Shown here: one piece after another, positions 1 through 64,000 of the stretch
How the letters are laid out: each line of letters begins with the position of its first letter
How positions within the stretch are numbered: position 1 is the stretch's first letter
Origin: a virus
Reading direction: 5' to 3' (one strand)
Virus record (IMG/VR): IMGVR_UViG_3300020048_000015
Coordinates: 96,001-160,000 of that record
Length of the DNA stretch: 64,000 bases
Made by a program: the position numbers and the translations under genes
Notes under the pieces: model-generated
The model's database searches: none
Seen by the model: only the letters and a program-made list of their open reading frames with translations
Told to the model about the DNA's origin: nothing

Positions 1-97
1 GTATATTGATCCTGATTATAAATATACATTTAAAGATGTAAGTAAAATAGTATTTTCACAAGCAAATGGCGAAAAAATAAATATAAATTTAAAATGA
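1..97 (+). CDS. 3' end of an upstream CDS (partial, ...YIDPDYKYTFKDVSKIVFSQANGEKININLK*)
   Basis: Open frame from base 2 to TGA at 95-97, overlapping the next ATG (ATGA). Confidence 0.45.
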   Translation, partial: YIDPDYKYTFKDVSKIVFSQANGEKININLK

Positions 98-672
98 AAA
101 AAATATTAATCTTATTGTTTTTTAGTTTTTTTAACTTAAACCTAAATGCACAAATAGACCCATTTAATACTATTGTAGCATATAATGATGTTGCATTCAC
201 ATCACCAAGTGAATTACCTGAATTTAAACCATATGTAGCACAATTATCTACTAAAATAGATTATTGTTTAATTGAACCTATGGATTTAAAATGTTTAATT
301 GATACAAAAAGTAAGATATATTTAATAGACACAAGAAATAAAGAAGAATATAATTATAGCCACATAATAAATTCAAAATCTGTTAGCTATGATAATTTCA
401 GTGTTGAAAAAGTATGGATGATAGATAGAAATACTACTGTTATATTATATGGAATTGATAATAAGCATAATGTCCATATATATTCATATATGAAAATGAT
501 GGGTTTTATTGATGTTAGAATATTAAATGGTGATATTATAAATTGGTTAAACAATTGCTATAATCTAATTGATAAAAATGGAAATCAAACTACTGAAATT
601 CTTTTAAATGATAAGTATAAAATAAAAACATTAAAAAGAGGAAAAGCCATACAGAAACACATATTTTTTTAA
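94..672 (+). CDS. Rhodanese-like domain protein with signal peptide, catalytic Cys absent
   Basis: Hydrophobic N-terminus ending NLNAQ; LIDTRNKEEYNYSHI, VILYG (YC position) and GFIDVRILNGDIINW motifs. Confidence 0.75.
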   Translation: MKKILILLFFSFFNLNLNAQIDPFNTIVAYNDVAFTSPSELPEFKPYVAQLSTKIDYCLIEPMDLKCLIDTKSKIYLIDTRNKEEYNYSHIINSKSVSYDNFSVEKVWMIDRNTTVILYGIDNKHNVHIYSYMKMMGFIDVRILNGDIINWLNNCYNLIDKNGNQTTEILLNDKYKIKTLKRGKAIQKHIFF

Positions 673-699
673 AAAATATTTAAATATAATTAATTAATT

Positions 700-728
700 T
701 TAAACTTTATAGTTTTTTTAGATATAAA
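700..728 (+). promoter_or_regulatory. Class A promoter TTAAAC-N17-TATAAA upstream of gp32
   Basis: Same geometry recurs at 1750, 41060, 43855, 54910, 59250, 59630 and 60882. Confidence 0.6.
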
Positions 729-777
729 TTATATCAATTCGAAAGATTTGAAATATAAAAAAAATTATAAAGCAAAA

Positions 778-1722
778 ATGGCAGATTTTAATGATTTATT
801 CAGTGGCGATTTAGGAACTAAAATGGACTTCCTTAATGACAAAAAAACAACCAATACAGATGGTATTTATCGTATTGATTTAAGTAAAGTAAAAGACAAA
901 AAGAAAGGTTATCGTTCAGTTGTTCGTTTCCTACCAAATTTAACAAAAGAAGGTAAGGTTTCACAAAGTGCGATAGAAAAAATTACACATTACGTTGATA
1001 TTAAAAACGTCAAAGAACTTTCAGGATGGTTTGATTCTCCTAAGAACTTTAATGAAAAATGTCCTTTGACAGATTTGTATTACGCAATGACCAATTCAAA
1101 AAATGCAATTCTTATGGAAAAAGCAAAATGTTTGAAATATTCCAAAAAATATTATTCATATGTTTTAATTCTTGAAGATGAGCAGCAACCAGAATTAGTT
1201 GGTAAAATAATGATTTTCCAATATGGTAAAACTATCAAGGATAAAATTTTGGCAGAAAAGAATGGTGAAATTTCAGGTGTCCCTTGTAATGTTTTTGATT
1301 TATCAGCAGGTAAAGATTTCGTTTTCTTAGTAAAAGAAATTCAAACTGGTGATGAAACTTATCCAGACTACAAAAATTCAATGTTCAAAGGTGAATTGAC
1401 ATCATTACCTATCTATATTGAAGGAAAAGGTTTTAAAAATGTTCCAACATCTAATGGTGAAATTGATTCAAAAGCTCGTCAAACAGTAATTGATTTCCTT
1501 TTAAACCGAGAAAATGAATTGGAAGATTTTGAACCTAAAAGACTAAATGATGAACAACAAGCAAAAATAAGTGAAATATCTGCATTTTTGACTGGTAAAT
1601 CATCAAGTGGCTTCCAAGCACAAAAGCCTGCTTCTAATGACTTTGAAGTTGAAGATATGGTAATATCAAGCAAAAAGGTTGAAACAGCAGATGAAGATGA
1701 TTTCTTTAGTGATTTTAGCTAA
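778..1722 (+). CDS. gp32: T4 gp32-like single-stranded DNA-binding protein
   Basis: SVVRFLP, CPL, KKYYSYVLILED, GKIMIFQYGKTIKDKI, FDLSAGKDF and acidic tail EDDFFSDFS; ATG at 778 preferred over TTG at 748. Confidence 0.85.
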   Translation: MADFNDLFSGDLGTKMDFLNDKKTTNTDGIYRIDLSKVKDKKKGYRSVVRFLPNLTKEGKVSQSAIEKITHYVDIKNVKELSGWFDSPKNFNEKCPLTDLYYAMTNSKNAILMEKAKCLKYSKKYYSYVLILEDEQQPELVGKIMIFQYGKTIKDKILAEKNGEISGVPCNVFDLSAGKDFVFLVKEIQTGDETYPDYKNSMFKGELTSLPIYIEGKGFKNVPTSNGEIDSKARQTVIDFLLNRENELEDFEPKRLNDEQQAKISEISAFLTGKSSSGFQAQKPASNDFEVEDMVISSKKVETADEDDFFSDFS

Positions 1723-1728
1723 AAAAAT

Positions 1729-1768
1729 AAAAAGACCTTTGTTTTTTAATAAAACAAAGGTCTTTTTT
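1729..1768. terminator. Bidirectional intrinsic terminator
   Basis: aaaagacctttgtttt / aaaacaaaggtctttt inverted repeat with A/T tails. Confidence 0.8.
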
Positions 1769-1799
1769 TATATATAAAAATAAAATAAATTTTAATATA

Positions 1800-2654
1800 A
1801 TGAAAGGTAAAAAATTTATAGATTTACTTACAGGAAATATGGTTGAAGTAAAAGATTCATTTGAAGATATAATAATTCTAACAGATTCATCTAAAATAAA
1901 AATCAATAGACTCTTAGATAAAAATTTCTATGATGAATATATTGACCCAACAACATTTTTTAAAAATGATAACTTATTAAATTCATTTACAGATAAAATA
2001 AGACAAATACCAAATGAAATCGTTCAAAGTATGAATGAAAGCATTGATACTAATAATTTATCTGGATCAACATCACTTAAACCAATGATGAATGAATCTG
2101 CTGTATATTTAGCTGATCCAGAAGCAGAAAAAAGAGAATTGATGGAAAAGTATGGTATAAAAGACAATGCTGTTTCAGAAGCCAATAAACAAATGGAAAA
2201 ATTCAAACATCTATTAGAAGATCCAGAAGATCCACAAAATGTTCAAAAAGTAGAAGTTATAAGAAGTGAAGAACCTATACAAAAAATAGAAGTAAATAGA
2301 GATGTAATTGAAGATGATAACCCACACTATAAACCATCTAAAAATGAACATAGACATATTGAAGATCCAATTATAACAATGTTTAGAAATGTTAAAAGAA
2401 ATAAAGAATTTAAAATAACATTGGATATTGAAAATAAAATACCAAGACCAGATTTTATTGAAATGATGGAAGATTCTTATAACACTTCAATTATTGAATT
2501 TTTAGCAGATGAATTTACAAATGAATTATTAAACAATCCAAAGTTAATAAAAGATAAAATCTTGGCTGAAATAAATAAAATAGTTTATGGGGAAATTAAA
2601 AAAGAACCAGTTAAACCAAAAACAACCAGAAAAAAAGCAACAATTAAAGAATGA
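1800..2654 (+). CDS. Hypothetical protein
   Basis: 284-aa ORF with class A promoter at 1750-1778; no family recognised. Confidence 0.75.
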   Translation: MKGKKFIDLLTGNMVEVKDSFEDIIILTDSSKIKINRLLDKNFYDEYIDPTTFFKNDNLLNSFTDKIRQIPNEIVQSMNESIDTNNLSGSTSLKPMMNESAVYLADPEAEKRELMEKYGIKDNAVSEANKQMEKFKHLLEDPEDPQNVQKVEVIRSEEPIQKIEVNRDVIEDDNPHYKPSKNEHRHIEDPIITMFRNVKRNKEFKITLDIENKIPRPDFIEMMEDSYNTSIIEFLADEFTNELLNNPKLIKDKILAEINKIVYGEIKKEPVKPKTTRKKATIKE

Positions 2655-3040
2655 TAGATATACAATTATTAGAAAGTGCTAAAATTATTAGAAAGGACTT
2701 TTTAAGTCTTAATAATTCACTAAATAAATATCAAGATGATGTTAGAAAACTAGCAGAATTTTTATTTAAAAAGGTTGATGAAATAAAAGAATATAATGAA
2801 ACTATTAAGAATATTAAAACAAAAAATGATATAAATACAGTTTCAAAGCATATATTAACTGAAATTGAATCTATTGAATTAGAAGAAAAAAAACTTAGAA
2901 ATAAAGTAAATAAAATAAATGAAGAATTAGAAAAACTTCAAAAGGATGAAGAAGTACTTTATAAAACAATAAAAGATAGATATCCTAAATTAAATGATGA
3001 TGATATAATAAAAGAAATACATCAACATCTTGTGCGATAA
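2651..3040 (+). CDS. Hypothetical coiled-coil protein
   Basis: ATGA overlap with the previous gene; heptad-like K/E-rich sequence. Confidence 0.7.
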   Translation: MIDIQLLESAKIIRKDFLSLNNSLNKYQDDVRKLAEFLFKKVDEIKEYNETIKNIKTKNDINTVSKHILTEIESIELEEKKLRNKVNKINEELEKLQKDEEVLYKTIKDRYPKLNDDDIIKEIHQHLVR

Positions 3041-3082
3041 AATATTAAAAATCTTCTTAACTTTAAGAAGATTTTTAATATT
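3041..3082. terminator. Intrinsic terminator
   Basis: 18-bp arms aatattaaaaatcttctt / aagaagatttttaatatt. Confidence 0.8.
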
Positions 3083-3088
3083 TTAATT

Positions 3089-3097
3089 TAATATATA
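3089..3097 (+). promoter_or_regulatory. Class B (putative late) promoter TAATATATA
   Basis: Recurs close upstream of about 16 virion-type or leader-bearing genes; analogous to the T4 late promoter TATAAATA. Confidence 0.6.
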
Positions 3098-3101
3098 GAA
3101 T

Positions 3102-3350
3102 ATGAAATACTTAAAATTATTTGAAAACTTTAATCAATTTGAAATTGATGATATTCATAAAGAATACGAAGATTATATTATACTTGAAAAAAATATTCCA
3201 ACTAATTCAGAATTATGGAGTGCTTGTAAATCTTGGGCTAAATCTAAATACGATGTTTGGCCTTCCGCTTATGCATGTGGCGCAGCAGCAAAAAGATATA
3301 AAAGCAAAGGTGGAAAATGGAAAAAGAAAAAGAAAAAAAAATCTAAATAA
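3102..3350 (+). CDS. Small basic protein with MKYLKLFENF leader (DUF5872-like YDVWPSAYA motif)
   Basis: Leader; KNIPTNSELW...AKSKYDVWPSAYA...YKSKGGKW; poly-Lys tail. Confidence 0.7.
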   Translation: MKYLKLFENFNQFEIDDIHKEYEDYIILEKNIPTNSELWSACKSWAKSKYDVWPSAYACGAAAKRYKSKGGKWKKKKKKKSK

Positions 3351-3352
3351 TT

Positions 3353-3640
3353 ATGGAACATATACTTTTTTTTGAAGAATTTATAGCAGAATCTAATAAA
3401 GGCGGTTTAGATAAATGGTTTAAAGAAAAATGGGTTGATATATCCAAAACTAATCCAGATGGTTCACACCCACCATGTGGGAGAAGTGATGCAAGCAAAG
3501 GTGGATACCCAAAATGTAGAAAAGTAAAAGTAGCAAGTAAAATGTCAGAAAAAGAAAAAAAGGCTTCAGTTCAAAGAAAAAGAAAAGCTGAAAAGGAAGG
3601 ATCAAAAGGCACTGATAGAAGTCCAAATTATTCAAAATAA
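3353..3640 (+). CDS. Small basic protein with MEHILFFEEFIAES leader (GGLDKWFKEKWVDI family)
   Basis: Leader closely resembles the T4 CTS MKTYQEFIAE; GLDKWFKEKWVDI, PPCGR and YPKCR motifs. Confidence 0.7.
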   Translation: MEHILFFEEFIAESNKGGLDKWFKEKWVDISKTNPDGSHPPCGRSDASKGGYPKCRKVKVASKMSEKEKKASVQRKRKAEKEGSKGTDRSPNYSK

Positions 3641-3678
3641 AATTAAAAAAGACCAATTTATATTGGTCTTTTTTAATT
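3641..3678. terminator. Intrinsic terminator
   Basis: aattaaaaaagaccaat / attggtcttttttaatt. Confidence 0.8.
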
Positions 3679-3734
3679 ATAAATAGAAGAGTTTTAATTT
3701 TTAATATATAATACAAAATGTATAGACTATTTAA

Positions 3735-5918
3735 ATGAAAGTATCAAAATTCATAAAACCACACAAAGATATACTATTAGAATATATTTATGATGATGGC
3801 AATAACATAAGCGATTCCTATAAAATATTACAAAACCTTAGAGATAACACTTTTTCTTATGTTGCAGGTGATTCAAGTTCCACTGGAAACACTTTAACTA
3901 ATCAACTTTTTTTATTAGGTGGTGTTAGTAATAACTATGGATTAGTAAACACTACAAACTATTCATTTTTACAACTAAAAGACTATTCTTCTGGCTTCCC
4001 AGTAAGACATGATACTATAAAAGTATATCTACCTATAAATTGGACATTTGGTGAATATTTAGGATTCTATATTAAAGTTTATACATATGACTATAATAAT
4101 AAATATACCTATGCTTTATCTACATTCTTCTTTGATTCAACAAATTTAAATCAAAGTTATTTATTAAACTATAACACACCTGCTTTATTATTCCAAGAAA
4201 AACTATGGGGTAAGAATATTACAATCAATGTACCATCAGTTTATTCAGTTGCTAAACAAAGACAAAATGATGCACCTAAACTAAATTCACTTAATTACAA
4301 TTTGACAAATGGATTGGGTTTAAGTTTAACATCACCAATATTTATAGATTTTCATTTTATAACACAAAGAAAAACTATAAATAATATAACAACATATTTC
4401 CTAACTGCTAAGACACCAATAAGTCTTCCACAAACACCAGATTTTGAAAATATAGGAACACAAATTATTCATTCTACAAATGGTGATTATTTTGAAATAT
4501 ATGGTGTTTTTAATGGTGATATAAATCAATTTGATAATTTTATAAATGATTCAATACAATTAGGAAAAAGATATTATGTAACTTATAATATAACACTATA
4601 TGAACAAAATATAAGAGGTAAATCATTTATTATAACTGTAACAGAAAACTTTAATGAAAAAATAGATTATAGACCTATTATAAAATACTCAACAACAACT
4701 GCAATAATAGATGTTGAAATGTATATAATTGATGCTGTTGATAACACTTCTATTTATAGAAGAGCTTCTTATGGTATGTTACAAGATGAAGTCGCTAAAT
4801 ATAGTTTAAATCTTACTAAGATAAATCTAGCTAATGCAAGTAAACCAAAAATCTATAATATAAAATCACCAGAAGGCGCTGGTATATTTGGAAATTCAGG
4901 TAATACTGCTATGGGAAAATCACAAATAATATTAGAACCAATTAAAATAAATTATACAGTTTTATCTGATAGATTTAATGTTGTAGCAAAAAGCGAAAAT
5001 GTAACAATCGGTAGCCAAAAATTCTATGGTATTGGTAAATTACAATTGTTATTACAACCATTTGATAATATAATACAATTGAAAATAGCACAAGACTTTG
5101 CTAATTCAGATAACACAACGACCCCAACATACTTGGATATGTCTAATATGGGCGAAATAAAATTAGTTATAAAAAACCAACAACTTATGTTTGAAACAGG
5201 TCTTTACTTAGCTTCAAACCAAGTTGAATTAACAATTGGTATGACAGTATTCAAAATACCAGCAAGTAGAATGAATGATATTAGAAAAATATATGATTCT
5301 GGTCTAAATGTTTTCTATGTTACTGCTAAAACTGATACAGGAACAGTTGTTGTTTATTCAGGATTATATATTATTTATGACTCCAAAGATAATGTTAATA
5401 ATTTAAGAAATATTGTTCAAGCTTCCAATGTAAACAATAATACGCAACCATCAGTAATAATTGATCCATCTACACAAAAAGGAACAGCTATTGTAACAAG
5501 AAGTGTTGGAGAATTTACACCACCAACACCAACAATAAAAAAATTGAAATTAACTTCCTTCAAAAGTATGCCATCATCAACAATAATAAGTAAAGTAACT
5601 TATACTATCGGAACCGATTCTTCTTTAAGTATAGATGGTTATAAATATACTTCTAATGACATTAAAATAGTTTTAGGATTACCATCATCACCAACTAACT
5701 TATCTTTCAATACAGACGCTTTGTACTCAAATGGTAAGTATTTGGATAAATTAGTTGATATAAACAAAAAGTTATATTCTAAACTTATTACTACTAATGA
5801 CAAAAAAGAAATTTCTAATTTAACACAACAAAATTTTAAGGCAACAGCAGAAGAACAAGCTAAATCTAGTGGTAAATTAGGAATTATAGACAAAATTACT
5901 GGTAAATTAAGACCCTAA
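3735..5918 (+). CDS. Large beta-rich protein, probable virion structural protein
   Basis: 727 aa, N/T/S/Y-rich; TAATATATA at 3702-3710; upstream of a tail-tube-fold gene. Confidence 0.55.
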   Translation: MKVSKFIKPHKDILLEYIYDDGNNISDSYKILQNLRDNTFSYVAGDSSSTGNTLTNQLFLLGGVSNNYGLVNTTNYSFLQLKDYSSGFPVRHDTIKVYLPINWTFGEYLGFYIKVYTYDYNNKYTYALSTFFFDSTNLNQSYLLNYNTPALLFQEKLWGKNITINVPSVYSVAKQRQNDAPKLNSLNYNLTNGLGLSLTSPIFIDFHFITQRKTINNITTYFLTAKTPISLPQTPDFENIGTQIIHSTNGDYFEIYGVFNGDINQFDNFINDSIQLGKRYYVTYNITLYEQNIRGKSFIITVTENFNEKIDYRPIIKYSTTTAIIDVEMYIIDAVDNTSIYRRASYGMLQDEVAKYSLNLTKINLANASKPKIYNIKSPEGAGIFGNSGNTAMGKSQIILEPIKINYTVLSDRFNVVAKSENVTIGSQKFYGIGKLQLLLQPFDNIIQLKIAQDFANSDNTTTPTYLDMSNMGEIKLVIKNQQLMFETGLYLASNQVELTIGMTVFKIPASRMNDIRKIYDSGLNVFYVTAKTDTGTVVVYSGLYIIYDSKDNVNNLRNIVQASNVNNNTQPSVIIDPSTQKGTAIVTRSVGEFTPPTPTIKKLKLTSFKSMPSSTIISKVTYTIGTDSSLSIDGYKYTSNDIKIVLGLPSSPTNLSFNTDALYSNGKYLDKLVDINKKLYSKLITTNDKKEISNLTQQNFKATAEEQAKSSGKLGIIDKITGKLRP

Positions 5919-5990
5919 ATCAAATAAAAATTAGAAAAGCAATTAAATAACTACAGAAATAAAACTGTAGGATAAAAATAAAATAAAGAA

Positions 5991-6590
5991 ATGCGTTTAT
6001 CAAGCCAGTCAAGTTCGTTTATATTTTCATTACCCAGTGATTTTTTACCACAAGAAATAATCAATACATATAAACCAATTTTAGAAAAAAATTGGATTCA
6101 ATACGAAAATGTAATTGATTACTTAAATTCTACGATAAAATCGGTTAACTTCCCTGGATTAAGTGTTGCTACACCAGAACAAAGATTAATAAGAGGTAAA
6201 GTAAGAGCTTATAAACCTGCTACAAATGTTCAGGATATATTAACAAGCCATGAAATATCTGTAACTTTTAGATCAGTTGATTCTGATTTAAATTATTGGC
6301 TGACTTATGATATATTCAGCAAACATTATTTAGATGTTATAAATCTATATATAAACCCATTCACCATAACATCAATTGATATATGGCGAGATGCTATTTA
6401 TACTATAAAATTTATGGAAATAATTGCTGTTGGTTTAAGTGAAAATACATTTGATTATTCCCAACAAAAGACAAATTCAAAAGAATTTAATATAACATTT
6501 AAATTTAATTTTACTGATATTGAATTCTTATTAAATAAATCAAAAGTTCTTGAACTTGGAACTGTACCAACAATAATTCAAAAAATATAA
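5991..6590 (+). CDS. T4 gp3/gp19-like tail tube-fold protein (tail completion)
   Basis: SVNFPGLSV, ISVTFRSVDSDLNY, IKFMEIIAVGLSENTFDYS and FNITFKF match the gp3-family pattern. Confidence 0.55.
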   Translation: MRLSSQSSSFIFSLPSDFLPQEIINTYKPILEKNWIQYENVIDYLNSTIKSVNFPGLSVATPEQRLIRGKVRAYKPATNVQDILTSHEISVTFRSVDSDLNYWLTYDIFSKHYLDVINLYINPFTITSIDIWRDAIYTIKFMEIIAVGLSENTFDYSQQKTNSKEFNITFKFNFTDIEFLLNKSKVLELGTVPTIIQKI

Positions 6591-6596
6591 TTAATG

Positions 6597-6977
6597 ATGA
6601 AATACATAAAACTATTTGAAAATTTTTATGATGATACTTCTTGGACTAAAGAAATAGATGGAAAAGAAGAAACCATAACCATACACGATATACAAGAATA
6701 TCTTAAAAATGATGATGTTGTTAATATAAAAGTTGATGATATTAAACATATGTGCATCCACAAAAATAAAAAGGATAAAAAAACAATTGAACGTTCACAA
6801 AAAGCAGACTTAAATTATCCAATAATAATATCAAAAGGAACAGATGGTAAATTTAAAATGATTTTAGATGGACATCATAGATTAAAAAAGGCTATTGATG
6901 ATAGTGTAGAATTTATAAAAGCAAAAATTATAGATCTAAGAAATACACCAGATATTTACAAAAATATGTTTGAATAA
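6597..6977 (+). CDS. ParB/Srx-like domain protein with MKYIKLFENF leader
   Basis: DLNYPIII and MILDGHHRLKKA motifs. Confidence 0.7.
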   Translation: MKYIKLFENFYDDTSWTKEIDGKEETITIHDIQEYLKNDDVVNIKVDDIKHMCIHKNKKDKKTIERSQKADLNYPIIISKGTDGKFKMILDGHHRLKKAIDDSVEFIKAKIIDLRNTPDIYKNMFE

Positions 6978-7012
6978 ATTAATATATAGAATATAAAAAA
7001 AAAAAATGAATT

Positions 7013-7369
7013 ATGAAACACATTAAATTATTTGAAAATTTTGATGAAAAAGATGGTAAAAATTGGAAAACTGCATTTGATGCATATCAAGGTATGTATC
7101 TTAATATTACAGACGAAATTAAACAAAAAATTAAAAAAGAACTTGGATTAGATGATGATAATATCAAGTTTGGATATAACGAAATGCAAGAAGATAGAAG
7201 TATGTGGTTTGCTTCTATTCTAATTAATTTAGATGCATTATCTGATGATAAGAAATCAAATTTTAAAGATATAGTTAGAAATATCACCAACCCAAAAATT
7301 CCAAATAATGCACCCATAACAAAAAAATCCGGAATTATAAATAAAATTAAAGGTTTTTTTAGCAAATAG
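7013..7369 (+). CDS. Hypothetical protein with MKHIKLFENF leader
   Basis: Leader plus TAATATATA at 6980-6988. Confidence 0.7.
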   Translation: MKHIKLFENFDEKDGKNWKTAFDAYQGMYLNITDEIKQKIKKELGLDDDNIKFGYNEMQEDRSMWFASILINLDALSDDKKSNFKDIVRNITNPKIPNNAPITKKSGIINKIKGFFSK

Positions 7370-7370
7370 T

Positions 7371-7420
7371 AATAAAAAAAAATGTTGATAATATTTAAAT
7401 ATTATCAACATTTTTTTATT
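7371..7420. terminator. Bidirectional terminator between convergent genes
   Basis: aaaaaatgttgataat / attatcaacatttttt inverted repeat. Confidence 0.8.
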
Positions 7421-7592
7421 GTTCACCAAATAATTGTTCTTCTAACCAATCAAACCATTCTACTTCCAACATATCCCAATCAACATTATCTGTTAGTAAC
7501 TTTTTTGCTTCTCGTTGTCTATCAGTTATTAGTTTAGCCATTTCCCATAGTTTTTGATTTGATAATGGAATTGATATTCTTTCTTTAGACAT
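7416..7592 (-). CDS. 58-aa hypothetical protein (not in ORF track), acidic Trp-rich C-terminus
   Basis: Translated by hand: MSKERISIPLSNQKLWEMAKLITDRQREAKKLLTDNVDWDMLEVEWFDWLEEQLFGEQ*; start overlaps the upstream stop. Confidence 0.65.
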   Translation of the reverse strand: MSKERISIPLSNQKLWEMAKLITDRQREAKKLLTDNVDWDMLEVEWFDWLEEQLFGEQ

Positions 7593-7722
7593 TTTTTATA
7601 TTTTTTATCTTATCTAAGATATTTTTTACCCTAGTTCTTTTATCTTTATACCCAAATGATTTCAATATTTCTAAATTAATTTGTTTTGCTAATTCATCTG
7701 CTAACATCTTTACTACATCCAT
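7585..7722 (-). CDS. 45-aa protein resembling the gp23 spine-helix segment (not in ORF track)
   Basis: MDVVKMLADELAKQINLEILKSFGYKDKRTRVKNILDKIKNIKNV*; compare gp23 ELSGILATEIMLEINREV (recalled from memory). Confidence 0.55.
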   Translation of the reverse strand: MDVVKMLADELAKQINLEILKSFGYKDKRTRVKNILDKIKNIKNV

Positions 7723-7724
7723 AA

Positions 7725-8417
7725 TTATCTTATAATTTTAAAACAACAATATTTATTTTCCCAACCACCAACTTGTTCAAATGCATATTTATTATTTATC
7801 TTATCTATTAAAAGTGTTAATCCCGTTTCATTTTCTTTACCCGAATTACCAACAATAATTTTATCAGAATCAATAGTATCATCAAATATTACTTTAATCC
7901 CATAATTATTATTAGTATCTACATATTCTTGACAATCTCTACCAACTAAAACAAAATTAGCAGATCCTATTCTACTTTTAACAGCTATCATATTAGAAGC
8001 CATCATTATTTTTGACATAAATCTTCTAACATTATATTCATAATTTTCCGCTCTAGTTTTGTTTTCATCAAATTCAATAGTATAATTTAAACTTGATTCA
8101 ATCTGTATATTAGTATTCAAGAAATTAAAAACTTCATAGTATATTTGATCATATTGTGCAATGTCTTTAATAGTTAAAGACTTTGAATTTATAACCATTT
8201 CAATTGTTCCAAAATCGTCTTCTTTAATTTCTACATAACCAGATTTATATTCATCTATTTCATCATCAACTATTGCACCAATCGCCAAATCCCTATTTTT
8301 TTGTTTAATTTTGGAAATATCTTTTATTTGTGGTTCTAAATAATATATTGTGTTTGTATTTAATAAATCACATTCTTTATAAAAACACACTTCTTTTAAT
8401 TTTTCATTATTGTTCAT
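7725..8417 (-). CDS. Reduced gp23/gp24-like major-capsid-fold paralog
   Basis: FMSKIMMASNMIAVKSRIGSANFVLV...IKVIFDD...KIIVGNSGKENETGL parallels gp23 LLFQIDKEAVEIARQTGRGEGNFII...YRVYIDQY...FTVGYKGPNEMDAGI. Confidence 0.6.
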   Translation of the reverse strand: MNNNEKLKEVCFYKECDLLNTNTIYYLEPQIKDISKIKQKNRDLAIGAIVDDEIDEYKSGYVEIKEDDFGTIEMVINSKSLTIKDIAQYDQIYYEVFNFLNTNIQIESSLNYTIEFDENKTRAENYEYNVRRFMSKIMMASNMIAVKSRIGSANFVLVGRDCQEYVDTNNNYGIKVIFDDTIDSDKIIVGNSGKENETGLTLLIDKINNKYAFEQVGGWENKYCCFKIIR

Positions 8418-8574
8418 TTATCTTTCTTAAAATATTTTTTATAATTTTAATCCTTTTATAAAGATACAAATTATCACTACCAACTAAAATATAATTGGAA
8501 CTTCCTTTCCTACTTTTATTTGCTAAACTATTAGCCGCAGATAATAGTTTAGTTATTAAATCTCGTTGATACAT
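8407..8574 (-). CDS. 55-aa gp23-fragment-like protein (not in ORF track)
   Basis: [55 protein letters not shown]; same motif as in the adjacent 230-aa paralog. Confidence 0.65.
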   Translation of the reverse strand: MYQRDLITKLLSAANSLANKSRKGSSNYILVGSDNLYLYKRIKIIKNILRKINEQ

Positions 8575-8735
8575 CTATCTAAAATTTCTTTAATAAAAAT
8601 TTTTCTTTTTTCTTTTGTATATTCCCTTATCACATCATCAAAACTACCGTGCATCATACTAAGATCAGAAATCATTTCACTTTTCCAAGAAGTTTTCAAT
8701 TGTCTTGTTGACACATTTACTATTTTACATTCCAT
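8556..8735 (-). CDS. 59-aa gp23-fragment-like protein (not in ORF track)
   Basis: [59 protein letters not shown]; compare gp23 KQVIEAKSRQLKAAYSIELAQDLRAVHG. Confidence 0.7.
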
Positions 8736-9822
8736 GACTATTGTTTATTTTAAATCCACCATCAATTAGATACTTATCTTTACTAAACAATTCCAAATCA
8801 GATTGAACCATTTCTTTACATATATCTTCAACTGTATATGTTGGTTCCCATCCCAATTGTGTTTTAGCTTTAGTATAATCACCAATTAACAAATCAACTT
8901 CAGTAGGTCTGAAATATTCAGAATCAACTTCAATTAATAAATCACCAGTTTCCTTATTATAACCTTTTTCATCAACACCAACACCTTTCCATACGATATG
9001 GACATTAACTTCATTAAAAGCCAATTCAACAAATCTTCTAACTGTTATTTTTCTATTTGTTGCTAATATATAATCATCAGGTTTATCTTGTTGCATCATT
9101 AACCAAGCACCATACATATAATCTTTAGCGTGACCCCAATCTCTTTCGGCATCTAAATTACCTAAATATAGTTTTTCTTGTAATCCTAAGAATATTTTAG
9201 CAACTGCCATTGTAATTTTCCTTGTAACAAAGGTTTCACTTCTGCGTCCACTTTCGTGATTGTACAGAATTCCGCAACAAGCAAATATACCATAAGCTTC
9301 TCTATAATTAACTGTAATCCAATGTGCATAAAGTTTTGCAACACCATATGGACTTCTTGGATAGAATGGTGTAGTTTCTTTTTGTGGTATTTCCTGAACT
9401 TTTCCGAACATCTCCGAACTTGAAGCTTGATAATACTTAACCTTTTTTTCCATTCCAAGAATTCTAATAGCTTCAAGAACACGCAAAGCACCCATTCCTG
9501 TAACATCACCTGTATATTCTGGTAGACCAAAAGAAACTTTAACGTGTGATTGTGCGCCAAGATTATAGATTTCATCAGGTTGAACTTCTTTTATTATTCT
9601 AATTAAATTAGTTGAATCTGATAAATCACCATAATGTAAGAAGAAGTTATTATTTTCTTCGTGTTTATCTTTATAAAGATGATCAATTCTTGAAGTATTG
9701 AATGATGAACTTCTTCTTTTTATACCATGAACGATATAACCTTTTGATAAAAGCAATTCTGCTAAATAACTTCCATCTTGTCCAGTAATTCCTGTGCAAA
9801 GTGCTACCTTCTTTTTATCCAT
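8725..9822 (-). CDS. gmd: GDP-mannose 4,6-dehydratase
   Basis: [46 protein letters not shown] and RDWGHAKDY. Confidence 0.97.
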
Positions 9823-9842
9823 TTAAATTTTTGTTTATTATA

Positions 9843-11465
9843 TTATAAATTATTGGTTTGTTTAAATGTAATATCTTTTTCTATACTATATGGATGCCAA
9901 GAGCATTTATTAAAAAAATCTCGCCAATATATATATGTCTTGTAGTCATTAGGAGTACCCCAACATATATAGTTTATAACTTCAAACACTTTAACATTTA
10001 AACCACTTTTAATATTTTGATTTAACACATCATCAACATAGAATTCACCATTAGTTCTAATATTTGATTCATAATTCTTTTTAAGACCATCAATAAAATA
10101 CTTGGCTTTTCTAAAATACATTGTCCCAATTATAGCATGTGTTTTTAAGGGATCATCATATATAAACTTTTTACAAGAAACGTGTTTTATTAAATTATTT
10201 TCATCAACTTCTAACCAAGCATACATATTTGGATTCAATTTACTTGTTTGATTATTTCTAAATGACCATACTATAACATCATTATTTTCATCATTAACAA
10301 GTTCCAAATATTCATTTGTATCATAATATACACCATTATCACAAGCAGAAATAAGAATAGGTTTTTCTAAATCTAAATTAGCATTATTTATACCAATTTC
10401 ACAAGTACATGCTTGACCTTCAGTAGTTTTATTTATTTTAATAATATTACAATTTGGATAACTATCATTAAGTTTTTCACTTAAATTAAAATTATCTATG
10501 TGTTCTTCTAAGCATATAAATATATTATTTTCAGATTGTGGTAAACAATTTACTGCTTGTATTACCATAGGTAGACCATTTACATCAATTAATGGTTTTG
10601 GAATATCATATCCACATTCAGTGAATCTACTTCCTTTACCAGCCATTGGTAAAACTAATGTAACATCAGGATTATTTTTAATTATTGGTTGCTTTTTAAT
10701 TATATTTGAAAAATAATTAGACCAACCTTTATATACTTCTAAATCATATGGTGTTCCCCATTGTAACATATTTTCTATTTCAAAAATACTAACATTTAAT
10801 CCATCTTTAACTAATAAATTATAAACAAGACTAACATAAAATTCACCATTTAAATTTATATTTAAATCTATTAGTTTCTGGAAATACTTTTTAACAAGTG
10901 ATCCACTTTTGAAATAATATGTTCCATTGGAAGCATATTCACTCATCTTATCATCAGTGAATGGTTCTTTCTCCTTAATTTCAATAAGTCTTTTATTCTC
11001 TTCCTTACAGAAAGCATAATTATCACTACCCAACATATGAGGGTGAAATCCGGTATAACAAGGTATAGCACCATCTGAATTTTTACTTCTAATTTCATCT
11101 AAAAACTTATTGAAATCCCAATAAGTACCATAATCACAATAACTAACTATAACTTCTGATTCATCATCAATATTATCTATAATCTGATTAATAGCATCAA
11201 CTGGTCCTTTTCTATTATCATTAGAAACTTCAAATATTTTACAATTTGGTGAAATTGATATTAAAATTTCTTTCATATTTGTTTCCTTTAGATGTTTTTC
11301 ATTACATATAAATGTAATATTATCAACACCAGGAAAAAGGTTAATGACATGTTTAATTATTGGAAAACCATCAACTTCAATTAATGGCTTAGGAACTGTA
11401 TAACCAGCTTCTATAAATCTTTTACCAATGCCTGACATTGGTATAATAAGTTGTATATTATTCAT
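9843..11465 (-). CDS. Tandem (two-domain) sugar nucleotidyltransferase-like protein
   Basis: Two copies of IPMxGxGxRF...PKPLIxVxG, each domain with NGEFYV and WGTP motifs. Confidence 0.85.
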   Translation of the reverse strand: MNNIQLIIPMSGIGKRFIEAGYTVPKPLIEVDGFPIIKHVINLFPGVDNITFICNEKHLKETNMKEILISISPNCKIFEVSNDNRKGPVDAINQIIDNIDDESEVIVSYCDYGTYWDFNKFLDEIRSKNSDGAIPCYTGFHPHMLGSDNYAFCKEENKRLIEIKEKEPFTDDKMSEYASNGTYYFKSGSLVKKYFQKLIDLNINLNGEFYVSLVYNLLVKDGLNVSIFEIENMLQWGTPYDLEVYKGWSNYFSNIIKKQPIIKNNPDVTLVLPMAGKGSRFTECGYDIPKPLIDVNGLPMVIQAVNCLPQSENNIFICLEEHIDNFNLSEKLNDSYPNCNIIKINKTTEGQACTCEIGINNANLDLEKPILISACDNGVYYDTNEYLELVNDENNDVIVWSFRNNQTSKLNPNMYAWLEVDENNLIKHVSCKKFIYDDPLKTHAIIGTMYFRKAKYFIDGLKKNYESNIRTNGEFYVDDVLNQNIKSGLNVKVFEVINYICWGTPNDYKTYIYWRDFFNKCSWHPYSIEKDITFKQTNNL

Positions 11466-11934
11466 ATAATCCTTTTTGTTTTAAAATATATTCAGCCATC
11501 GTTATATAATCAGTACAGACAGCATATACCAAACCACCTTTATAATTTATTAAATCACTATCACTTAATAGTGGTATTATACATTTTTTACTTAGATTCA
11601 TTTCTAAATCATGAACCCAAATATGATTAGAGCTTGTCATAACAAACAAATCTGATTTATGACAAAAGAACTTGAAGTTTGATAGTTTACATAATTCAGT
11701 AGCAGCATCTAAGTTTTTACAATGAAACCATATGCTATTCTTTCTATTTTCCATCCACTTTTCACTTATTTCATAATCAGGTGTATCGTGTCCTAAATAG
11801 AATTTACCATTCATATAGTTAATATCTACTTCAACTTCATATCCAGCTGATATAGCAGTATCTATATATGATGGTGAATTTTCTCTTGATGGATTTAAAC
11901 CATTTATATTTCCTCTATGTGATATTAGTTTCAT
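11458..11934 (-). CDS. GDPD/PI-PLC-like phosphodiesterase
   Basis: ISHRGN, ENSP, VEVD, YLGHD and WFHCKN. Confidence 0.75.
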   Translation of the reverse strand: MKLISHRGNINGLNPSRENSPSYIDTAISAGYEVEVDINYMNGKFYLGHDTPDYEISEKWMENRKNSIWFHCKNLDAATELCKLSNFKFFCHKSDLFVMTSSNHIWVHDLEMNLSKKCIIPLLSDSDLINYKGGLVYAVCTDYITMAEYILKQKGLYE

Positions 11935-12230
11935 ATTTCTTCTATTCTAAGTGTTTTATCATCAATAAATAAATCATAATATGGCTTTGTAACATTTAGT
12001 TCATGGTGTTTAGCCCCCCATTCAATTAATTGTTGTTTAGTAAGTTCATACCAATTTATTTGTGATCTGCTACCTCGAGCAGTCCAATAAACAATAGTAT
12101 TACCATCATCATAGAGTTTATTAATCTTTTCTATGTTTTCTTTTATTGGTTTAGCATTGGAATAATTTCTAGGTTCCGGTGTAATACAGATTGTTTCATC
12201 TATATCAACATAAATAACTTTCATTTTCAT
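11931..12230 (-). CDS. Small HAD-superfamily phosphatase (capsule-cluster type)
   Basis: YVDIDETIC, YWTARG and KPYYDLFIDDK. Confidence 0.85.
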   Translation of the reverse strand: MKMKVIYVDIDETICITPEPRNYSNAKPIKENIEKINKLYDDGNTIVYWTARGSRSQINWYELTKQQLIEWGAKHHELNVTKPYYDLFIDDKTLRIEEI

Positions 12231-12880
12231 TTTATTAATCCTTGTCTATATTTTTCATTTTTATCGTTTTCTAAATCATTTATTTCTAAATCTGATAAGA
12301 AATTTATACTACCTAAATTAAGACAATCTATAAATATTTCAGCAGACTTTTCACATATCTCAGTAGAAATTATACATTCATCTATTGTTTTCCCACAAGT
12401 AATTATTCCATGGTTTTTAAGTAAAATTAATTTTGGAAAAAAACCTTCTTTTTCAATGAATTCTAAGACACCTTTCTTAATAGCATTTGTCAAATCATCA
12501 CCTGGTTTAGCATATGGTATTAAACAAGATTTTTTACCATTAAAAACAACTTGATCTGGAAATAACCTATTCCTTGAATATGAATCACTAAAGTCACCAC
12601 ATAGTATTTTTAAGGCATTTATTGGATGCGTATGTGATACATAATTAACATTATCAAATCCAAGTAGGAAAGTATGAAAACTTAATTCCATACTTCCTTT
12701 CTTAGAAAAATTAGATAATTGTATACCATTCATATCAAATTCAACTAAATCATTATGTGATAATTCACTTAATTTAGCCCCACTTGCTTTAATCAAAAGA
12801 CCACTTTCAGTTTTTTCTGAAATGTTACCTTCCATACCAACACAATATTTTGATATTTTTTTTGATAATTCTATTAACAT
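12227..12880 (-). CDS. Class II aldolase/adducin-family protein
   Basis: EGNIS, IKASG, SMELSFH, HTHP and LLKNHGIITCG. Confidence 0.85.
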   Translation of the reverse strand: MLIELSKKISKYCVGMEGNISEKTESGLLIKASGAKLSELSHNDLVEFDMNGIQLSNFSKKGSMELSFHTFLLGFDNVNYVSHTHPINALKILCGDFSDSYSRNRLFPDQVVFNGKKSCLIPYAKPGDDLTNAIKKGVLEFIEKEGFFPKLILLKNHGIITCGKTIDECIISTEICEKSAEIFIDCLNLGSINFLSDLEINDLENDKNEKYRQGLIK

Positions 12881-12881
12881 A

Positions 12882-13613
12882 TTAAAATGATTTTTTTAAT
12901 AAAAATGCGGTTGGTGCTATCCAATTGGTTGACTTTAATGAATAATCTATATTATTTTCTTTAAGAAATCTTTCAACACCCACACTTTCACTAAATTTAT
13001 GATATTCATATTCATCAAATAAAATATAACCTCCTGGTAATATTCTATCCCATAGGTGTTTAAGTGAGTAATATGTTGGTCTATCTAAATCAACATCTAT
13101 ATAAAGTAGAGAAACTCTAAAACCTGGATTCTTTTCTAGAAATTCCGGAATAGAATTTTGAACATCCCCTTGAACTAATAAAAATTTATCTTCATCAGCA
13201 CCAGAAGTAACTAATTTATTTTTAACTGAGCTTAATAGAAGTTCAGTATTATCAACTCTACTATAAACTATCCCCATTGATTCTTTATCAACTTTACTAT
13301 CCTTATTTAGTGCGTTATCTGCTAATTCTGTATCAAATATATCAAATCCAACAACCTTCTTATTTGAATTTGGACAATATATTTTAAGGAACTTCAAAAA
13401 TGAAGACATTCCACTTCCCTTAAATACACCTATTTCAACGATATCACCAGGTAAATCCTTTGTCTTTAAGAAATATTCAAATCTATGTAGTAATTTACCA
13501 GTTAGTTTAACATCATCAGAAAATATGAAGTTATTAAAACTATCATAATTATTTTGACTTGGTAAATTTAGTTTATTATTGTTTGATATATCTTTTTGAT
13601 CCATTTTTTTCAT
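12882..13613 (-). CDS. TylF/MycF-like O-methyltransferase
   Basis: GDIVEIGVFKG, GFDIF, YIDVDL and GGYILFDEY. Confidence 0.75.
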   Translation of the reverse strand: MKKMDQKDISNNNKLNLPSQNNYDSFNNFIFSDDVKLTGKLLHRFEYFLKTKDLPGDIVEIGVFKGSGMSSFLKFLKIYCPNSNKKVVGFDIFDTELADNALNKDSKVDKESMGIVYSRVDNTELLLSSVKNKLVTSGADEDKFLLVQGDVQNSIPEFLEKNPGFRVSLLYIDVDLDRPTYYSLKHLWDRILPGGYILFDEYEYHKFSESVGVERFLKENNIDYSLKSTNWIAPTAFLLKKSF

Positions 13614-13635
13614 ATAAATTATTTTATAATTCTAT

Positions 13636-15090
13636 TCATATATTTCTATTTTGTTGTAATGATAATATAAAAAATATTATATAATCATAATATGATCTGG
13701 TTGATGATTTATAATAATCTTCAAATATATCACACTCTTTATACTTATAAAATGTTATTTCATTAAATATTTCACTTGAACTAATAGAGAAATCTATATC
13801 ATTCTTTGATAGAACGCTTAAAATATCTATCAGTGGATATTTCTTATTTACAAGAACCTTCAAATACATATTAGGATTTTCAATATTAGAATCATTATCA
13901 GTAAAGAAGTTAATTACTATATCAGATAAATCTCTTTGTGGATGTATAAACTTATAATAATCTTCCTTTCTGCTTTCTATTTGTTCCATAATTCGTTCTT
14001 GTGTATATCCTCTTTTATTAACATCTCTATCAATTTTCCACTTTGTTCTTAACTTAACATCAGAATCAATAAATATTTTCAAATTATATACATTATTATT
14101 CTTTGAATACAAGCTATGCAATCCACATACTATTATATTATCAGATGTGTCTATTTTTTCTTTTTCAGTGAACTTACCATTATCATGATTATAATCCACT
14201 TGGTATATGGTTTTCCCTATTTTTAAGTCAAAAATATCATTACTCATCTTCGTTATATAATTGGCATCTGGGTTAAGATGTGTAAACTTCTTCCAATTAT
14301 CATCACATCTTTCCCATTTATGATATCTATCACATTCCAACATAAAAGAATTATCAAAGTATTTTTTTAAAATATTACCAAATGTTGTTTTACCAGATCC
14401 AGAATCACCACATATGGCGAATACATTACACATAGATAGTATAATATTATACTCTATATCCAATAGTTTGTATTGTATTTTATTATCAGTCAAATAGTTA
14501 TACATAATTGATTCAGATATATATCCACATTTATTTGATATTTCATCAATACACTTATAGATATCAAAGTATCTATTCATAACATCTGATTTGCCATATG
14601 CAAATATATCACATAAGTTATTATCATCTTTATTTTGCAGCTTTGATGTGTCAATAATGCTATTTTTAGGAATATAAACAATATCCTTTTTAAAGTCTCC
14701 AATAAATATATCATCTGATATTAAATTTAAATCTGGTCTATACTTTATAACTAAATCATAATCACCATAAATAGATTCATTTATCTTTTTAATTTCATTT
14801 ATTTTATAATATTTCAACCAAAGATTTAATACACCATTCTTCTTTCTATCATCAGATAAAATAAAATTATCTTCATATAACAATGAAATAGGATTTAGTA
14901 TATTATTTATATAACTAATATCATCAATTTCATTTGATAGATTGAAATACCTATCATCAATATTTTCATTTTTTGTAATATGTATATAAACATCAACATT
15001 TTCAAATTTATCCAATATCTTACTTTTAATTAAAGGTATATTAACTTTAAAGCTTCTAAGATACCCAGATATTAATAGAGCTACTTTCAT
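13636..15090 (-). CDS. Fusion of an uncharacterised glycan-cluster domain (KVALLISGYLRS) and a phosphoribulokinase/uridine-kinase domain
   Basis: ICGDSGSGKTT, CDRYHKWER, LNPDAN, YNHDNGKF, GLHS, KWKIDRDVNKRGY and FIHPQRDLSDIVI follow the PRK pattern. Confidence 0.8.
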   Translation of the reverse strand: MKVALLISGYLRSFKVNIPLIKSKILDKFENVDVYIHITKNENIDDRYFNLSNEIDDISYINNILNPISLLYEDNFILSDDRKKNGVLNLWLKYYKINEIKKINESIYGDYDLVIKYRPDLNLISDDIFIGDFKKDIVYIPKNSIIDTSKLQNKDDNNLCDIFAYGKSDVMNRYFDIYKCIDEISNKCGYISESIMYNYLTDNKIQYKLLDIEYNIILSMCNVFAICGDSGSGKTTFGNILKKYFDNSFMLECDRYHKWERCDDNWKKFTHLNPDANYITKMSNDIFDLKIGKTIYQVDYNHDNGKFTEKEKIDTSDNIIVCGLHSLYSKNNNVYNLKIFIDSDVKLRTKWKIDRDVNKRGYTQERIMEQIESRKEDYYKFIHPQRDLSDIVINFFTDNDSNIENPNMYLKVLVNKKYPLIDILSVLSKNDIDFSISSSEIFNEITFYKYKECDIFEDYYKSSTRSYYDYIIFFILSLQQNRNI

Positions 15091-16301
15091 TTTTTTAAAT
15101 ATTTTTTTAAATCATCTATGTTAAAATACCAAGATGAATTCAAACCATTGTCAATAGCTAAACATTCAGACTTATTAAATATCTTTTTATTTAATATCAT
15201 ATCACTATTCCAACCAGATACTTTCTTATCAGCATAAGAAACAAGTAATGAATTCTCATATATATCTTCAATTTCCCCAACTATATTATATTTTTCAACA
15301 CTAACCCTCATATATTTTTTCCAAAATTCAGATTCGGAATGATATGTTTCATTAAAGTATATTGTATCTACATTACTAAATGAATATTTAAATCTATTAT
15401 TTACTTCTAGAAATGTTGGTGATATCAAAGCTATTAATTTTGTATTCTTACCCGAAAATAAAACATTACACAACCCACCACCTATTGCACCAATTATACA
15501 TTCAGCATTAGAAAACATTAGTATCTTATGGATTGTACTTAAACTTTCTGTGAAGACCTCAGTATACCCATATTCTGAAAGTATATTTACCAATTCATCC
15601 TCGTTAATAAGTTTTCTTCTTGTTGTATAGTTTGTTCCTATATTTGATAAATCATTATTTACCCAAGTTCTTCTTGATATGTATATTTTTTTTGGTAGAT
15701 TATCAATATGATTAACCATCTTAATACTATCAACCATATCTTCATATAGTTTGTATATTTCTTTTCTAGGTGGTAGATTAGAATCAATATCATGTGTATA
15801 TGATGATGATATATAAATTGTACTATAAATTATATTTTCATCACCAATAACTATATCATTATCCTTTATTCCAAGAATATCTAATAATTCTGTTACAAAC
15901 TTATAGAATTTATCATTATTAGACTTCATAAGTAATTTTAAATTTGGAATATCTTCTTTAAGTTTATTATAAGAAATTAAATATGGAATAGTATCATATA
16001 TAAAATGATAGTAATTATCAACATTATAAATAAAGAAGAAAGTTGGTTCATCATATATTTTATTTAATACAACATTCTTATAGCCATATTCTCTATTGGA
16101 CTTAACTGACTTTAAAGACATTACATCTTCCTTAATAGGATTATACACTTCGTCATTTGAATGTAATAATATGTTTGGGTAATATAATGTATCACCTGTT
16201 AAATTAACATCTTCTATTTTATATATGTTAATTATTCTACCATTATCATCAATTGGTAAATACTCTGTTGATTTAATATCTTTTAATTCCTTTATAATCA
16301 T
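15087..16301 (-). CDS. GT61 (DUF563)-like glycosyltransferase
   Basis: NYYHFIYDTIP, KIYISRR, RKLINEDEL and IIGAIGGGLCNVLF. Confidence 0.8.
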   Translation of the reverse strand: MIIKELKDIKSTEYLPIDDNGRIINIYKIEDVNLTGDTLYYPNILLHSNDEVYNPIKEDVMSLKSVKSNREYGYKNVVLNKIYDEPTFFFIYNVDNYYHFIYDTIPYLISYNKLKEDIPNLKLLMKSNNDKFYKFVTELLDILGIKDNDIVIGDENIIYSTIYISSSYTHDIDSNLPPRKEIYKLYEDMVDSIKMVNHIDNLPKKIYISRRTWVNNDLSNIGTNYTTRRKLINEDELVNILSEYGYTEVFTESLSTIHKILMFSNAECIIGAIGGGLCNVLFSGKNTKLIALISPTFLEVNNRFKYSFSNVDTIYFNETYHSESEFWKKYMRVSVEKYNIVGEIEDIYENSLLVSYADKKVSGWNSDMILNKKIFNKSECLAIDNGLNSSWYFNIDDLKKYLKK

Positions 16302-17290
16302 ATACTTCTAACATAATTAACTATATCATCCATATTTACATAAAATGGACTATTTGTGGAGTTTTTTGGATCAGTATTTATGTCTATGGATGGATATTTT
16401 ATCATATTGTAGTTTATATGTGTCCCAGTTAGCATATGACTAATATTAATATAATAGTCAACTCCAACCGGTCTATCATTTGATAATACAAGACATTTTT
16501 CTATACCATTTGCAAAGACAAAATTCATACAATTTGCACCCAATTGTGTTATCAAAACTTTAATATCTTTCATAAGATCAGCCTTTTCTGACATAGTTTT
16601 ATCACCAAGATTTATTATTTCAAAACCATTAGATTCTAAAAATGATATAATCTCAGATTCATTAACTATTTTTCTTGATATACCAACTTCCGTATTATTA
16701 AAATCAACATTAACAATCCCATCTTTTTTTAGATATACTTTTCTATATGGATTTGATTTATTTATATTTAATTTACTTCTAATTTTAGAACAAACATAGA
16801 CAACATCTTGATGAACATTTCCACCTGGAGCATGATAAATATTATCAATTGTATATAGATTTTTGAAATTATATAGAATGTTATCATCCAACATAATTAT
16901 TCTATCTTCTCTTATATCAAAGATATCCAACATCTCTCTACACATACTTGTGTATGTACTTCTAGGAATAACAATCTTCAAACTAGGATCATCTATTACA
17001 TACTTTAGTTTTGGAAGACACTGTGATACATAATGAGCAAAACTTATTTGATAATGAAATGAATAATAAAGTAAGCAATTTTCATCAACAACTACGTTAT
17101 TATAGCAACCATCAATAAGGTTACTTATTCTATCCGAATGTATATCACATGGAAATGTAAATTTTTGCATAAATGTATTATTTGAGTCAAATGCAAATAA
17201 TGTTTCCTTATTCTCCTCCCAATCATTATACTTAATATCAACACCATCCACAATATGGATTAATTTTATATTACTATGTTGTTTAATCAT
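16298..17290 (-). CDS. GT61-like glycosyltransferase
   Basis: FAHYVSQCLP, RKIVNESE and VLITQLGANCMNFVF. Confidence 0.65.
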   Translation of the reverse strand: MIKQHSNIKLIHIVDGVDIKYNDWEENKETLFAFDSNNTFMQKFTFPCDIHSDRISNLIDGCYNNVVVDENCLLYYSFHYQISFAHYVSQCLPKLKYVIDDPSLKIVIPRSTYTSMCREMLDIFDIREDRIIMLDDNILYNFKNLYTIDNIYHAPGGNVHQDVVYVCSKIRSKLNINKSNPYRKVYLKKDGIVNVDFNNTEVGISRKIVNESEIISFLESNGFEIINLGDKTMSEKADLMKDIKVLITQLGANCMNFVFANGIEKCLVLSNDRPVGVDYYINISHMLTGTHINYNMIKYPSIDINTDPKNSTNSPFYVNMDDIVNYVRSI

Positions 17291-17292
17291 AT

Positions 17293-18006
17293 CTATTTTA
17301 TAATATTATATCCTGGTAAAGTTCCATATCCAACAACTTCACTTTTTGATTCATAGACAAACGCATCAAATTGCATTCTTTTTATTTTCAGTTCTAACAA
17401 TTTAAAACAATTAATTTGACAAGTTTCTGGATGATATACACCATCTAACTGTTGAGTTTCTTTTGAAATAACTATTTGATTAGTAAGTATTTTCTCCATA
17501 ATTAACATATTTGAGAAGAATATAACATCAGGACAAGCACCTTCACCATAATAGACATTATTCCCATAAATATTCCAATTAGGACCAATTGGAATATAAA
17601 CACTGTTATCATCCGCTTTGACATTATCATATAGATCTGATATGTTTTTCCAAATTTTAGTATCGGTTCTAAGTAATACAACAACATCAAAATCTATGTT
17701 AATCTTTTTTATAGTTTCAACCGCCTTACTTCTAATATACAATTGATGGTAGTAATTAGATAAAGGTCTCATAGATTCATATCTTTGATTAGATATGAAT
17801 CCATCTATATCCTTTTGATCAGGCACATCTATATAATTTATAAATGAGTTTGGAAATGATAACACAAAATCACTTGTATCCTCACCAACCCAGGTAGTTA
17901 GTGTAATATAATACTCATTTTCTCCTCCAGTTAGGAGATCAATCATATTTTTAGTGTGTGGTATAGATCTAGGCTTACCAGTATATAATAAACAAATCTT
18001 ACCCAT
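17293..18006 (-). CDS. Uncharacterised glycan-cluster protein, paralog of the N-domain of 13636..15090
   Basis: KICLLYTGKPRS, FDVVVLLRTD, DVIFFS and HPE. Confidence 0.6.
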   Translation of the reverse strand: MGKICLLYTGKPRSIPHTKNMIDLLTGGENEYYITLTTWVGEDTSDFVLSFPNSFINYIDVPDQKDIDGFISNQRYESMRPLSNYYHQLYIRSKAVETIKKINIDFDVVVLLRTDTKIWKNISDLYDNVKADDNSVYIPIGPNWNIYGNNVYYGEGACPDVIFFSNMLIMEKILTNQIVISKETQQLDGVYHPETCQINCFKLLELKIKRMQFDAFVYESKSEVVGYGTLPGYNIIK

Positions 18007-18033
18007 TATTACCTATTTTTTTTATTATTTCCA

Positions 18034-18801
18034 TTACTCTATAATATAGTTTCTAAATGAAATAGGACTACCATCTATTTGATATCCAATATTTACTTGC
18101 CTTTCATTAACAAAGTTTTTGAATTTATTATTGATAAACTCCAATTGTTCTTCCTTATTCATACCATAGACTGGTTCAAAATCCAAATTATAACTAAATC
18201 TTTCCAATCTACCCACTCTATTAAGATATCCTTTACTATACACATCACTTATACTTTCTTCTTGAACACCTGGAACTAGAATAACATTATTCCAATCCAG
18301 CGAATCTATCTTATATCCATATTTTTTAAGTAGGTCTTCTAGCATTAAAAGAGAATACCCAAAGTAGTGACTACCATCCCAAAAATATCCTTCAGTATAT
18401 TTAACTGTAAATTTAATATTAGCTGGTATTTTCTCATTTATTTCACTAACAATCAATTGTGGTTTATATACACTTAATATTTTATCCAAAACAAAGTAAT
18501 CATATCCATCAATATCCAATGTTAAATAGAACCCATCAGGTACATTATTTTCCTTCAATATATTTAAAATATTATCTGGTGTGACCTTTACTGGTATAAC
18601 AGTTGCTAAACGACCAATCATTTTCTGTTGCTGAATAGGATATTTATTTTTATCACACTCAAACATTAAACCACTCCATCCGTCGTGGTCTAAAAGAAGT
18701 TCAGATTCAGAAGCTGTTGTGTGACATGATGCTCCTATATCAACAAAGAATTTTGTTTTTGTTAACTCAACTATGTGGAGTATTTTACTAATTGTTGTCA
18801 T
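18034..18801 (-). CDS. FkbM-like methyltransferase
   Basis: FFVDIGA, WSGLMFE, LTLDIDGYDY, EINEKIP and YFGYSL. Confidence 0.7.
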   Translation of the reverse strand: MTTISKILHIVELTKTKFFVDIGASCHTTASESELLLDHDGWSGLMFECDKNKYPIQQQKMIGRLATVIPVKVTPDNILNILKENNVPDGFYLTLDIDGYDYFVLDKILSVYKPQLIVSEINEKIPANIKFTVKYTEGYFWDGSHYFGYSLLMLEDLLKKYGYKIDSLDWNNVILVPGVQEESISDVYSKGYLNRVGRLERFSYNLDFEPVYGMNKEEQLEFINNKFKNFVNERQVNIGYQIDGSPISFRNYIIE

Positions 18802-18899
18802 TTTATTTATTATTTTTTGTAAATTTCACACAATATGAAATCTTAAACCATGTTACAATCTTTTATTATAATTGTTTATAGCAAAGATTATTTTTTCCA

Positions 18900-19700
18900 T
18901 TAGTGTAGTGTATCCCTAAATTTTCTTTTTGAATTTTCTAAATCAAATAATTTTATTATTTCTTGATATTTTTCATTTATACTTTGTGGTAATTTATTTA
19001 CTATATTACTAATAGGCATATACATACCATAATGTGTAATGTGTAAAAATTGAAAAAATTCAACTGATTTATAATACGTTGTATCAATTACTTTTTCCGA
19101 ATATAATTTATATATTTTATATTTTTCGCAAAATTTTTGAACATCAATACCTTCTATATTTCTATATGTTTTATCATTAAAAGCATCAGTTATTTCTATT
19201 AATGATTCAATTTTCCAAATAGATGGATTTACATTATATATGTATCCATTAAATATACCATTACTATCTGAACTATTTTTTACTAAAAAAACTTTATTGT
19301 CATAATTACTTGGTATTTCAATAAAAAACTGATCATTTTTAATATCAAAGGATTTATCTTTTCTATCCATCCACTGCAAATCAATTCTATCCAAATCTTT
19401 TTCTTCCATTATATCTAGACAATTTGATAATACACCTTTATCATAATGTAATAGAATATCTACATCATGAATTAATAATACAAATTTTGTATTTAATTCT
19501 TTTATTGAACTATTTAATTTTTCTGCATATGTCAAAGAGTCATCATAAAAAATAACCCTATCATAACAATCATAAATATTATAAATATCTAAATTATTTT
19601 TATTAATTAGTAATACTTTATTATCTATATTTTGTAAAAATTTTGTTTGTATATTTAATACATCAAGATAATCAGTATGTGAATAAACTGCTATTGTCAT
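18900..19700 (-). CDS. Putative GT-A-like protein
   Basis: VLLIHDVDIL (DxD) and YNVNPSIWK; cluster context. Confidence 0.5.
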   Translation of the reverse strand: MTIAVYSHTDYLDVLNIQTKFLQNIDNKVLLINKNNLDIYNIYDCYDRVIFYDDSLTYAEKLNSSIKELNTKFVLLIHDVDILLHYDKGVLSNCLDIMEEKDLDRIDLQWMDRKDKSFDIKNDQFFIEIPSNYDNKVFLVKNSSDSNGIFNGYIYNVNPSIWKIESLIEITDAFNDKTYRNIEGIDVQKFCEKYKIYKLYSEKVIDTTYYKSVEFFQFLHITHYGMYMPISNIVNKLPQSINEKYQEIIKLFDLENSKRKFRDTLH

Positions 19701-19704
19701 TATT

Positions 19705-20550
19705 TTATTTTATTTTATCTAATATTAATTCAACTCTGTTTTCCCAAGTATGATTGTTATAAATATAATCCCTTACTCTTTTAGCTATACATTCCCTCTC
19801 TTGATCATTATCAAGGAAGTATTTTATCTTTTCACCAAGTTCATCTTCTGTATTATAAAACATTTTTGAAATGTCATCATTATAATCCAAATATTTATGA
19901 AAATGTTCATTATAATTTGTAAGCATAAATGATCCACTTGATAATATTTCAAAATACTTTGCGTTTATATCATAAGACATAGATTGATTAAAGCATATTT
20001 TAGAAGACTGCATTTCTTTTATATAATCAATACCATAAGCATTAAGACATTCTATTCCAAATTTATCACATATTCTTTTTCTTTCAGGTAGCATCCCACC
20101 AATAAATACAACATCTCTTGTTTTTATATCAGTATATTGAATCATTTGATGTATTCTTGAAGCAGCATATGGCATAAAAAACGAATTTTCTATATTATAC
20201 TTTTCCAAATCTTGTGGATTATTGAATGCGATATATTCAATATTAGCTTGTTTTATCCATGTTAGGAAATTTACCAAATGTGTATCTATCGCCCAAAACA
20301 ACTTTGGTGTTTTAATAGACACCCAATCCCACCACTTCCAACCACTATAACTTGGATAGTTATCCGTAATTATTATTAAATCATATTTATCAGCTATATT
20401 TGGAATATCTGTTTCTGATATCAATCCATGTGGACCAGCAACATCACAAGTGTGTCCTAGATTTCTAAAAGCATAACACAATTCATATCCTTCTTTCCAA
20501 TCAGAATGTGGCTTCCCAACTAGTAAAACATCAGCTATTAATATTTTCAT
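19705..20550 (-). CDS. CgeB/YkvP-like GT-B glycosyltransferase
   Basis: FWAIDTH, PYAAS, DVVFIG, KICFN and KYFEILSSGSFMLT. Confidence 0.75.
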   Translation of the reverse strand: MKILIADVLLVGKPHSDWKEGYELCYAFRNLGHTCDVAGPHGLISETDIPNIADKYDLIIITDNYPSYSGWKWWDWVSIKTPKLFWAIDTHLVNFLTWIKQANIEYIAFNNPQDLEKYNIENSFFMPYAASRIHQMIQYTDIKTRDVVFIGGMLPERKRICDKFGIECLNAYGIDYIKEMQSSKICFNQSMSYDINAKYFEILSSGSFMLTNYNEHFHKYLDYNDDISKMFYNTEDELGEKIKYFLDNDQERECIAKRVRDYIYNNHTWENRVELILDKIK

Positions 20551-21380
20551 AAATTATATTTATTTTTAATAATTTCTGGATGTTCACCATCAAATTTATA
20601 CACACTTGTTCCATAAGGTTTAAAGTTTTTATCATTTTTAAAATTTTCCCAAAATTCTTTATAAGAATTATTCTTATAAAAATCAGTTTTCCATTTTATC
20701 TGAGAATAATCAACAAAACTATAATGATACATTCTTATACCTTGACTTGTTGTGAAGTTTTGATCTAAAAGATATCCATTATTACAAATACAATCTTCTA
20801 CTAAATAAGAAGGTGGTTCATGTGAAATCCATTTTGATTTATTTGGAACATTTCTAAAAATTCTATACCAAGGACCACAACCCCATTGACTCTTATTACC
20901 TGTGGTTAATCCCCTTTCATCTATACAATATTCAAATCCACCAAAAAAATGATAAGCATTGAACCAAACAGCATCTGGTTTCTTTTCTTCAAGTATTTTT
21001 ATCATTTTTATCATATCATCTTTATGATAAAACTCATCAGAGTCTAACTGCCAAATGTAGTCACCTGTTGATAATGATGACCAAGCATTACACATTTCTG
21101 TTTTTCCATTCCAGAATCCTTTAGATTCTATTAGTTTTATTTTATTTAGTGGATCAGGAATATTTTTAATAACAGATATGGTATCATCAGTAGATCTACC
21201 ATCAATCGTATATTTTGATGTATCTCCATCAAAATAGTGTGTAGTTGCTTTTGTTGCACCTTCAACTATTATTATTTCATGTGCTATATCATAAACATTT
21301 AATATACAAGATTCTAACATACCATTAGGTAAATTATCTATTGCATTAAATACTATCATTCCAAATGTTATTTTCATCAA
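20547..21380 (-). CDS. GT2-family glycosyltransferase
   Basis: IVEGA, STDDT and YIWQLDSDEFY. Confidence 0.75.
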   Translation of the reverse strand: MMKITFGMIVFNAIDNLPNGMLESCILNVYDIAHEIIIVEGATKATTHYFDGDTSKYTIDGRSTDDTISVIKNIPDPLNKIKLIESKGFWNGKTEMCNAWSSLSTGDYIWQLDSDEFYHKDDMIKMIKILEEKKPDAVWFNAYHFFGGFEYCIDERGLTTGNKSQWGCGPWYRIFRNVPNKSKWISHEPPSYLVEDCICNNGYLLDQNFTTSQGIRMYHYSFVDYSQIKWKTDFYKNNSYKEFWENFKNDKNFKPYGTSVYKFDGEHPEIIKNKYNL

Positions 21381-21402
21381 TTTGTTTTCTGTTTTTATTT
21401 TT

Positions 21403-22182
21403 TTATTTTTTTATTCCAATAAAATACTTATCATGTCTCCAATATTGATCATGTAATCCATGAAAATCCCTTTCATAAATTTTAGAAAATTTATTTAAAA
21501 ATGCATTCATATAATTTTCTGATAGTTTTATTGGATGTCCAGTATCAAATATTTCATGTACCATTTTATTAGCATCATTTCCAATAAAATAAACATCAGA
21601 AAATATAAACAACCCATCTTTATTAAGCATATTAAATATTTTATCAAAAATTATATTAATATCAAAACAATGTTCTAATACATTATTCATTATAACCATA
21701 TCATATTTTTCATCTTCATTAAACTCTTCAATTGGTACAGAAAATGTCTTTATATCAAATACACCCATTTGTTTATTTTTATATTTACAATGTGTATGAT
21801 TTAGATAATCATTCAATAATGGATCCAGAAGATGAATTTCTTTCAAATTATTCATAAGTGGTAGTATTGTTCTTACATTTGTAAATGGTCCACATCCCAA
21901 TTCAATAATTTTAGATATTTTATATGAATTTTGATATCCAACTAATGACTTATAAGAATCAAATCTTTCATAATGATCATAATTCCTATCATCTGATAGA
22001 TTTAATCCCATTTCCATCCATGTTTTTCTTTCATAGTGTTGTGCATCATTCCATCTATCTCTATCCACACTTAATATTGCATTATCTTTTATATAGATTG
22101 AATCATTCTTTTCTTTTATAAGTTTTTCTGCTGTATTACCTTGTGATACATTTATATTTTTGTCTATAAATAATTTACCCAT
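21403..22182 (-). CDS. Class I SAM-dependent methyltransferase
   Basis: IIELGCGP, LLDPL, YDMVIMNNVLEH and LNKDGLFIF. Confidence 0.8.
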   Translation of the reverse strand: MGKLFIDKNINVSQGNTAEKLIKEKNDSIYIKDNAILSVDRDRWNDAQHYERKTWMEMGLNLSDDRNYDHYERFDSYKSLVGYQNSYKISKIIELGCGPFTNVRTILPLMNNLKEIHLLDPLLNDYLNHTHCKYKNKQMGVFDIKTFSVPIEEFNEDEKYDMVIMNNVLEHCFDINIIFDKIFNMLNKDGLFIFSDVYFIGNDANKMVHEIFDTGHPIKLSENYMNAFLNKFSKIYERDFHGLHDQYWRHDKYFIGIKK

Positions 22183-22270
22183 TCTAATTTTAAATTTTTA
22201 TTAACTTACAAATTTTCAGAAAATTCATAGTTATTTATTATATATGGAAAATTTCTAATTCCCCCAAAAT

Positions 22271-23275
22271 TTATTTTTTCCAAAAAGAATAAATTCCATT
22301 ATCTAATTCATAATTTTCCCAAACAAATCTTGATCTATTAGGCTGTGTCTTTGCCCAATCCCACATAATTGTTAAACCATCTTTTAAAGATGTTTTGTGT
22401 TCAAATTTTAATATATCAATAGATTTTTGAAAAGTTGGTATTGAACATTCAACTTCGTGCCTTTGTTCTCTATATTCAACAATTATATCACCACCAATTA
22501 CATCACATAAAATTTTATTTGCATCATTTATAGAATATTCTTCTATACCACCCAAATTTATGATTTCTTTAGATGCACTTTTTAAAACAGCAGCATTCCA
22601 AAATGATTCAAGCGAATCATCAATAAAACTAAATGATCTGGTTTGATTTCCCGTTCCGAATATAAGCATTGGTTCATTATTTATATAGTTATACATCCAA
22701 ATACCAAGAACATTTCTATATTTATCCCATATATTTTGATTAATTCCATAAAAATTATGCGGTCTAATTATACACCAATCTAAACCATGTTGAACACCAG
22801 CAATTTGTATATCCATTTCACAAGCATACTTAGCAACACCATATGGATCAATTGGTTTAGGAGTTTGATTTTCATCAAACAAACCACCATAACCATGTCC
22901 ATAAACTGCTAATGTAGATGTAAATACTAACCTTTTCACATCATTTTTAATACATTCATTTACAATTCTTGCTGTTGCCTTCAAATTATTATCATAGTTA
23001 TACATCCTAATAAAAGGTGACAACCCTTCAGCCGCATATGCTGCAAAATGGAAAACATAATCAAATTTATTATCAGAAAAACATCTACTAATATTATGTT
23101 TATTATTAATTAAATTGACATTCCAAAAATCAACTTCTGGATGTATATTTTCTTTATAACCACCACTTAAATCATCAATACCAACAACTTTATATTCTGG
23201 TTTATTTCTTATTATCCAATCTGCTAATCTTGACCCCAACAGACCTGCTACACCTGTAATTAAAACTTTTTTCAT
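22271..23275 (-). CDS. NAD-dependent epimerase/dehydratase
   Basis: ITGVAGLLG, HFAAYAAEG, PYGVAK, IRPHN and RSFSFIDD. Confidence 0.9.
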   Translation of the reverse strand: MKKVLITGVAGLLGSRLADWIIRNKPEYKVVGIDDLSGGYKENIHPEVDFWNVNLINNKHNISRCFSDNKFDYVFHFAAYAAEGLSPFIRMYNYDNNLKATARIVNECIKNDVKRLVFTSTLAVYGHGYGGLFDENQTPKPIDPYGVAKYACEMDIQIAGVQHGLDWCIIRPHNFYGINQNIWDKYRNVLGIWMYNYINNEPMLIFGTGNQTRSFSFIDDSLESFWNAAVLKSASKEIINLGGIEEYSINDANKILCDVIGGDIIVEYREQRHEVECSIPTFQKSIDILKFEHKTSLKDGLTIMWDWAKTQPNRSRFVWENYELDNGIYSFWKK

Positions 23276-23691
23276 TTATAAAATATTTTTTTTATCATTT
23301 TACTTAATTCAGAATTAAAATCAATTGGTAAATTATCCATTTTAAACCATCTATACTCTGAATGTTCTGAATTAATAACTATATCACCAGATTTAATTAC
23401 TAGACTAAAACAAACATTAACTGTATGTTTTTTATCAAATATAGTTTCAGCAACTCCTATTTGATTAATGATCTCTACATCTAATCCAGTTTCATCCTTT
23501 ACTTTTCTAATTATAGAATCTACTAATAATTCATTTTTTAAAACTCTTCCACCAGGAACCCACCACTCACCAATAGCTGGGTAGTTATTCCTTTTTAACA
23601 AAAGTATTTTATCATCATCAATTATGAATCCATCAACACATAAAATAGGAAGAACATCTATTATTTTATCATAAAGCAAATTATCTATCAT
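23272..23691 (-). CDS. NUDIX hydrolase (GDP-mannose mannosyl hydrolase-like)
   Basis: ILCVD, LLLKRNNYPA and WWVPGGRVLKNE...DETG. Confidence 0.8.
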   Translation of the reverse strand: MIDNLLYDKIIDVLPILCVDGFIIDDDKILLLKRNNYPAIGEWWVPGGRVLKNELLVDSIIRKVKDETGLDVEIINQIGVAETIFDKKHTVNVCFSLVIKSGDIVINSEHSEYRWFKMDNLPIDFNSELSKMIKKIFYK

Positions 23692-24719
23692 TAAACAAGA
23701 TTTAGTTTTTTAAACATAGGTCTATTATCTGATATCCAATCTATCATCATACCAACACCATCATCAACACTTATTTTTGGTTCCCATCCAGTATCAGATT
23801 TTATTTTACTTATATCACTTATGTATATTTTTTGATCACCTGGTCTCCAATCGGAATAATCATATTTTAATTTTTTACCCAATTTATCCTCAATTAATTT
23901 TATTAATTCCAACAAAGACATTGTATTAAAAGGACCACCACCAGCGTTGTATACTTTACCAGCACAAACATTAATATTTTTAATAACCGATTTATATAAA
24001 CTTATAAGATCATATATATGTAAAACATCTCTTACTTGTTTTCCATCACCATAAATTGTGAACTGTTTATCAAACATAGATGCTATACTAAACCAAGAAA
24101 CCCAACCTTGATCTTCTATACCAAATTGATTAGGACCATATATACAAGACTGTCTAAGAACAACTGTTTTTAGTCCATATATTCTACTATAATCCCTCAT
24201 ATATTGATCAGCTGTCCCCTTTGAACAACCATATGGTGAATGAAAATCTAAATTTTGATCTTCATTTATCCCTATAAACCCATCACCATATACATATCTT
24301 GAATCTTTTTCTTCTATACTTGATTTAAAATTACCATATACTTTATTAGTTGATGAATATAATACAATTGAGTTAGGTGAATAATTTCTAACACACTCAA
24401 GTATATTAAATGTTCCTATGGCATTTATCTCAAAGTCTTCTCTTGGATTTCTAACAGAAGAAGTAACTGCTACTTGCGCAGCAAGGTGAATAATAACATC
24501 AAATTTATTATTTTTGAAAATATCTTCCATATCAAAATAATTTCTTATATCTCTATTCCAAATTGACATCTTTATATTTTCTTTTAGATATGTAAGATTT
24601 TCTATATTACCCTTTCTACTTAGGTTATCAATTATAAATATTTCATTATCATCTTTAAAAAGTTCTATGGCTGTATTCACACCAATGAAACCAAGACCAC
24701 CTGTTATTAACACTTTCAT
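23691..24719 (-). CDS. rfbE: CDP-paratose 2-epimerase (CDP-tyvelose epimerase)-like SDR
   Basis: HLAAQVAVT, SSTNKVYG, HSPYGCSKG, RQSCIYG, EDQGWV, GKQVRDVLH and WRPGDQK. Confidence 0.85.
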   Translation of the reverse strand: MKVLITGGLGFIGVNTAIELFKDDNEIFIIDNLSRKGNIENLTYLKENIKMSIWNRDIRNYFDMEDIFKNNKFDVIIHLAAQVAVTSSVRNPREDFEINAIGTFNILECVRNYSPNSIVLYSSTNKVYGNFKSSIEEKDSRYVYGDGFIGINEDQNLDFHSPYGCSKGTADQYMRDYSRIYGLKTVVLRQSCIYGPNQFGIEDQGWVSWFSIASMFDKQFTIYGDGKQVRDVLHIYDLISLYKSVIKNINVCAGKVYNAGGGPFNTMSLLELIKLIEDKLGKKLKYDYSDWRPGDQKIYISDISKIKSDTGWEPKISVDDGVGMMIDWISDNRPMFKKLNLV

Positions 24720-25795
24720 TTTTTTTCAATTTTATTTTTTATCAAAGTATTCCATTTTTCATAAATTTTTGATTTTCGATTACTATTAAACTCTTTCATT
24801 TTAGATGATATCTCATCAACATCAACCTCATCAACCAATCTATTTAATTCTTCAAATGAATTATAATATATTATATATGGCATCCATTCTTCATCATAAA
24901 AGTCAGAATATTGTAACCAATGTTCAACAGCTTCATAATTATTATAATCATTTGGATCAAATTTACCATTATGTTTTATAGATGAAAAGCTTGGCATATT
25001 ACAATAGTTATTCCAAGATACTTCTTTTAAAACACTATACTTTTTATCTTTGTAGATTTGTAATAAAAATTCTTTTGTTGGGAAGAATAGTGGTATATTA
25101 GAAGTATATTGTTCAAATATTGACATATATGAAATCTGATAAGGTACATGGATTATACCTTTAAATTTAACTAAGTCATTATGACTGTGACCAGACTTGA
25201 ATAAATCATCTTTATATTTTATTTTATCATTTGTTATTTCTAATATCTTATCTCTTGAATAATATATAAATGAATTATTATTTGATTCATAATATGAATT
25301 ATAATAATCACATATACTTGGTATATGTTCCACATCCCTACCTATAAATTCTTCCATATAATACTTATCATAAAGATTATTAGCTACAAGTATAACAGTC
25401 TCATCATCAACTCCTTCTCTTAGAAATTCGTTAAACTTTTCCCATTCATTACTTCTAAATGAAAATGGCCATTCATATCTAATTGGATTATTTATTATAA
25501 TTGGCTTTTTAAAATGTTTATATAATAATGCAAATGGTGGTGGATATGTAACTATAAAAGCGTCAATAGAATTAAGTTGGTCTTTATATGAATTGTAAAA
25601 TTCATCAGATAATTGTTGAGTTGTTAATATGTTCCATCTACCATTATCTAACATTGGGATGCTATCTTTTTTTCTATTAAAAACCCAAGTATGTTCTGAT
25701 AAAGACATATCTGTAACATCATGTCCAAGCTCAGTAAATATTTTTTTCATATCTGCTATTATAGATATGTGTAAATCTATATTAAAAAATTTCAT
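24716..25795 (-). CDS. Putative glycosyltransferase-like protein
   Basis: FFNIDLHISI, KGIIHVPYQISYMSIFEQY and NIPLFFP (GT-B-like); context. Confidence 0.5.
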   Translation of the reverse strand: MKFFNIDLHISIIADMKKIFTELGHDVTDMSLSEHTWVFNRKKDSIPMLDNGRWNILTTQQLSDEFYNSYKDQLNSIDAFIVTYPPPFALLYKHFKKPIIINNPIRYEWPFSFRSNEWEKFNEFLREGVDDETVILVANNLYDKYYMEEFIGRDVEHIPSICDYYNSYYESNNNSFIYYSRDKILEITNDKIKYKDDLFKSGHSHNDLVKFKGIIHVPYQISYMSIFEQYTSNIPLFFPTKEFLLQIYKDKKYSVLKEVSWNNYCNMPSFSSIKHNGKFDPNDYNNYEAVEHWLQYSDFYDEEWMPYIIYYNSFEELNRLVDEVDVDEISSKMKEFNSNRKSKIYEKWNTLIKNKIEKK

Positions 25796-25810
25796 ATTTA
25801 TTTTTATTTT

Positions 25811-26482
25811 TTACCTATTTATTAGTAATTTCCAGTAATCTGGATGTCTTACATTATTTTCATCAAATACATCACCAACAAATTCATAATCAATTCTTTT
25901 TGTAGGAAATGGTCTTATATCACCACCATATCTTAAACCAAATTCAGAATGTTCAATTGAATTGTCTTTCACCAATGGATAAACAAATTGACCTAAAAAA
26001 TCTTGATCACAACCTTTTATAGAAAATTTAGTCCAATTATTAATCATATTAATCAATCCAATATTTCTAATTATTCCATTCCTACAACCCCACATACCAC
26101 CTAATATAGCTACTGTGTGATATGGATGATCTCTCATTATATGAAAATCTTTATCTGATTCTAACCATTCATTTATTGCAGATACTTCTCTATCAGAAAT
26201 TCTTGAATCACAATCACGTGATAAAAATACATCAACATCAGAATCTTCCGCTGCCCAAAATCGCCAAAACATACCATGAAAAGAATCTTTAGAATCAACC
26301 AAAACAACTTCTACATTATCACCTTTTATAGATTCTATTAATTCTTTTTTACAATCTTTGTCTATATAAAATCTACAAAACCAACTTGGAAAATATTTAT
26401 TAACCAACTTTATATTTTCTAATGCCCCCATCCAATACATCGGATGATCACCCCATAAAGAAAATGCTACAACGTTTTTCAT
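25811..26482 (-). CDS. Conserved glycan-cluster protein (GT-A-like)
   Basis: AFSLWG, MFWRF, SRDCDSR, FHIMRDHPYH, ILGGMWG and DQDFL. Confidence 0.6.
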   Translation of the reverse strand: MKNVVAFSLWGDHPMYWMGALENIKLVNKYFPSWFCRFYIDKDCKKELIESIKGDNVEVVLVDSKDSFHGMFWRFWAAEDSDVDVFLSRDCDSRISDREVSAINEWLESDKDFHIMRDHPYHTVAILGGMWGCRNGIIRNIGLINMINNWTKFSIKGCDQDFLGQFVYPLVKDNSIEHSEFGLRYGGDIRPFPTKRIDYEFVGDVFDENNVRHPDYWKLLINR

Positions 26483-26492
26483 ATTTTATTTA

Positions 26493-27023
26493 TTATTTTT
26501 CTGCCTCTATGTTTAGACTCATCAACATACCATTTTTCTTATCCATATGTGGCAAGTAACACTGTGAAAAATCATCTATGTGACAATGTTCAGTATTTTC
26601 CCAATTATATATTCTAATATTTTTAAACCCAACCGATATTAAATCTTCACTAAGTGTCTTAAAATCCCAACCACAATAATGATAATTAAAACCATGTGAT
26701 TGTCCACCCCACAAAAATCCACGCAATATCCTCAAATCATTATATTGTTGATAATGCTTAAATACCTTTTCAATATCAGGAACAGCTATTCTTAATACAC
26801 CACCTTCTTTTAGAATTTTAAACCATCGTGTTAAAACATTTGTATATTCTATTCTTGTTATATGTTCTAATATATGACAAGCATATATTAAATCAACCGA
26901 ATTTTCAGAAAATTTGCTTAAGTTTTTAACATCATCAACTATATCAACTTTTGGTAATTTTCTTGCATCAATATTAATAAATCCATCTATATGTTTATTA
27001 CCACACCCTAAATGCAACTTCAT
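26493..27023 (-). CDS. Class I SAM methyltransferase (type 11)
   Basis: KLHLGCG, YACHILEH and LKEGGVLRIAVPD. Confidence 0.85.
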   Translation of the reverse strand: MKLHLGCGNKHIDGFINIDARKLPKVDIVDDVKNLSKFSENSVDLIYACHILEHITRIEYTNVLTRWFKILKEGGVLRIAVPDIEKVFKHYQQYNDLRILRGFLWGGQSHGFNYHYCGWDFKTLSEDLISVGFKNIRIYNWENTEHCHIDDFSQCYLPHMDKKNGMLMSLNIEAEK

Positions 27024-27028
27024 TTATT

Positions 27029-27853
27029 CTATTTAAATATTTTATATAAGAAAGATTTTATATTTTCTATCTTATTATTTTCTGGTATCAAATTATAAAC
27101 AAACCAAGGTTGTCTTAAAACTTCCATATATTTATCATCATTTTTATCCAATTCTATAATATATTCTATCATATCTTCCATATTATTAAAATCATAATAA
27201 TTTACAAATGATTTGATATTAAATTCTCTATCTATAACAGGATTACCCCAATAAATAGGAATGGAATTTACACACATAGGTTCCATTATCTTTTCTGTGG
27301 TATAACCTGGATGCTGATTTCTATAAGCATTATTTTCAAATGAAATTGAAAATTTATATTCCGATTGGAATTTTCTTTTATCATTAACTGCATAACCAAC
27401 ATTATTTATATATCTACCACCAGAATCTACCTTTTTATATTTTGATAATTCTTTAAAAAATTCATTTCTTTCTGAACAATTTCCATTAGAAACAACAAAA
27501 TTACAGAATTTTCTATTTAATAAACTATCATCAACCTTTTTATTTACCAAATCATAATAACCATCATATAACAAATAATGTGGCAATCTATAATTTCTAT
27601 CATCATCTAAATAATCATTTGAAAATGAATATTGACAATATCCTAATGGAGCTGGTATATTTTCGGCATAATATGCAATTTTAATACAATTATAATTTTG
27701 ATGCTGATTACCAAATACCGAAAAGAATAAATAATCAGGTTTATCACTTATTTCAACATCAAATTCTTCTACTAATAGATTATAAAAATAATTATCGGTT
27801 TTATTATACCCACCCCAAAAGTCACTAAAATTTATTTTAATCTTCTTTTTCAT
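27029..27853 (-). CDS. GT10 alpha-1,3/4-fucosyltransferase-like
   Basis: KFCNFVVSN, KKVDSGG, YKFSISFEN, GYTTEKI and IPIYWG. Confidence 0.85.
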   Translation of the reverse strand: MKKKIKINFSDFWGGYNKTDNYFYNLLVEEFDVEISDKPDYLFFSVFGNQHQNYNCIKIAYYAENIPAPLGYCQYSFSNDYLDDDRNYRLPHYLLYDGYYDLVNKKVDDSLLNRKFCNFVVSNGNCSERNEFFKELSKYKKVDSGGRYINNVGYAVNDKRKFQSEYKFSISFENNAYRNQHPGYTTEKIMEPMCVNSIPIYWGNPVIDREFNIKSFVNYYDFNNMEDMIEYIIELDKNDDKYMEVLRQPWFVYNLIPENNKIENIKSFLYKIFK

Positions 27854-27854
27854 T

Positions 27855-28541
27855 TTAAACTTTAATTCTTTCTTCTACTGGAAGATTCTTTCTATTATTC
27901 CAGTTAACTTCATCACTTTTCCATTTTGTCTGATAACCTTTATCAGCAGCATCAGCAGGTCTTTTACCATTCGCATAGTGATGATGGGTGAATTCGGTTG
28001 AATCAATCATTCTATCATCAATTAATAACCCCAAATCTTTAGCAGTTAGATATAACTCGCAATCACTAAACATATGATTGTAACTTGGATGATATATAAC
28101 CATATTCATTTTAACTAAAGCAGAATATGTCATTATTGGTACAGTTACAACAGGATGTAACATATTGCTTGAATCAGGTTTTTGATACCCATCGAAAACC
28201 ATGAGAACACCATCTTTATCTTTTAATTTATTTAAGAGATATGTATCCCAATCTTTTGGTGGTGTAAAGTCATCAGAAGCAAAAACAACTATATCATCAT
28301 TATTTCCTATTAAATTAGATGATAGCAAATAACAAGGATAACAAACACCAATTCTATCTGGTTGGTCTGATATTATCATATTAATATTTGATACTTTACT
28401 TTGTATTATATCAGCATCAATTTGTTTATCAACACAAACATAAGTTTTTATATTTTCTTTATTTTCAGCATTATTTAACCAAAAAGAATGCGTGTGAATA
28501 AAAGCATTTGGACGAATTGTAGCCCATAATAGATGAATCAT
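27855..28541 (-). CDS. GT2-like glycosyltransferase
   Basis: VFASDDF, VTVPIM, YHPSYNHMFSDCEL and HHHY. Confidence 0.6.
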   Translation of the reverse strand: MIHLLWATIRPNAFIHTHSFWLNNAENKENIKTYVCVDKQIDADIIQSKVSNINMIISDQPDRIGVCYPCYLLSSNLIGNNDDIVVFASDDFTPPKDWDTYLLNKLKDKDGVLMVFDGYQKPDSSNMLHPVVTVPIMTYSALVKMNMVIYHPSYNHMFSDCELYLTAKDLGLLIDDRMIDSTEFTHHHYANGKRPADAADKGYQTKWKSDEVNWNNRKNLPVEERIKV

Positions 28542-28545
28542 TTAA

Positions 28546-29307
28546 TTATTGTATTTTTTTATCAATTTTTCCAATTTTATCTTTTATAGATTCAAAATAT
28601 GGTATATATTGTTCTTTTGTAACATTTAAGAAATAATTATAGATATTTAGATTTCTATAATATAGATTCCTATCTACTTGAGCTTTTTCATGATATAGAT
28701 GATAACACTTATCTTTTACATTTTCACAATTTAAAAATAATTTTGCTTTATTTGACATAAAATCATCTTCTGCACCCCATCCCCAAAAATCCTCATTCCA
28801 TCCTGCTAATTTTTCTAAAGATTGTTTTTGGAACATAATTATACCACCACACATAGGAACTTTTTGATGATCATTTTCGCCTCTACCTGGTCTTGATATT
28901 GAATATAAATTATCCATATCAAAATTATTAATGAAATTTGATGTTTCTTGTGGGGATAAATCTAATACGGATGAATAAGGATTAACACATTCAAAACTAT
29001 TTAATAATTCAACTGATGATAAAAATGATTTAGAATCCATTATTAAATCAGCATCACCAAATACTATTTTATCATTTATAGCATTTTTTAAGCCAACATT
29101 AAAGCACCAAGATTTATTAAAGGGATAATTATTTTCTAAAAAAATATGTTTGAATTTAAATTCTTTAAAGATATCAATTTTTGATGATATATCACTTTCA
29201 ACAATAATTATTTCACAATCAAATTGTGAAACCCATTTTAATATTGTTTTTAAATTAATTGCTCTATCTTCTGAATGTCGATAAGCAATAATATATGAAA
29301 AATTCAT
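28546..29307 (-). CDS. GT2/GT7-like glycosyltransferase
   Basis: FNKSWCFNVG, FGDAD, WNEDFWGWGAEDD and HLYH. Confidence 0.8.
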   Translation of the reverse strand: MNFSYIIAYRHSEDRAINLKTILKWVSQFDCEIIIVESDISSKIDIFKEFKFKHIFLENNYPFNKSWCFNVGLKNAINDKIVFGDADLIMDSKSFLSSVELLNSFECVNPYSSVLDLSPQETSNFINNFDMDNLYSISRPGRGENDHQKVPMCGGIIMFQKQSLEKLAGWNEDFWGWGAEDDFMSNKAKLFLNCENVKDKCYHLYHEKAQVDRNLYYRNLNIYNYFLNVTKEQYIPYFESIKDKIGKIDKKIQ

Positions 29308-29370
29308 TTTATATTTATACTATTTTATTAATATATAAAAAATAATCATCTTTGTTTTAATATATACAAT

Positions 29371-30009
29371 ATGAAATACTTAAAATTATTTGAAAACTTT
29401 AATAATGTTCCATTTAAAGGGTTTTCTGATATTGTCAAATTTGATAATGTTAAAAAAAGAAATATAAATATAAATAATGAAAATCTAATAACAATAGATA
29501 ATGGAAAAACTGTTTTATTAAAAAAAGACACTACCTTATTAGCTAAAGTAATATATGATAAAATTGATGATAAGATTAGTATCAGTATGATAGAATCATA
29601 TGCAAGAGGATATGGGAAAATATTAATGCTTCATTTAATAGAAGAATATGGATATGATAACATCATCACAAAAGTATTAACTAAAGCTGGTCAAAAAATG
29701 ATGGATGATTTAAATGATTTATATAATTTTAAAAAACTATCAAACTTTTTAAATAGAAAAGATTTATTTAAAAGTATAAATGATCAATTAATAATAACTG
29801 TATTAGATAACATCTGTGAATATGGTATAAAAAACACTTTAAAAGCTTTCAAAAATGACATTATAGACAATAAAATAAATAATATAGATATAGAAACATT
29901 AGTTGACATATCATCTTGGATAGACGATTCAGTTCAAAATAATCATAGTATAGATGATAATATTCCAGATTATATCTATGATGAAATAGAAAAATTAAAA
30001 AACCGATAG
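29371..30009 (+). CDS. Hypothetical protein with MKYLKLFENF leader, possible GNAT-like core
   Basis: Leader; ISMIESYARGYGKILM...LTKAG; TAATATATA at 29358-29366. Confidence 0.6.
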   Translation: MKYLKLFENFNNVPFKGFSDIVKFDNVKKRNININNENLITIDNGKTVLLKKDTTLLAKVIYDKIDDKISISMIESYARGYGKILMLHLIEEYGYDNIITKVLTKAGQKMMDDLNDLYNFKKLSNFLNRKDLFKSINDQLIITVLDNICEYGIKNTLKAFKNDIIDNKINNIDIETLVDISSWIDDSVQNNHSIDDNIPDYIYDEIEKLKNR

Positions 30010-30028
30010 ATAATTCTATCGGTCTTTT
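29997..30028. terminator. Bidirectional terminator
   Basis: accgataga / tctatcggt inverted repeat. Confidence 0.7.
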
Positions 30029-30031
30029 AAT

Positions 30032-31738
30032 TTATATGTAAGTATATCCTTCTATTTTTTCAGGTATTTTCATTATCTTAAGTTCCATCAAAGCATCACC
30101 TAAAAGATTCTTAACTATTTTACAATCATCTCTTAAAAAATTATATTTTTTCTGATATTTTAAATAATTATTAACATTTTTAAAAAGTTTATATACATTA
30201 TATATAGGATTTCCCATACCATAAAAATCACAACCACCCTTCATACGATTTACTATATTTGGGATACCATCTAAACTGGTTAATTGATTATTATTACAAC
30301 CAAACCTACCACTAACTGTTTTAGGACAACCTTCCAAACTTATTAATTTATTATCTGAACAATCAAAAAAACCAGAAAGTGTATTAGGACAACCTTCTAA
30401 AGAAGTTATTTCATTGAAAGAACAAACAAAATAACCACCTACTGTATTAGGACAACCATCAAGTGTGGTTAATTTATTATAATTACAATTAAAACCACCA
30501 TTAACTGTATTAGGACAACCTTCTAATGAGGTTAATTGATTATTATTACAATCAAAATAACCACCAACTTCTTTAGGACTACCTTCTAAGCTATTTATAT
30601 AATTATAACTACAGTCAAAATCACCACCAACATAATTAGGACTACCTTCTAAACCGGTTAATTGATTAGATCCACATTTAAAATTCCCCGAAACCCTATT
30701 AAATTTCAATGGAATTTTAGTTAATCCTTTATAATAAAAATTAACATCACCATTAACATCAATAGATTCATCCGAATTTATAGTATAATTATTAATATTT
30801 AATAGTTTTAATATTTCTTCAACTGCTAAACTATCAAAATTGTAATATGATTCTTCGTTATCATTATAAACATTCTTATGAACATCGTATTTTAAACTTT
30901 TTAAATCTTTATTAAAATGTTGATCTAATATATTCTGAACAGTTTTCTTAAATTCAGGTCTTTTAGTTCCATACATATTTTTACTTGGTAATAATATAAC
31001 ATCTTTATTTTCACCAACAAATGGTTTAATATTTAAAACTGCCAATGGCGATTCAATATTTCTATCAGTTAATTTCACTAAATAAGATATTAATGATCCT
31101 TCTTTTACTTCTTCTATAAGATATTTAATATTTACACCATCTTCTTTATAATCATTTATTTTATCTTTTAAATCTTTAATTTTATTTTGATCATCAGAAA
31201 ATTTAATTTTTTCCAATTCATCCATTAGCTTAGTTAATCTATTGGATTTATCAGTTCCAATGGTCATACAATTAGTCCAATCTCTATCTGTATCAGAACC
31301 AGCAATATCATATGGATGTCTTGAAATAACTACTAATAATTCATCTTTATCAGTTGACACCAATGTCTTTCTTTTTTCATCAGAAACAAATTGTTTAGAC
31401 AATTCTTCATTTTTAAATTTGTTTAATAATTTACCAATTGTAGATGTATTTTTAGCACTTCTAAATTTAGCTACACCTTTTACATAATCTACAATTTCAC
31501 AGTCATTTTCAGCCAAAAATTTATCTATTAATTCATGGGTTGTTGAAATATATCCAGTGACTTCTTCTTTAATCAACGGAATATATATTCTATAATAGTT
31601 TCTATCATTGCTGTATAAATCACCTAATTCTTTAAAAATATCAGCATATCTTTCCTTATCAAAAGCATCTACATATTTCCTAAATTGGGATGGCTTTAAT
31701 GCTTCATTAAAACCAATATAACTTTTTATATATTTCAT
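30032..31738 (-). CDS. Leader-bearing (MKYIKSYIGFNE) protein with C-terminal 7 x 21-aa LRR
   Basis: VGGxFxCxxNxLTSLEGCP repeats; C-cap ending GYTYI shared with two paralogs. Confidence 0.8.
   Translation of the reverse strand: MKYIKSYIGFNEALKPSQFRKYVDAFDKERYADIFKELGDLYSNDRNYYRIYIPLIKEEVTGYISTTHELIDKFLAENDCEIVDYVKGVAKFRSAKNTSTIGKLLNKFKNEELSKQFVSDEKRKTLVSTDKDELLVVISRHPYDIAGSDTDRDWTNCMTIGTDKSNRLTKLMDELEKIKFSDDQNKIKDLKDKINDYKEDGVNIKYLIEEVKEGSLISYLVKLTDRNIESPLAVLNIKPFVGENKDVILLPSKNMYGTKRPEFKKTVQNILDQHFNKDLKSLKYDVHKNVYNDNEESYYNFDSLAVEEILKLLNINNYTINSDESIDVNGDVNFYYKGLTKIPLKFNRVSGNFKCGSNQLTGLEGSPNYVGGDFDCSYNYINSLEGSPKEVGGYFDCNNNQLTSLEGCPNTVNGGFNCNYNKLTTLDGCPNTVGGYFVCSFNEITSLEGCPNTLSGFFDCSDNKLISLEGCPKTVSGRFGCNNNQLTSLDGIPNIVNRMKGGCDFYGMGNPIYNVYKLFKNVNNYLKYQKKYNFLRDDCKIVKNLLGDALMELKIMKIPEKIEGYTYI
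30260..30700 (-). repeat. Seven 63-bp LRR-coding repeats
   Basis: 441 bp = 7 x 63; recurring ggacaacc(t/a)tc and ccaccaac words. Confidence 0.8.
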
Positions 31739-31830
31739 AATTCAATTTTTTGTTTAAAATCACTTATTCTATATATTAATTTAAAAATCATAATATTGAT
31801 ATTTTTTTGTCCAAATTTAATTTAAGTTTT

Positions 31831-34068
31831 TTAAACACCTCCTGGTTTATCCATACCCAATGAATAATTGGGCAAAACCAGACGTTGATTTGCGTTATCT
31901 GCAAAGATTAAATATTTAGCATCATCTCTTATTATTGCTTGATTCAATATTTTATTGTGTTGATTTTCTGGAACAACATCATTAAATAATCTAATATTAG
32001 TTATTTTAAAATCCCCACTTAATATTTTAGCATTTATATTTTCTAATTCAAACTCAATTGGTGTTAAATCTAAACTATTATAATATACTTTTTTCAATAT
32101 AGTTGAATTTAAACTTGATGCTTCACTTTCATCATCTACATTTCTTTTATAAATATATTGCTCTATTTTTCTTTGTCTTTGGTTTATATTAACTAAATAA
32201 GCATACCATACTTCTTCTTCTAATGCAGAAGATAATGTTAAACCATAAGCGGTATCTGACCAATCCAATATTACTAAATTATTATTTATATTAATATCTA
32301 AACCTAAATTATTTACAGAATCATAATAATTGAATAAATTATAAGTATCATTTATTGTATAATTATTTATATTAAACCAACACATATATGATATATTATC
32401 ACCCTTTTCAAAATTATTTTTCATATTTTTATATACAACACCATCTAATGAATAAGTTAAACCAAAGTCAACTGATGACATATCATAATGTGTAGTAGAT
32501 ATTATAACTTCTGCATTTTCAATTAATTCTTTAACTATTCTTACTGTTATTTCAGTTCTTATTGGATCAATTGTTAATGGTTTATGTTGATCTTTATTCG
32601 CAACAGCTTGTTTATCCTGAATATTTTCTAATCCAAATAATTCATCAATAGTAGAGTTTCTTGTAAGATCCCTAAGCTTATCAGTGATTGTCTGATTAAC
32701 ACCAATAACATTTGCTTTTTGATTGTATTTTTTCAACATAAGTTTATAATATATTGCGTTATTATTAAATCCCCTAAATGCTTGGGAATGTTCAACAGTA
32801 AACATCTTATTTATTTCACAAAACCATAAGAAATCTTCTTTTGATGGTCTTTTATCTACACCAAATGCATTTTTAAATATTTGTTTTGGTATATGTATTT
32901 CAAATGAATCAAATAATGATAAATCAAATTGGTTTATTGCACCATTGTTTTCAGGAAACTGATTGTTTTCAACAGAAGCCTTTATTAAACAATTAGAAAC
33001 ATAATTATATAATTGATATTCATGAAATGTATAATCTATTCCTTTTTTATCTGGATCCGTTAAGAAATATACTATCTCATGCCCAAACATTTGATTAGCA
33101 TCATTACTCATTTTATCCAATAGTGCAGTTGCAGCATCCAAACTATATGGTTTAAATAATCCATCAATCTGTTCCTGTGATAATATTGGTAAAGTAGAAG
33201 TATTATCAGGAATAGTTTCAATTTCTGTATTATCACCAGGATATTCGCCAGGAAATGTTGATGGATCATTAACTATACCTAATTTCAAACAATTACAATC
33301 AGCCCTAACACCATATAAATTAGTCTTAAAATAATCTAATGATACATTCTGAAAGTCACCAATTAAATTTATATCATAAATTTTTGCTTGTGTAGATTTC
33401 AATTCAACTAAATATTCTATTTGGAAAAATCTTATTGGACTTATTCTAACACTTATAATATTTTCTTTTGTGAAATATTCCCAATCTGTTACAGTTCTAC
33501 CATAATCCTGTGAATAACGATATTTTATATCAAAATCCATACTCATTGTTCCACTTGATAAAACTTCAATATCTCTTATTTTAAATACCTTATATATATA
33601 AGGTGGTTTTATAATAACAGTATCTTGTGTTTGGTTTAAAGGAACTACTGATTCACCACTATAAATTATTCTTTCTAATGCAGCAGTTATAGTGAATTCC
33701 AATAGTTTAATAGTTCCTATTTCCGATGAACCACCTCTTACAAATTTTATATCCAAAAACATTGGAAATCTTGAACTATATGGTGGGAAATTATCTATAT
33801 TTGGTGAGTTTAATTCAAACCAATTTGTCCAACTATTACTATCTCTACTTATCCTATAATAAGTTTCAAGATATCTATTTTCGGTTTTGCCTATATAATC
33901 ATAATTGAAAGTTTTTAAAGCTTCAACTAAATCTAAATTAGTATACGAAAAGATTATTTCAGCATCCTGTCCTAAAAAAATCGGTGCTGCATTTGAACCC
34001 GTTGCTGTTACAGACCAAGATTCATTAATTGTTAATATACCTGTTGTTATGTCACTAGTTACACTCAT
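31831..34068 (-). CDS. gp14-like neck protein with N-terminal extension and C-terminal LamG/ConA-like domain
   Basis: DANQMFGHEIVYF, NQFDL, RPSKEDFLWF, MFTVEH and YYKLMLKKY follow the gp14 pattern; SYMCWFN, WYAYLVN and ITNIRLF are LamG-like. Confidence 0.6.
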   Translation of the reverse strand: MSVTSDITTGILTINESWSVTATGSNAAPIFLGQDAEIIFSYTNLDLVEALKTFNYDYIGKTENRYLETYYRISRDSNSWTNWFELNSPNIDNFPPYSSRFPMFLDIKFVRGGSSEIGTIKLLEFTITAALERIIYSGESVVPLNQTQDTVIIKPPYIYKVFKIRDIEVLSSGTMSMDFDIKYRYSQDYGRTVTDWEYFTKENIISVRISPIRFFQIEYLVELKSTQAKIYDINLIGDFQNVSLDYFKTNLYGVRADCNCLKLGIVNDPSTFPGEYPGDNTEIETIPDNTSTLPILSQEQIDGLFKPYSLDAATALLDKMSNDANQMFGHEIVYFLTDPDKKGIDYTFHEYQLYNYVSNCLIKASVENNQFPENNGAINQFDLSLFDSFEIHIPKQIFKNAFGVDKRPSKEDFLWFCEINKMFTVEHSQAFRGFNNNAIYYKLMLKKYNQKANVIGVNQTITDKLRDLTRNSTIDELFGLENIQDKQAVANKDQHKPLTIDPIRTEITVRIVKELIENAEVIISTTHYDMSSVDFGLTYSLDGVVYKNMKNNFEKGDNISYMCWFNINNYTINDTYNLFNYYDSVNNLGLDININNNLVILDWSDTAYGLTLSSALEEEVWYAYLVNINQRQRKIEQYIYKRNVDDESEASSLNSTILKKVYYNSLDLTPIEFELENINAKILSGDFKITNIRLFNDVVPENQHNKILNQAIIRDDAKYLIFADNANQRLVLPNYSLGMDKPGGV

Positions 34069-34102
34069 ATATAATATATATTAAAACTTTTATATGTATT
34101 TA

Positions 34103-34134
34103 TTTGTTTATACCAATATTATTTATTATCTTTG
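34103..34134 (+). promoter_or_regulatory. Bacteroidota-type sigma70 promoter (-33 TTTG, N20, -7 TATCTTTG)
   Basis: TTTG at 34103-34106, TATCTTTG at 34127-34134, ATG at 34152. Confidence 0.6.
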
Positions 34135-34151
34135 TACCAAATCATAAAAAT

Positions 34152-35315
34152 ATGGACATTAAAGAAACATTTATAGCTCTTACTACAAGAACTTATCCAC
34201 ACGGAACTGAATCAGAACTATATCATCTATTACCAAGTAATCTAGATACTGATGAATTTGGTAATCTATATATTGAAATTGGTTCATCACCATCTACTAT
34301 GTTTACATCCCACTTAGATACAGCTACAAAAGCATTATGTCAAGTAAATCATCTTATTAAAGATGGTATAATTAAAACTGATGGATTATCTATATTAGGG
34401 GCAGACGATAAAGCAGGTGTAACTATTATGCTTTATATGATAGAACATAATATACCGGGTTTATACTACTTTTTCTTAGGTGAAGAAGTTGGTTGTATAG
34501 GATCAACAAAATTAGCAGACAAACATAAAACAGAACCATTACCTAATATTAAAAAAGTAATTTCTTTTGATAGAAGAGATTACGATTCAGTTATTACTTT
34601 CCAATCATCAAAAAGATGTTGTTCAGATACTTTTGGAAAGGCTTTAGCAAATGAGTTAAATAAAAATGAATCATTATTCAAATATGATTTAGATCCAACT
34701 GGAATATATACAGACTCTGCTAAATTCGTTACCATATATCAAGAATGTACTAATATATCTGTTGGATATAAAAACGAACACACTTTTAAAGAACAACAAG
34801 ATATAAATCACCTAATATTACTTGCAAATGCCGTTATCAAAATAGATTGGGAACAATTACCAATTGAAAGAGATCAAAAGGTTGTAGAATATTCTAAAGT
34901 TGATAGCTATTGTTATGGTGGTTGGGATTGGGAATATCCAGTATATGATAAACCAAAAGTAACTAAATCAAAGAAAGATTGGTTTGTTGATAAAAAATAT
35001 GACTATCTTTCTAATGTTTCTTTTGATAAAAATGGAATTTTAGTAGCTGTTGATTTACACGCAAATAGAATATCAGAAGAATCTGAAATATTATCACAAT
35101 TTATAATGTCAATTGATTTAGAATATAAATCATTAGAATGGGATGGTTTTACTTTAGTAGTTGAATATCCTGTTGAATCCGGTGGTCATATGTCATCTTG
35201 TGATAGAAATGAGTTATCTGAATATCTACCTGAATTAAATTTTTGGGAAAAATATCTAAAAGATGATTCTATAACAGATGATGATTTATTCTTAGATTTT
35301 GAATTTTTAGATTAA
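34152..35315 (+). CDS. M28/M20-family Zn peptidase-like protein
   Basis: TSHLDT, LGADDKAG, GEEVGCIGS, SFDRR, YTDSA and NISVGYKNEH. Confidence 0.8.
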   Translation: MDIKETFIALTTRTYPHGTESELYHLLPSNLDTDEFGNLYIEIGSSPSTMFTSHLDTATKALCQVNHLIKDGIIKTDGLSILGADDKAGVTIMLYMIEHNIPGLYYFFLGEEVGCIGSTKLADKHKTEPLPNIKKVISFDRRDYDSVITFQSSKRCCSDTFGKALANELNKNESLFKYDLDPTGIYTDSAKFVTIYQECTNISVGYKNEHTFKEQQDINHLILLANAVIKIDWEQLPIERDQKVVEYSKVDSYCYGGWDWEYPVYDKPKVTKSKKDWFVDKKYDYLSNVSFDKNGILVAVDLHANRISEESEILSQFIMSIDLEYKSLEWDGFTLVVEYPVESGGHMSSCDRNELSEYLPELNFWEKYLKDDSITDDDLFLDFEFLD

Positions 35316-35348
35316 TTAAAAAAGCCTATCAATTTGATAGGCTTTTTT
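35314..35348. terminator. Bidirectional terminator, near-identical to 43214-43253
   Basis: aattaaaaaagcctatcaatttgataggctttttt. Confidence 0.8.
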
Positions 35349-35416
35349 TATTTTTCAACTTCATCATATTCCCATTTATACCATATCACATCAGTAGTTC
35401 AACTTAATCAAATAAA

Positions 35417-35686
35417 CTAGATTGAATCTATTAGTTTAGCTAATCTTCTGTCCATATTCGTCACCGCTTTTTCTGAATGAGTAAACAATTTCATTCTTAA
35501 CTTAAAAGCTTCGTATATCTCTGCGTCAGGATGATGATTGTTATCGTCTGCTATTTTAGCCACCTTTAATAGGAACTCAGCAAGTTCAGTCTGAGTACTA
35601 AAAATAATTTCTTTGGTCAAACCATCCACTGATTCGTTCCATTTTGATTCGTCTGATATGAATCCTTTAAAAGTTCTTATATTCAT
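35417..35686 (-). CDS. phhB: Pterin-4-alpha-carbinolamine dehydratase
   Basis: KVAKIADDNNHHPD, LFTHS and VTNMDRRLAKLID; TAATATATA at 35692-35700; ATG at 35686. Confidence 0.85.
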   Translation of the reverse strand: MNIRTFKGFISDESKWNESVDGLTKEIIFSTQTELAEFLLKVAKIADDNNHHPDAEIYEAFKLRMKLFTHSEKAVTNMDRRLAKLIDSI

Positions 35687-35729
35687 AAGAGTATATATTA
35701 AAGTTTTCAAATAGTTTTATGTATTTCAT
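35667..35729 (-). pseudogene. Orphan leader micro-ORF MKYIKLFENFNIYSYEYKNF*
   Basis: Translated by hand; perfect leader, out of frame with phhB, which it overlaps. Confidence 0.6.
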
Positions 35730-35750
35730 TTATTTTAATATATATTTTAT

Positions 35751-35969
35751 ATGAAACTATATCCTAAAAAATCTGTCTTATTAAGAGATTGTTTTAAAAT
35801 TGCATCAATCATTAAAAAGATTGATAAAGAAGATAAATGGCTTGTAAGTTATTATGATGATAAAAATAAATTCTCATATAAGTTAATAACTGAAGAAGAT
35901 ATAATTGAAGAAGAAGAATATTTAATTATAAAAAATCGTATTAATAAAATCAATAAACTGCTTGATTAA
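35751..35969 (+). CDS. Small hypothetical protein ending KNRINKINKLLD
   Basis: 72-aa ORF; TAATATATA just upstream. Confidence 0.6.
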   Translation: MKLYPKKSVLLRDCFKIASIIKKIDKEDKWLVSYYDDKNKFSYKLITEEDIIEEEEYLIIKNRINKINKLLD

Positions 35970-36062
35970 TCTATTTCATATATAAGCCAGTTAGATTTTA
36001 CATGTTTCATTTAATTTTAATTTTTTTATATTAATATTACTAAATAATTTTATGTATTTCAT
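35966..36062 (-). pseudogene. Two degenerate leader micro-ORFs: MKYIKLFSNINIKKLKLNETCKI* (36062-35991) and MKHVKSNWLIYEID* (36010-35966)
   Basis: Translated by hand; first 21 nt of the 36062 ORF match the MKYIKLF leader DNA. Confidence 0.45.
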
Positions 36063-36117
36063 TTAGTAATATTATATTATTTATATATATCATGATGTTG
36101 CACAAAAAAATCAATAT

Positions 36118-36570
36118 ATGAAAAAACGACTATATTTATTCGAATTCCATAGAAGCTTATTGGATGTATCAATTGATTATACTAATTTATCAGATGTTGA
36201 TAAAGAAAAATTAATAAATTTTGATATTTATACTTCATTTGACTATGATGATAAAATACATGGTTATAATAACTATATATTAAGTTCTAAATCCGAAATA
36301 GAAAAATTCAAAGAGTTACTATACAATAATGCAATACCATATATATGTAAAGATATAAGTGATCACATAATAAGAAATAGATATGACTTGGCTGAAAAAA
36401 TGAAAAAATATGTCAATAAAAGTAATAAAATGATATATAATTCATTTTTTAAAAAAATAAATGAATGGATTGGGAACAATTTAGACTTAGATATTGTTTT
36501 AGATATTATAAACGAAAAAGGAATAAAACATTTAAGACAAATTGATATAGACTATTTGAAAAAAATATAA
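36118..36570 (+). CDS. Hypothetical protein with C-terminal DUF6576-like helix motif
   Basis: LDIVLDIINEKGIKHLRQIDIDYLK. Confidence 0.6.
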   Translation: MKKRLYLFEFHRSLLDVSIDYTNLSDVDKEKLINFDIYTSFDYDDKIHGYNNYILSSKSEIEKFKELLYNNAIPYICKDISDHIIRNRYDLAEKMKKYVNKSNKMIYNSFFKKINEWIGNNLDLDIVLDIINEKGIKHLRQIDIDYLKKI

Positions 36571-36575
36571 ATAAA

Positions 36576-36899
36576 ATGAATAGAATAAATAAATTTAATG
36601 ATAAAACTACTTTTGGTGATTTATTTAACAATCTACCTATAAAAAAACTATGGGTTATAAAATCACCAGAAATTTGGTCAGATTGGTCTAAAACTGGAGT
36701 AATTGAATGTACAAAAAATATAACTACATCAGGTAAAACTGGAATTCAGATTCCTGATATAGAACCATACATAGATGGATTTTTTGATGTTGATGACTAT
36801 CATTCCCATATGATTCAAGATAACATTGATGGGTTTTATTTATTTTCTGACCAATTCGCAGCATATAATTTCTTTGAATACTTAAAAGAAGAATATTAA
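36576..36899 (+). CDS. Hypothetical protein
   Basis: 107-aa ORF tiling in an operon. Confidence 0.6.
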   Translation: MNRINKFNDKTTFGDLFNNLPIKKLWVIKSPEIWSDWSKTGVIECTKNITTSGKTGIQIPDIEPYIDGFFDVDDYHSHMIQDNIDGFYLFSDQFAAYNFFEYLKEEY

Positions 36900-37306
36900 T
36901 GAAAAAAATAAATGTATTTTTAGATGATGAAAGAAATCCAACATTTATTAAAGATAAATTACAGAACTTTTTCCCAATTGATTGGGTTGTAATAACAAAC
37001 TACTTTGACTTTGTTAAATTTGTTGATTCTAATATAAATAAAATAAAATTAGTATCATTTGATCATGACATTTCTTCATTTGATGAAACCGGAAAAGAAT
37101 GGACAGGAAAAGATGCTGCTGATTATCTTATCAATAAATGTTTGGATGGACAAATTTCATTTCCTGACTTTTTTGTTCATACAGCAAATGTTTCAGGAAG
37201 ACCTAATATAATCAGTTCAATTTTGAACTATCTAAAACATATTGAAAATAACAAATTAGATTTTAAATACTATAATAGCGGGTTTATAAACGGACAAATA
37301 ATATGA
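36899..37306 (+). CDS. Cyclic-phosphate-processing receiver-like domain protein
   Basis: FLDDERNP, VSFDHDI, TGKDAADYL and VHTANVSGRPNI. Confidence 0.7.
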   Translation: MKKINVFLDDERNPTFIKDKLQNFFPIDWVVITNYFDFVKFVDSNINKIKLVSFDHDISSFDETGKEWTGKDAADYLINKCLDGQISFPDFFVHTANVSGRPNIISSILNYLKHIENNKLDFKYYNSGFINGQII

Positions 37307-38016
37307 AGAATGATTTTAACTATTGCATTGAAATAGATTATAATTATAAGTATGGATGTAATTATTATGATAATGAAGAAACTAACTTTTGTGATGATGA
37401 TATTTGCAGATGTGGTAGAATTGTAAATACTGAAATAGTTTCAATTGACATAAACAACCTTGTAAATAACATAAAGCAAAATTATAAGTCAACAACAAAA
37501 GATGGAATTCGTGAAGAAAAGATAAAATCTATCTTAATCGGATTTGAAATGACTGATTATATTATCAATCGTATATTAACTATTAATAAAGCTTGGGACA
37601 AAGAACTTTATACAATAGAAATATTTGGTGGATATTATGGAGAAGAAATTGATTCTGTCCAAATGGATTGCGGTGTATTTAATAAAATAATAAATAATAT
37701 TGAACATGCTTTATCATTGTCATCTATAAAAGATATACAATTGTATCTTTTAGAATTAGAATATGACGATATTCTTGAAAAATTGCTTGATAAAGAATTT
37801 GAAGTTGAATATGTAAATAAAAAAGATATAATATTCCCAGCTGAAAACCACAAAAACAATGTAGATAAAAAAGACTTATCACATTATTCAGATGATAAAT
37901 ACAACACTATAAGAGGATTAGTATTAAAATGTGGCGACAAATGGAAGGTAATTGATGGTTATCATAGATTATCAGAAACTAAATTAGATGAAGTTTTAGT
38001 AATAACAGCAAAATAA
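37303..38016 (+). CDS. Hypothetical protein with Cys-rich N-terminus and ParB-like C-terminus
   Basis: CDDDICRC; KVIDGYHRL. Confidence 0.55.
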   Translation: MKNDFNYCIEIDYNYKYGCNYYDNEETNFCDDDICRCGRIVNTEIVSIDINNLVNNIKQNYKSTTKDGIREEKIKSILIGFEMTDYIINRILTINKAWDKELYTIEIFGGYYGEEIDSVQMDCGVFNKIINNIEHALSLSSIKDIQLYLLELEYDDILEKLLDKEFEVEYVNKKDIIFPAENHKNNVDKKDLSHYSDDKYNTIRGLVLKCGDKWKVIDGYHRLSETKLDEVLVITAK

Positions 38017-38026
38017 ATCATTAAAA

Positions 38027-38560
38027 ATGACTACACAAGAAATAAAGAAATATCTAAGCGAATTAGAAACACCTTTTGTATTGGTGTTAATTGGACCACC
38101 ATTATCAGGAAAAGACACATTTCTGAGAAATCTTAATCTTGATTTATCAATGATATCAAGAGATCAAATTGTTATGGATGTATATGGTTCTGATGATTAT
38201 GATATGGCATTTAAAAATGTTGATCAAAAAAATGTTGATAAGGAACTTTCTAACAAATTTAGAAGTTATTCTAAAAACAAAGAAAATGTAGTTGTTAATA
38301 TGACTAATATGACAACTAAAAGAAGAAAACAAAATCTAAGTTATTTTGATTCTGATTATACTAAAATAGCTATTATATTTCCTATATTGGATTGGGAAGA
38401 ATATAAATCCAGAAATATAAAAAGAAAATCAGAAGAAAACAAAACAATTCCTGAACATGTAATAAAATCAATGATAGCTTCATATCAACCAATTGATAAA
38501 TCAGAAGGATTTAATAAAATTATAAAATTAGATGATAACAATAATAGCAGCAATATCTAA
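38027..38560 (+). CDS. AAA_33 / PNK-like P-loop kinase
   Basis: IGPPLSGKDT, ISRDQI, NMTNMTTKRRK and IPEHVIKSM. Confidence 0.8.
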   Translation: MTTQEIKKYLSELETPFVLVLIGPPLSGKDTFLRNLNLDLSMISRDQIVMDVYGSDDYDMAFKNVDQKNVDKELSNKFRSYSKNKENVVVNMTNMTTKRRKQNLSYFDSDYTKIAIIFPILDWEEYKSRNIKRKSEENKTIPEHVIKSMIASYQPIDKSEGFNKIIKLDDNNNSSNI

Positions 38561-39002
38561 AAACAATGCCATTGGAAAAGATAATAAATTATTGTGGCAT
38601 ATATCAGAAGACTTAAAAAGATTTAAAAGATTAACATCAGGTAATCCAATCTTAATGGGTAGGAAAACATTTGAATCAATTGGAAAACCATTACCATATA
38701 GAACGAATATTATCTTAACAAAAGATAAGAACTATAAAGCAGATGGTTGTTTGGTCTATAATAAAGTAGAAGATGTCTTATCACTATATGAAAGAAATAA
38801 TCTATATATTATAGGTGGTGGTGAAATCTACAAGCAATTCATAAAGATAGCAGATAGATTAGAAATAACATTGGTTGAATCGGAATTTGATGGTGATACA
38901 TTTTTCCCAAAAATAGGTTCGGAATGGTTTATAGAAAAAGAAGAACTTGGTAAGACAAACGAATACAATTATAAATTTTTAACTTTTAAAAAGAAATCTT
39001 AA
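38532..39002 (+). CDS. folA: Dihydrofolate reductase
   Basis: IGKDNKLLWHISEDLKRFK, MGRKTFESI, LPYRTNIIL, IIGGGEIY and GDTFFP. Confidence 0.97.
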   Translation: MITIIAAISKNNAIGKDNKLLWHISEDLKRFKRLTSGNPILMGRKTFESIGKPLPYRTNIILTKDKNYKADGCLVYNKVEDVLSLYERNNLYIIGGGEIYKQFIKIADRLEITLVESEFDGDTFFPKIGSEWFIEKEELGKTNEYNYKFLTFKKKS

Positions 39003-39093
39003 AAATTTTAAACTTTTTTAAAACATTATCCGTTATACTTTATATAACATTCATAATTATAAAATTCATAAACAACAAAAATCTTAAAAAAAA

Positions 39094-39411
39094 ATGAACA
39101 AAGCAGATTTGATTAAAGAAGTTGCATTTGCAACAGGTATGACAAAGGTAAAAACTAACGAAGTAATTGATGCTATCGTTAATGCAATCCAAAATTCCCT
39201 TTCAAAAGGTGAAAAAGTAACCCTCATCGGATTCGGTTCTTGGGATGTAGCAACAAGAAAAGAAAGAAAAGGTCGTAATCCTAAAACTGGTGTTGAAATT
39301 ACCATTCCAGAAAAGAAAGTTGCTAGATTTAAATCAGGCACTAAGTTAGGAAGATTGGTAAATGGTGAAGAAGTTCTTGATGGTGAAAATGGCGTAGAAG
39401 AAGTTCTTTAG
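39094..39411 (+). CDS. hup: HU-like DNA-binding protein
   Basis: MNKADLI, GEKVTLIGFGSW, RKGRNPKTG, IPEKKVARFKSG. Confidence 0.95.
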   Translation: MNKADLIKEVAFATGMTKVKTNEVIDAIVNAIQNSLSKGEKVTLIGFGSWDVATRKERKGRNPKTGVEITIPEKKVARFKSGTKLGRLVNGEEVLDGENGVEEVL

Positions 39412-39412
39412 T

Positions 39413-39441
39413 AAAAAAGACCGAATAATATTCGGTCTTTT
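39413..39441 (+). terminator. Intrinsic terminator
   Basis: aaaagaccgaata / tattcggtctttt. Confidence 0.75.
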
Positions 39442-39471
39442 ATTTTTTAAATTAATATAAAATGTAAATAT

Positions 39472-39867
39472 ATGTCAAATTTATATTACGAACTTACAAC
39501 AGTAATTCCATTTTTTCTAACTAAATTATTATTTAGTATATTAACTGTATTTATAATGTCCATTAAAAATATGGGACATTTTAAATTGAATGTTATTATA
39601 TGTTCATCAATGACCATCCTAACCGCTTTATCATTTTATATAAATGATACTATACCAATAGTTGATCCAAGTATCATAATTGCAAGTGGTATTTTGTCAT
39701 TTAGTATGATAGGTTCTATTTTTTATCTAAAAAATAAAGTTAAAGTAGAAAACATTTATAATAGTATATTTTTAAGCTTAATAGGAATTTTCATCGGAAT
39801 GGGCTTTACAATTATTCCACTTTCAATAGCCTTGTTTTATCTATTAATTGATGAAAAAGTAAAGTAA
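39472..39867 (+). CDS. Four-TM membrane protein, weakly MgtC/SapB-like
   Basis: Hydrophobic throughout; DPSIIIASGI and IGIFIGMGF. Confidence 0.45.
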   Translation: MSNLYYELTTVIPFFLTKLLFSILTVFIMSIKNMGHFKLNVIICSSMTILTALSFYINDTIPIVDPSIIIASGILSFSMIGSIFYLKNKVKVENIYNSIFLSLIGIFIGMGFTIIPLSIALFYLLIDEKVK

Positions 39868-39869
39868 AA

Positions 39870-40124
39870 ATGGAAAATATAAAAATAAATGTGGAAGAAT
39901 TCATAACAGCAGTTAGATCATCTTTTGGTGGTTCTATAGCTGTTTATACTATGGGTAATTGTTATCAGTTCTATGAAATACTTAAAGTTGTATTTCCTAA
40001 TGCTGAAGCTTATTTTGATGGTAATCATGTATGGACTAAAATATGTGGTAATTATTATGACATTCGTGGTAAAGCAAACTTACCAATAGATAGAATATTG
40101 ACTCCAGTTATGATATTGATTTGA
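39870..40124 (+). CDS. Hypothetical protein
   Basis: 84 aa; GNCYQFY and YYDIRG. Confidence 0.6.
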   Translation: MENIKINVEEFITAVRSSFGGSIAVYTMGNCYQFYEILKVVFPNAEAYFDGNHVWTKICGNYYDIRGKANLPIDRILTPVMILI

Positions 40125-40221
40125 TAAGAAGCCTATCTGGAAATAAGGTTAGTGATTCTGATAGAATTATTATTATGAAAAAATATGTAGGAAAAAAAAG
40201 CAGAATAATAAAAAATAAAAT

Positions 40222-40716
40222 ATGAAAAAACTAGAACTAAGAATGTATGGTTTAGTTAATTATCAATTAACTGGAATTCAGAAAGGTATTCAATTTGGAC
40301 ACGCAGTTGTTAAATATGGACAGATGATGAAAAAATCTGACTATTATGACCAATCAAAAGTATATGATAAATGGGCAAATGAATATCAAACATTCATTAT
40401 ATTAAATGGTGGAACTACAAATATAAATCAAATAAGTTTAGGAACATTAAATCAACATTTAAAAACATTAAATGATAATGGTATTATATGTGCCGATTTT
40501 TATGAACCTGATTTGGGTGATCAATTAACGGCAATTTCTTTTATTGTCGATGAAAGGGTTTTCAATAAGAAAAAATATCCTGATTATAAAGATAATTATA
40601 TATCTAAAATAATGGGAAGGAATTTTGATATAAACTATCAAAATTGGAAAAAGAAAATTGGTGGTGATAAAAATGTATTCCTTAGAGATTTTATTAGAAA
40701 ATTTAACTTAGCTTAA
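40222..40716 (+). CDS. Peptidyl-tRNA hydrolase II-like phage protein
   Basis: LRMYGLV, GIQFGHA, IILNGG and FYEPDLGDQLTAI. Confidence 0.6.
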   Translation: MKKLELRMYGLVNYQLTGIQKGIQFGHAVVKYGQMMKKSDYYDQSKVYDKWANEYQTFIILNGGTTNINQISLGTLNQHLKTLNDNGIICADFYEPDLGDQLTAISFIVDERVFNKKKYPDYKDNYISKIMGRNFDINYQNWKKKIGGDKNVFLRDFIRKFNLA

Positions 40717-40717
40717 A

Positions 40718-41053
40718 ATGAAGAAATTATTAACAAATTACATGTTCAGATTCCTATTTGAAAAGGGTCGTAATGGTTACAAAAATGGTGATTTATTAGA
40801 ATGTCAAGGTGATTTATTCATTTTTGATGATGAAAATGGAAATCCAAATAGCCTTAAATATTTTTTCAAACAAAATGGCTTTTGGAATTATATAAAAGCA
40901 AAAGATGGTAGCATCTATAATTTAGATAAAGAAAGGTTTCTAAATAGCGATGATTGTAATTCACAAGGATATAAAGGACTTGAATATTATAAAAACTCAA
41001 TAAGAGAAGCTAATGAACAAGAAATTGAAATTTATAAAAAGCTAAAAAGCTAA
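40718..41053 (+). CDS. Hypothetical protein
   Basis: 111-aa ORF tiling in an operon. Confidence 0.6.
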   Translation: MKKLLTNYMFRFLFEKGRNGYKNGDLLECQGDLFIFDDENGNPNSLKYFFKQNGFWNYIKAKDGSIYNLDKERFLNSDDCNSQGYKGLEYYKNSIREANEQEIEIYKKLKS

Positions 41054-41111
41054 TAATTTTTAAACAAACCAAAAATAATTTGTATAACCATTACAAACTA
41101 AATTTTAAAAT

Positions 41112-43214
41112 ATGATTAACGAAATTAAAGATAAGGAATTAGATCCACTTAAAATGGCAATGGATGATGATGATTTTGATTCTGATAAATATAAATCAGC
41201 CAGGAAACCAACTGATTCTAAATCAAAAACACCTGTATTAGATTCTTTCAGTAGAGATTTAACAAAATTAGCAGACGAAGGTAAAATAGATCCAATAATT
41301 GGTAGAGAAAAAGATATTCAGAGAATGTCACAAATTCTATCAAGAAGAAAGAAATCAAATCCAATTATTATTGGAGAACCCGGTACGGGCAAATCTGCAT
41401 TAGCAGAAGGACTTGCACTAAAGATAATCCAAAGAAAATGTTCAAGAAATCTTTTCGGTAAAAGAATAGTTTCATTGGATCTTGCTGCTTTAGTTAGTGG
41501 AACAAAATATCGTGGTCAGTTTGAAGAAAGGCTTAAAGCAGTAATGAATGAAGTTGAAAAATGTGCTGATGTTATTCTATTCATTGATGAAATCCATACT
41601 ATAATTGGTGCTGGTGGAACATCTGGATCACTTGATGCAGCTAATATAATTAAACCAGCTCTTGCAAGAGGTGAAGTACAAGTTATTGGTGCAACAACAC
41701 TTGATGAATATAGAAAACATATTGAAAAAGATGGTGCATTAGAAAGAAGATTCCAAAAAGTAGTAATTGAACCTTCAACAGAAGAAGAATCTATTTTAAT
41801 TTTGGAAAATTTAAAGGATAAATATGAAGAACATCATAATGTAATTTATACACAGGAAGCAATAATAGCTTGTGTTGAACTTACATCAAGATTCCTTACT
41901 GATAGACATCTACCTGATAAAGCATTAGATGCATTAGATGAAGCTGGATCACGTGTTCAAATTTCTGATGTTGAAATTCCTAAAGAAATTATTGATATTG
42001 AAGAAAAAATAAATGAAATAAAATCAATGAAAATTGATTTTGTAAGAAGACAAGAATATGAAAAAGCAGGTGAATTAAGAGATGTAGAAAAAAATCTACA
42101 AGATAATTTAGAATTTGCTAGACTAAAATGGGAAGAAGAACAAAAAAAATATAAGAAAACTGTAACAGAAGAAAATGTTGCAGAAGTAGTATCAATGATG
42201 AGTGGTATTCCACTAACCAAAGTTTCGCAAAATGAGAATAAAAAACTTTCAAAGATGTTTGAAAGCCTATCAGGTAAAGTTATTGGTCAAGATGAAGCCG
42301 TTAGAAAAGTTGTTAAAGCTATACAAAGAGGTAGAGTTGGTATGAAAGATCCAAATAAGCCACTTTTTTCTGGACTATGTGTTGGTGCAAGTGGAGTTGG
42401 AAAGACACATTTAGCTAAACAATTAGCCAAATATCTATTTGATTCAGAAGAATCTATGCTTAGACTGGATATGTCTGAATATATGGAAAAGATTGCTGTT
42501 AATAAAATACATGGTTCACCAAGTGGATATGTTGGTTATGAAGATTCAACTTTTCTTGATAGAGTAAGAAGAAAACCTTATTCAGTTATTCTTCTTGATG
42601 AAATTGAAAAAGCACATCCAGAAGTATTTAACTTATTCTTGCAAGTATTTGATGATGGTCATATGACTGATTCACATGGTAGAAAAGTTAGTTTTAAAAA
42701 TTGTGTTATTTTAATGACATCTAATGTTGGTGTAAGAACTTTAAGAGAATTTGGAACTGGTGTTGGATTTAATACACAAAATAAATCTAAAAATAATGAA
42801 AGTGAAGTTAAAGGCATTCTTGAAAAAGAATTGAAGAAAAAATTTGCACCCGAATTTATTAATAGATTGGATGAAATTATTTACTTCAAAGATTTAGATA
42901 GAGTTGATATTATTAAAGTTGTTGAACTTGAACTTAATAAAACAATTAGTAGAGCACGTGATATTGGCTACGAAATTGAATTGGATGAACTTCTAAAGGA
43001 ACATCTTGTTGAAGTTGGATATGATAAGGAATTTGGTGCAAGGCCTCTTAAAAGAGCTATTCAGAAATGGATTGATGATGTTTTAACTGAATTCATAATT
43101 GATAATGATCCACCTAAAGGAAAGCTTTTTATGACTTATGATAAAGAAAACGAAGTAACAAAAATAACAATTGAAGTAAAAAAGACTTCTAAGAAGAAAA
43201 AGAATGTAGAATAA
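41112..43214 (+). CDS. clpC: ClpC-like AAA+ unfoldase lacking the Clp N-domain
   Basis: DPIIGR, GEPGTGKS, LFIDEIH, GATTLDEY, UVR coil (RRQEYEKAGELRD), GASGVGKT, GVGF loop and GARPLKR. Confidence 0.92.
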   Translation: MINEIKDKELDPLKMAMDDDDFDSDKYKSARKPTDSKSKTPVLDSFSRDLTKLADEGKIDPIIGREKDIQRMSQILSRRKKSNPIIIGEPGTGKSALAEGLALKIIQRKCSRNLFGKRIVSLDLAALVSGTKYRGQFEERLKAVMNEVEKCADVILFIDEIHTIIGAGGTSGSLDAANIIKPALARGEVQVIGATTLDEYRKHIEKDGALERRFQKVVIEPSTEEESILILENLKDKYEEHHNVIYTQEAIIACVELTSRFLTDRHLPDKALDALDEAGSRVQISDVEIPKEIIDIEEKINEIKSMKIDFVRRQEYEKAGELRDVEKNLQDNLEFARLKWEEEQKKYKKTVTEENVAEVVSMMSGIPLTKVSQNENKKLSKMFESLSGKVIGQDEAVRKVVKAIQRGRVGMKDPNKPLFSGLCVGASGVGKTHLAKQLAKYLFDSEESMLRLDMSEYMEKIAVNKIHGSPSGYVGYEDSTFLDRVRRKPYSVILLDEIEKAHPEVFNLFLQVFDDGHMTDSHGRKVSFKNCVILMTSNVGVRTLREFGTGVGFNTQNKSKNNESEVKGILEKELKKKFAPEFINRLDEIIYFKDLDRVDIIKVVELELNKTISRARDIGYEIELDELLKEHLVEVGYDKEFGARPLKRAIQKWIDDVLTEFIIDNDPPKGKLFMTYDKENEVTKITIEVKKTSKKKKNVE

Positions 43215-43253
43215 ATTAAAAAAGCCTATCAAATTTGATAGGCTTTTTTAATT
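43214..43253. terminator. Perfect 40-bp palindrome / bidirectional terminator
   Basis: aattaaaaaagcctatcaaa|tttgataggcttttttaatt. Confidence 0.8.
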
Positions 43254-43833
43254 ATAAATAAGTATATCCTTTTATTTCTTTTGGCAATTTTATATTTTGA
43301 TTATAATATTCATTAAAATCCATTAATGCTTCTTCTAAAAGGTGTTTAACTATTTTACCATCTTTTCTTAGAAAATTATATGTTTCTTGGTATTCTAAAT
43401 ATATATTAACATCTTCATCAAATAATTTCACTATTCTTTTTATTGGATTATCATCAAAATAAAAATATTTACCTACTTCTATAGGAAAACCTTCTAAACT
43501 TATTAAATTATTACGATTACAGTTAAAAGAATTAACTATATTAGGACCACCTATTAAATTTGTTAATTTATTATCATAACAATAAAAATGTCTTCCGACT
43601 TCTTTAGGACATCCTTCTAAACTAGTTAATTCATTCCAAGAACAATCAAACCAACCTGAAACTTTATTGAATTTTATTGGAAGTTTAGTTAAAAATTTAT
43701 TACCTAAATTAACATTCCCATCTACGTCAATAGATCCATCTGGATTTATTGTGTAGTTTTTTATTCCATATTTTTTACAAATCTTATCAATTTCTGTTTG
43801 ATCAAAGTTTTCAAATAGTTTTAAGTATTTCAT
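43252..43833 (-). CDS. MKYLKLFENF-leader LRR protein (3 repeats)
   Basis: NYTINPDGSIDV N-cap; LEGCP repeats; C-cap ending GYTYL; TAATATATA at 43839-43847. Confidence 0.8.
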   Translation of the reverse strand: MKYLKLFENFDQTEIDKICKKYGIKNYTINPDGSIDVDGNVNLGNKFLTKLPIKFNKVSGWFDCSWNELTSLEGCPKEVGRHFYCYDNKLTNLIGGPNIVNSFNCNRNNLISLEGFPIEVGKYFYFDDNPIKRIVKLFDEDVNIYLEYQETYNFLRKDGKIVKHLLEEALMDFNEYYNQNIKLPKEIKGYTYL

Positions 43834-43887
43834 ATTATTATATATTAAAAATTAAAAAACATAATTTAATTTAACTATATAAAAAAT

Positions 43888-45813
43888 ATGAATAAACAAG
43901 AAAAAATAAATAAATTAGAAGAACTAAAGAAAAAAGCTTATGATCTTAAAATAGAAATTGAATATTATAATGCTTTACAATTAGCACTTAAATTAGTTCT
44001 CAATGGCGCATATGGTGCATTTGCTACAAATTATTTTATATTATTTAATAATTATGTTGCAGGAACAATTACAGCAGAAGGTAGAAACTTAACAAAAACG
44101 ATGAGTGATGTTAATGAATATTATTGGTATAATTTATGGCACATCGAAACTTGGTTACACGAAAAATTAAAAATTAAAAATGTAAAACAAATACCAACTA
44201 CAAAACCTGCCAGTATTTATGGTGACACCGATAGTTGTCATAAAGACACCTTAATAAGAACTGATAAAGGTATTCTAACAATAGAAGATTTTTATAATTT
44301 AAATATTAAAAATGGTTCAGCTGGTGAAACAAAAAATGGACACGAATCCGTTTCAACTGCTGAAAAAGTATTAAATTGGAATAATGATCTTTACTATGCT
44401 GATGTAAGAAGAATAATAAGACATGAAGTATCTAAACCAAAATGGAAGTTAAAAACTAAATCAGGGAAAGAAATTATTATTACAGGTGATCATTCAATGG
44501 TTGTTTTTAGAAATGGTGAACAAAAAATTTTTAAACCCTCTGAAATTTTAAAAAGTGATAAAATTCTAAGTTTAAAAGAAGTTAGTGAATATATTTTTGA
44601 AGAAATAGAATTTTGTGAACAAATTGGAGATTTTGAAAATGAATATGTATATGATATTGAAATGGATGATGATACACATACATTTATAGCAAATGATATA
44701 CTTATACATAATTCAATTTTTGTAGGATTTGAACCAGCTATTGAATCTTGTGATTGGAAGAATTTGATTTTTAACAAAGATTATTTAAATAAAGAAACTA
44801 AAAAATTTAGTATAATATCTAAAACCCCTTTAAACATTAAAATAAACAATAACAATTATTTATCAGAAATAATTGTTTCTGATAAAGTTTTTGAATCAGA
44901 TGAATCTATAAGAAGTTCATTCAATAGTGAAGTTTTATATATTGATGGTTCATTAATTAAAAATTGGGACTTTAATAAAATACTAAAGGATTATAAAGGT
45001 GAAGTCTTTTATAATTGGAATAATGAATTAGATTTTATACACGGAATTGATAAATTTAGATATGCAGATTATTTCAAAACTTGTTTAGATAACCACGCAA
45101 GTGCTTATGGTATTGAAAATAAACAGGATTTTGAATTGGAAAGGGTTTCCGAATCAATTATTAATATTGCAAAGAAAAAGTATATACAACATATTGTTTA
45201 TGAAGATGGTATTCCATATGATAGATTAACATATATATTCCCAAAAGGTGTTGAACTTGTTAGATCATCAACACCATTATTTGCAAGAGATAAAATTGTA
45301 GGTATTGTTAAATATCTATTTGAACATCCAGATAATTTTAATATTAAAGAGTTACTAAAATTAGTAAAGAATCTAAAGAAAGAGTTTGATTTATGTGTTC
45401 CAGATAGAATTGATGAAATATCAATGCAATCATCATGTTCAAACTATAATGAAAAGTGTCTTAATGATAAAGAAAAATTGGATTTCGTAAGTGGTGCTCA
45501 CTTTGCAGTCAAAGCTTCTGGTTATTATAATTATCTATTACATAGAAACAGCAATCTTCATGAAAAATATGAGTTTATCAAATCAGGTTCTAAGATAAAA
45601 TATTACTATGTAAAGGATAAATCAATAAATGATATATTTGCTTATTTAAGGGGTGCTTATCCAATTGAAATGGCACCGGAAATAGATTTAGAGACACAAT
45701 TTGAAAAGTGCATTCTATCACCTATAAATTCAATTATAGAACCATTAGGATTACCATTAATTACTAAAAGATTAAGTGTGGTAATGGATATCTTTGGTGG
45801 TAATGGGTTTTAA
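43888..45813 (+). CDS. gp43: Family-B DNA polymerase, C-terminal (fingers/palm/thumb) subunit of a split gene, intein-containing
   Basis: KLVLNGAYG (motif B), ITAEGR, YGDTD|S (motif C), KKKY and KGVELVRSSTP; no exonuclease domain or motif A. Confidence 0.9.
   Translation: MNKQEKINKLEELKKKAYDLKIEIEYYNALQLALKLVLNGAYGAFATNYFILFNNYVAGTITAEGRNLTKTMSDVNEYYWYNLWHIETWLHEKLKIKNVKQIPTTKPASIYGDTDSCHKDTLIRTDKGILTIEDFYNLNIKNGSAGETKNGHESVSTAEKVLNWNNDLYYADVRRIIRHEVSKPKWKLKTKSGKEIIITGDHSMVVFRNGEQKIFKPSEILKSDKILSLKEVSEYIFEEIEFCEQIGDFENEYVYDIEMDDDTHTFIANDILIHNSIFVGFEPAIESCDWKNLIFNKDYLNKETKKFSIISKTPLNIKINNNNYLSEIIVSDKVFESDESIRSSFNSEVLYIDGSLIKNWDFNKILKDYKGEVFYNWNNELDFIHGIDKFRYADYFKTCLDNHASAYGIENKQDFELERVSESIINIAKKKYIQHIVYEDGIPYDRLTYIFPKGVELVRSSTPLFARDKIVGIVKYLFEHPDNFNIKELLKLVKNLKKEFDLCVPDRIDEISMQSSCSNYNEKCLNDKEKLDFVSGAHFAVKASGYYNYLLHRNSNLHEKYEFIKSGSKIKYYYVKDKSINDIFAYLRGAYPIEMAPEIDLETQFEKCILSPINSIIEPLGLPLITKRLSVVMDIFGGNGF
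44233..44712 (+). mobile_element. 160-aa mini-intein in PolB motif C
   Basis: Starts SCHKDTLIRT after YGDTD; block B ITGDHS; ends YVYDIEM...FIANDILIHN followed by Ser; no LAGLIDADG motif. Confidence 0.9.
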
Positions 45814-45814
45814 C

Positions 45815-45853
45815 AAAAAAAAGTTTGGGTTTTTAAAAACCCAAACTTTTTTT
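45815..45853. terminator. Bidirectional terminator
   Basis: aaaaaaagtttgggttttt / aaaaacccaaacttttttt. Confidence 0.8.
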
Positions 45854-46694
45854 AATTAAAATAATCACTTGATAAAAGTTCATAATATAACATATCATCT
45901 ATTGGAACATTATAATATGAAATTCCACCAAAATTTATTACTTCAACATTATCACCAATAAATATAGCACTTTCATATCTTGAATTATCAAATACCACTA
46001 CTAAATAATCTGTTTTTATTTTAGTATAACCACCATTAATGGATATTTTAAAACTATTATCACCTTTAATTATAGATGCACCTTTTTTTACTTGAATAGT
46101 ATATCTTTTTCTATCAACAAAAAAGATTCCATCAACACCATTTATATCTTGATTGTGAGTAGGTGGTAGTATTTTAATACTACTATTATAAGTATCTTTT
46201 ATCCATTTGGTGAAAAATTTATATCCTACTTTTTCCATATCATCACCTTTTTTAGATTTTTCCATCATAAAATCTAAAATTGCCTGAAAATTCTTTCCGT
46301 TTGGATTAAATAATTCTTCTTGATATATAAGTATATAAGCTTCATACTCCTTTGCATTTCTTATTATTATATCATCTTGTTGTTCGGCTAACTGTATAAT
46401 AAATAAAACTAACATTCTATTATCAAAGAATTTACTTATTATATTATCGAAATTAACACCATTAAACACATTTCCTGTTTTTTTAGGAAATTGATTTCTC
46501 ATAATATCTTTCATTATTTCAAATTTTTCAGTTGACTGTTCTTCTGAAAAATATAATGTTCGCTTGTTAGTACCATCTACTGTAATATTAAATCCAGGTT
46601 TCATTCTTCTTTCCTTTTTAATCTCTTCTGGTTCTTCCGTTGGTTCTTGATTATTTAGATTTTCTAAAAATTTATCATATTTTAATAATTTCAT
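45852..46694 (-). CDS. Leader-bearing (MKLLKYDKFLEN) protein with PD-(D/E)XK-like C-terminus
   Basis: QDINGVDGIFFVDRKRYTIQVK. Confidence 0.55.
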   Translation of the reverse strand: MKLLKYDKFLENLNNQEPTEEPEEIKKERRMKPGFNITVDGTNKRTLYFSEEQSTEKFEIMKDIMRNQFPKKTGNVFNGVNFDNIISKFFDNRMLVLFIIQLAEQQDDIIIRNAKEYEAYILIYQEELFNPNGKNFQAILDFMMEKSKKGDDMEKVGYKFFTKWIKDTYNSSIKILPPTHNQDINGVDGIFFVDRKRYTIQVKKGASIIKGDNSFKISINGGYTKIKTDYLVVVFDNSRYESAIFIGDNVEVINFGGISYYNVPIDDMLYYELLSSDYFN

Positions 46695-46710
46695 AATTAG
46701 CTAATTTTTT

Positions 46711-47355
46711 TTAAATATAAGTATATCCTTCTATTTCTTTTGGTAATTCAACCTGTTTATTATAAAAGTCATTATAGTCCTTTAAAGCTTCTATTAATAA
46801 GTGTTTAACAATTTTACAATCCTTTCTTAGAAAATTATATGTTTCTTGATATTCTAAATAATTCTCAACACCATTAAATAAAGATATTATTGGACCTATT
46901 GGATTTTGGGCAAACCCAAGACCACCACCAACTTCTTTAGGACAACCATCTAAACTGGTTAAGTTATTCCTTGCACAATTAAAATTCCTACCTATGTAAT
47001 TAGCATTACCTTCAAGACTTATTAGGTTATTAATGTAACAATTAAAATCTTCGCCAACATAATTTGGACAACCAATTAAATTAGTTAATTGATTATTATT
47101 ACAAAGAAAATCTTCACCAACATAATTTGGACAACCTTCTAATGTGGTTAATTTATTAACAGAACAATCAAATTCCCCAGAAACTCTATTAAATTTAAGT
47201 GGTAACTTGGTTAATTCTTCGTTACATATACCAACATCACCATCTACATCAATAGATCCATCTGGATTTATAGTATAGTTTTCTATACCATATTCTTCAC
47301 AAATATCATCAATTTCAGATGAATCAAAATTTTCAAATAGTTTTATGTATTTCAT
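46711..47355 (-). CDS. MKYIKLFENF-leader LRR protein (4 repeats)
   Basis: Paralog of 43252..43833 with the same N- and C-caps. Confidence 0.8.
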   Translation of the reverse strand: MKYIKLFENFDSSEIDDICEEYGIENYTINPDGSIDVDGDVGICNEELTKLPLKFNRVSGEFDCSVNKLTTLEGCPNYVGEDFLCNNNQLTNLIGCPNYVGEDFNCYINNLISLEGNANYIGRNFNCARNNLTSLDGCPKEVGGGLGFAQNPIGPIISLFNGVENYLEYQETYNFLRKDCKIVKHLLIEALKDYNDFYNKQVELPKEIEGYTYI

Positions 47356-47418
47356 ATCTATATATATTAAAATTATTTTATTATGTATTTCATATCTATA
47401 TATATTAAAATTATTTTA
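47343..47418. repeat. Perfect 38-bp tandem duplication of promoter plus start codon
   Basis: ttatgtatttcatatctatatatattaaaattatttta twice (47343-47380 and 47381-47418). Confidence 0.9.
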
Positions 47419-47491
47419 CGAAGAATATAGGTTTTAATAAAAAAGAAAATGAATTTTTAAGATATATATATATATAAAATATATCCTTAAA

Positions 47492-47770
47492 ATGAATATT
47501 AAAAAACACGAATTATACCCAATATATCTTTTTTATTTAGAAGCAAAAAACCTAAGCAATGGTCATAGAAAATTAGCAGAAATATCAAAAGATATGTTTG
47601 TTGAATTTGAAAATAGATATATTAATGAACCAACATATAAAGATAAAATAGATTCTTTATACCTACCAATAAAAAGAAACAATATAATAGATTCTACAAT
47701 TGGTGAAGAAGAATTTGAAATTATTACAGAACATAATAAAATATCTGATGATGATTTCTTTGATTTTTAA
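47492..47770 (+). CDS. Small hypothetical protein
   Basis: 92 aa; KRNNIIDSTI motif; acidic tail DDDFFDF. Confidence 0.65.
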   Translation: MNIKKHELYPIYLFYLEAKNLSNGHRKLAEISKDMFVEFENRYINEPTYKDKIDSLYLPIKRNNIIDSTIGEEEFEIITEHNKISDDDFFDF

Positions 47771-47787
47771 TTTTAATATATAATAGT

Positions 47788-48183
47788 ATGAAATACTTAA
47801 AACTTTTTGAAAACTTTGATGATAATAAAGGATATGAACTTATATCTTCTAGTGTGTATTATGATATTGAAAATATTAAATCAATTAATATAAATGATAA
47901 AATATTAGATATTATAAAAAATAAAAAGACAGAAAAAGTAAAATCACTAACTAAGGTTCGAATTGTGACTCCTAAAAATGATTTAATTACACAAGATGAA
48001 GAAAAAATAACACCTGCTACTTATTTTGGAGTCACAATTCGAACCTTTCATCACGAAATAGCTATTGATCAAGTAGAAGATTATTATTATTTTGTTGGTA
48101 TTGATGATGAAATATTTTATAAATGTGATCAAGATGAAGGATTATTAGAACTCTTAAAAGAATTAGGTATAATATATGAATAA
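47788..48183 (+). CDS. Hypothetical protein with MKYLKLFENF leader
   Basis: Leader plus TAATATATA at 47774-47782. Confidence 0.7.
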   Translation: MKYLKLFENFDDNKGYELISSSVYYDIENIKSININDKILDIIKNKKTEKVKSLTKVRIVTPKNDLITQDEEKITPATYFGVTIRTFHHEIAIDQVEDYYYFVGIDDEIFYKCDQDEGLLELLKELGIIYE

Positions 48184-48628
48184 AGAATATGAAATTAAAC
48201 TGAATCTAATTTTAGATAAAGTTAATAAATCTGGTGCTAAATCACTTACTAAAATAGAAAAGAAGTTCTTAGAAGCATACTCAAAATCTGATGAAAATGA
48301 ACTAAACTATCTTGAATATGTTGATCATCAAAAAACATTTACATCAAATGATGGTAATTTAACATTTAAATATTCACATCTAAAATATGAAGACGAAGCT
48401 ATACATTATTATGGTTACATCATAGTCCCAGATTTAATCTTGAAAAATGGAAAAATAATAGATGGTGAAATTTGGGGATATATAATGGCTTATGGTAAAG
48501 GCGAAATAAAACCAATTTTTACTAAGAAAAAATACGATGTATTAGATTTTTGTTCCGGAATTGAATATGAACTTGATTTTTTTTTAGAATATGTCATTTT
48601 TACAATTGATGACGAAAAACCAAAATAA
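48176..48628 (+). CDS. Hypothetical protein with N-terminal DUF6576-like motif
   Basis: LNLILDKVNKSGAKSLTKIEKKFL. Confidence 0.6.
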   Translation: MNKEYEIKLNLILDKVNKSGAKSLTKIEKKFLEAYSKSDENELNYLEYVDHQKTFTSNDGNLTFKYSHLKYEDEAIHYYGYIIVPDLILKNGKIIDGEIWGYIMAYGKGEIKPIFTKKKYDVLDFCSGIEYELDFFLEYVIFTIDDEKPK

Positions 48629-48663
48629 AATATTAATATATAAATAAAATATAACATACTATT

Positions 48664-49458
48664 ATGAAAATCAAAAACTTTGGACAGTTTAAAAAAATAT
48701 ATGAAAATTCAGAAGAAATTATAGATGATGCCGAATTTTCAACTGCACCAACAATAAAACCAGGAACACCTACTAAACCTGCAACACCAACTAAACCATT
48801 AACACCGGGTATAGAACAACCATCTATATCACCTGGACCAAAAGCACAACAACCTGTTAATATTGATCAAATGTTAGAAGAATTAGCAATGGAATTAGGT
48901 GCTAAAAAAACAAGTAATAAAATTAATTATAATGGAAAATTAATTGAATTCTATTCAGAACCAATGTCATTTGCAATTAATGGTAAAATAAATGTTATGG
49001 TTAATGGAACTAAAACACAACTTAAAACTGTTGAAGAAGTAATTAATTATTTAATGGATAGTCAAGCACAAACACAAACATTAACTGAATCTAAAAAAAA
49101 AACAAAAATGGTAAAAGAATCTAATAAATTCAAAGGATATTATATAATTGGTTATGGTCTTAGTGGTGGATTCGGTGGAATCCGTGATTATGAAGTAATT
49201 GAAGCATCAAGTCAAGAAGAAGCTGATGATTATGCATATGAAAGATCTTGTGAATATTATGAAAATTATGTTGGTATGTACGGATTGCGTGATGTTGGTC
49301 AAATAATGGAAGAAGATGATATTGAAGATGAAGAAGAAGCCGAAGAATACTATAGAGAAGAAATGGAATCTTGGTTAGAATATGTGGCTTTTCCATACAC
49401 AAAAGAAAAAGCAAATGAATTAGAACCATTTGATCATTTTAAATTATCAGAAAAATAA
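48664..49458 (+). CDS. Leader-bearing (MKIKNFGQFKKIYEN) protein with Pro/Thr-rich linker and acidic C-domain
   Basis: TAATATATA at 48634-48642; KPGTPTKPATPTKP; internal LTE/KES sites. Confidence 0.7.
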   Translation: MKIKNFGQFKKIYENSEEIIDDAEFSTAPTIKPGTPTKPATPTKPLTPGIEQPSISPGPKAQQPVNIDQMLEELAMELGAKKTSNKINYNGKLIEFYSEPMSFAINGKINVMVNGTKTQLKTVEEVINYLMDSQAQTQTLTESKKKTKMVKESNKFKGYYIIGYGLSGGFGGIRDYEVIEASSQEEADDYAYERSCEYYENYVGMYGLRDVGQIMEEDDIEDEEEAEEYYREEMESWLEYVAFPYTKEKANELEPFDHFKLSEK

Positions 49459-50028
49459 ATTATTTTTGGGAACTTTTATATACCAAAATATAGTCAGGAA
49501 CAAACACAAACAATGATAAAAGAATCTAATCAATTTGAAGGATATTAATATATAAACAATAAAACAAAAAAATATGGAAAAGATTTTAAGATTTAATGAA
49601 AATTTAAAGTGTGTTACTAGCTTTTCAACACATAACAACGTTCAATATAAACAAGGTGATATTATTAATATGTCTTCTTTTAATGCCCTGTTAGATTGGG
49701 AAAAGAATTTTTTTAAATCAGAATCAGAATATGGTGAAATAATACACAAACGTGTACATAAATCGAAAATATCTGATGGTAATGATAATGATGGAAAACA
49801 TTTAACAGGAACTAATCCAGGTGATGGTTTTGGTACTGGGATACCTGGTGGTATTGACATAGATTTTGATACTATTTTATAAAGAAAATAAAGAACTATT
49901 AAAAAGATGCTTCCCAACACTTTGCTTTCAGAATGGTGAATATTGCATAAAATTTATTAGAACCATTTGATCATTTTAAATTATCAGAAAAATAAACTAT
50001 TTTTGGGAACTTTTATATACCAAAATAT
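49419..50028. repeat. 73-bp direct repeat (49419-49491 and 49956-50028, one mismatch)
   Basis: attagaaccatttgatcattttaaattatcagaaaaataaa(t/c)tatttttgggaacttttatataccaaaatat. Confidence 0.9.
49574..49882 (+). CDS. Hypothetical protein with MEKILRFNEN leader, inside the direct repeat
   Basis: TAATATATA at 49546-49554. Confidence 0.65.
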   Translation: MEKILRFNENLKCVTSFSTHNNVQYKQGDIINMSSFNALLDWEKNFFKSESEYGEIIHKRVHKSKISDGNDNDGKHLTGTNPGDGFGTGIPGGIDIDFDTIL

Positions 50029-50077
50029 GTTTTAAATTAAAGCTCATAGTTTTTGGGCTTTAATTTTTTTTCCTAAA

Positions 50078-50305
50078 ATGATTTATAATAAAAAGTTTAA
50101 ATTTATTGAATTTAAATTAGGTGAAGATTATAATATATGGTATTATGGTAAAAAATATACTTGTAGGTTTATTAAAACAACACCTAAAGGATATAATCTT
50201 TTAGACCTAAATACTTCAAAATGTATATTAACAAGACATCTTTATACAAATAAATTCAAAGCCAATTCTTACAGAGTCTCATTATATTTATATAAAAATA
50301 ATTAA
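50078..50305 (+). CDS. Small hypothetical protein
   Basis: 75-aa ORF. Confidence 0.5.
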   Translation: MIYNKKFKFIEFKLGEDYNIWYYGKKYTCRFIKTTPKGYNLLDLNTSKCILTRHLYTNKFKANSYRVSLYLYKNN

Positions 50306-50309
50306 AATT

Positions 50310-51737
50310 ATGATAAAAAACATCCACGAAAAACTAATGGAATCAGTTCAACAAATGTTGATTGATACCAAAGTTAATTTGCCCTATTATGGAAACTTCA
50401 ATCTATTTATTTCTTTCTCAGAAAGAAAAGATATAGGAACTTGTGCTGTTAATATGACAGCAAAAGGTATGAATTTTTACTATAATTCAGAATTTCTTAA
50501 CAGACTTTCTCAAAAAGAAGTAAATTTCATAGCACTACATGAAGACTTCCACTTGCTATGGAATCACCCTAAACGTACAATTACTGGTCAATATGACCAT
50601 AAACTTTCCAACGTTGCACAAGATATGATTATCAATCATATCATTTGGGAAGATATTCCTGCAACCTACGTAGAAATACCAAAAGATGAAAATGGTAAGA
50701 ATATGACCTTGTTTGTTCCTAAAGAATATCCAGGAAAACTTATCTTTGAAGAACTTTATGAATGGTTACGTGACCAAAAAGAAAAACGTGAAAAAGAAAA
50801 AGAATGTCAATCTTGTGGTGGTTCCGGTAAAAAACAAAAAGGTTCTGGTAAAGATAAACAAGAAAATGACCAAAATGGTGGACAAAATGGTGATCAAAAT
50901 GGCGGCAGTGGACAAAATCAAGATGGTGAGGAGGATTGTGAAGATTGTAATGGTTCTGGTAAACAGTCTTCCCAAAAGAAATATGGCCCATATGGTAAAA
51001 ATCCAAAAAATGAAAGTGAAACCATTGATACTTGGTCATTAGATGATATTCTTGATAACCTTGATAAAAATAATGGACAATATATGGATGTTCATATGGG
51101 TGACGAAGTTCCAGAAGAAATGCGTGAATCTATGGTTAAAGATGCTATGGAAAGATTACAAGCTCGTGGTTTGGAAAGCGGTAAAGTAGAACAAACACTT
51201 AATAAACTTCGTAAGAAAAGAAAGAACTATTTGTCCTATATCAAAAGAACCATAACCAATCTTATTATGGGAACAAATAAAAATAAAACTATCGTAAAAC
51301 CAAATAGAAGACAAGTTGAAGGTCTTAAAGGTAATAGAAAAACTAAAACCGCAATCAACGTAATTTTAGATACCAGTGGTTCAATGGGTAATACATTTGA
51401 AAAGGTGCTTTCTTACATATATAGAGGCGACATCTCTGTTAATATGATCCAAGGTGACACCGAAGTAAAATGGGTTGATAAGTTTATGGATAAGAAGAAG
51501 ATTGAAAGAATGAAGGTGCATGGGATGGGCGGTACAATTTTGCAACCTTCTGTACTTTATATTGAACAACACTTCAACAAATTCAACACAGTAATTTTAA
51601 CAGATGGTTATTGTGACAATCTAGATTTGAGTAGACTATCTGGAAAGGTATTGATTATATCAATTGGTGTAGAAGTCCCTATTTCTAAATCTAATGGTAA
51701 ATTAAAACAAATCGTAGTTGACCTTAATAATGATTAA
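50310..51737 (+). CDS. DUF2201-type metallopeptidase-like plus VWA domain protein
   Basis: HEDFH (HExxH), NVAQDMIIN, ILDTSGSMG (MIDAS), GGTILQP and ILTDGY. Confidence 0.85.
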   Translation: MIKNIHEKLMESVQQMLIDTKVNLPYYGNFNLFISFSERKDIGTCAVNMTAKGMNFYYNSEFLNRLSQKEVNFIALHEDFHLLWNHPKRTITGQYDHKLSNVAQDMIINHIIWEDIPATYVEIPKDENGKNMTLFVPKEYPGKLIFEELYEWLRDQKEKREKEKECQSCGGSGKKQKGSGKDKQENDQNGGQNGDQNGGSGQNQDGEEDCEDCNGSGKQSSQKKYGPYGKNPKNESETIDTWSLDDILDNLDKNNGQYMDVHMGDEVPEEMRESMVKDAMERLQARGLESGKVEQTLNKLRKKRKNYLSYIKRTITNLIMGTNKNKTIVKPNRRQVEGLKGNRKTKTAINVILDTSGSMGNTFEKVLSYIYRGDISVNMIQGDTEVKWVDKFMDKKKIERMKVHGMGGTILQPSVLYIEQHFNKFNTVILTDGYCDNLDLSRLSGKVLIISIGVEVPISKSNGKLKQIVVDLNND

Positions 51738-51739
51738 AA

Positions 51740-51771
51740 AAAAGGTGTGTAGATTGTTCTACACACCTTTT
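51740..51771. terminator. Bidirectional terminator
   Basis: aaaaggtgtgtaga / tctacacacctttt. Confidence 0.8.
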
Positions 51772-53621
51772 ATAATTAATTCAAATTTAATTTTACCACA
51801 ATCCCAAATTTTAGGTAGATTTAGTTTTGATTCAGATAAGCCAGTTTTAGACTTTTTTAATTTTGATTTATGAACTCTTTTATCTTCAATGATATATTTA
51901 TAATCTGGTTTAGATTCAAATATATTATTAAATCCTAATCCATAATAAAGATTTCCAACACTCCAATCTTTATCAGCATAACTAATTATTCTCTTTGGGT
52001 TATATTGTTTAATAAAATATTTTAATAACTTTGATGCACCACCAATAACAGTTGTATTACTTACAAACCTTGATAGATTCCATTCATCAATTGGCATTTT
52101 CTTTCTACCTTCAAACTTATCAAATGTCATTAGACTAATTAGTTTATCATTATAATATAAACCAATCTTTATATTTGAATTAACAAAGCCTTGTATATGG
52201 TTATTGTCTAAAAAATCCCTAACTAACTTTACATCATTTATTTCTTTAACAACACATTTTCTAGCATATATTTTATTATTATTTAAATTTAACCAGTTTA
52301 AAATTTGGTTTTTTAGTATATCACGTTTATATTTCCAATCATCTTCCCATATATGTATAATTCTAATATTTTTATCTTTGAAGTAATTAGTTTTATTTAA
52401 ATGGTAATTCTTTTCTTTATATTTTTCAGAGTGCCAATATATACCATTAAATTCAAAGCCGATATTTAATTCAGGTAAATATATATCTATTTCAAATTTA
52501 TCTCTATATGATTGGATAATATCACCACTATAAATAGATTTTATATAATCATATAATTCAATTTCCATTATTGATTTAGCATCACCAATTGGATAACAAA
52601 CTGTACATAAGGAAATGTTATTTTTAATTCTTGAAAAGTAATTATCCTTATGAATTTCAAATTCGTGATTGTGTTTATCACATTTAAATAGTGAAACACC
52701 ACCATCTAAATATTTAATATAATTTGAATCTTTACATATTAAAAAATCCTTTCTGAAATCATCAGATTGATATATATGTGGTTTTCCAAATTTATCTATA
52801 TTATTATTTTTTATCTTTTCTAATATATCATTATTTTGTGTTAAATATTCAACACCATATCTTTCTAAATTAGTCTTCTTAGTTTTGCTTTGTATATCTA
52901 AATTTTTTTGTGGGTAATCAACACCCCAATTATTAAAAAGCATTTCCTTAGATTTATTATATATTTCTAAATTTCCTAATGGACATATGTTACCATATCT
53001 TTCTAAATTAGTTTCTAATGCTTTCTTTTTAACCGATTCGTTTTTTGATGGTTGTTTAAACCCATATTTTTCTAAATTAGTCTTTTCTATTTTATTTCTT
53101 ATTTCTTTAGAAGATAAATTACACTTTACACCATATTTTTCTAAATTAGTTTTATTTATCTTATCTTTTATATGTTCAGATTTTAATGGATTATCAACCC
53201 CATATTTTTCAATAAATATATCTTTATTTTTTTCAGTTCCTATTTCTGATCCAAAATAAGTTTCATTATTATACTTTTCTAAATTGGTTTTTTTAATTTT
53301 TTCCTTTACATCTGGAACTTGTGCAATATTTTTAACACCATATTCAATAATTAACTTTTCTTGATTTCTTATAAATGCACATTTCTTACAACAAGCAAAT
53401 TTTAGATTATTTTTAATACTTTTATTATATAATGAATACTTCAATTTTTTTTCTTTATTACATATATCACATATTGCATTAATTTCAATATTTGATCCTT
53501 TAGATAGTTTATTAATATCTATTTTTATTATATCACCAAAAGATATATTTTCAACTATTTTTGAAAAAAATGGTAGATTTCCTCTATTAATTAAAATTTC
53601 TATTGTTGTATCTAATATCAT
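51759..53621 (-). CDS. Free-standing homing-endonuclease-like protein (Zn fingers, LEKYG repeats, Vsr/PD-(D/E)XK-like nuclease, C-terminal GNAT-like domain)
   Basis: CDIC/CKKC; about 9 x 23-aa repeats; EIDIYLPELNIGFEFNGIYWHS; IYARKC...GGASKL...ISYAD. Confidence 0.75.
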   Translation of the reverse strand: MILDTTIEILINRGNLPFFSKIVENISFGDIIKIDINKLSKGSNIEINAICDICNKEKKLKYSLYNKSIKNNLKFACCKKCAFIRNQEKLIIEYGVKNIAQVPDVKEKIKKTNLEKYNNETYFGSEIGTEKNKDIFIEKYGVDNPLKSEHIKDKINKTNLEKYGVKCNLSSKEIRNKIEKTNLEKYGFKQPSKNESVKKKALETNLERYGNICPLGNLEIYNKSKEMLFNNWGVDYPQKNLDIQSKTKKTNLERYGVEYLTQNNDILEKIKNNNIDKFGKPHIYQSDDFRKDFLICKDSNYIKYLDGGVSLFKCDKHNHEFEIHKDNYFSRIKNNISLCTVCYPIGDAKSIMEIELYDYIKSIYSGDIIQSYRDKFEIDIYLPELNIGFEFNGIYWHSEKYKEKNYHLNKTNYFKDKNIRIIHIWEDDWKYKRDILKNQILNWLNLNNNKIYARKCVVKEINDVKLVRDFLDNNHIQGFVNSNIKIGLYYNDKLISLMTFDKFEGRKKMPIDEWNLSRFVSNTTVIGGASKLLKYFIKQYNPKRIISYADKDWSVGNLYYGLGFNNIFESKPDYKYIIEDKRVHKSKLKKSKTGLSESKLNLPKIWDCGKIKFELIIKGV

Positions 53622-53674
53622 AACTTATTATATTTTCATTTTAAATATAGTTTATATATTAAAATACCCACAAC

Positions 53675-53708
53675 AAAGACCAACACATATTAATATGTGT
53701 TGGTCTTT
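53675..53708. terminator. Perfect 34-bp palindrome at the primase 3' end
   Basis: aaagaccaacacatatt|aatatgtgttggtcttt. Confidence 0.75.
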
Positions 53709-54841
53709 TTAATATATTCCTTTTTAGGTATCCATTTTATATCTAAAACATCCTGGCTGAAATATGTTTCTAAGTTTAGTTTTTTAAATGGATTTGGTAC
53801 TAATTCAGCCAGTTTATTTAAATCTTTTACTTTACTTATTCTATATAATAGTTTATATGGATCTTCTGATTTCTTTTTATCAACAATATCTTGGAATAAT
53901 TTTTTCCATAAGAATACCGGATATTTTCTTATTTTTTGTTCGGATTTCATATATCCTGCTATATCATTATCAAATAGATATTGTAATTCCAAATCTGCTG
54001 CTTCAAGAAAAGAAGTATCTGTGCTTACACCTACCAAGCCAATGCTATTAGGATAAAACAATGAATCTATATAACCTTCAAATATTGTTATTTTATCGCT
54101 TAAATCAACATTTAATATATTAAAGTAGTAGGATAACTTATTATAGATAATAAGTTGAGGTAATTCAATATCGGTTACTTCTTCAATATTATTTACCCAT
54201 TTATATAATGTTTCAAAATTAAATATACTAAAAGATCTCTTTTTTCCTTCTTTTAGGTTTCTCATTTGTGCGCCTAATACTTTATTTCCTTTTTTGTTTA
54301 GGAATATTATAACCTTTTCATATTGTTCAGAACCTAACCAATGTTTACCTTCATAGATATTGAAATGATATTCTTCTGGTATACCACGTTCAACTAAATA
54401 TTTATAAACATAACCATTTTTAACAATAGGTTTAAATTCTGTTATAGAATGTTCATTGGTATTAAATATTCTTACAATATCTTCCAGGTTAATAAGTTTA
54501 TCAAATTTATATTCATAAATATCATCATTTACATCTTGATAGGTTATATTATTATTAAGGTGTTCTATTATTTCCATTTTTTTATCTGGATCTAATAATA
54601 TATTGAAATCTTTAACTAATTTATCTAAATTAGTTTTTTTGCTACATCTAAAACATATGTATAATAATTTATTGAAATATAGATTTCCTCTTTTTTTAGA
54701 TTTTGTTTTACCTTCATGACAATAAGGGCATCTAAAATTGAATCTATCTTCGTGTGTAATTATTTTCTTTTCAATATTAGAATTGAACTCTTTATCTAAT
54801 ATTTCCTGTAACTTTAAGTGAATATAATTTTTATCTATCAT
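53690..54841 (-). CDS. gp61: T4 gp61-like DNA primase
   Basis: FNFRCPYCHEG...CFRC zinc finger; ITIFEGYIDSLF, YLFDND (TOPRIM) and KDLN. Confidence 0.8.
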   Translation of the reverse strand: MIDKNYIHLKLQEILDKEFNSNIEKKIITHEDRFNFRCPYCHEGKTKSKKRGNLYFNKLLYICFRCSKKTNLDKLVKDFNILLDPDKKMEIIEHLNNNITYQDVNDDIYEYKFDKLINLEDIVRIFNTNEHSITEFKPIVKNGYVYKYLVERGIPEEYHFNIYEGKHWLGSEQYEKVIIFLNKKGNKVLGAQMRNLKEGKKRSFSIFNFETLYKWVNNIEEVTDIELPQLIIYNKLSYYFNILNVDLSDKITIFEGYIDSLFYPNSIGLVGVSTDTSFLEAADLELQYLFDNDIAGYMKSEQKIRKYPVFLWKKLFQDIVDKKKSEDPYKLLYRISKVKDLNKLAELVPNPFKKLNLETYFSQDVLDIKWIPKKEYIKKTNTY

Positions 54842-54893
54842 AAATATTATTTAATAATTTATAAGAAAAGTTTTTTATTATAATATAAATCCT

Positions 54894-54901
54894 TATCTTT
54901 G
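54894..54901 (+). promoter_or_regulatory. Bacteroidota-type -7 box TATCTTTG, followed by class A promoter 54910-54938
   Basis: TAnnTTTG match in the divergent intergenic region; -33 element weak. Confidence 0.45.
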
Positions 54902-54942
54902 TTGTATAATTAAACAATTAAGTAATTATTTATATAAAGTAT

Positions 54943-55179
54943 ATGGAATTCATAAAGGAAGAAATGGTAGTGTGTGTTATATCTTGCAGAACTACCTTAG
55001 AAATTGGTAAAGAATACAAAATCTTGGATATTTCAAACTATCAAAGAAGTAATAGTGATATGGATAAACAAGAAATATTACTTGATCTTGGTGATGGGAA
55101 TAGTAGTTGGTATCATTCATTTAGATTTATATCAAAAGCAACACACAGAAACAATATAATAAATCAAATTATAGATTAA
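54943..55179 (+). CDS. Small hypothetical protein ending HRNNIINQIID
   Basis: 78-aa ORF with promoter. Confidence 0.65.
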   Translation: MEFIKEEMVVCVISCRTTLEIGKEYKILDISNYQRSNSDMDKQEILLDLGDGNSSWYHSFRFISKATHRNNIINQIID

Positions 55180-55203
55180 TAAACACTTAAAATATATAAA
55201 AAT

Positions 55204-55455
55204 ATGAACATTTTGGCATTTTATGAAAAATTATCCAAACTTATGGGTGATTGGAGAGAAAGAAATATTACAACTGCTAATGCTACTGAACAATTAAAAG
55301 CATTATTGAAAGAAGCTGCTGATAATAAGTTGGATGTTAACATATCAGTTGATATGTTAAAAGAGGACAACAAAATTAATATGGATGAAGAACAGTCATA
55401 TGAAGAAACTTATGAAGAATCATACGAAGATTCATATGATGATGACGATTGTTAA
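55204..55455 (+). CDS. Small protein with acidic tail
   Basis: 83 aa; EESYEDSYDDDDC. Confidence 0.65.
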   Translation: MNILAFYEKLSKLMGDWRERNITTANATEQLKALLKEAADNKLDVNISVDMLKEDNKINMDEEQSYEETYEESYEDSYDDDDC

Positions 55456-55486
55456 AAAATTGCCATTATAGGTTTGTGTCCTTTCT

Positions 55487-55514
55487 TAAAGTTCCAAATT
55501 AGTTTGGAACTTTA
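55487..55514 (+). terminator. Intrinsic terminator
   Basis: taaagttccaaa / tttggaacttta. Confidence 0.7.
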
Positions 55515-55523
55515 TTTTTATTA

Positions 55524-55973
55524 TTGATGTTCTATATAAAAACATATAATATGACACTAACCACAGAATCTCTTCTAAAATTTTTAGAAGAAACATTAAA
55601 CGAATTAGAAAATAACAAATCAGATTATCCATTTGAAGTGTTTCATTTTTTAAATAACAAATCAGATTTTTCTTTTTCTGAAAAAAGAGATGTATTAGAA
55701 AGTCTATACTCTAATCTAGATGAAAAATATCGTAAAAAGTCTTGTGCTATTGAATTTTTCACAGGGACTAATCAAGAAAAAAAACAAGGCCTTGTTGAAT
55801 TAATCAAAAAGACTTTAGAATATTATGATGGATATTATGATGAATCATATTATACTAAATATGTTGATGTGGATCCTGACTATGATGAAAGGGGTGATGA
55901 TTATAGAAATAATGAAGATCATGGTAAAAAATGCCACTGTAAAAAGTGTTCTGTTGGAAACCCACTTCAGTAA
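55524..55973 (+). CDS. Hypothetical protein with C-terminal CHCKKC
   Basis: 149-aa ORF. Confidence 0.6.
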   Translation: MMFYIKTYNMTLTTESLLKFLEETLNELENNKSDYPFEVFHFLNNKSDFSFSEKRDVLESLYSNLDEKYRKKSCAIEFFTGTNQEKKQGLVELIKKTLEYYDGYYDESYYTKYVDVDPDYDERGDDYRNNEDHGKKCHCKKCSVGNPLQ

Positions 55974-56004
55974 ACATTATATTAAAACTTTAAAATAAAA
56001 AGCT

Positions 56005-56928
56005 ATGTTAGTTGTTGGTTCAAAAGCACAGGAATTTAACTTTCCTGAATCGGAAAGATCAATAAATGATATTGATATAATTGCATTAGATGAAGATTTC
56101 AAAAAGTTAATTGAATATCTTCAACCAAAATCAATAAAAACAAATGAGTATATTACTACTTTATTTGGTATAAAGAATGATGAATTTTTTACTACTAAAA
56201 ATGTTGAATTATTGAATGCAACCAATTCAACATCATTGAAAATGTATTTGGAATATGATAAAGATAGACCTACATTAGAAAATGGTATTAAATATGCTTC
56301 AAAAGAAGTAATTTTTTCTTTGAAGAAAAGTCACATTCACTTTCCGATAAAATTTGATAAGCATATAAAAGATTACACATTCCTTTATGAAAAAATGAAT
56401 GGTGTTGATGTTTTAAAACATATAACAAAAATAAATTTCAAGGAAACCGAAGAAAGATTAGGAAAGCTTAAAACACCATCTTTGAAAAAGGCAACCGATA
56501 ATTTCTTTGGACAATCTGAAAAATATGTAACTTATTTTTTCATACACGATGATATCCACAAAGTTATGGCACACTATGATAGACCATTATATGAAAAGAT
56601 GCAAAAAGATCCAACATCAGCATTTTGTGTAAAAGATATGTGGCTTGATTTTACATTTGAAGAAAAATGTAAGTGTGTTTTGGAAGAAGCTTATGTAATT
56701 GCATTAGAAAGAAAAGTAATCCCATCAATTTTTGGTGGTAAAGATTGGGTTTCACATAAAGAAGCTTTGGATTGGTCTTTAATGCGTATATGCACTACAT
56801 TATGTTCTGGTTGGTTTAGAGAATTTGCAACAGATAACTTCTTTAAAATTAAAGAATATATTAATCCAGATTATGTGAATAAATTCCTATTGGCTTTTGA
56901 AAGTGGTTTAATTAATAAAATGAAATAA
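56005..56928 (+). CDS. Conserved large-phage protein with nucleotidyltransferase-like N-terminus
   Basis: VVGS...DID; LKKSH, HDDIH, EEAYVIALER and ICTTLCSGWFREFA. Confidence 0.55.
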   Translation: MLVVGSKAQEFNFPESERSINDIDIIALDEDFKKLIEYLQPKSIKTNEYITTLFGIKNDEFFTTKNVELLNATNSTSLKMYLEYDKDRPTLENGIKYASKEVIFSLKKSHIHFPIKFDKHIKDYTFLYEKMNGVDVLKHITKINFKETEERLGKLKTPSLKKATDNFFGQSEKYVTYFFIHDDIHKVMAHYDRPLYEKMQKDPTSAFCVKDMWLDFTFEEKCKCVLEEAYVIALERKVIPSIFGGKDWVSHKEALDWSLMRICTTLCSGWFREFATDNFFKIKEYINPDYVNKFLLAFESGLINKMK

Positions 56929-56939
56929 AAAATAAATAT

Positions 56940-57230
56940 ATGAAATTATCATTAGAAATTTTAAGAAGTTATGGCTTTAAAGAAAGAACGTATAAACCTG
57001 ATTGGGATGACACTTGTGTAGAATTTACTTTACCAAATGGTATTATGTTAAATACTATGACCCAATGTAATAATCAACCAACTGAAAGTGACTGTTTAGA
57101 AGGGATGGATGGGTTTATTTATATTGATTCAAAGGAAGATTTAGATGAATTAGTAAATATGTCTTATGAAGATGCTTTAAATAAAATTGCATCTGAAAAT
57201 AAAAATTTTGATATTAACAATTATTTTTAG
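56940..57230 (+). CDS. Hypothetical protein
   Basis: 96-aa ORF. Confidence 0.6.
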   Translation: MKLSLEILRSYGFKERTYKPDWDDTCVEFTLPNGIMLNTMTQCNNQPTESDCLEGMDGFIYIDSKEDLDELVNMSYEDALNKIASENKNFDINNYF

Positions 57231-57250
57231 TAATATATAAAATAAAAAAA

Positions 57251-57292
57251 ATGCTTAAAAATTTTAATCAATTTAATGAAAGTATGAAATAA
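57251..57292 (+). pseudogene. Leader-only micro-ORF MLKNFNQFNESMK*
   Basis: Lies between TAATATATA (57231-57239) and a terminator (57291-57337). Confidence 0.55.
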
Positions 57293-57337
57293 TAAAAAAT
57301 GTTCGGATATTTTTAAAATATCCGAACATTTTTTATT
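57291..57337. terminator. Bidirectional terminator
   Basis: aataaaaaatgttcggatattt / aaatatccgaacattttttatt. Confidence 0.8.
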
Positions 57338-58727
57338 TTTTAGATTTCATAAATGTTTCTGCAAGTGTAGCCCTTTTTCTTGTCAAAGGATCAGAATCTT
57401 TTTTCAATTTTTTAATATCTATCATTGATAATTTTTCATCTTTATCTTTAATTAAACCTTTTTTCTTAGCTTTTTTTTTCAAAGCACCTTTTTTTAATTT
57501 AAGATCATTCATCCATTTTTTAGCTTCTGATATTTCTTGCGGAACTTCTTTACATAATTGTTCTAATTCATAATCTTCCTTAGCTTCCAATTCCAGTTCA
57601 TTAAAACCTACATTGCATAAATGATTAATCATTTCTTCTCTATCCATAAAAGATTCATTCTTTTTGAATTTATCTTTTAAATCAATAGCTTGTTTAACAT
57701 TGTTTTTCATTTGGTTATGATAATCATCTGTTGGTGCATCCATACTATTAGGATATAATTTTTGTGTCATATTATTCCATTTTGTAAATGGTAATATTGA
57801 ACTTTCCATACCCTTTGCTTGAACTGATGATTCATATTTAACTTCTTCATCACCTACAAATCTTGTTCTAACACCACCTTTTCTTGAAGCATTTGAAGTA
57901 TCATATAAATTAAACTTCAAATTGGTCATCAATGACTTCTCCTTGAAGAATTTGTGCATGTGTTCAACATTCTTTATATCATCATCAGAAAATCCAACAG
58001 AAACAGTTTTAGCACCAATTTGATTACCATATTCATTACAAGTATCTACAAATTTATTTAAAGCCATTTCTTTTGCTTTTTCTGGATTTGATGCAGATGC
58101 TGAACCAAACTCTTCTGCAAATGATTCAGATGAAACGCCATAATATCCACAATGGTCTAAATATACTTTTATCAATGGCATTTTAGTAACTTGTCCCTTA
58201 ATAACCCTTGCATATTGATCAGTTTCATTATGTGAAAAATAATAAGCATTTTTAAGACAATGACTATACATTTCAAATTGTTGTTGCTCTGTAAGGAAAT
58301 TATCTATTATATACTCAATAGATTTACGATATGTAGAGGGTTCATTTCCTCTTGCTGTTATAAGAGCAAATATAGCACCTTCTGATAGACATTGAATAAA
58401 TGAATCCCAAGATGGCCCAAATAATCCGTTTCTTATAGCGATTTTCATATCTTCTATAAATGCCATGTTTCCCCTTGGTCCATTATCTCTAAATTCCGAA
58501 AAAGATTCATTACCTGGTAGTAACTTATAATTATCTTTATCATTTCTAACTTTCGCAAATTCAGTGGTTGATACATCAATTGGTACCCAATTATCACCAA
58601 CCTTTTTTAACATGTGTATAACAGTTGGCATATGAAATAAATTATCATCTATGTCAAACGCATAATAATGTAATTCAATCTCATGTAAGGATTCCTTTAT
58701 ATAATTAGAAAAATTTACTAACTTCAT
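57333..58727 (-). CDS. Leader-bearing (MKLVNFSNYIKES) HAD-like phosphatase with basic C-terminal module
   Basis: FDIDDN (motif I), ITARG (motif II) and GFSDDD.KN (motif IV); tail KKGAL...RKRATLAETF. Confidence 0.7.
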   Translation of the reverse strand: MKLVNFSNYIKESLHEIELHYYAFDIDDNLFHMPTVIHMLKKVGDNWVPIDVSTTEFAKVRNDKDNYKLLPGNESFSEFRDNGPRGNMAFIEDMKIAIRNGLFGPSWDSFIQCLSEGAIFALITARGNEPSTYRKSIEYIIDNFLTEQQQFEMYSHCLKNAYYFSHNETDQYARVIKGQVTKMPLIKVYLDHCGYYGVSSESFAEEFGSASASNPEKAKEMALNKFVDTCNEYGNQIGAKTVSVGFSDDDIKNVEHMHKFFKEKSLMTNLKFNLYDTSNASRKGGVRTRFVGDEEVKYESSVQAKGMESSILPFTKWNNMTQKLYPNSMDAPTDDYHNQMKNNVKQAIDLKDKFKKNESFMDREEMINHLCNVGFNELELEAKEDYELEQLCKEVPQEISEAKKWMNDLKLKKGALKKKAKKKGLIKDKDEKLSMIDIKKLKKDSDPLTRKRATLAETFMKSKK

Positions 58728-58734
58728 TTTATTA

Positions 58735-59205
<471 letters not shown>

Positions 59206-59282
59206 ACAATATAATTTTTATTATATATATTAATTTTTAAAAATCTTTTTTAAACTTTTATCTAATTATTTTCATAATTAGT

Positions 59283-59633
59283 ATGAATAAAATATTATTA
59301 GCAATTTTCGTTATTTTTGTAAATTTTATAAATGCACAAACACCATTTGTATCTGAATATACTATTTTTGAAAAAAAAGGTGTTTCATCCATATACATTG
59401 ATGAAAGTGTAGATTTTAAATTATATGAATTTTCTATTGTATGTGATACTATTAAAGTTGATTTATCATTTGTTAGATCAACAGAAAATATTAATAAATC
59501 AGCAGTATATGTTTTTTCAAATATTTATGGTTCTAATTATATCATATATTATTATGATAGAGATATAACCAAAATAGTATATGAAAGTTATCAATATAGG
59601 ATTACCTATTGTAAAAAAATATATCGACTTTAA
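59283..59633 (+). CDS. Secreted hypothetical protein
   Basis: MNKILLAIFVIFVNFINAQ signal-peptide-like N-terminus; class A promoter at 59250-59278. Confidence 0.65.
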   Translation: MNKILLAIFVIFVNFINAQTPFVSEYTIFEKKGVSSIYIDESVDFKLYEFSIVCDTIKVDLSFVRSTENINKSAVYVFSNIYGSNYIIYYYDRDITKIVYESYQYRITYCKKIYRL

Positions 59634-59677
59634 ACTTATAAATATATTTAACTAAAATACAAAAACACTAAATAAAA

Positions 59678-60346
59678 ATGGCTAAAAATGATTTTATGAA
59701 TTATGCTGTTAAGCATAGAAATTTAAATAGTACACTTTTAGATTCATATTCTAAAAAAACACAAAATATAACCCAACATATTTTAGATGATGCAAGTGAA
59801 GGTATAATGATTGATATATTTTCTAAATTAATTGACAGCAGAATTATATTTTTATGCACAGAAATGAGTTCAGATATATGTAATATAATAAAAGCACAAC
59901 TTTTATACTTAGATCAACTTGATAGTAAATCTGATATAAAAATTTATATTGATTCACCAGGAGGTTCAGTTTATAGTGGATTAGGATTGCTTGACACAAT
60001 GGACTATATAAGACCTGATATTATGACAATTAATACTGGATTAGCAGCATCTATGGCAGCCGTTTTATTGTGTTCAGGAACTAAAGGAAAAAGAAAATCT
60101 TTAAAAAGAAGTAGGACAATGATCCATCAGCCACTTGGGTTCGGTGGTTATGTTCAACAAGCATCTGATATGGAAATAGAAGCTAAGGAAATAAATTCAT
60201 TGAAAAAAGAATTATATGAAATTATATCAGATGCAACTGGGCAAAGTTATGAAAAAGTCCATAGTGATTCTGACAGAGATTATTGGATGAATGCAGAAGA
60301 AACATTAAAATATGGAATGATTGACGAAATAATTAAAAAGAAATAA
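59678..60346 (+). CDS. clpP: ATP-dependent Clp protease proteolytic subunit
   Basis: IDIFSKLIDSRIIFL, YIDSPGG, GLAASMA (Ser), MIHQP (His) and DRDYWM (Asp). Confidence 0.95.
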   Translation: MAKNDFMNYAVKHRNLNSTLLDSYSKKTQNITQHILDDASEGIMIDIFSKLIDSRIIFLCTEMSSDICNIIKAQLLYLDQLDSKSDIKIYIDSPGGSVYSGLGLLDTMDYIRPDIMTINTGLAASMAAVLLCSGTKGKRKSLKRSRTMIHQPLGFGGYVQQASDMEIEAKEINSLKKELYEIISDATGQSYEKVHSDSDRDYWMNAEETLKYGMIDEIIKKK

Positions 60347-60347
60347 A

Positions 60348-60425
60348 ATGGAAAAATTACAAAAATATAATTGGGTTATAATAACAATTTGGATAATTAT
60401 ATGTTGTCTTATAACTAAAATATAA
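60348..60425 (+). CDS. 25-aa single-TM micropeptide (not in ORF track)
   Basis: MEKLQKYNWVIITIWIIICCLITKI*; starts 1 nt after the clpP stop and ends at the terminator. Confidence 0.45.
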   Translation: MEKLQKYNWVIITIWIIICCLITKI

Positions 60426-60459
60426 AAAAAGCCATCTGATAATTCAGATGGCTTTTTTT
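60425..60459. terminator. Bidirectional terminator
   Basis: aaaaaagccatctga / tcagatggctttttt. Confidence 0.8.
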
Positions 60460-60826
60460 ATTTCTTATCAGATGGCTTTTTTGTTTTTTTCTTAGGATTA
60501 TTTTCAACTAATTTTTTAACCTTATCTGATTCTACAACTGGTATTTCAATTTTTTTAGCCTTTTTAGCCTTTTTAGGTGCTTTTTCAACTTTCTTTTGTT
60601 CAACTACTGGTTCAACTGCTTCAACTATTGGTTCAACAATAGGTTCAAATTTCATAGGCTTACCATAAAAAACTTCTAGTTTTGGTTCTTCTTTAAACTC
60701 AATGATTTCAAGAGTCTCTGAATAAACTTTATTCGTTTGTTCTTTAGAAACATCTTTATTTGATTTTGTAGATGGTTTAGATTCAATTCCAAATAATAAT
60801 TTTTTTATCCATTTAAAAAATTTCAT
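60458..60826 (-). CDS. Lys/Glu/Pro-rich low-complexity protein
   Basis: Amphipathic N-terminus MKFFKWIKKLLFG; TAATATATA at 60846-60854. Confidence 0.6.
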   Translation of the reverse strand: MKFFKWIKKLLFGIESKPSTKSNKDVSKEQTNKVYSETLEIIEFKEEPKLEVFYGKPMKFEPIVEPIVEAVEPVVEQKKVEKAPKKAKKAKKIEIPVVESDKVKKLVENNPKKKTKKPSDKK

Positions 60827-60922
60827 AGTATAATTTATTTTAATATATATATTAAAATAAAATCACCTATTTTAGAAAGTTTAGAACATTTTTTAAATTT
60901 TTTATATAATAATGGAACTAAT

Positions 60923-62560
60923 ATGAATTTTAGATATGAACCAAAAGAAGAAAAACTAGTTGTAACCAAATCAACCAGAATAGAATATAATCAATTGAAA
61001 ATTTGGTTAGAACGACATGTTAAAGGCTATCGTTATATGCCAGCATTCAAAATGGGTGTTTGGTCAGGAAAAGAATCACATTTTGATAATGGGAAAATAA
61101 ATATGGGATTATGGAAAGAATGTATGAAAGCTTGTAATGAAGTAGAAACATCCTTTATAATTGATAATAAAGAAGATTTTCCCATAAATAAAAACATTAC
61201 CTTAGAATCAGTTAATGAATTTTGTGAAATCTTTTTCAAAGACCATAAAGTAAAAGATAAAAGTACAGGAAATTGGATTGCTTTCTATCCTTATGATTAT
61301 CAAATAGAAACCGCATTCAAAATAATGAAGAACCGATATTGTATGGCTGAAGTAGCTACTTCAGGCGGTAAATCATTAATAATATCTATTATCGTATTTT
61401 ATACATTAAGACACATAAACCCAAATGCTAAATTTCTAATAATAGTACCATCTATTACACTTGTTACACAATTTTCTGATAATATTGTTGAATTTAATTA
61501 TGGTGTTAACTTCTTAGAAAAATATGCTGGTAAAATTGATTTAAGAAATAATGTCATTGATGATGTCTTAATTGATCACCCAACATACAACCCATGTGAT
61601 ATTAAGATTGATGAAATAATGTCAGAAAAGCCAAGATTGTTCAAAGGTATTGGTGAACCAAATATCTATATCGGAACATACCAATCATTAGAAAAATGGC
61701 CAAAAGAGTTCTTTACACAATTCCATACTGTTGCAGTAGATGAAGCACATGGTGCAAAATCAACAACACTAAAAGCCATTATGAAAAGAACATTTGGATC
61801 TGCTTATAATAGGTTTGGTGTAAGTGGTACATTTCCTTCTGATGACACTTTAGAGATATTAACCATACAATCTGTATTAGGTCCAAAAGTAACCAAGATA
61901 GAAGCTTCTACACTCGTTAAAGCTGGAACAATAACACCAATGGAAATTAAAGCTGTAATATTAAATCATGGTGCAAGTGATACAAGTGATATGATTCAAT
62001 ATTTAAAGAAAATGGGTGGTGGTGCTGATGCCTTTAGATTAGAAAAAGAATATATACAAAATTCCGAAAAAAGATTGGAATTTATAAAAAAATTAGTTGA
62101 AAAATGTAATGATAATACATTACTATTATTTCACACTATTGAATATGGGACTAAAATATTTGAAAAATTAAAAGCTGAATTACCAGATAAAGAATTTTTT
62201 TATATTGATGGTGGTGTTAATGGAAAAAATAGAGAATTAATTAAAACACAAATGGAAATTACCGATGGTAAAGTTAAAGTATTAATCGGTAGTTTTGGTT
62301 GTTTAAGCACTGGGGTATCCATAAATGCAATCTTCAATGTTATCTTTGCTGATTCATTTAAGTCGGAACAAATAATAATACAGAGTATTGGACGAGGGTT
62401 AAGACTTCATTTTGATAAAAAGAAGGCTGTAATATTTGATATTGTTGATGTTTTCGATCCAGTATATCCAACTAATATTTTATATAAACATTATAAAGAA
62501 AGACAAAAATTCTACAATGATAGAAAATATGTTTATAAAGAAATTAAATTAAATCTATGA
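60923..62560 (+). CDS. uvsW: UvsW-like SF2 DNA helicase
   Basis: PYDYQ, ATSGGKS, IIVPSITLV, VDEAH, VSGT, STGVSI and QSIGRGLR. Confidence 0.9.
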   Translation: MNFRYEPKEEKLVVTKSTRIEYNQLKIWLERHVKGYRYMPAFKMGVWSGKESHFDNGKINMGLWKECMKACNEVETSFIIDNKEDFPINKNITLESVNEFCEIFFKDHKVKDKSTGNWIAFYPYDYQIETAFKIMKNRYCMAEVATSGGKSLIISIIVFYTLRHINPNAKFLIIVPSITLVTQFSDNIVEFNYGVNFLEKYAGKIDLRNNVIDDVLIDHPTYNPCDIKIDEIMSEKPRLFKGIGEPNIYIGTYQSLEKWPKEFFTQFHTVAVDEAHGAKSTTLKAIMKRTFGSAYNRFGVSGTFPSDDTLEILTIQSVLGPKVTKIEASTLVKAGTITPMEIKAVILNHGASDTSDMIQYLKKMGGGADAFRLEKEYIQNSEKRLEFIKKLVEKCNDNTLLLFHTIEYGTKIFEKLKAELPDKEFFYIDGGVNGKNRELIKTQMEITDGKVKVLIGSFGCLSTGVSINAIFNVIFADSFKSEQIIIQSIGRGLRLHFDKKKAVIFDIVDVFDPVYPTNILYKHYKERQKFYNDRKYVYKEIKLNL

Positions 62561-64000
62561 TAATTAACGATAAAGTGAAAATAATTGGAAATTCAAGAAA
62601 TATTAAACATTTTAAAGAAAAAGGCTATGATATATCGGTTGGTGAAAATATAATGGTAAGCGTTTATGATTTAACAAATGGTTCTATTTTTGAAATAGAT
62701 GTCACTTGTGATATCTGTAATGCTGAAAAGAAAGTTAAATGGAGTAGTTATTATAAATATACAAATAATAATATAGATCCATATTATTGCATTAAATGTA
62801 ATATTGTTAAAAGAAAAGAAACTTGTCAAGAAAGATATGGTGGAAATAGCCCAACATGTTCTAAAGAAGTAGTTGAAAAGATTCAAAAGACTAATCAAGA
62901 AAAATATGGAAATAACTGTTCATTACATGGCAACAGACAAGAAATGACAGAATCTATTTTCATTGAAAAGTATGGCTTTAAAAGTGCAGCAAAAAATGAA
63001 GATGTTAAAGCTAAAATTAAAAATACCTTGATAGAAAGATATGGAATTGACACACCTTTGAAAAATGAAGAGTTCTTGGATAAATTAAAGAAAACTTCTT
63101 TAGAAAGATATGGTTTTGATAATCCATCTAAATCAGAAGAAGTTATTAATAATATTAGAGAAACCAATCTTGAAAGATATGGATCAGAATGGTATTATCA
63201 AACTGATGAATTTAAGGATAAATCAAAGAAGACTATTTTAGAAAGATATGGTGTTGAAAAATATAGTGAATCAATTAATTTTAAGAAAGCTGTAATAGAT
63301 AAGAGAATATTTAATTATCCCGACATAGAAATAATAGATTATGATAATAAAATATTTACTTTGAAATGTAATGAATGTAATGATTCCTTTTTAATATCAA
63401 CTGATGTTTTATATAGAAGACATAAAAACGACCATATAATTTGTACTAAATGTAATAAATTAAATAGTAATAATAGATCAAATGCAGAAATTCAAATATG
63501 TAAGTTCTTGGATGAATATAACATAAAATATGAAACATCAGTTAGAAATATAATAAAAGGAGAATTGGATATATTTATAGAATCAAAAAATATAGCAATT
63601 GAACACAATGGAAATTTCTGGCATAGTGAATATTTTAAAGATAAAAATTATCATATAAATAAGTATAAAAGGTGTTTTGAAAAAAACATACAACTTATAC
63701 AAATATGGGAAGATGAATGGATAAATAATCGTGAAAAAGTAAAGTCTATAATATTAAATAAATTAGGAATATTTGAAGAAAAGATATATGCTAGAAAATG
63801 TAAAATAAAACTTGTCGATTTTAAGGAAAAAGATATATTCTTAAATGATAATCATTTACAAGGAACATCAAAATCATCAACTAATATAGGATTATATTAT
63901 AATGATGAATTAATTAGTTTGATGACATTTGGAAAAAGAAAAATAAATGCAAAAGATACATTTGAATTAATAAGATTTTGTAATAAAAAGAATAATGTTG
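62557..64000 (+). CDS. Second homing-endonuclease-like paralog of 51759..53621 (runs off the window; not in ORF track)
   Basis: MIINDKVKII...CDICNAEK...CIKC, about 7 LERYG repeats, ELDIFIESKNIAIEHNGNFWHSE, KIYARKC; ATGA overlap with uvsW. Confidence 0.8.
   Translation, partial: MIINDKVKIIGNSRNIKHFKEKGYDISVGENIMVSVYDLTNGSIFEIDVTCDICNAEKKVKWSSYYKYTNNNIDPYYCIKCNIVKRKETCQERYGGNSPTCSKEVVEKIQKTNQEKYGNNCSLHGNRQEMTESIFIEKYGFKSAAKNEDVKAKIKNTLIERYGIDTPLKNEEFLDKLKKTSLERYGFDNPSKSEEVINNIRETNLERYGSEWYYQTDEFKDKSKKTILERYGVEKYSESINFKKAVIDKRIFNYPDIEIIDYDNKIFTLKCNECNDSFLISTDVLYRRHKNDHIICTKCNKLNSNNRSNAEIQICKFLDEYNIKYETSVRNIIKGELDIFIESKNIAIEHNGNFWHSEYFKDKNYHINKYKRCFEKNIQLIQIWEDEWINNREKVKSIILNKLGIFEEKIYARKCKIKLVDFKEKDIFLNDNHLQGTSKSSTNIGLYYNDELISLMTFGKRKINAKDTFELIRFCNKKNNV

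Follow-up and report, generated by a model that had tools for sequence, protein, structure and literature searches.

Why should proteins that are otherwise unrelated begin with the same ten residues? This question is raised by a 183-kb record from an uncultured giant phage of Bacteroidota, a member of the Mahaphage lineage, in which the start MKYLKLFENF, or more generally MKY[LI]KLFENF, is common to many ORFs. The window analysed here is a stretch of 64,000 nucleotides of that record. A sequence-only reading of the window had placed near-identical leader DNA of about 30 nt at seven ORFs and variants of it at seven more, and compared the encoded peptide with the capsid-targeting sequence (CTS) of phage T4. 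All of the near-identical copies were found, at 3102, 6597, 7013, 29371 and 47788 on the plus strand and at 43833 and 47355 on the minus strand; the 30-nt leader, ATGAAATAYWTAAAAYTWTTTGAAAAYTTT, is near-identical across the strict leader ORFs of the window. The features that bear on the argument are as follows, TTAATATATA being a promoter-like motif.

3102..3350, plus strand: strict leader gene, 82 aa; MKYLKLFENF, then the N-half of DUF5872 and a very basic tail; TTAATATATA at 3088-3097, 14 nt upstream
3353..3640, plus strand: variant leader gene, 95 aa; MEHILFFEEFIAES, then the C-half of DUF5872
6594..6977, plus strand: strict leader gene, 126-127 aa; leader beginning at the 6597 ATG, with a second in-frame ATG at 6594; weakly ParB-like body; directly downstream of 5991-6590, without a promoter motif of its own
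7013..7369, plus strand: strict leader gene, 118 aa; MKHIKLFENF, ORFan body; TTAATATATA at 6979-6988
29371..30009, plus strand: strict leader gene, 212 aa; ORFan body; TTAATATATA at 29328 and 29357
30032..31738, minus strand: sub-variant leader gene, 568 aa; MKYIKSYIGFNEAL; body in the LRR-like cluster; TTAATATATA at 31770-31779
35417..35686, minus strand: PCD gene, untagged; Pfam Pterin_4a, 8.3e-13, residues 12-89 on profile positions 14-91
35667..35729, minus strand: orphan exact leader, 20-codon ORF; overlaps a promoter motif and the PCD gene start
43252..43833, minus strand: strict leader gene, 193 aa, LRR-like paralog; promoter motif at 43839-43848
46711..47355, minus strand: strict leader gene, 214 aa, LRR-like paralog; promoter motifs at 47361-47370 and 47399-47408
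47788..48183, plus strand: strict leader gene, 131 aa; ORFan body; promoter motif at 47773-47782
48664..49458, plus strand: loose variant MKIKNFGQFKK, doubtful tag, outside the leader pattern; promoter motif at 48633-48642
49574..49882, plus strand: loose variant MEKILRFNENL, doubtful tag, outside the leader pattern; promoter motif at 49545-49554

The proposed variants fared unevenly. That at 3353 is credible, as a leader-like start is kept in orthologues from three other viral contigs, and that at 31738 is a real sub-variant with two paralogs, a paralog of the window gene lying at 170036-171478 of the record, within the baseplate/tail block. The starts at 48664 and 49574 bear a loose likeness to the leader, yet have the same promoter-like motif upstream. 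The gene at 35686, for a pterin-4a-carbinolamine dehydratase (PCD), had been listed as well, but its Pfam match begins at residue 12, equivalent to profile position 14, so the protein has no N-terminal extension; the candidates at 46694 and 58727 are weak and unconvincing. An eighth exact copy of the leader, missing from the earlier list, lies at 35700-35729 on the minus strand, out of frame with the ORF at 35686.

Eight leader matches with up to two mismatches occur in the window, where 100 shuffles gave an expectation of 0.00. Counting across the whole record, as the sequence-only reading had suggested, gave 25 DNA matches and 23 strict genes, with no match to the reversed control; the 23-25 strict copies rise to about 38, or 14% of genes, when loose variants are included. 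In a six-frame search of the record, all 23 occurrences of K[LI]FE[ND][FY] fell at residues 5-10 after a methionine, and every strict gene (23/23) has L or I at position 4 and F at position 7. The leader is a strictly N-terminal, peptide-level signal on many unrelated soluble proteins.

The earlier figure of about 14 unrelated payloads was too high for the window, since 43833 and 47355 belong to one LRR-like family and 3102 and 3353 carry the halves of one DUF5872, but the strict copies at 6597, 7013, 29371 and 47788 are indeed mutually unrelated by BLASTP. The labels attached to the payloads held in part: there was support for PCD, on the untagged gene, for both halves of DUF5872, for a fold of LRR-like type and, weakly, for a ParB-like body, whereas HAD, PD-(D/E)XK and GNAT found no confirmation from Pfam or PHROGs in the window. 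The 6597 protein matches phrog_17560 (5.5e-11) and, from about residue 29, the ParB-like phrog_33277 (5.5e-06). For the bodies of 7013, 29371 and 47788 there was no significant family match in Pfam or PHROGs.

Residues 33-80 of the 3102 protein align with DUF5872 profile positions 1-47 (24.0 bits) and residues 14-81 of the 3353 protein with positions 51-114 (21.6 bits); each half falls below the Pfam gathering score of 27.5, and together they span the 116-position domain. The two genes are separated by 2 nt from stop to start and lie in different frames, and the 3353 protein also matches phrog_23735 (1.8e-14). Three further contigs (L083, L072 and L065) have DUF5872 divided in this way, and there too each half has a leader-like start, giving four phages in total, and the 3353 orthologues keep the hydrophobic pattern of the start with differing residues. 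The form [FY][IL]AE was seen at one N-terminus, that of 3353, too few for statistics.

Could the leader simply be the conserved N-terminus of one expanded paralog family, with the remaining cases arising by chance or as decayed copies? The LRR-like family of the record has 28 members, including 43833 and 47355, and accounts for 14/23 strict leader genes; moreover, the 3102 protein and that of record gene 90211 share residues just beyond the tag (NQ[FS]EID) with this family. Against this, the strict leader genes of the record fall into 10 clusters, the nine genes outside the LRR-like family each occupying a separate one, and neither these nor the clusters from other genomes described below (62 in LR756502, at least 58 in IMG/VR) have detectable similarity beyond the tag. 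In addition, eight aligned LRR-like paralogs (11 members are classed as leaderless) lack the tag entirely, and the leaderless paralogs start at aligned residue 13, just after it. We consider a family-specific N-terminus very improbable. The AF2 model of the 43833 protein is confident: pLDDT is 94.7 overall, 47 at residues 1-10 and 93-99 elsewhere, with the first helix starting at residue 12 and followed by repeated short strands, and the tag is thus modelled as a disordered extension to a fold that begins at residue 12. The best Foldseek matches to this model are LRR domains (SspH1, IpaH, YopM and VLR), at E values of 0.05 or above and TM of about 0.4; no Pfam LRR match was found for the 43833 or 47355 bodies.

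The tag extends well beyond this record. The complete 642-kb genome LR756502 has 69 tagged genes in 62 BLASTP clusters, counting the patterns MK[HY]LKxYK[IL]FES and MK[HY][LI]KxFExF, and here position 4 is L, I or V and position 7 is Y or F. In IMG/VR at least 114 stretches carry the leader; among the matches listed, 92 distinct leader ORFs form at least 58 clusters, with M1, K2, K5, F7, E8, N9 and F10 as invariant columns. GNAT, SET and AAA_28 bodies occur among these environmental leader ORFs. A search of 596 Gb of cellular genomes with a degenerate pattern returned two matches, both in short Bacteroidota MAG contigs. The tag is virus-restricted and almost absent from cells, and a generic host translation context was rejected on this ground. 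A tblastn search with the leader N-terminus against 50,697 phage records found only two uncultured huge phages, weakly, and no cultured phage, and a full-text literature search with the tag motif strings returned nothing on a tag of the MKYLKLFENF type.

The leader genes are linked to a promoter-like sequence. The window has 21 copies of TTAATATATA where 4.5 would be expected, and the motif is associated with leader genes both in this record (OR 7.6, p 3e-7) and in LR756502 (OR 5.2, p 4e-13). It is present at 6/7 heads of leader-LRR arrays compared with 0/8 leaderless LRR genes. The full motif also lies upstream of baseplate-block genes in this record, and its core ATATATA, mostly as AATATATA, upstream of the portal, capsid and protease genes in relatives. 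In many genes only 4-5 nt separate the end of the motif from the ATG, so that these genes may have transcripts with almost no leader. Bacteroidota rely little on Shine-Dalgarno pairing. Both points fit the suggestion that the conserved element is mainly an expression cassette, consisting of a late promoter, a very short 5′ UTR and ten codons, that has been copied by recombination in front of new genes and encodes a peptide with little function. The DNA gives this some substance. Codon 3 of the leader is TAC in 15/19 cases against 11% genome-wide (p 7e-12, although the copies are not independent), the Asn9 codon is AAC in 13/22 against 14%, and all six Tyr codons of the non-LRR strict leaders are TAC; the leader DNA is more alike than peptide identity and codon bias predict, suggesting some constraint, or copying, at the level of the DNA itself. 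The orphan leader at 35729 joins the promoter motif at a TTTAAT microhomology. However, LR756502 keeps the peptide pattern despite free synonymous variation (Glu is GAA in 14 and GAG in 14, Lys5 is AAA or AAG, and Leu4 uses four codons), and the 3353 orthologues retain the hydrophobic pattern with other residues. Eight strict leader genes sit inside translationally coupled arrays without a promoter and have nevertheless kept the tag, the same short spacing is found at late genes that have no leader, and the sequence is missing from host-type genomes. A cassette whose peptide has little function appears improbable on these grounds.

If the peptide matters, what reads it? Export is a poor fit, as the tag lacks a hydrophobic core and does not have the h-region of at least 10 residues after a basic n-region seen in Sec, Tat and lipoprotein signals. 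A transmembrane-like stretch is found in 1/38 tagged ORFs of the record, that one being probably spurious, against 20/223 others, and in LR756502 TM segments occur in 5/109 tagged proteins against 115/879 others. In a few tagged proteins of LR756502 the tag is followed by a stretch of hydrophobic or lipoprotein-like character. One alternative is that the tag is read by a machine other than the prohead, such as a phage Hsp70, a ClpB/ClpC-like AAA+ unfoldase, a degradation pathway or an unknown intracellular compartment. Disordered hydrophobic peptides with basic flanks are typical of chaperone and unfoldase clients, and the tag is a stretch of this kind. The phage encodes candidates: an Hsp70-like ORF at 63092-65248 of the record, identified by its N-terminal sequence alone, and a Clp-type ATPase with two AAA+ domains at 41112-43214 of the window (AAA_2, 4.8e-57; ClpB_D2-small, 4.9e-18). 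The weakness of the cleavage-site evidence and the apparent membrane association of some tagged proteins also count in favour of such a machine. On the other hand, nothing links these ATPases to the tag, and a reader of this type leaves unexplained the tie to the promoter motif of the head genes, the conservation of Glu with N or S after it, as in the scaffold and capsid sites of relatives, and the agreement with positions 4 and 7 of the T4 CTS. We regard it as unlikely, although less so than the alternatives discussed above.

Evidence on the head itself has to come from relatives, since this record is a fragment and the head module lies off the contig. A gp21 homolog, which had been proposed as a target for searching, is absent: no gp21 protease (PF03420) was found in the 183-kb record, and Gp23 is represented only by weak fragments at 7725-8417 and about 8646-8732 of the window. 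A gp21-like protease is, however, encoded by a relative contig, G001, which bears 20 copies of the same leader. This contig has a T4-type portal (PF07230, 2e-59), a Gp23-like capsid protein (4e-27) and a protease that scores 27.1 bits on PF03420 and 28.4 bits on PF20034 (Peptidase_S80). The protease is fused to a scaffold made of 10.9 repeats of a 42-nt unit that codes for EY[LI]AE[TNS][VL]DKNIAYS, each of 14 residues with the motif Y-[LI]-A-E-[NST]. In L089 coordinates, the portal gene of G001 lies at 3588-5300, the protease-scaffold gene at 8884-11040 and the capsid gene at 11133-12911. The combination of gp21-like protease, scaffold and gp23-type shell is found on G001 and also in LR756502 and LR745206; one 281-kb contig with a leader copy is without a Gp23 match. 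Proteases of both the S77 and S80 families cut after Glu (PMC9026906, PMC10052503). The L-x-E-N of the leader resembles both the repeats of the scaffold and the site predicted in the capsid protein of the relatives, where INE-N is invariant in the capsid propeptide region of four. A closer mimicry of the scaffold was considered and rejected: a BLOSUM profile of 23 repeat units was unselective, placing the leader at the 99.6th percentile in the record alongside hundreds of internal sites that score as high, and N-termini were not enriched for it in LR756502. What remains after this test is the minimal [LI]-x-E-[NS] likeness alone. The nearest cultured relative, Tenacibaculum phage PTm1, has the same type of head module without the tag; the loose pattern matches 2/322 of its ORFs, which is background, and PTm1 was for this reason discarded as a proxy for virion proteomics.

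The obvious point of comparison is phage T4, in which, as relayed by later accounts, the CTS MKTYQEFIAE is carried by IPII and IPIII, with a related sequence in IPI, and is removed by gp21 (Mullaney & Black 1996, via PMC9026906, PMC3012670). In IPIII, residues 4 and 7 (Y4 and F7) are important for targeting and residues 8 and 10 for processing (PMC9026906). Both the CTS and the leader comprise about ten residues directly after the start methionine, begin with MK, are hydrophobic or aromatic at residues 4 and 7, contain an [LI]-x-E motif, and are carried by otherwise unrelated proteins; in both cases the coding DNA is conserved enough for recombination. The head genes of the leader lineage recall T4 as well: the portal is of T4 type, the protease S77-like, the scaffold rich in [LI]-A-E and the capsid protein gp23-like. 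There are differences, too. Position 4 of the leader is aliphatic rather than aromatic, its Glu occupies residue 8, or residue 11 where the second register is used, placing the putative cut at residues 6-8 rather than 8-10, and, unlike the CTS, it has the invariant N9 and F10 beyond that cut. The bodies of the tagged proteins are slightly acidic on average, whereas those of the T4 comparison are basic. T4 has two exact copies of its CTS, compared with 23-25 strict copies in 183 kb and 69 in the 642-kb relative. Sequence identity is too low for homology to be claimed, and packaging and cleavage in this lineage are putative.

A second comparison is with the giant phages phiKZ, 201phi2-1 and SPN3US, in which propeptides of head and ejection proteins are cut by S80 proteases after A/S/G-x-E (PMC10052503, PMC5694885). 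These phages are large as well, their heads take up many proteins, as proposed here, and their protease cuts after Glu; the G001 protease also scores on Peptidase_S80. Their propeptides, however, are mostly of 20-254 residues and specific to each family, in contrast to the single 10-mer common to all leader genes, and about 80% of SPN3US head proteins are uncut.

Our preferred reading, in which our confidence is evenly balanced, is that MKY[LI]KLFENF is a detachable address tag and the functional counterpart of the T4 CTS. Tagged proteins would be made late in infection together with the head proteins, and the tag would bind the prohead core through a hydrophobic stripe of L/I4, F7 and F10, the core in this lineage presumably being the gp21-like protease fused to the scaffold of 14-residue repeats. 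The proteins would be enclosed as the gp23-like shell forms, the protease would probably clip the tag after Glu8 (L-F-E|N), and the cargo would be delivered with the DNA when the next cell is infected. Every strict copy has L6-F7-E8, and register A of LR756502 has [IL]-F-E, but in register B only about 10/32 genes have L or I at P3. Chance should produce [LI]-x-E several times in each protein, so a site match alone is weak evidence. The original idea of a CTS-like tag on diverse proteins fits the indirect tests, while some checks failed and its count was inflated. A broader version, about which we are slightly more sceptical than persuaded, is that an address code of the Mahaphage lineage preloads 7-14% of gene products, from more than 60 unrelated families, into the capsid for injection with the DNA. 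The cargo on this broader reading would include diversified LRR binders, enzymes of the SET, GNAT and kinase-like kinds, and the two halves of the split basic protein.

If the tag is a capsid address, a large share of the ORFans of huge phages would be pre-made effectors delivered at time zero, and the coding capacity of these phages would have to be re-read. Candidates for injected anti-defence and takeover proteins could then be listed from metagenomes by a sequence rule, and a second, independent tag would be on offer to load phage heads with foreign proteins. Were the broader address code true, the injected proteome would be an order of magnitude more diverse than that of T4. With a CTS-like unit repeated 11-13 times, the scaffold fused to the protease offers a concrete candidate for the binding partner. 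Should the tag instead be read by a chaperone or degradation machine, it would still be a hitherto undescribed address, specific to viruses and carried by dozens of protein families.

The hyperplastic regions of T4-type phages contain mobile promoter and start cassettes and undergo recombination at conserved leaders, as at the T-even IP loci and in PeSL cassettes. The leader resembles these cassettes in being a short conserved DNA at gene starts, beside a promoter, that could mediate the swapping of bodies, and differs from them in that diverged genomes preserve it as a peptide. In the orphan leader at 35729 the last codons (..TTT AAT) run into TTAATATATA at 35692-35701; this leader resembles a junction of the hyperplastic-region type and may be a recombination scar or a small upstream ORF.

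The tag encoded by the leader is real, virus-specific, conserved at the level of the peptide, and modular. The 30-nt leader claimed by the sequence-only reading was found at all seven of its named sites, and the window contained eight matches at up to two mismatches (0.00 expected). The whole record held 25 matches, against none for the reversed control. In a six-frame search of the record, all 23 matches to K[LI]FE[ND][FY] fell at residues 5–10 after a methionine. A looser N-terminal pattern added 15 ORFs, one of them spurious, and occurred at 6.5% of the remaining N-termini compared with 0.4% of internal methionine positions, for a total of about 38 tagged ORFs among the 261 of the record (~14%). 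The proteins behind the tag in the window, named by ORF start, were:

3102 (plus strand): N-terminal half of Pfam DUF5872
3353 (plus strand): C-terminal half of Pfam DUF5872
6597: ParB-like protein, weak match
7013, 29371 and 47788: ORFans
43833 and 47355: LRR paralogs

The leader is thus shared by unrelated bodies, as had been proposed, but the estimate of about 14 unrelated payloads should be lowered to nearer seven strict copies, with two or three variants that are also credible, spread over some seven unrelated bodies, because the LRR genes are paralogs, the DUF5872 halves represent one split domain, the supposed variant at 35686 is actually the gene for pterin-4a-carbinolamine dehydratase (PCD) with no N-terminal extension, and those at 46694 and 58727 are not convincing. 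The eighth window copy (35700–35729, minus strand) is in a different frame from the PCD gene and yields a 20-codon ORF. The last codons of this orphan exact leader (35667–35744, minus strand) merge into the PCD promoter motif at a TTTAAT microhomology, and the arrangement resembles either a junction formed by recombination or a short upstream ORF. The DUF5872 genes (3102–3640, plus strand) are separated by a stop, 2 nt and a start, in different frames; the first terminates in a lysine run from an A-rich tract, and three further viral contigs (L083, L072 and L065) keep both the split and a leader-like start for either half.

When the record's leader genes were clustered with their first 12 residues stripped, 14 of the 23 strict genes joined a single 28-member LRR-like family and the remaining nine formed nine separate clusters. 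Plain paralogy as the source of the shared start, which such a family might suggest, is very improbable. The evidence for modularity on a wider scale is strong: the 69 tagged genes of LR756502, an uncultured huge phage, fell into 62 clusters, and 92 distinct leader ORFs among the IMG/VR matches listed fell into 58. Across these listed ORFs only M1, K2, K5, F7, E8, N9 and F10 were invariant, and very few representatives of the 58 clusters had a Pfam domain (AAA_28, SET, GNAT and DUF551 among them). A degenerate pattern for MK[YH]xKLFENF matched at least 114 stretches of IMG/VR, many of those listed being on contigs of 100–680 kb, and in cellular genomes totalling 596 Gb there were two matches, both to Bacteroidota MAG contigs of 2–3 kb. 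Within a phage collection, the tag was found in uncultured phages only.

Alignment and structural modelling suggest that the tag is detachable from the body. When LRR genes at record positions 3423–6587 and 19961–20524 were aligned with the leader LRR genes, the leaderless paralogs started at the residue aligned to position 13 of the tagged ones. The AF2 model of 43252–43833 had a pLDDT of 94.7 overall and a mean of 47 for residues 1–10, with the first helix from residue 12; LRR domains were the best PDB matches of this fold, with weak statistics. Within the LRR family, presence of the tag covaries with a long C-terminal domain, which is conserved and ends in GYTYI, and leaderless copies have a short terminal helix, NPKAEIxRLxRExKLNxLL.

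In LR756502 the tag occurs in two registers, MK[HY]LKxYK[IL]FES and MK[HY][LI]KxFExF, and at several conserved residues the codons vary freely among synonyms (Glu as GAA 14 times and GAG 14 times, Lys5 as AAA or AAG, Leu4 by four codons). Orthologues of 3353 elsewhere start MEHLLEFAEFILEE and MVKIKKFEEFCYEI, keeping the hydrophobic pattern with changed residues. In the record, codon 3 was TAC in 15/19 leaders (79%, vs 11% genome-wide) and Asn9 was AAC in 13/22 (59%, vs 14%), although these counts are non-independent owing to the common ancestry of paralogs; the codon-3 bias towards C is likewise present in LR756502. The C-ending codons point to cassette copying or a start-proximal RNA constraint in addition to selection on the peptide. 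That the leader is itself an expression or recombination cassette seems rather improbable, though this DNA-level bias leaves room for an expression role. The window has 21 occurrences of the motif TTAATATATA, where 4.5 would be expected. The motif lies mostly 11–50 nt upstream of starts and was associated with leader genes in both the record (OR 7.6, p 3e-7) and LR756502 (OR 5.2, p 4e-13). It stood at 6/7 heads of leader-LRR arrays vs 0/8 leaderless LRR genes. The full motif also lies upstream of baseplate-block genes in the record, and its core ATATATA (mostly AATATATA) upstream of portal, capsid and protease-scaffold genes in LR756502 and in G001, a leader-bearing relative; TTAATATATA is a predicted late promoter.

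G001 (276 kb) carries 20 copies of the record's leader, and its LRR genes share 70–78% DNA identity with the record's. One stretch of it encodes a head module:

G001: T4-type portal (PF07230, 2e-59)
L089:8884–11040 of G001: protein of 718 aa, its S77/S80 protease domain followed by a 42-nt repeat present 10.9 times and encoding EY[LI]AE[TNS][VL]DKNIAYS
Same stretch of G001: Gp23-type capsid protein (4e-27)

The layout in LR756502 is the same, and of five large contigs with the leader that were examined, four had a Gp23-type capsid gene. In G001 and LR756502 (L020/L022) the prohead protease forms a fusion with a scaffold made up of 11–13 near-perfect 14-residue repeats, each with Y-[LI]-A-E-[NST]; homing-endonuclease-like genes lie between portal and protease in G001. 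I-N-E-N is invariant in the capsid proteins of four relatives, within an otherwise variable N-terminal region, and is a predicted maturation site. T4 gp21 cleaves on the C-terminal side of [LI]-x-E, and S80 proteases on that of A-x-E (PMC9026906, PMC10052503). Given this specificity and the scaffold and capsid motifs, L-F-E-N-F in the leader fits the apparent site of the lineage, [LI]-x-E followed by N/S/T and a hydrophobic residue.

The reading that best explains the tag, to which we give an even chance, is that it directs proteins to the capsid and is then trimmed, as in T4 but on a much larger scale. In the capsid-targeting sequence (CTS) of T4 IPIII, residues 4 and 7 serve targeting and residues 8 and 10 processing (PMC9026906). 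All strict leaders have L or I at position 4 and F at position 7. Two exact copies of the CTS occur in T4's own genome. The case for targeting is stronger than that for cleavage. Several observations count against the capsid reading. The putative cleavage motif carries little weight, being frequent by chance, placed two residues earlier than in T4, followed by invariant residues and not maintained in one LR756502 register. A scaffold-repeat profile search did not single out the leader, and the cultured Tenacibaculum phage PTm1 lacks the tag although its head module is of the same type. In LR756502 a small number of tagged proteins continue from the tag into a hydrophobic or lipoprotein-like segment, but tagged proteins overall are poor in such segments. 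It is unlikely that the tag is an address read by another machine.

The record is 182,728 bp long (G+C ~25%), with the window at its bases 96001–160000, and includes a T4 gp32-like SSB, a Clp-type AAA+ ATPase and a baseplate block. Two uncultured huge phages, LR756502 (642 kb) and LR745206 (635 kb), gave the closest matches to its gp5-like baseplate hub and DNA polymerase, and PTm1 and the Lak phages were further away. Since a search across the record found no gp21-type protease and a Gp23 search gave weak fragments only, we consider it a fragment without the head module. CheckV put completeness at 84%, probably an overestimate for a lineage of the Mahaphage type, a clade with genomes of 634–735 kb and Bacteroidetes as predicted hosts (Al-Shayeb et al., PMC7162821). 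The weak Gp23 matches are in small consecutive ORFs (window 7416–8735, minus strand; 7725–8417, E 1.4e-4; 8646–8732, ~1e-3), and additional weak Gp23-like ORFs apart from the true capsid gene also occur in LR756502 and LR745206. A probable cluster of glycan or nucleotide-sugar genes spans some 20 kb (8725–29307), co-oriented on the minus strand and with strong negative GC skew; within it, gene 9843–11465 has 48% identity to a sugar nucleotidyltransferase/kinase found in Synechococcus phages. The ATPase (41112–43214, plus strand; 700 aa) is of the double AAA+ type, with AAA_2, AAA_lid_9, ClpB_D2-small and a UVR motif, and an Hsp70-like gene at record 63092–65248 is interrupted by a run of N. 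The DNA polymerase matches its relatives in two pieces (window 43888–45813 and 50310–51737, plus strand), with an HNH endonuclease gene nearby, and the annotation of the PTm1 polymerase describes it as split and containing an intein.

Follow-up and report, generated by a model that had tools for sequence, protein, structure and literature searches.

Capsid-segment mini-genes with a common C-terminal tag at the end of a sugar-gene operon in a huge T4-related phage

[quoted passage not shown] Capsid proteins are main triggers of bacterial immunity, and capsid assembly is a classic self-assembly problem. Here we ask whether such genes at one locus are real, how they relate to capsid proteins and what they may do.

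A row of capsid-like genes

Our window is a stretch of 64,000 nucleotides from an uncultured huge T4-related phage, and the locus forms the 3′ end of a long operon of sugar genes. Between positions 7416 and 8735, five tightly coupled ORFs of 59, 55, 230, 45 and 58 amino acids fill 1.3 kb of the minus strand, with overlapping starts and stops. We call them A59 (8556–8735), B55 (8407–8574), C230 (7725–8417), D45 (7585–7722) and E58 (7416–7592). The first four had been predicted from the DNA alone to resemble pieces of the T4 capsid protein gp23. All four lie exactly where they were placed and on the strand claimed, and the T4 strings used for that comparison are correct when aligned with T4 gp23. 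E58, the last small ORF of the operon, falls within the predicted range and was absent from its description.

Upstream, the start of A59 overlaps the stop of a GDP-mannose 4,6-dehydratase gene (gmd, 8725–9822, minus strand). This is the last enzyme gene of a sugar and glycosyltransferase block of roughly 20 kb, which reaches about position 29307. Mini-genes are coupled to the 3′ end of the dehydratase gene in the same way in two relatives (L026 and L027). Downstream, a perfect A+T-rich hairpin of 19 bp with A and T runs on its flanks (7376–7417) is probably a two-way terminator that closes the operon. Beyond it, a highly conserved gene of 199 amino acids (5991–6590, plus strand) converges on the operon. 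It is found at 55–82% identity in 24 related viral contigs and at 36% in two more; its predicted structure is of low confidence (pLDDT 56), and the matches to tail-tube or Hcp-like proteins are tentative. Scans for the T4 late-promoter motif and for sigma-70 promoters gave no enrichment.

Three of the small ORFs copy a segment of the capsid protein. Residues 4–34 of A59 align with T4 gp23 257–287 (13 of 31 identical), which covers a strand and the start of the gp23 spine helix; an 18-letter basic tag follows. Against the Pfam Gp23 profile, A59 scores E 0.002 over positions 142–167 (18 bits, where the curated cut-off is 24.4). B55 carries an A-domain helix and strand in its residues 3–34, which correspond to C230 131–161, to about 355–380 in T4 gp23 (B55 13–32 aligning with 360–379) and to 422–451 in the MCP of the distant huge phage LR756502. 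It matches the HMM of the C230 family at E 1.4e-7 in a search over the six-frame genome, and ends in the tag YKRIKIIKNILRKINEQ. D45 consists of a copy of the spine helix, MLADELAKQINLEILKSF, and the tag DKRTRVKNILDKIKNIKNV. Its residues 6–25 align with gp23 293–312 and better with gp24 201–232; the helix copy itself matches gp24 201–218 and gp23 293–310.

On its own, D45 falls below significance, but 10 of 12 members of its family match Pfam Gp23. The family is widespread, with members of 44–75 amino acids that reproduce the spine helix of gp23/gp24, and D45 is one of its short members. Among 5.8 billion proteins searched, there were 20 further clusters of such D-type proteins (44–73 amino acids, E down to 1.5e-11). 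The best PDB match of the family is T4 gp24 190–224 (E 0.006), and its consensus has about 40% identity with the helix of T4 gp24.

C230 is a different kind of protein. It has no tag and belongs, at full length, to a family whose proteins have about 230–265 amino acids and which counts about 100 cluster representatives, most of them full length; it is about half as long as mature gp23. The predicted model is of high confidence (pLDDT 95.4), and its top Foldseek matches are T4 gp23, HK97 and others. Compared with T4 gp23, the model reaches Z 16.3, with 202 of 230 residues aligned over gp23 104–520 (VIA); compared with T4 gp24, it reaches Z 12.8. By this model, C230 has a compact HK97 fold that is complete, with its strand hairpin, its spine helix and both the P and the A domain, and that is closest to T4 gp23.

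The sequence of C230 scores E 1.4e-4 against Pfam Gp23 (PF07068; profile 186–255), at 21.8 bits and below the curated cut-off of 24.4. Yet Pfam Gp23 matches 15 of 56 family members at E ≤ 0.01 (best 2e-9), and the family profile finds the true MCPs of huge phages at E 1e-12 to 1e-16. Hence C230 is a distant relative that lies outside the curated family boundary. The original prediction of a compact gp23-like protein is borne out by the fold match and by these profile matches.

Is C230 simply the phage's own MCP? We reject this by analogy: LR756502 has a 572-aa MCP and, 12 kb apart, a separate 250-aa member of the C230 family, and two complete relatives do without the C230 family. The latter are huge phages, each 98% complete, that have an MCP and neither C230-type nor D-type genes. 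Thus both gene types are dispensable, and the missing C230-type genes argue against an essential role in the shell. Searches of the 182-kb record with Gp23, PHROG 138 and the LR756502 MCP gave no match elsewhere for an MCP of this phage. Relatives of C230 between 95% and 38% identity were not found, and a scan of viral contigs with C230 gave no match.

The C-termini of A59, B55 and D45 all carry a basic helical tag that reads roughly KRxxxIxxIL(D/K). With a PSSM made from 10 tails and a threshold of 12, we found 5 matches at C-termini, two of them training sequences, where composition-matched shuffles gave 0.1; internal matches number 0. Beyond the capsid excerpts, the genome has the tag on an LRR protein and on two further small proteins. 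A 72-aa ORF (35751–35969, plus strand) with no capsid similarity ends in the same kind of tag (NRINKINKLLD).

The tails of the short ORFs had been described as similar to each other and foreign to gp23. The first half of this description stands, as the PSSM shows. The second half is perhaps not wholly true: in A59-type proteins the tail stands, in a weak alignment, where the second half of the spine helix would be, so that it may be partly gp23. A tag copied as a segment from an MCP was considered and rejected, since the best sites are no better than shuffles (T4 gp23 residues 28–38, P 0.16; the end of the spine helix in the LR756502 MCP, P 0.5).

Maintained genes or debris

Small ORFs can arise by chance or decay, and the original prediction had argued for maintained mini-genes instead of one decayed gene. 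A single frameshifted or decayed gp23 gene is ruled out by the complete C230, by the order of the segments along the locus (A, gp23 257–287; B, about 355–380; the whole of C; then D, 293–312) and by stand-alone A and D homologues elsewhere.

At 25% GC, open frames of 45–59 codons have a chance of 0.005–0.016 each. The same set of ORFs is present in four near-identical contigs, in which the sole indel is 12 nt long and in frame. We found no stops or frameshifts in the ORFs among close relatives. Synteny and dN/dS in related genomes had been proposed as checks, and both speak for maintained genes: the position of D-type genes is conserved (see below), and synonymous change is in excess for A59, B55 and D45 together (P 0.035) and for the A-type gene of the L014 clade (pN/pS 0.18, P 0.007), in tests based on 14–34 substitutions. 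Together with separate relatives of the same size, these observations support maintenance.

Such relatives are probable for A59 and clear for D45. ORFs of 53–59 amino acids with the motif order T..W..M..D..RK..I..I are present in the L014 clade and in LR756502. A59 and the 58-aa ORF of L014 are alike in size and motif order, with a weak score (E 0.011 in a small search). Judged from sequence, A-type relatives of A59 probably recur as separate ORFs in distant huge phages. A search of PDB with the A-type profile gave no capsid match and did not reach gp23. In LR756502, L026, L027, L032/33 and L036, a D-type gene follows the final sugar gene and converges on the 199-aa gene, although all D-type loci with context were fetched through this anchor gene and are thus not independent. 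The D-type excerpt of LR756502 is about 28% identical to its own MCP and about 39% to T4 gp24. Being no closer to its own MCP than to gp24, it fits an old independent gene better than a decoy tuned to the phage's own capsid. B55 is found in this clade only.

Alternatively, A59, B55 and D45 could be still-open left-overs of a duplicated C230 or MCP gene, with tails that reflect A+T-rich composition. A59 followed by B55 is colinear with an internally deleted capsid gene (family HMM 9–57, then 146–195). B55 and E58 are confined to this clade, the D-type ORF of L026 ends early, before the tag, and in T4, by its record annotation, part of alt was duplicated long ago and left small ORFs. The small ORFs also change faster than C230, with E58 the fastest of the five. 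However, in lineages with C230 homologues of only 27–38% identity, A- and D-type genes are again separate ORFs of similar size, and D-type genes are far more widespread than their C230 neighbours. Debris should also not show an excess of synonymous change in frames free of stops and frameshifts, nor a tag enriched at C-termini only when compared with composition-matched shuffles. We consider this explanation highly improbable.

A59, B55 and D45 are real mini-genes, kept by selection in the case of A59 and D45 and probably also of B55, and each is made of a conserved capsid-segment excerpt and a short basic amphipathic C-terminal tag. E58, which is acidic and Trp-rich, has neither capsid similarity nor tag and is retained in close relatives only; it does not belong to this group. 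Selection and recurrence in distant relatives are found for A-type and D-type genes, and B55 comes from one clade. Very probably, the mini-genes are real, capsid-derived and selected genes of a class that has not been described. In the literature on decoys, capsid paralogues and capsid-fragment genes we found no description of such genes, and a search of the ESM Atlas gave no usable match.

What the mini-genes may do

Our best explanation of the whole locus is a set of selected capsid-excerpt genes together with the paralogue C230, which act by mimicry with the tag as a handle. We give it a probability of about 0.5. For the function of the mini-genes as such, mimicry of a capsid segment is our leading guess, and a tentative one. 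The excerpt would be the part that provides specificity and would bind whatever the conserved capsid segment usually contacts. Candidate targets are adjacent subunits in the assembling capsid, a capsid-modifying factor or a host sensor of capsid protein. Through the tag, a common handle, all excerpts would reach one and the same partner or destination, and C230 may be the partner of the tag or its co-worker. In a wider and rather doubtful form, huge phages would keep a library of such micro-proteins, one interface segment each (three different ones in the operon here), with the tag leading to a shared partner (possibly C230). The library would disturb how capsids are recognised or assembled, with host immune sensors, rival T4-type phages during co-infection or the capsid-modifying sugar enzymes of the phage itself as the possible targets.

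One alternative is that the excerpts are anti-defence decoys or blockers, which occupy host sensors of conserved capsid surfaces and so prevent abortive infection. Few parts of gp23 and gp24 are as conserved as the copied segments, the genes have the accessory and patchy distribution of anti-defence genes, and many bacterial defence systems have been reported to sense major capsid proteins (PMC9712102; PMC13728456). However, a sensor might just as well be set off by a free fragment, which is what happens with the Gol peptide (PMC3014915). The copied part differs from the Gol region and has no known sensor. Furthermore, the genes lie in a sugar-metabolism operon and not in a known anti-defence cluster. 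We regard this alternative as unlikely.

A role in capsid glycosylation or decoration would explain the neighbourhood of the genes. The mini-proteins and C230 would then act together with the sugar enzymes encoded next to them. They could be acceptor mimics or adaptors that guide transferases to the capsid protein, or C230 a glycan-bearing addition to the capsid. Wherever longer context was read, a sugar gene is directly upstream or nearby: the whole set follows gmd and the 20-kb sugar block here, C230 homologues overlap the end of a glycosyltransferase gene in L013, L014–16, a 208-kb contig and LR756502, the last sugar gene is overlapped by a D-type gene in LR756502, L026/27, L032/33 and L036, and the A-type gene of the L014 clade adjoins a GT9/GT1/methyltransferase block. 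This pattern may instead reflect one shared accessory island near a conserved tail gene, given that the D-type loci are not independent. In L011, the short contig with the closest relative of C230, no sugar gene adjoins it, no sugar operon surrounds the LRR protein and the other small tag bearers, and there is no evidence of capsid glycosylation in these phages. A glycosylation role is quite unlikely.

Finally, the genes could encode factors for head assembly or size control, similar to T4 gp67 and gp68, or C230 could be a vertex protein like gp24. C230 is a paralogue with a capsid fold, a relation like that of gp24 to gp23, and in LR756502 its relative lies near the MCP gene. In each complete relative we found only one full-size Gp23-family protein, so that no separate gp24 is evident, and T4 core proteins are likewise small and shape the head (PMC9958956, PMC9026906). 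A stretch that gp67 might have in common with gp23 was not confirmed in these two reviews. When the five ORFs were compared by phmmer with T4 gp67, gp68, gp21, gp22 and Inh, nothing better than E 0.04 was found (8-protein database). The genes also lie outside the head module and are missing from the two 98%-complete relatives that do have an MCP, which makes an essential role in assembly unlikely. As a whole, we judge this alternative very unlikely.

A natural and conserved class of genes for nothing but the best-conserved capsid segments, all with one tag, would help to show which capsid surfaces matter in infected cells and what reads them. Should the library form of the mimicry explanation be true, it would be a new phage-encoded dominant-negative or decoy mode, made out of parts of the phage's own structural genes. 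A functional link to the sugar operon would point to capsid glycosylation in huge phages. Even inert genes would document how parts of structural genes give rise to new small genes. Three excerpts and a mini capsid-fold protein in one operon can be synthesised and tested together, and the similarity between D-type genes and the gp24 helix makes tests in T4 and E. coli realistic.

Comparison with known systems

The closest known proteins are T4 gp23 and gp24 (PF07068; PDB 7vrt, 6uzc, 5vf3, 1yue), which have the HK97-type fold in common with the model of C230. Similar to the C230-family protein, gp24 is an extra paralogue beside the true MCP. The mini-genes differ from both: excerpts of 45–59 amino acids are too short for a capsid fold, and the tag is absent from gp23 and gp24.

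Encapsulins (M. xanthus EncA, PDB 9b9q, 4pt2) also have a compact HK97 fold of about 230–280 amino acids, with Z 13.3 to the C230 model. Encapsulin matches in general range over Z 11–13, below gp23; there is no sequence relation, and C230 remains nearest to gp23. In encapsulin systems, unrelated proteins have a short C-terminal peptide in common, which would be comparable to the mini-gene tag if C230, known from its predicted model, behaves like a shell protein. To our knowledge, the tag is unlike the known encapsulin cargo peptides.

T4 alt.-1 and alt.-2 (NC_000866 annotation) are a precedent for stand-alone small ORFs that come from a piece of a virion-protein gene. They go back to an ancient copy of the beginning of alt, adjoin their parent gene and have no shared tag. 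Unlike the mini-genes, they are not known to form a family that spans distant phages.

Gol, which activates Lit in the Gol/Lit/EF-Tu exclusion system, is a conserved region of 29 residues in the first quarter of the 521-aa gp23 (PMC3014915). Like the excerpts, it is a short conserved stretch of gp23, and it acts as a free peptide that a host factor recognises. However, the mini-gene excerpts come from gp23 257–312 and about 355–380, outside the Gol region. Free Gol turns defence on and not off, and it is not a separate gene.

The proposed mechanism of the mini-genes is like that of dominant-negative fragments (PMC9245647, PMC10769210), short excerpts of a larger self-assembling protein in which a native interface is retained. 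The published fragments were engineered in the laboratory from E. coli proteins and inhibit their parent protein by titration, whereas the mini-genes are natural, conserved and carry a common tag.

Capsid excerpts and a compact paralogue

Five ORFs fill positions 7416-8735 of the minus strand without a gap: A59 (8556-8735), B55 (8407-8574), C230 (7725-8417), D45 (7585-7722) and E58 (7416-7592). A59, B55 and D45 are capsid excerpts, each joined to a short basic helical C-terminal tag. Residues 4-34 of A59 align with T4 gp23 257-287 (13 of 31 identical), and A59 also matches positions 142-167 of the Pfam Gp23 profile (E 0.002). B55 matches positions 146-195 of the C230-family HMM (E 1.4e-7), C230 itself at 131-161 (about 52% identical) and the major capsid protein (MCP) of the distant 642-kb phage LR756502 at 422-451; over the first seven residues of the alignment it is nearer to the MCP (QRKLITK versus QRDLITK). 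D45 aligns with gp24 201-232 and gp23 293-312. The short ORFs thus do resemble different pieces of gp23, as the original prediction had claimed.

The same prediction called C230 a compact version of gp23, and structural comparison agrees. The AlphaFold2 model, with the family alignment as input, has a pLDDT of 95.4 and falls among the HK97-fold capsid proteins (Foldseek, VIA-align), with T4 gp23 first, followed by gp24 and encapsulins. Against gp23 it reaches Z 16.3 with 202 residues aligned across gp23 104-520. Hairpin, spine helix, P and A domains are all present in the model, in 230 aa or about half of mature gp23 (456 aa). Judged by this model, C230 is a small protein with the whole capsid fold.

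About 100 cluster representatives came back from an exhaustive profile search with C230, most of them 228-266 aa long and aligned over their full length. Of 56 family members, 15 match Pfam Gp23 (best 2e-9), and a search with the family profile recovers the genuine MCPs of three huge phages (1e-12 to 1e-16). Because LR756502.1 carries a 572-aa MCP and, 12 kb apart, a 250-aa family member, the C230 family is a paralogue of the MCP and probably not the shell protein. It is missing from two 98%-complete relatives and therefore accessory.

The five genes are the tail of a long minus-strand block of sugar and glycosyltransferase genes reaching to about 29.3 kb. The ATG of A59 overlaps the stop of the GDP-mannose 4,6-dehydratase gene (gmd), the ORFs are tightly packed (overlaps of 19 nt for A59/B55, 11 nt for B55/C230 and 8 nt for D45/E58; D45 starts 2 nt past C230), and 3' of E58 lies a perfect A+T-rich hairpin of 19 bp, bordered by runs of A and T (7376-7417, z -6.2). 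The co-oriented block itself (8725-29307, minus strand, about 20 kb) holds gmd, a double nucleotidyltransferase, a class II aldolase, a TylF-like methyltransferase, a PRK-like kinase and others. Directly upstream of its first gene stands a TATAAATA motif (29312-29319).

The whole record (182.7 kb, 25% G+C) includes gp32 and a gp5-like baseplate hub. It represents only part of a huge phage genome, because no MCP gene was found in its 182.7 kb, C230 is also present on a 354-kb contig, and related records with a true MCP measure 465-642 kb. CheckV puts the record at 84% completeness, though it lacks an MCP and a 354-kb contig carries one of its genes. An MCP is likewise missing from comparable records of about 175-180 kb (73-78% "complete"). 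For this group of phages, CheckV seems to overestimate completeness.

A shared C-terminal tag

A59, B55 and D45 each end in a basic amphipathic stretch, alignable as an 11-mer. We built a PSSM from ten tails of these proteins and their homologues (threshold 12). Among C-termini of this genome's proteins it finds five matches, two of them training sequences, versus 0.1 in shuffles; at internal positions it finds none. The similar tail noted earlier is thereby borne out. Additional bearers are a 63-aa ORF, a 72-aa ORF and an LRR-repeat protein. The 72-aa ORF lies at 35751-35969 (plus strand; tag NRINKINKLLD), the others outside the window at genome positions 40252-40443 (minus) and 19961-20524 (plus), with tags YRENRIKKILE and IRNDKINYILD. 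Neither of the two small proteins shows capsid similarity.

In A59-type proteins the tag stands in place of the spine helix's second half; a probable 58-aa homologue (L014:7647-7823) aligns end to end, weakly, with LR756502 MCP 318-373. Its tag RKNIISKIFK has look-alikes in the T4 gp23 propeptide (L023; residues 28-38, SKQAIIAKIFE) and at the spine-helix end of the LR756502 MCP (L018; 364-373, SKQIVAKIFE), to which the PSSM gives no significance (P 0.16 and 0.5).

Maintenance and a conserved slot

Close relatives (L003, L004, L005 and L021; 94-97% nucleotide identity) retain all five ORFs, and their sole indel is 12 nt, in frame, within D45. C230 has the lowest substitution density (2.7%), against 4-14% in A59, B55 and D45. 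Synonymous changes are in excess in both the three mini-genes together (P 0.035) and C230 (P 0.045). With probable homologues of A59 (A-type) and clear ones of D45 (D-type) in distant phages, A59 and D45, and probably B55, are maintained genes, as predicted.

A-type ORFs of 58 aa (the L014 clade, six 90% clusters) and 53 aa (LR756502) have the motif order T..W..M..D..RK..I..I in common and lie 2 kb from a C230 homologue, flanked by the same pair of genes. In the L014 clade the gene has a pN/pS of 0.18 (P 0.007). The gene just upstream (442/446 aa; L014:7823-9151 and L017:8862-10202, minus) is strongly conserved, with a value of 0.04, and neither Pfam nor PHROG matches it.

A D-type profile search gave 20 clusters, whose members are 44-73 aa long and come from contigs as large as 640 kb. 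In their core, FGIDIADQLSAMLSEELAKQIDKEILQGI, they resemble gp23 281-308 and gp24 190-218, and their tags include RKRKIENILKSFE and NKRRKNSIKKIF. Pfam Gp23 is matched by 10 of 12 members; against the PDB, T4 gp24 is best (E 0.006).

We surveyed gene position in 26 viral loci, retrieved with the neighbouring conserved 199-aa gene as anchor (MRLSSQ...; 5991-6590, plus). The product of that gene is unusually well conserved, with 55-82% identity across 24 viral contigs and clear conservation in LR756502 too. Neither Pfam nor PHROG yields a match for it, and Foldseek matches of its low-confidence model (pLDDT 56) are tail-tube/Hcp-like (5iv5, the T4 baseplate-tube complex, at E 2e-4). In LR756502, L026/L027, L032/33 and L036, D-type genes converge on the 199-aa gene and overlap the final sugar gene, which in L026/L027 is again gmd. 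The L026 version (4645-4791, minus; 48 aa) ends before the tag, which its 73-aa sister in L027 has, and longer D-type versions (68-75 aa) also contain the strand copied by A59. Hence, the slot behind the last sugar gene is old and its content variable.

Two plus-strand genes in the window (6594-6977, ParB-like, PHROG 17560, E 6e-11; and 7013-7369) have a common N-terminal leader, M(M)K(Y/H)IKLFENF. Both are missing from L003 and L004, in which the 199-aa gene stands directly opposite E58, and the leader-tagged pair therefore looks recently inserted.

Possible function

The design of a conserved interface segment, a common tag and an accessory distribution suggests that the mini-genes may act through binding by mimicry. 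Candidate targets would be the capsid protein itself, of this phage or of a competitor; sensors of capsid protein in the host (PMC9712102, PMC13728456); or the adjacent sugar enzymes, should these modify the capsid. The link to sugar genes is consistent across all longer contexts read, but may merely reflect a shared accessory island. A finely tuned self-decoy fits poorly: the D-type excerpt of LR756502 is not nearer to its own MCP than to T4 gp24, the Gol region of gp23 lies outside the copied segments, phmmer found no similarity between the five proteins and T4 core or scaffold proteins, and a free fragment might switch a sensor on instead of blocking it.

We found no published description of tagged capsid-excerpt mini-genes in the literature. 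Engineered fragments of self-assembling proteins inhibit their parent proteins (PMC9245647). The window contributes three different excerpts and a small complete paralogue within one operon, together with a conserved position at the ends of sugar operons.
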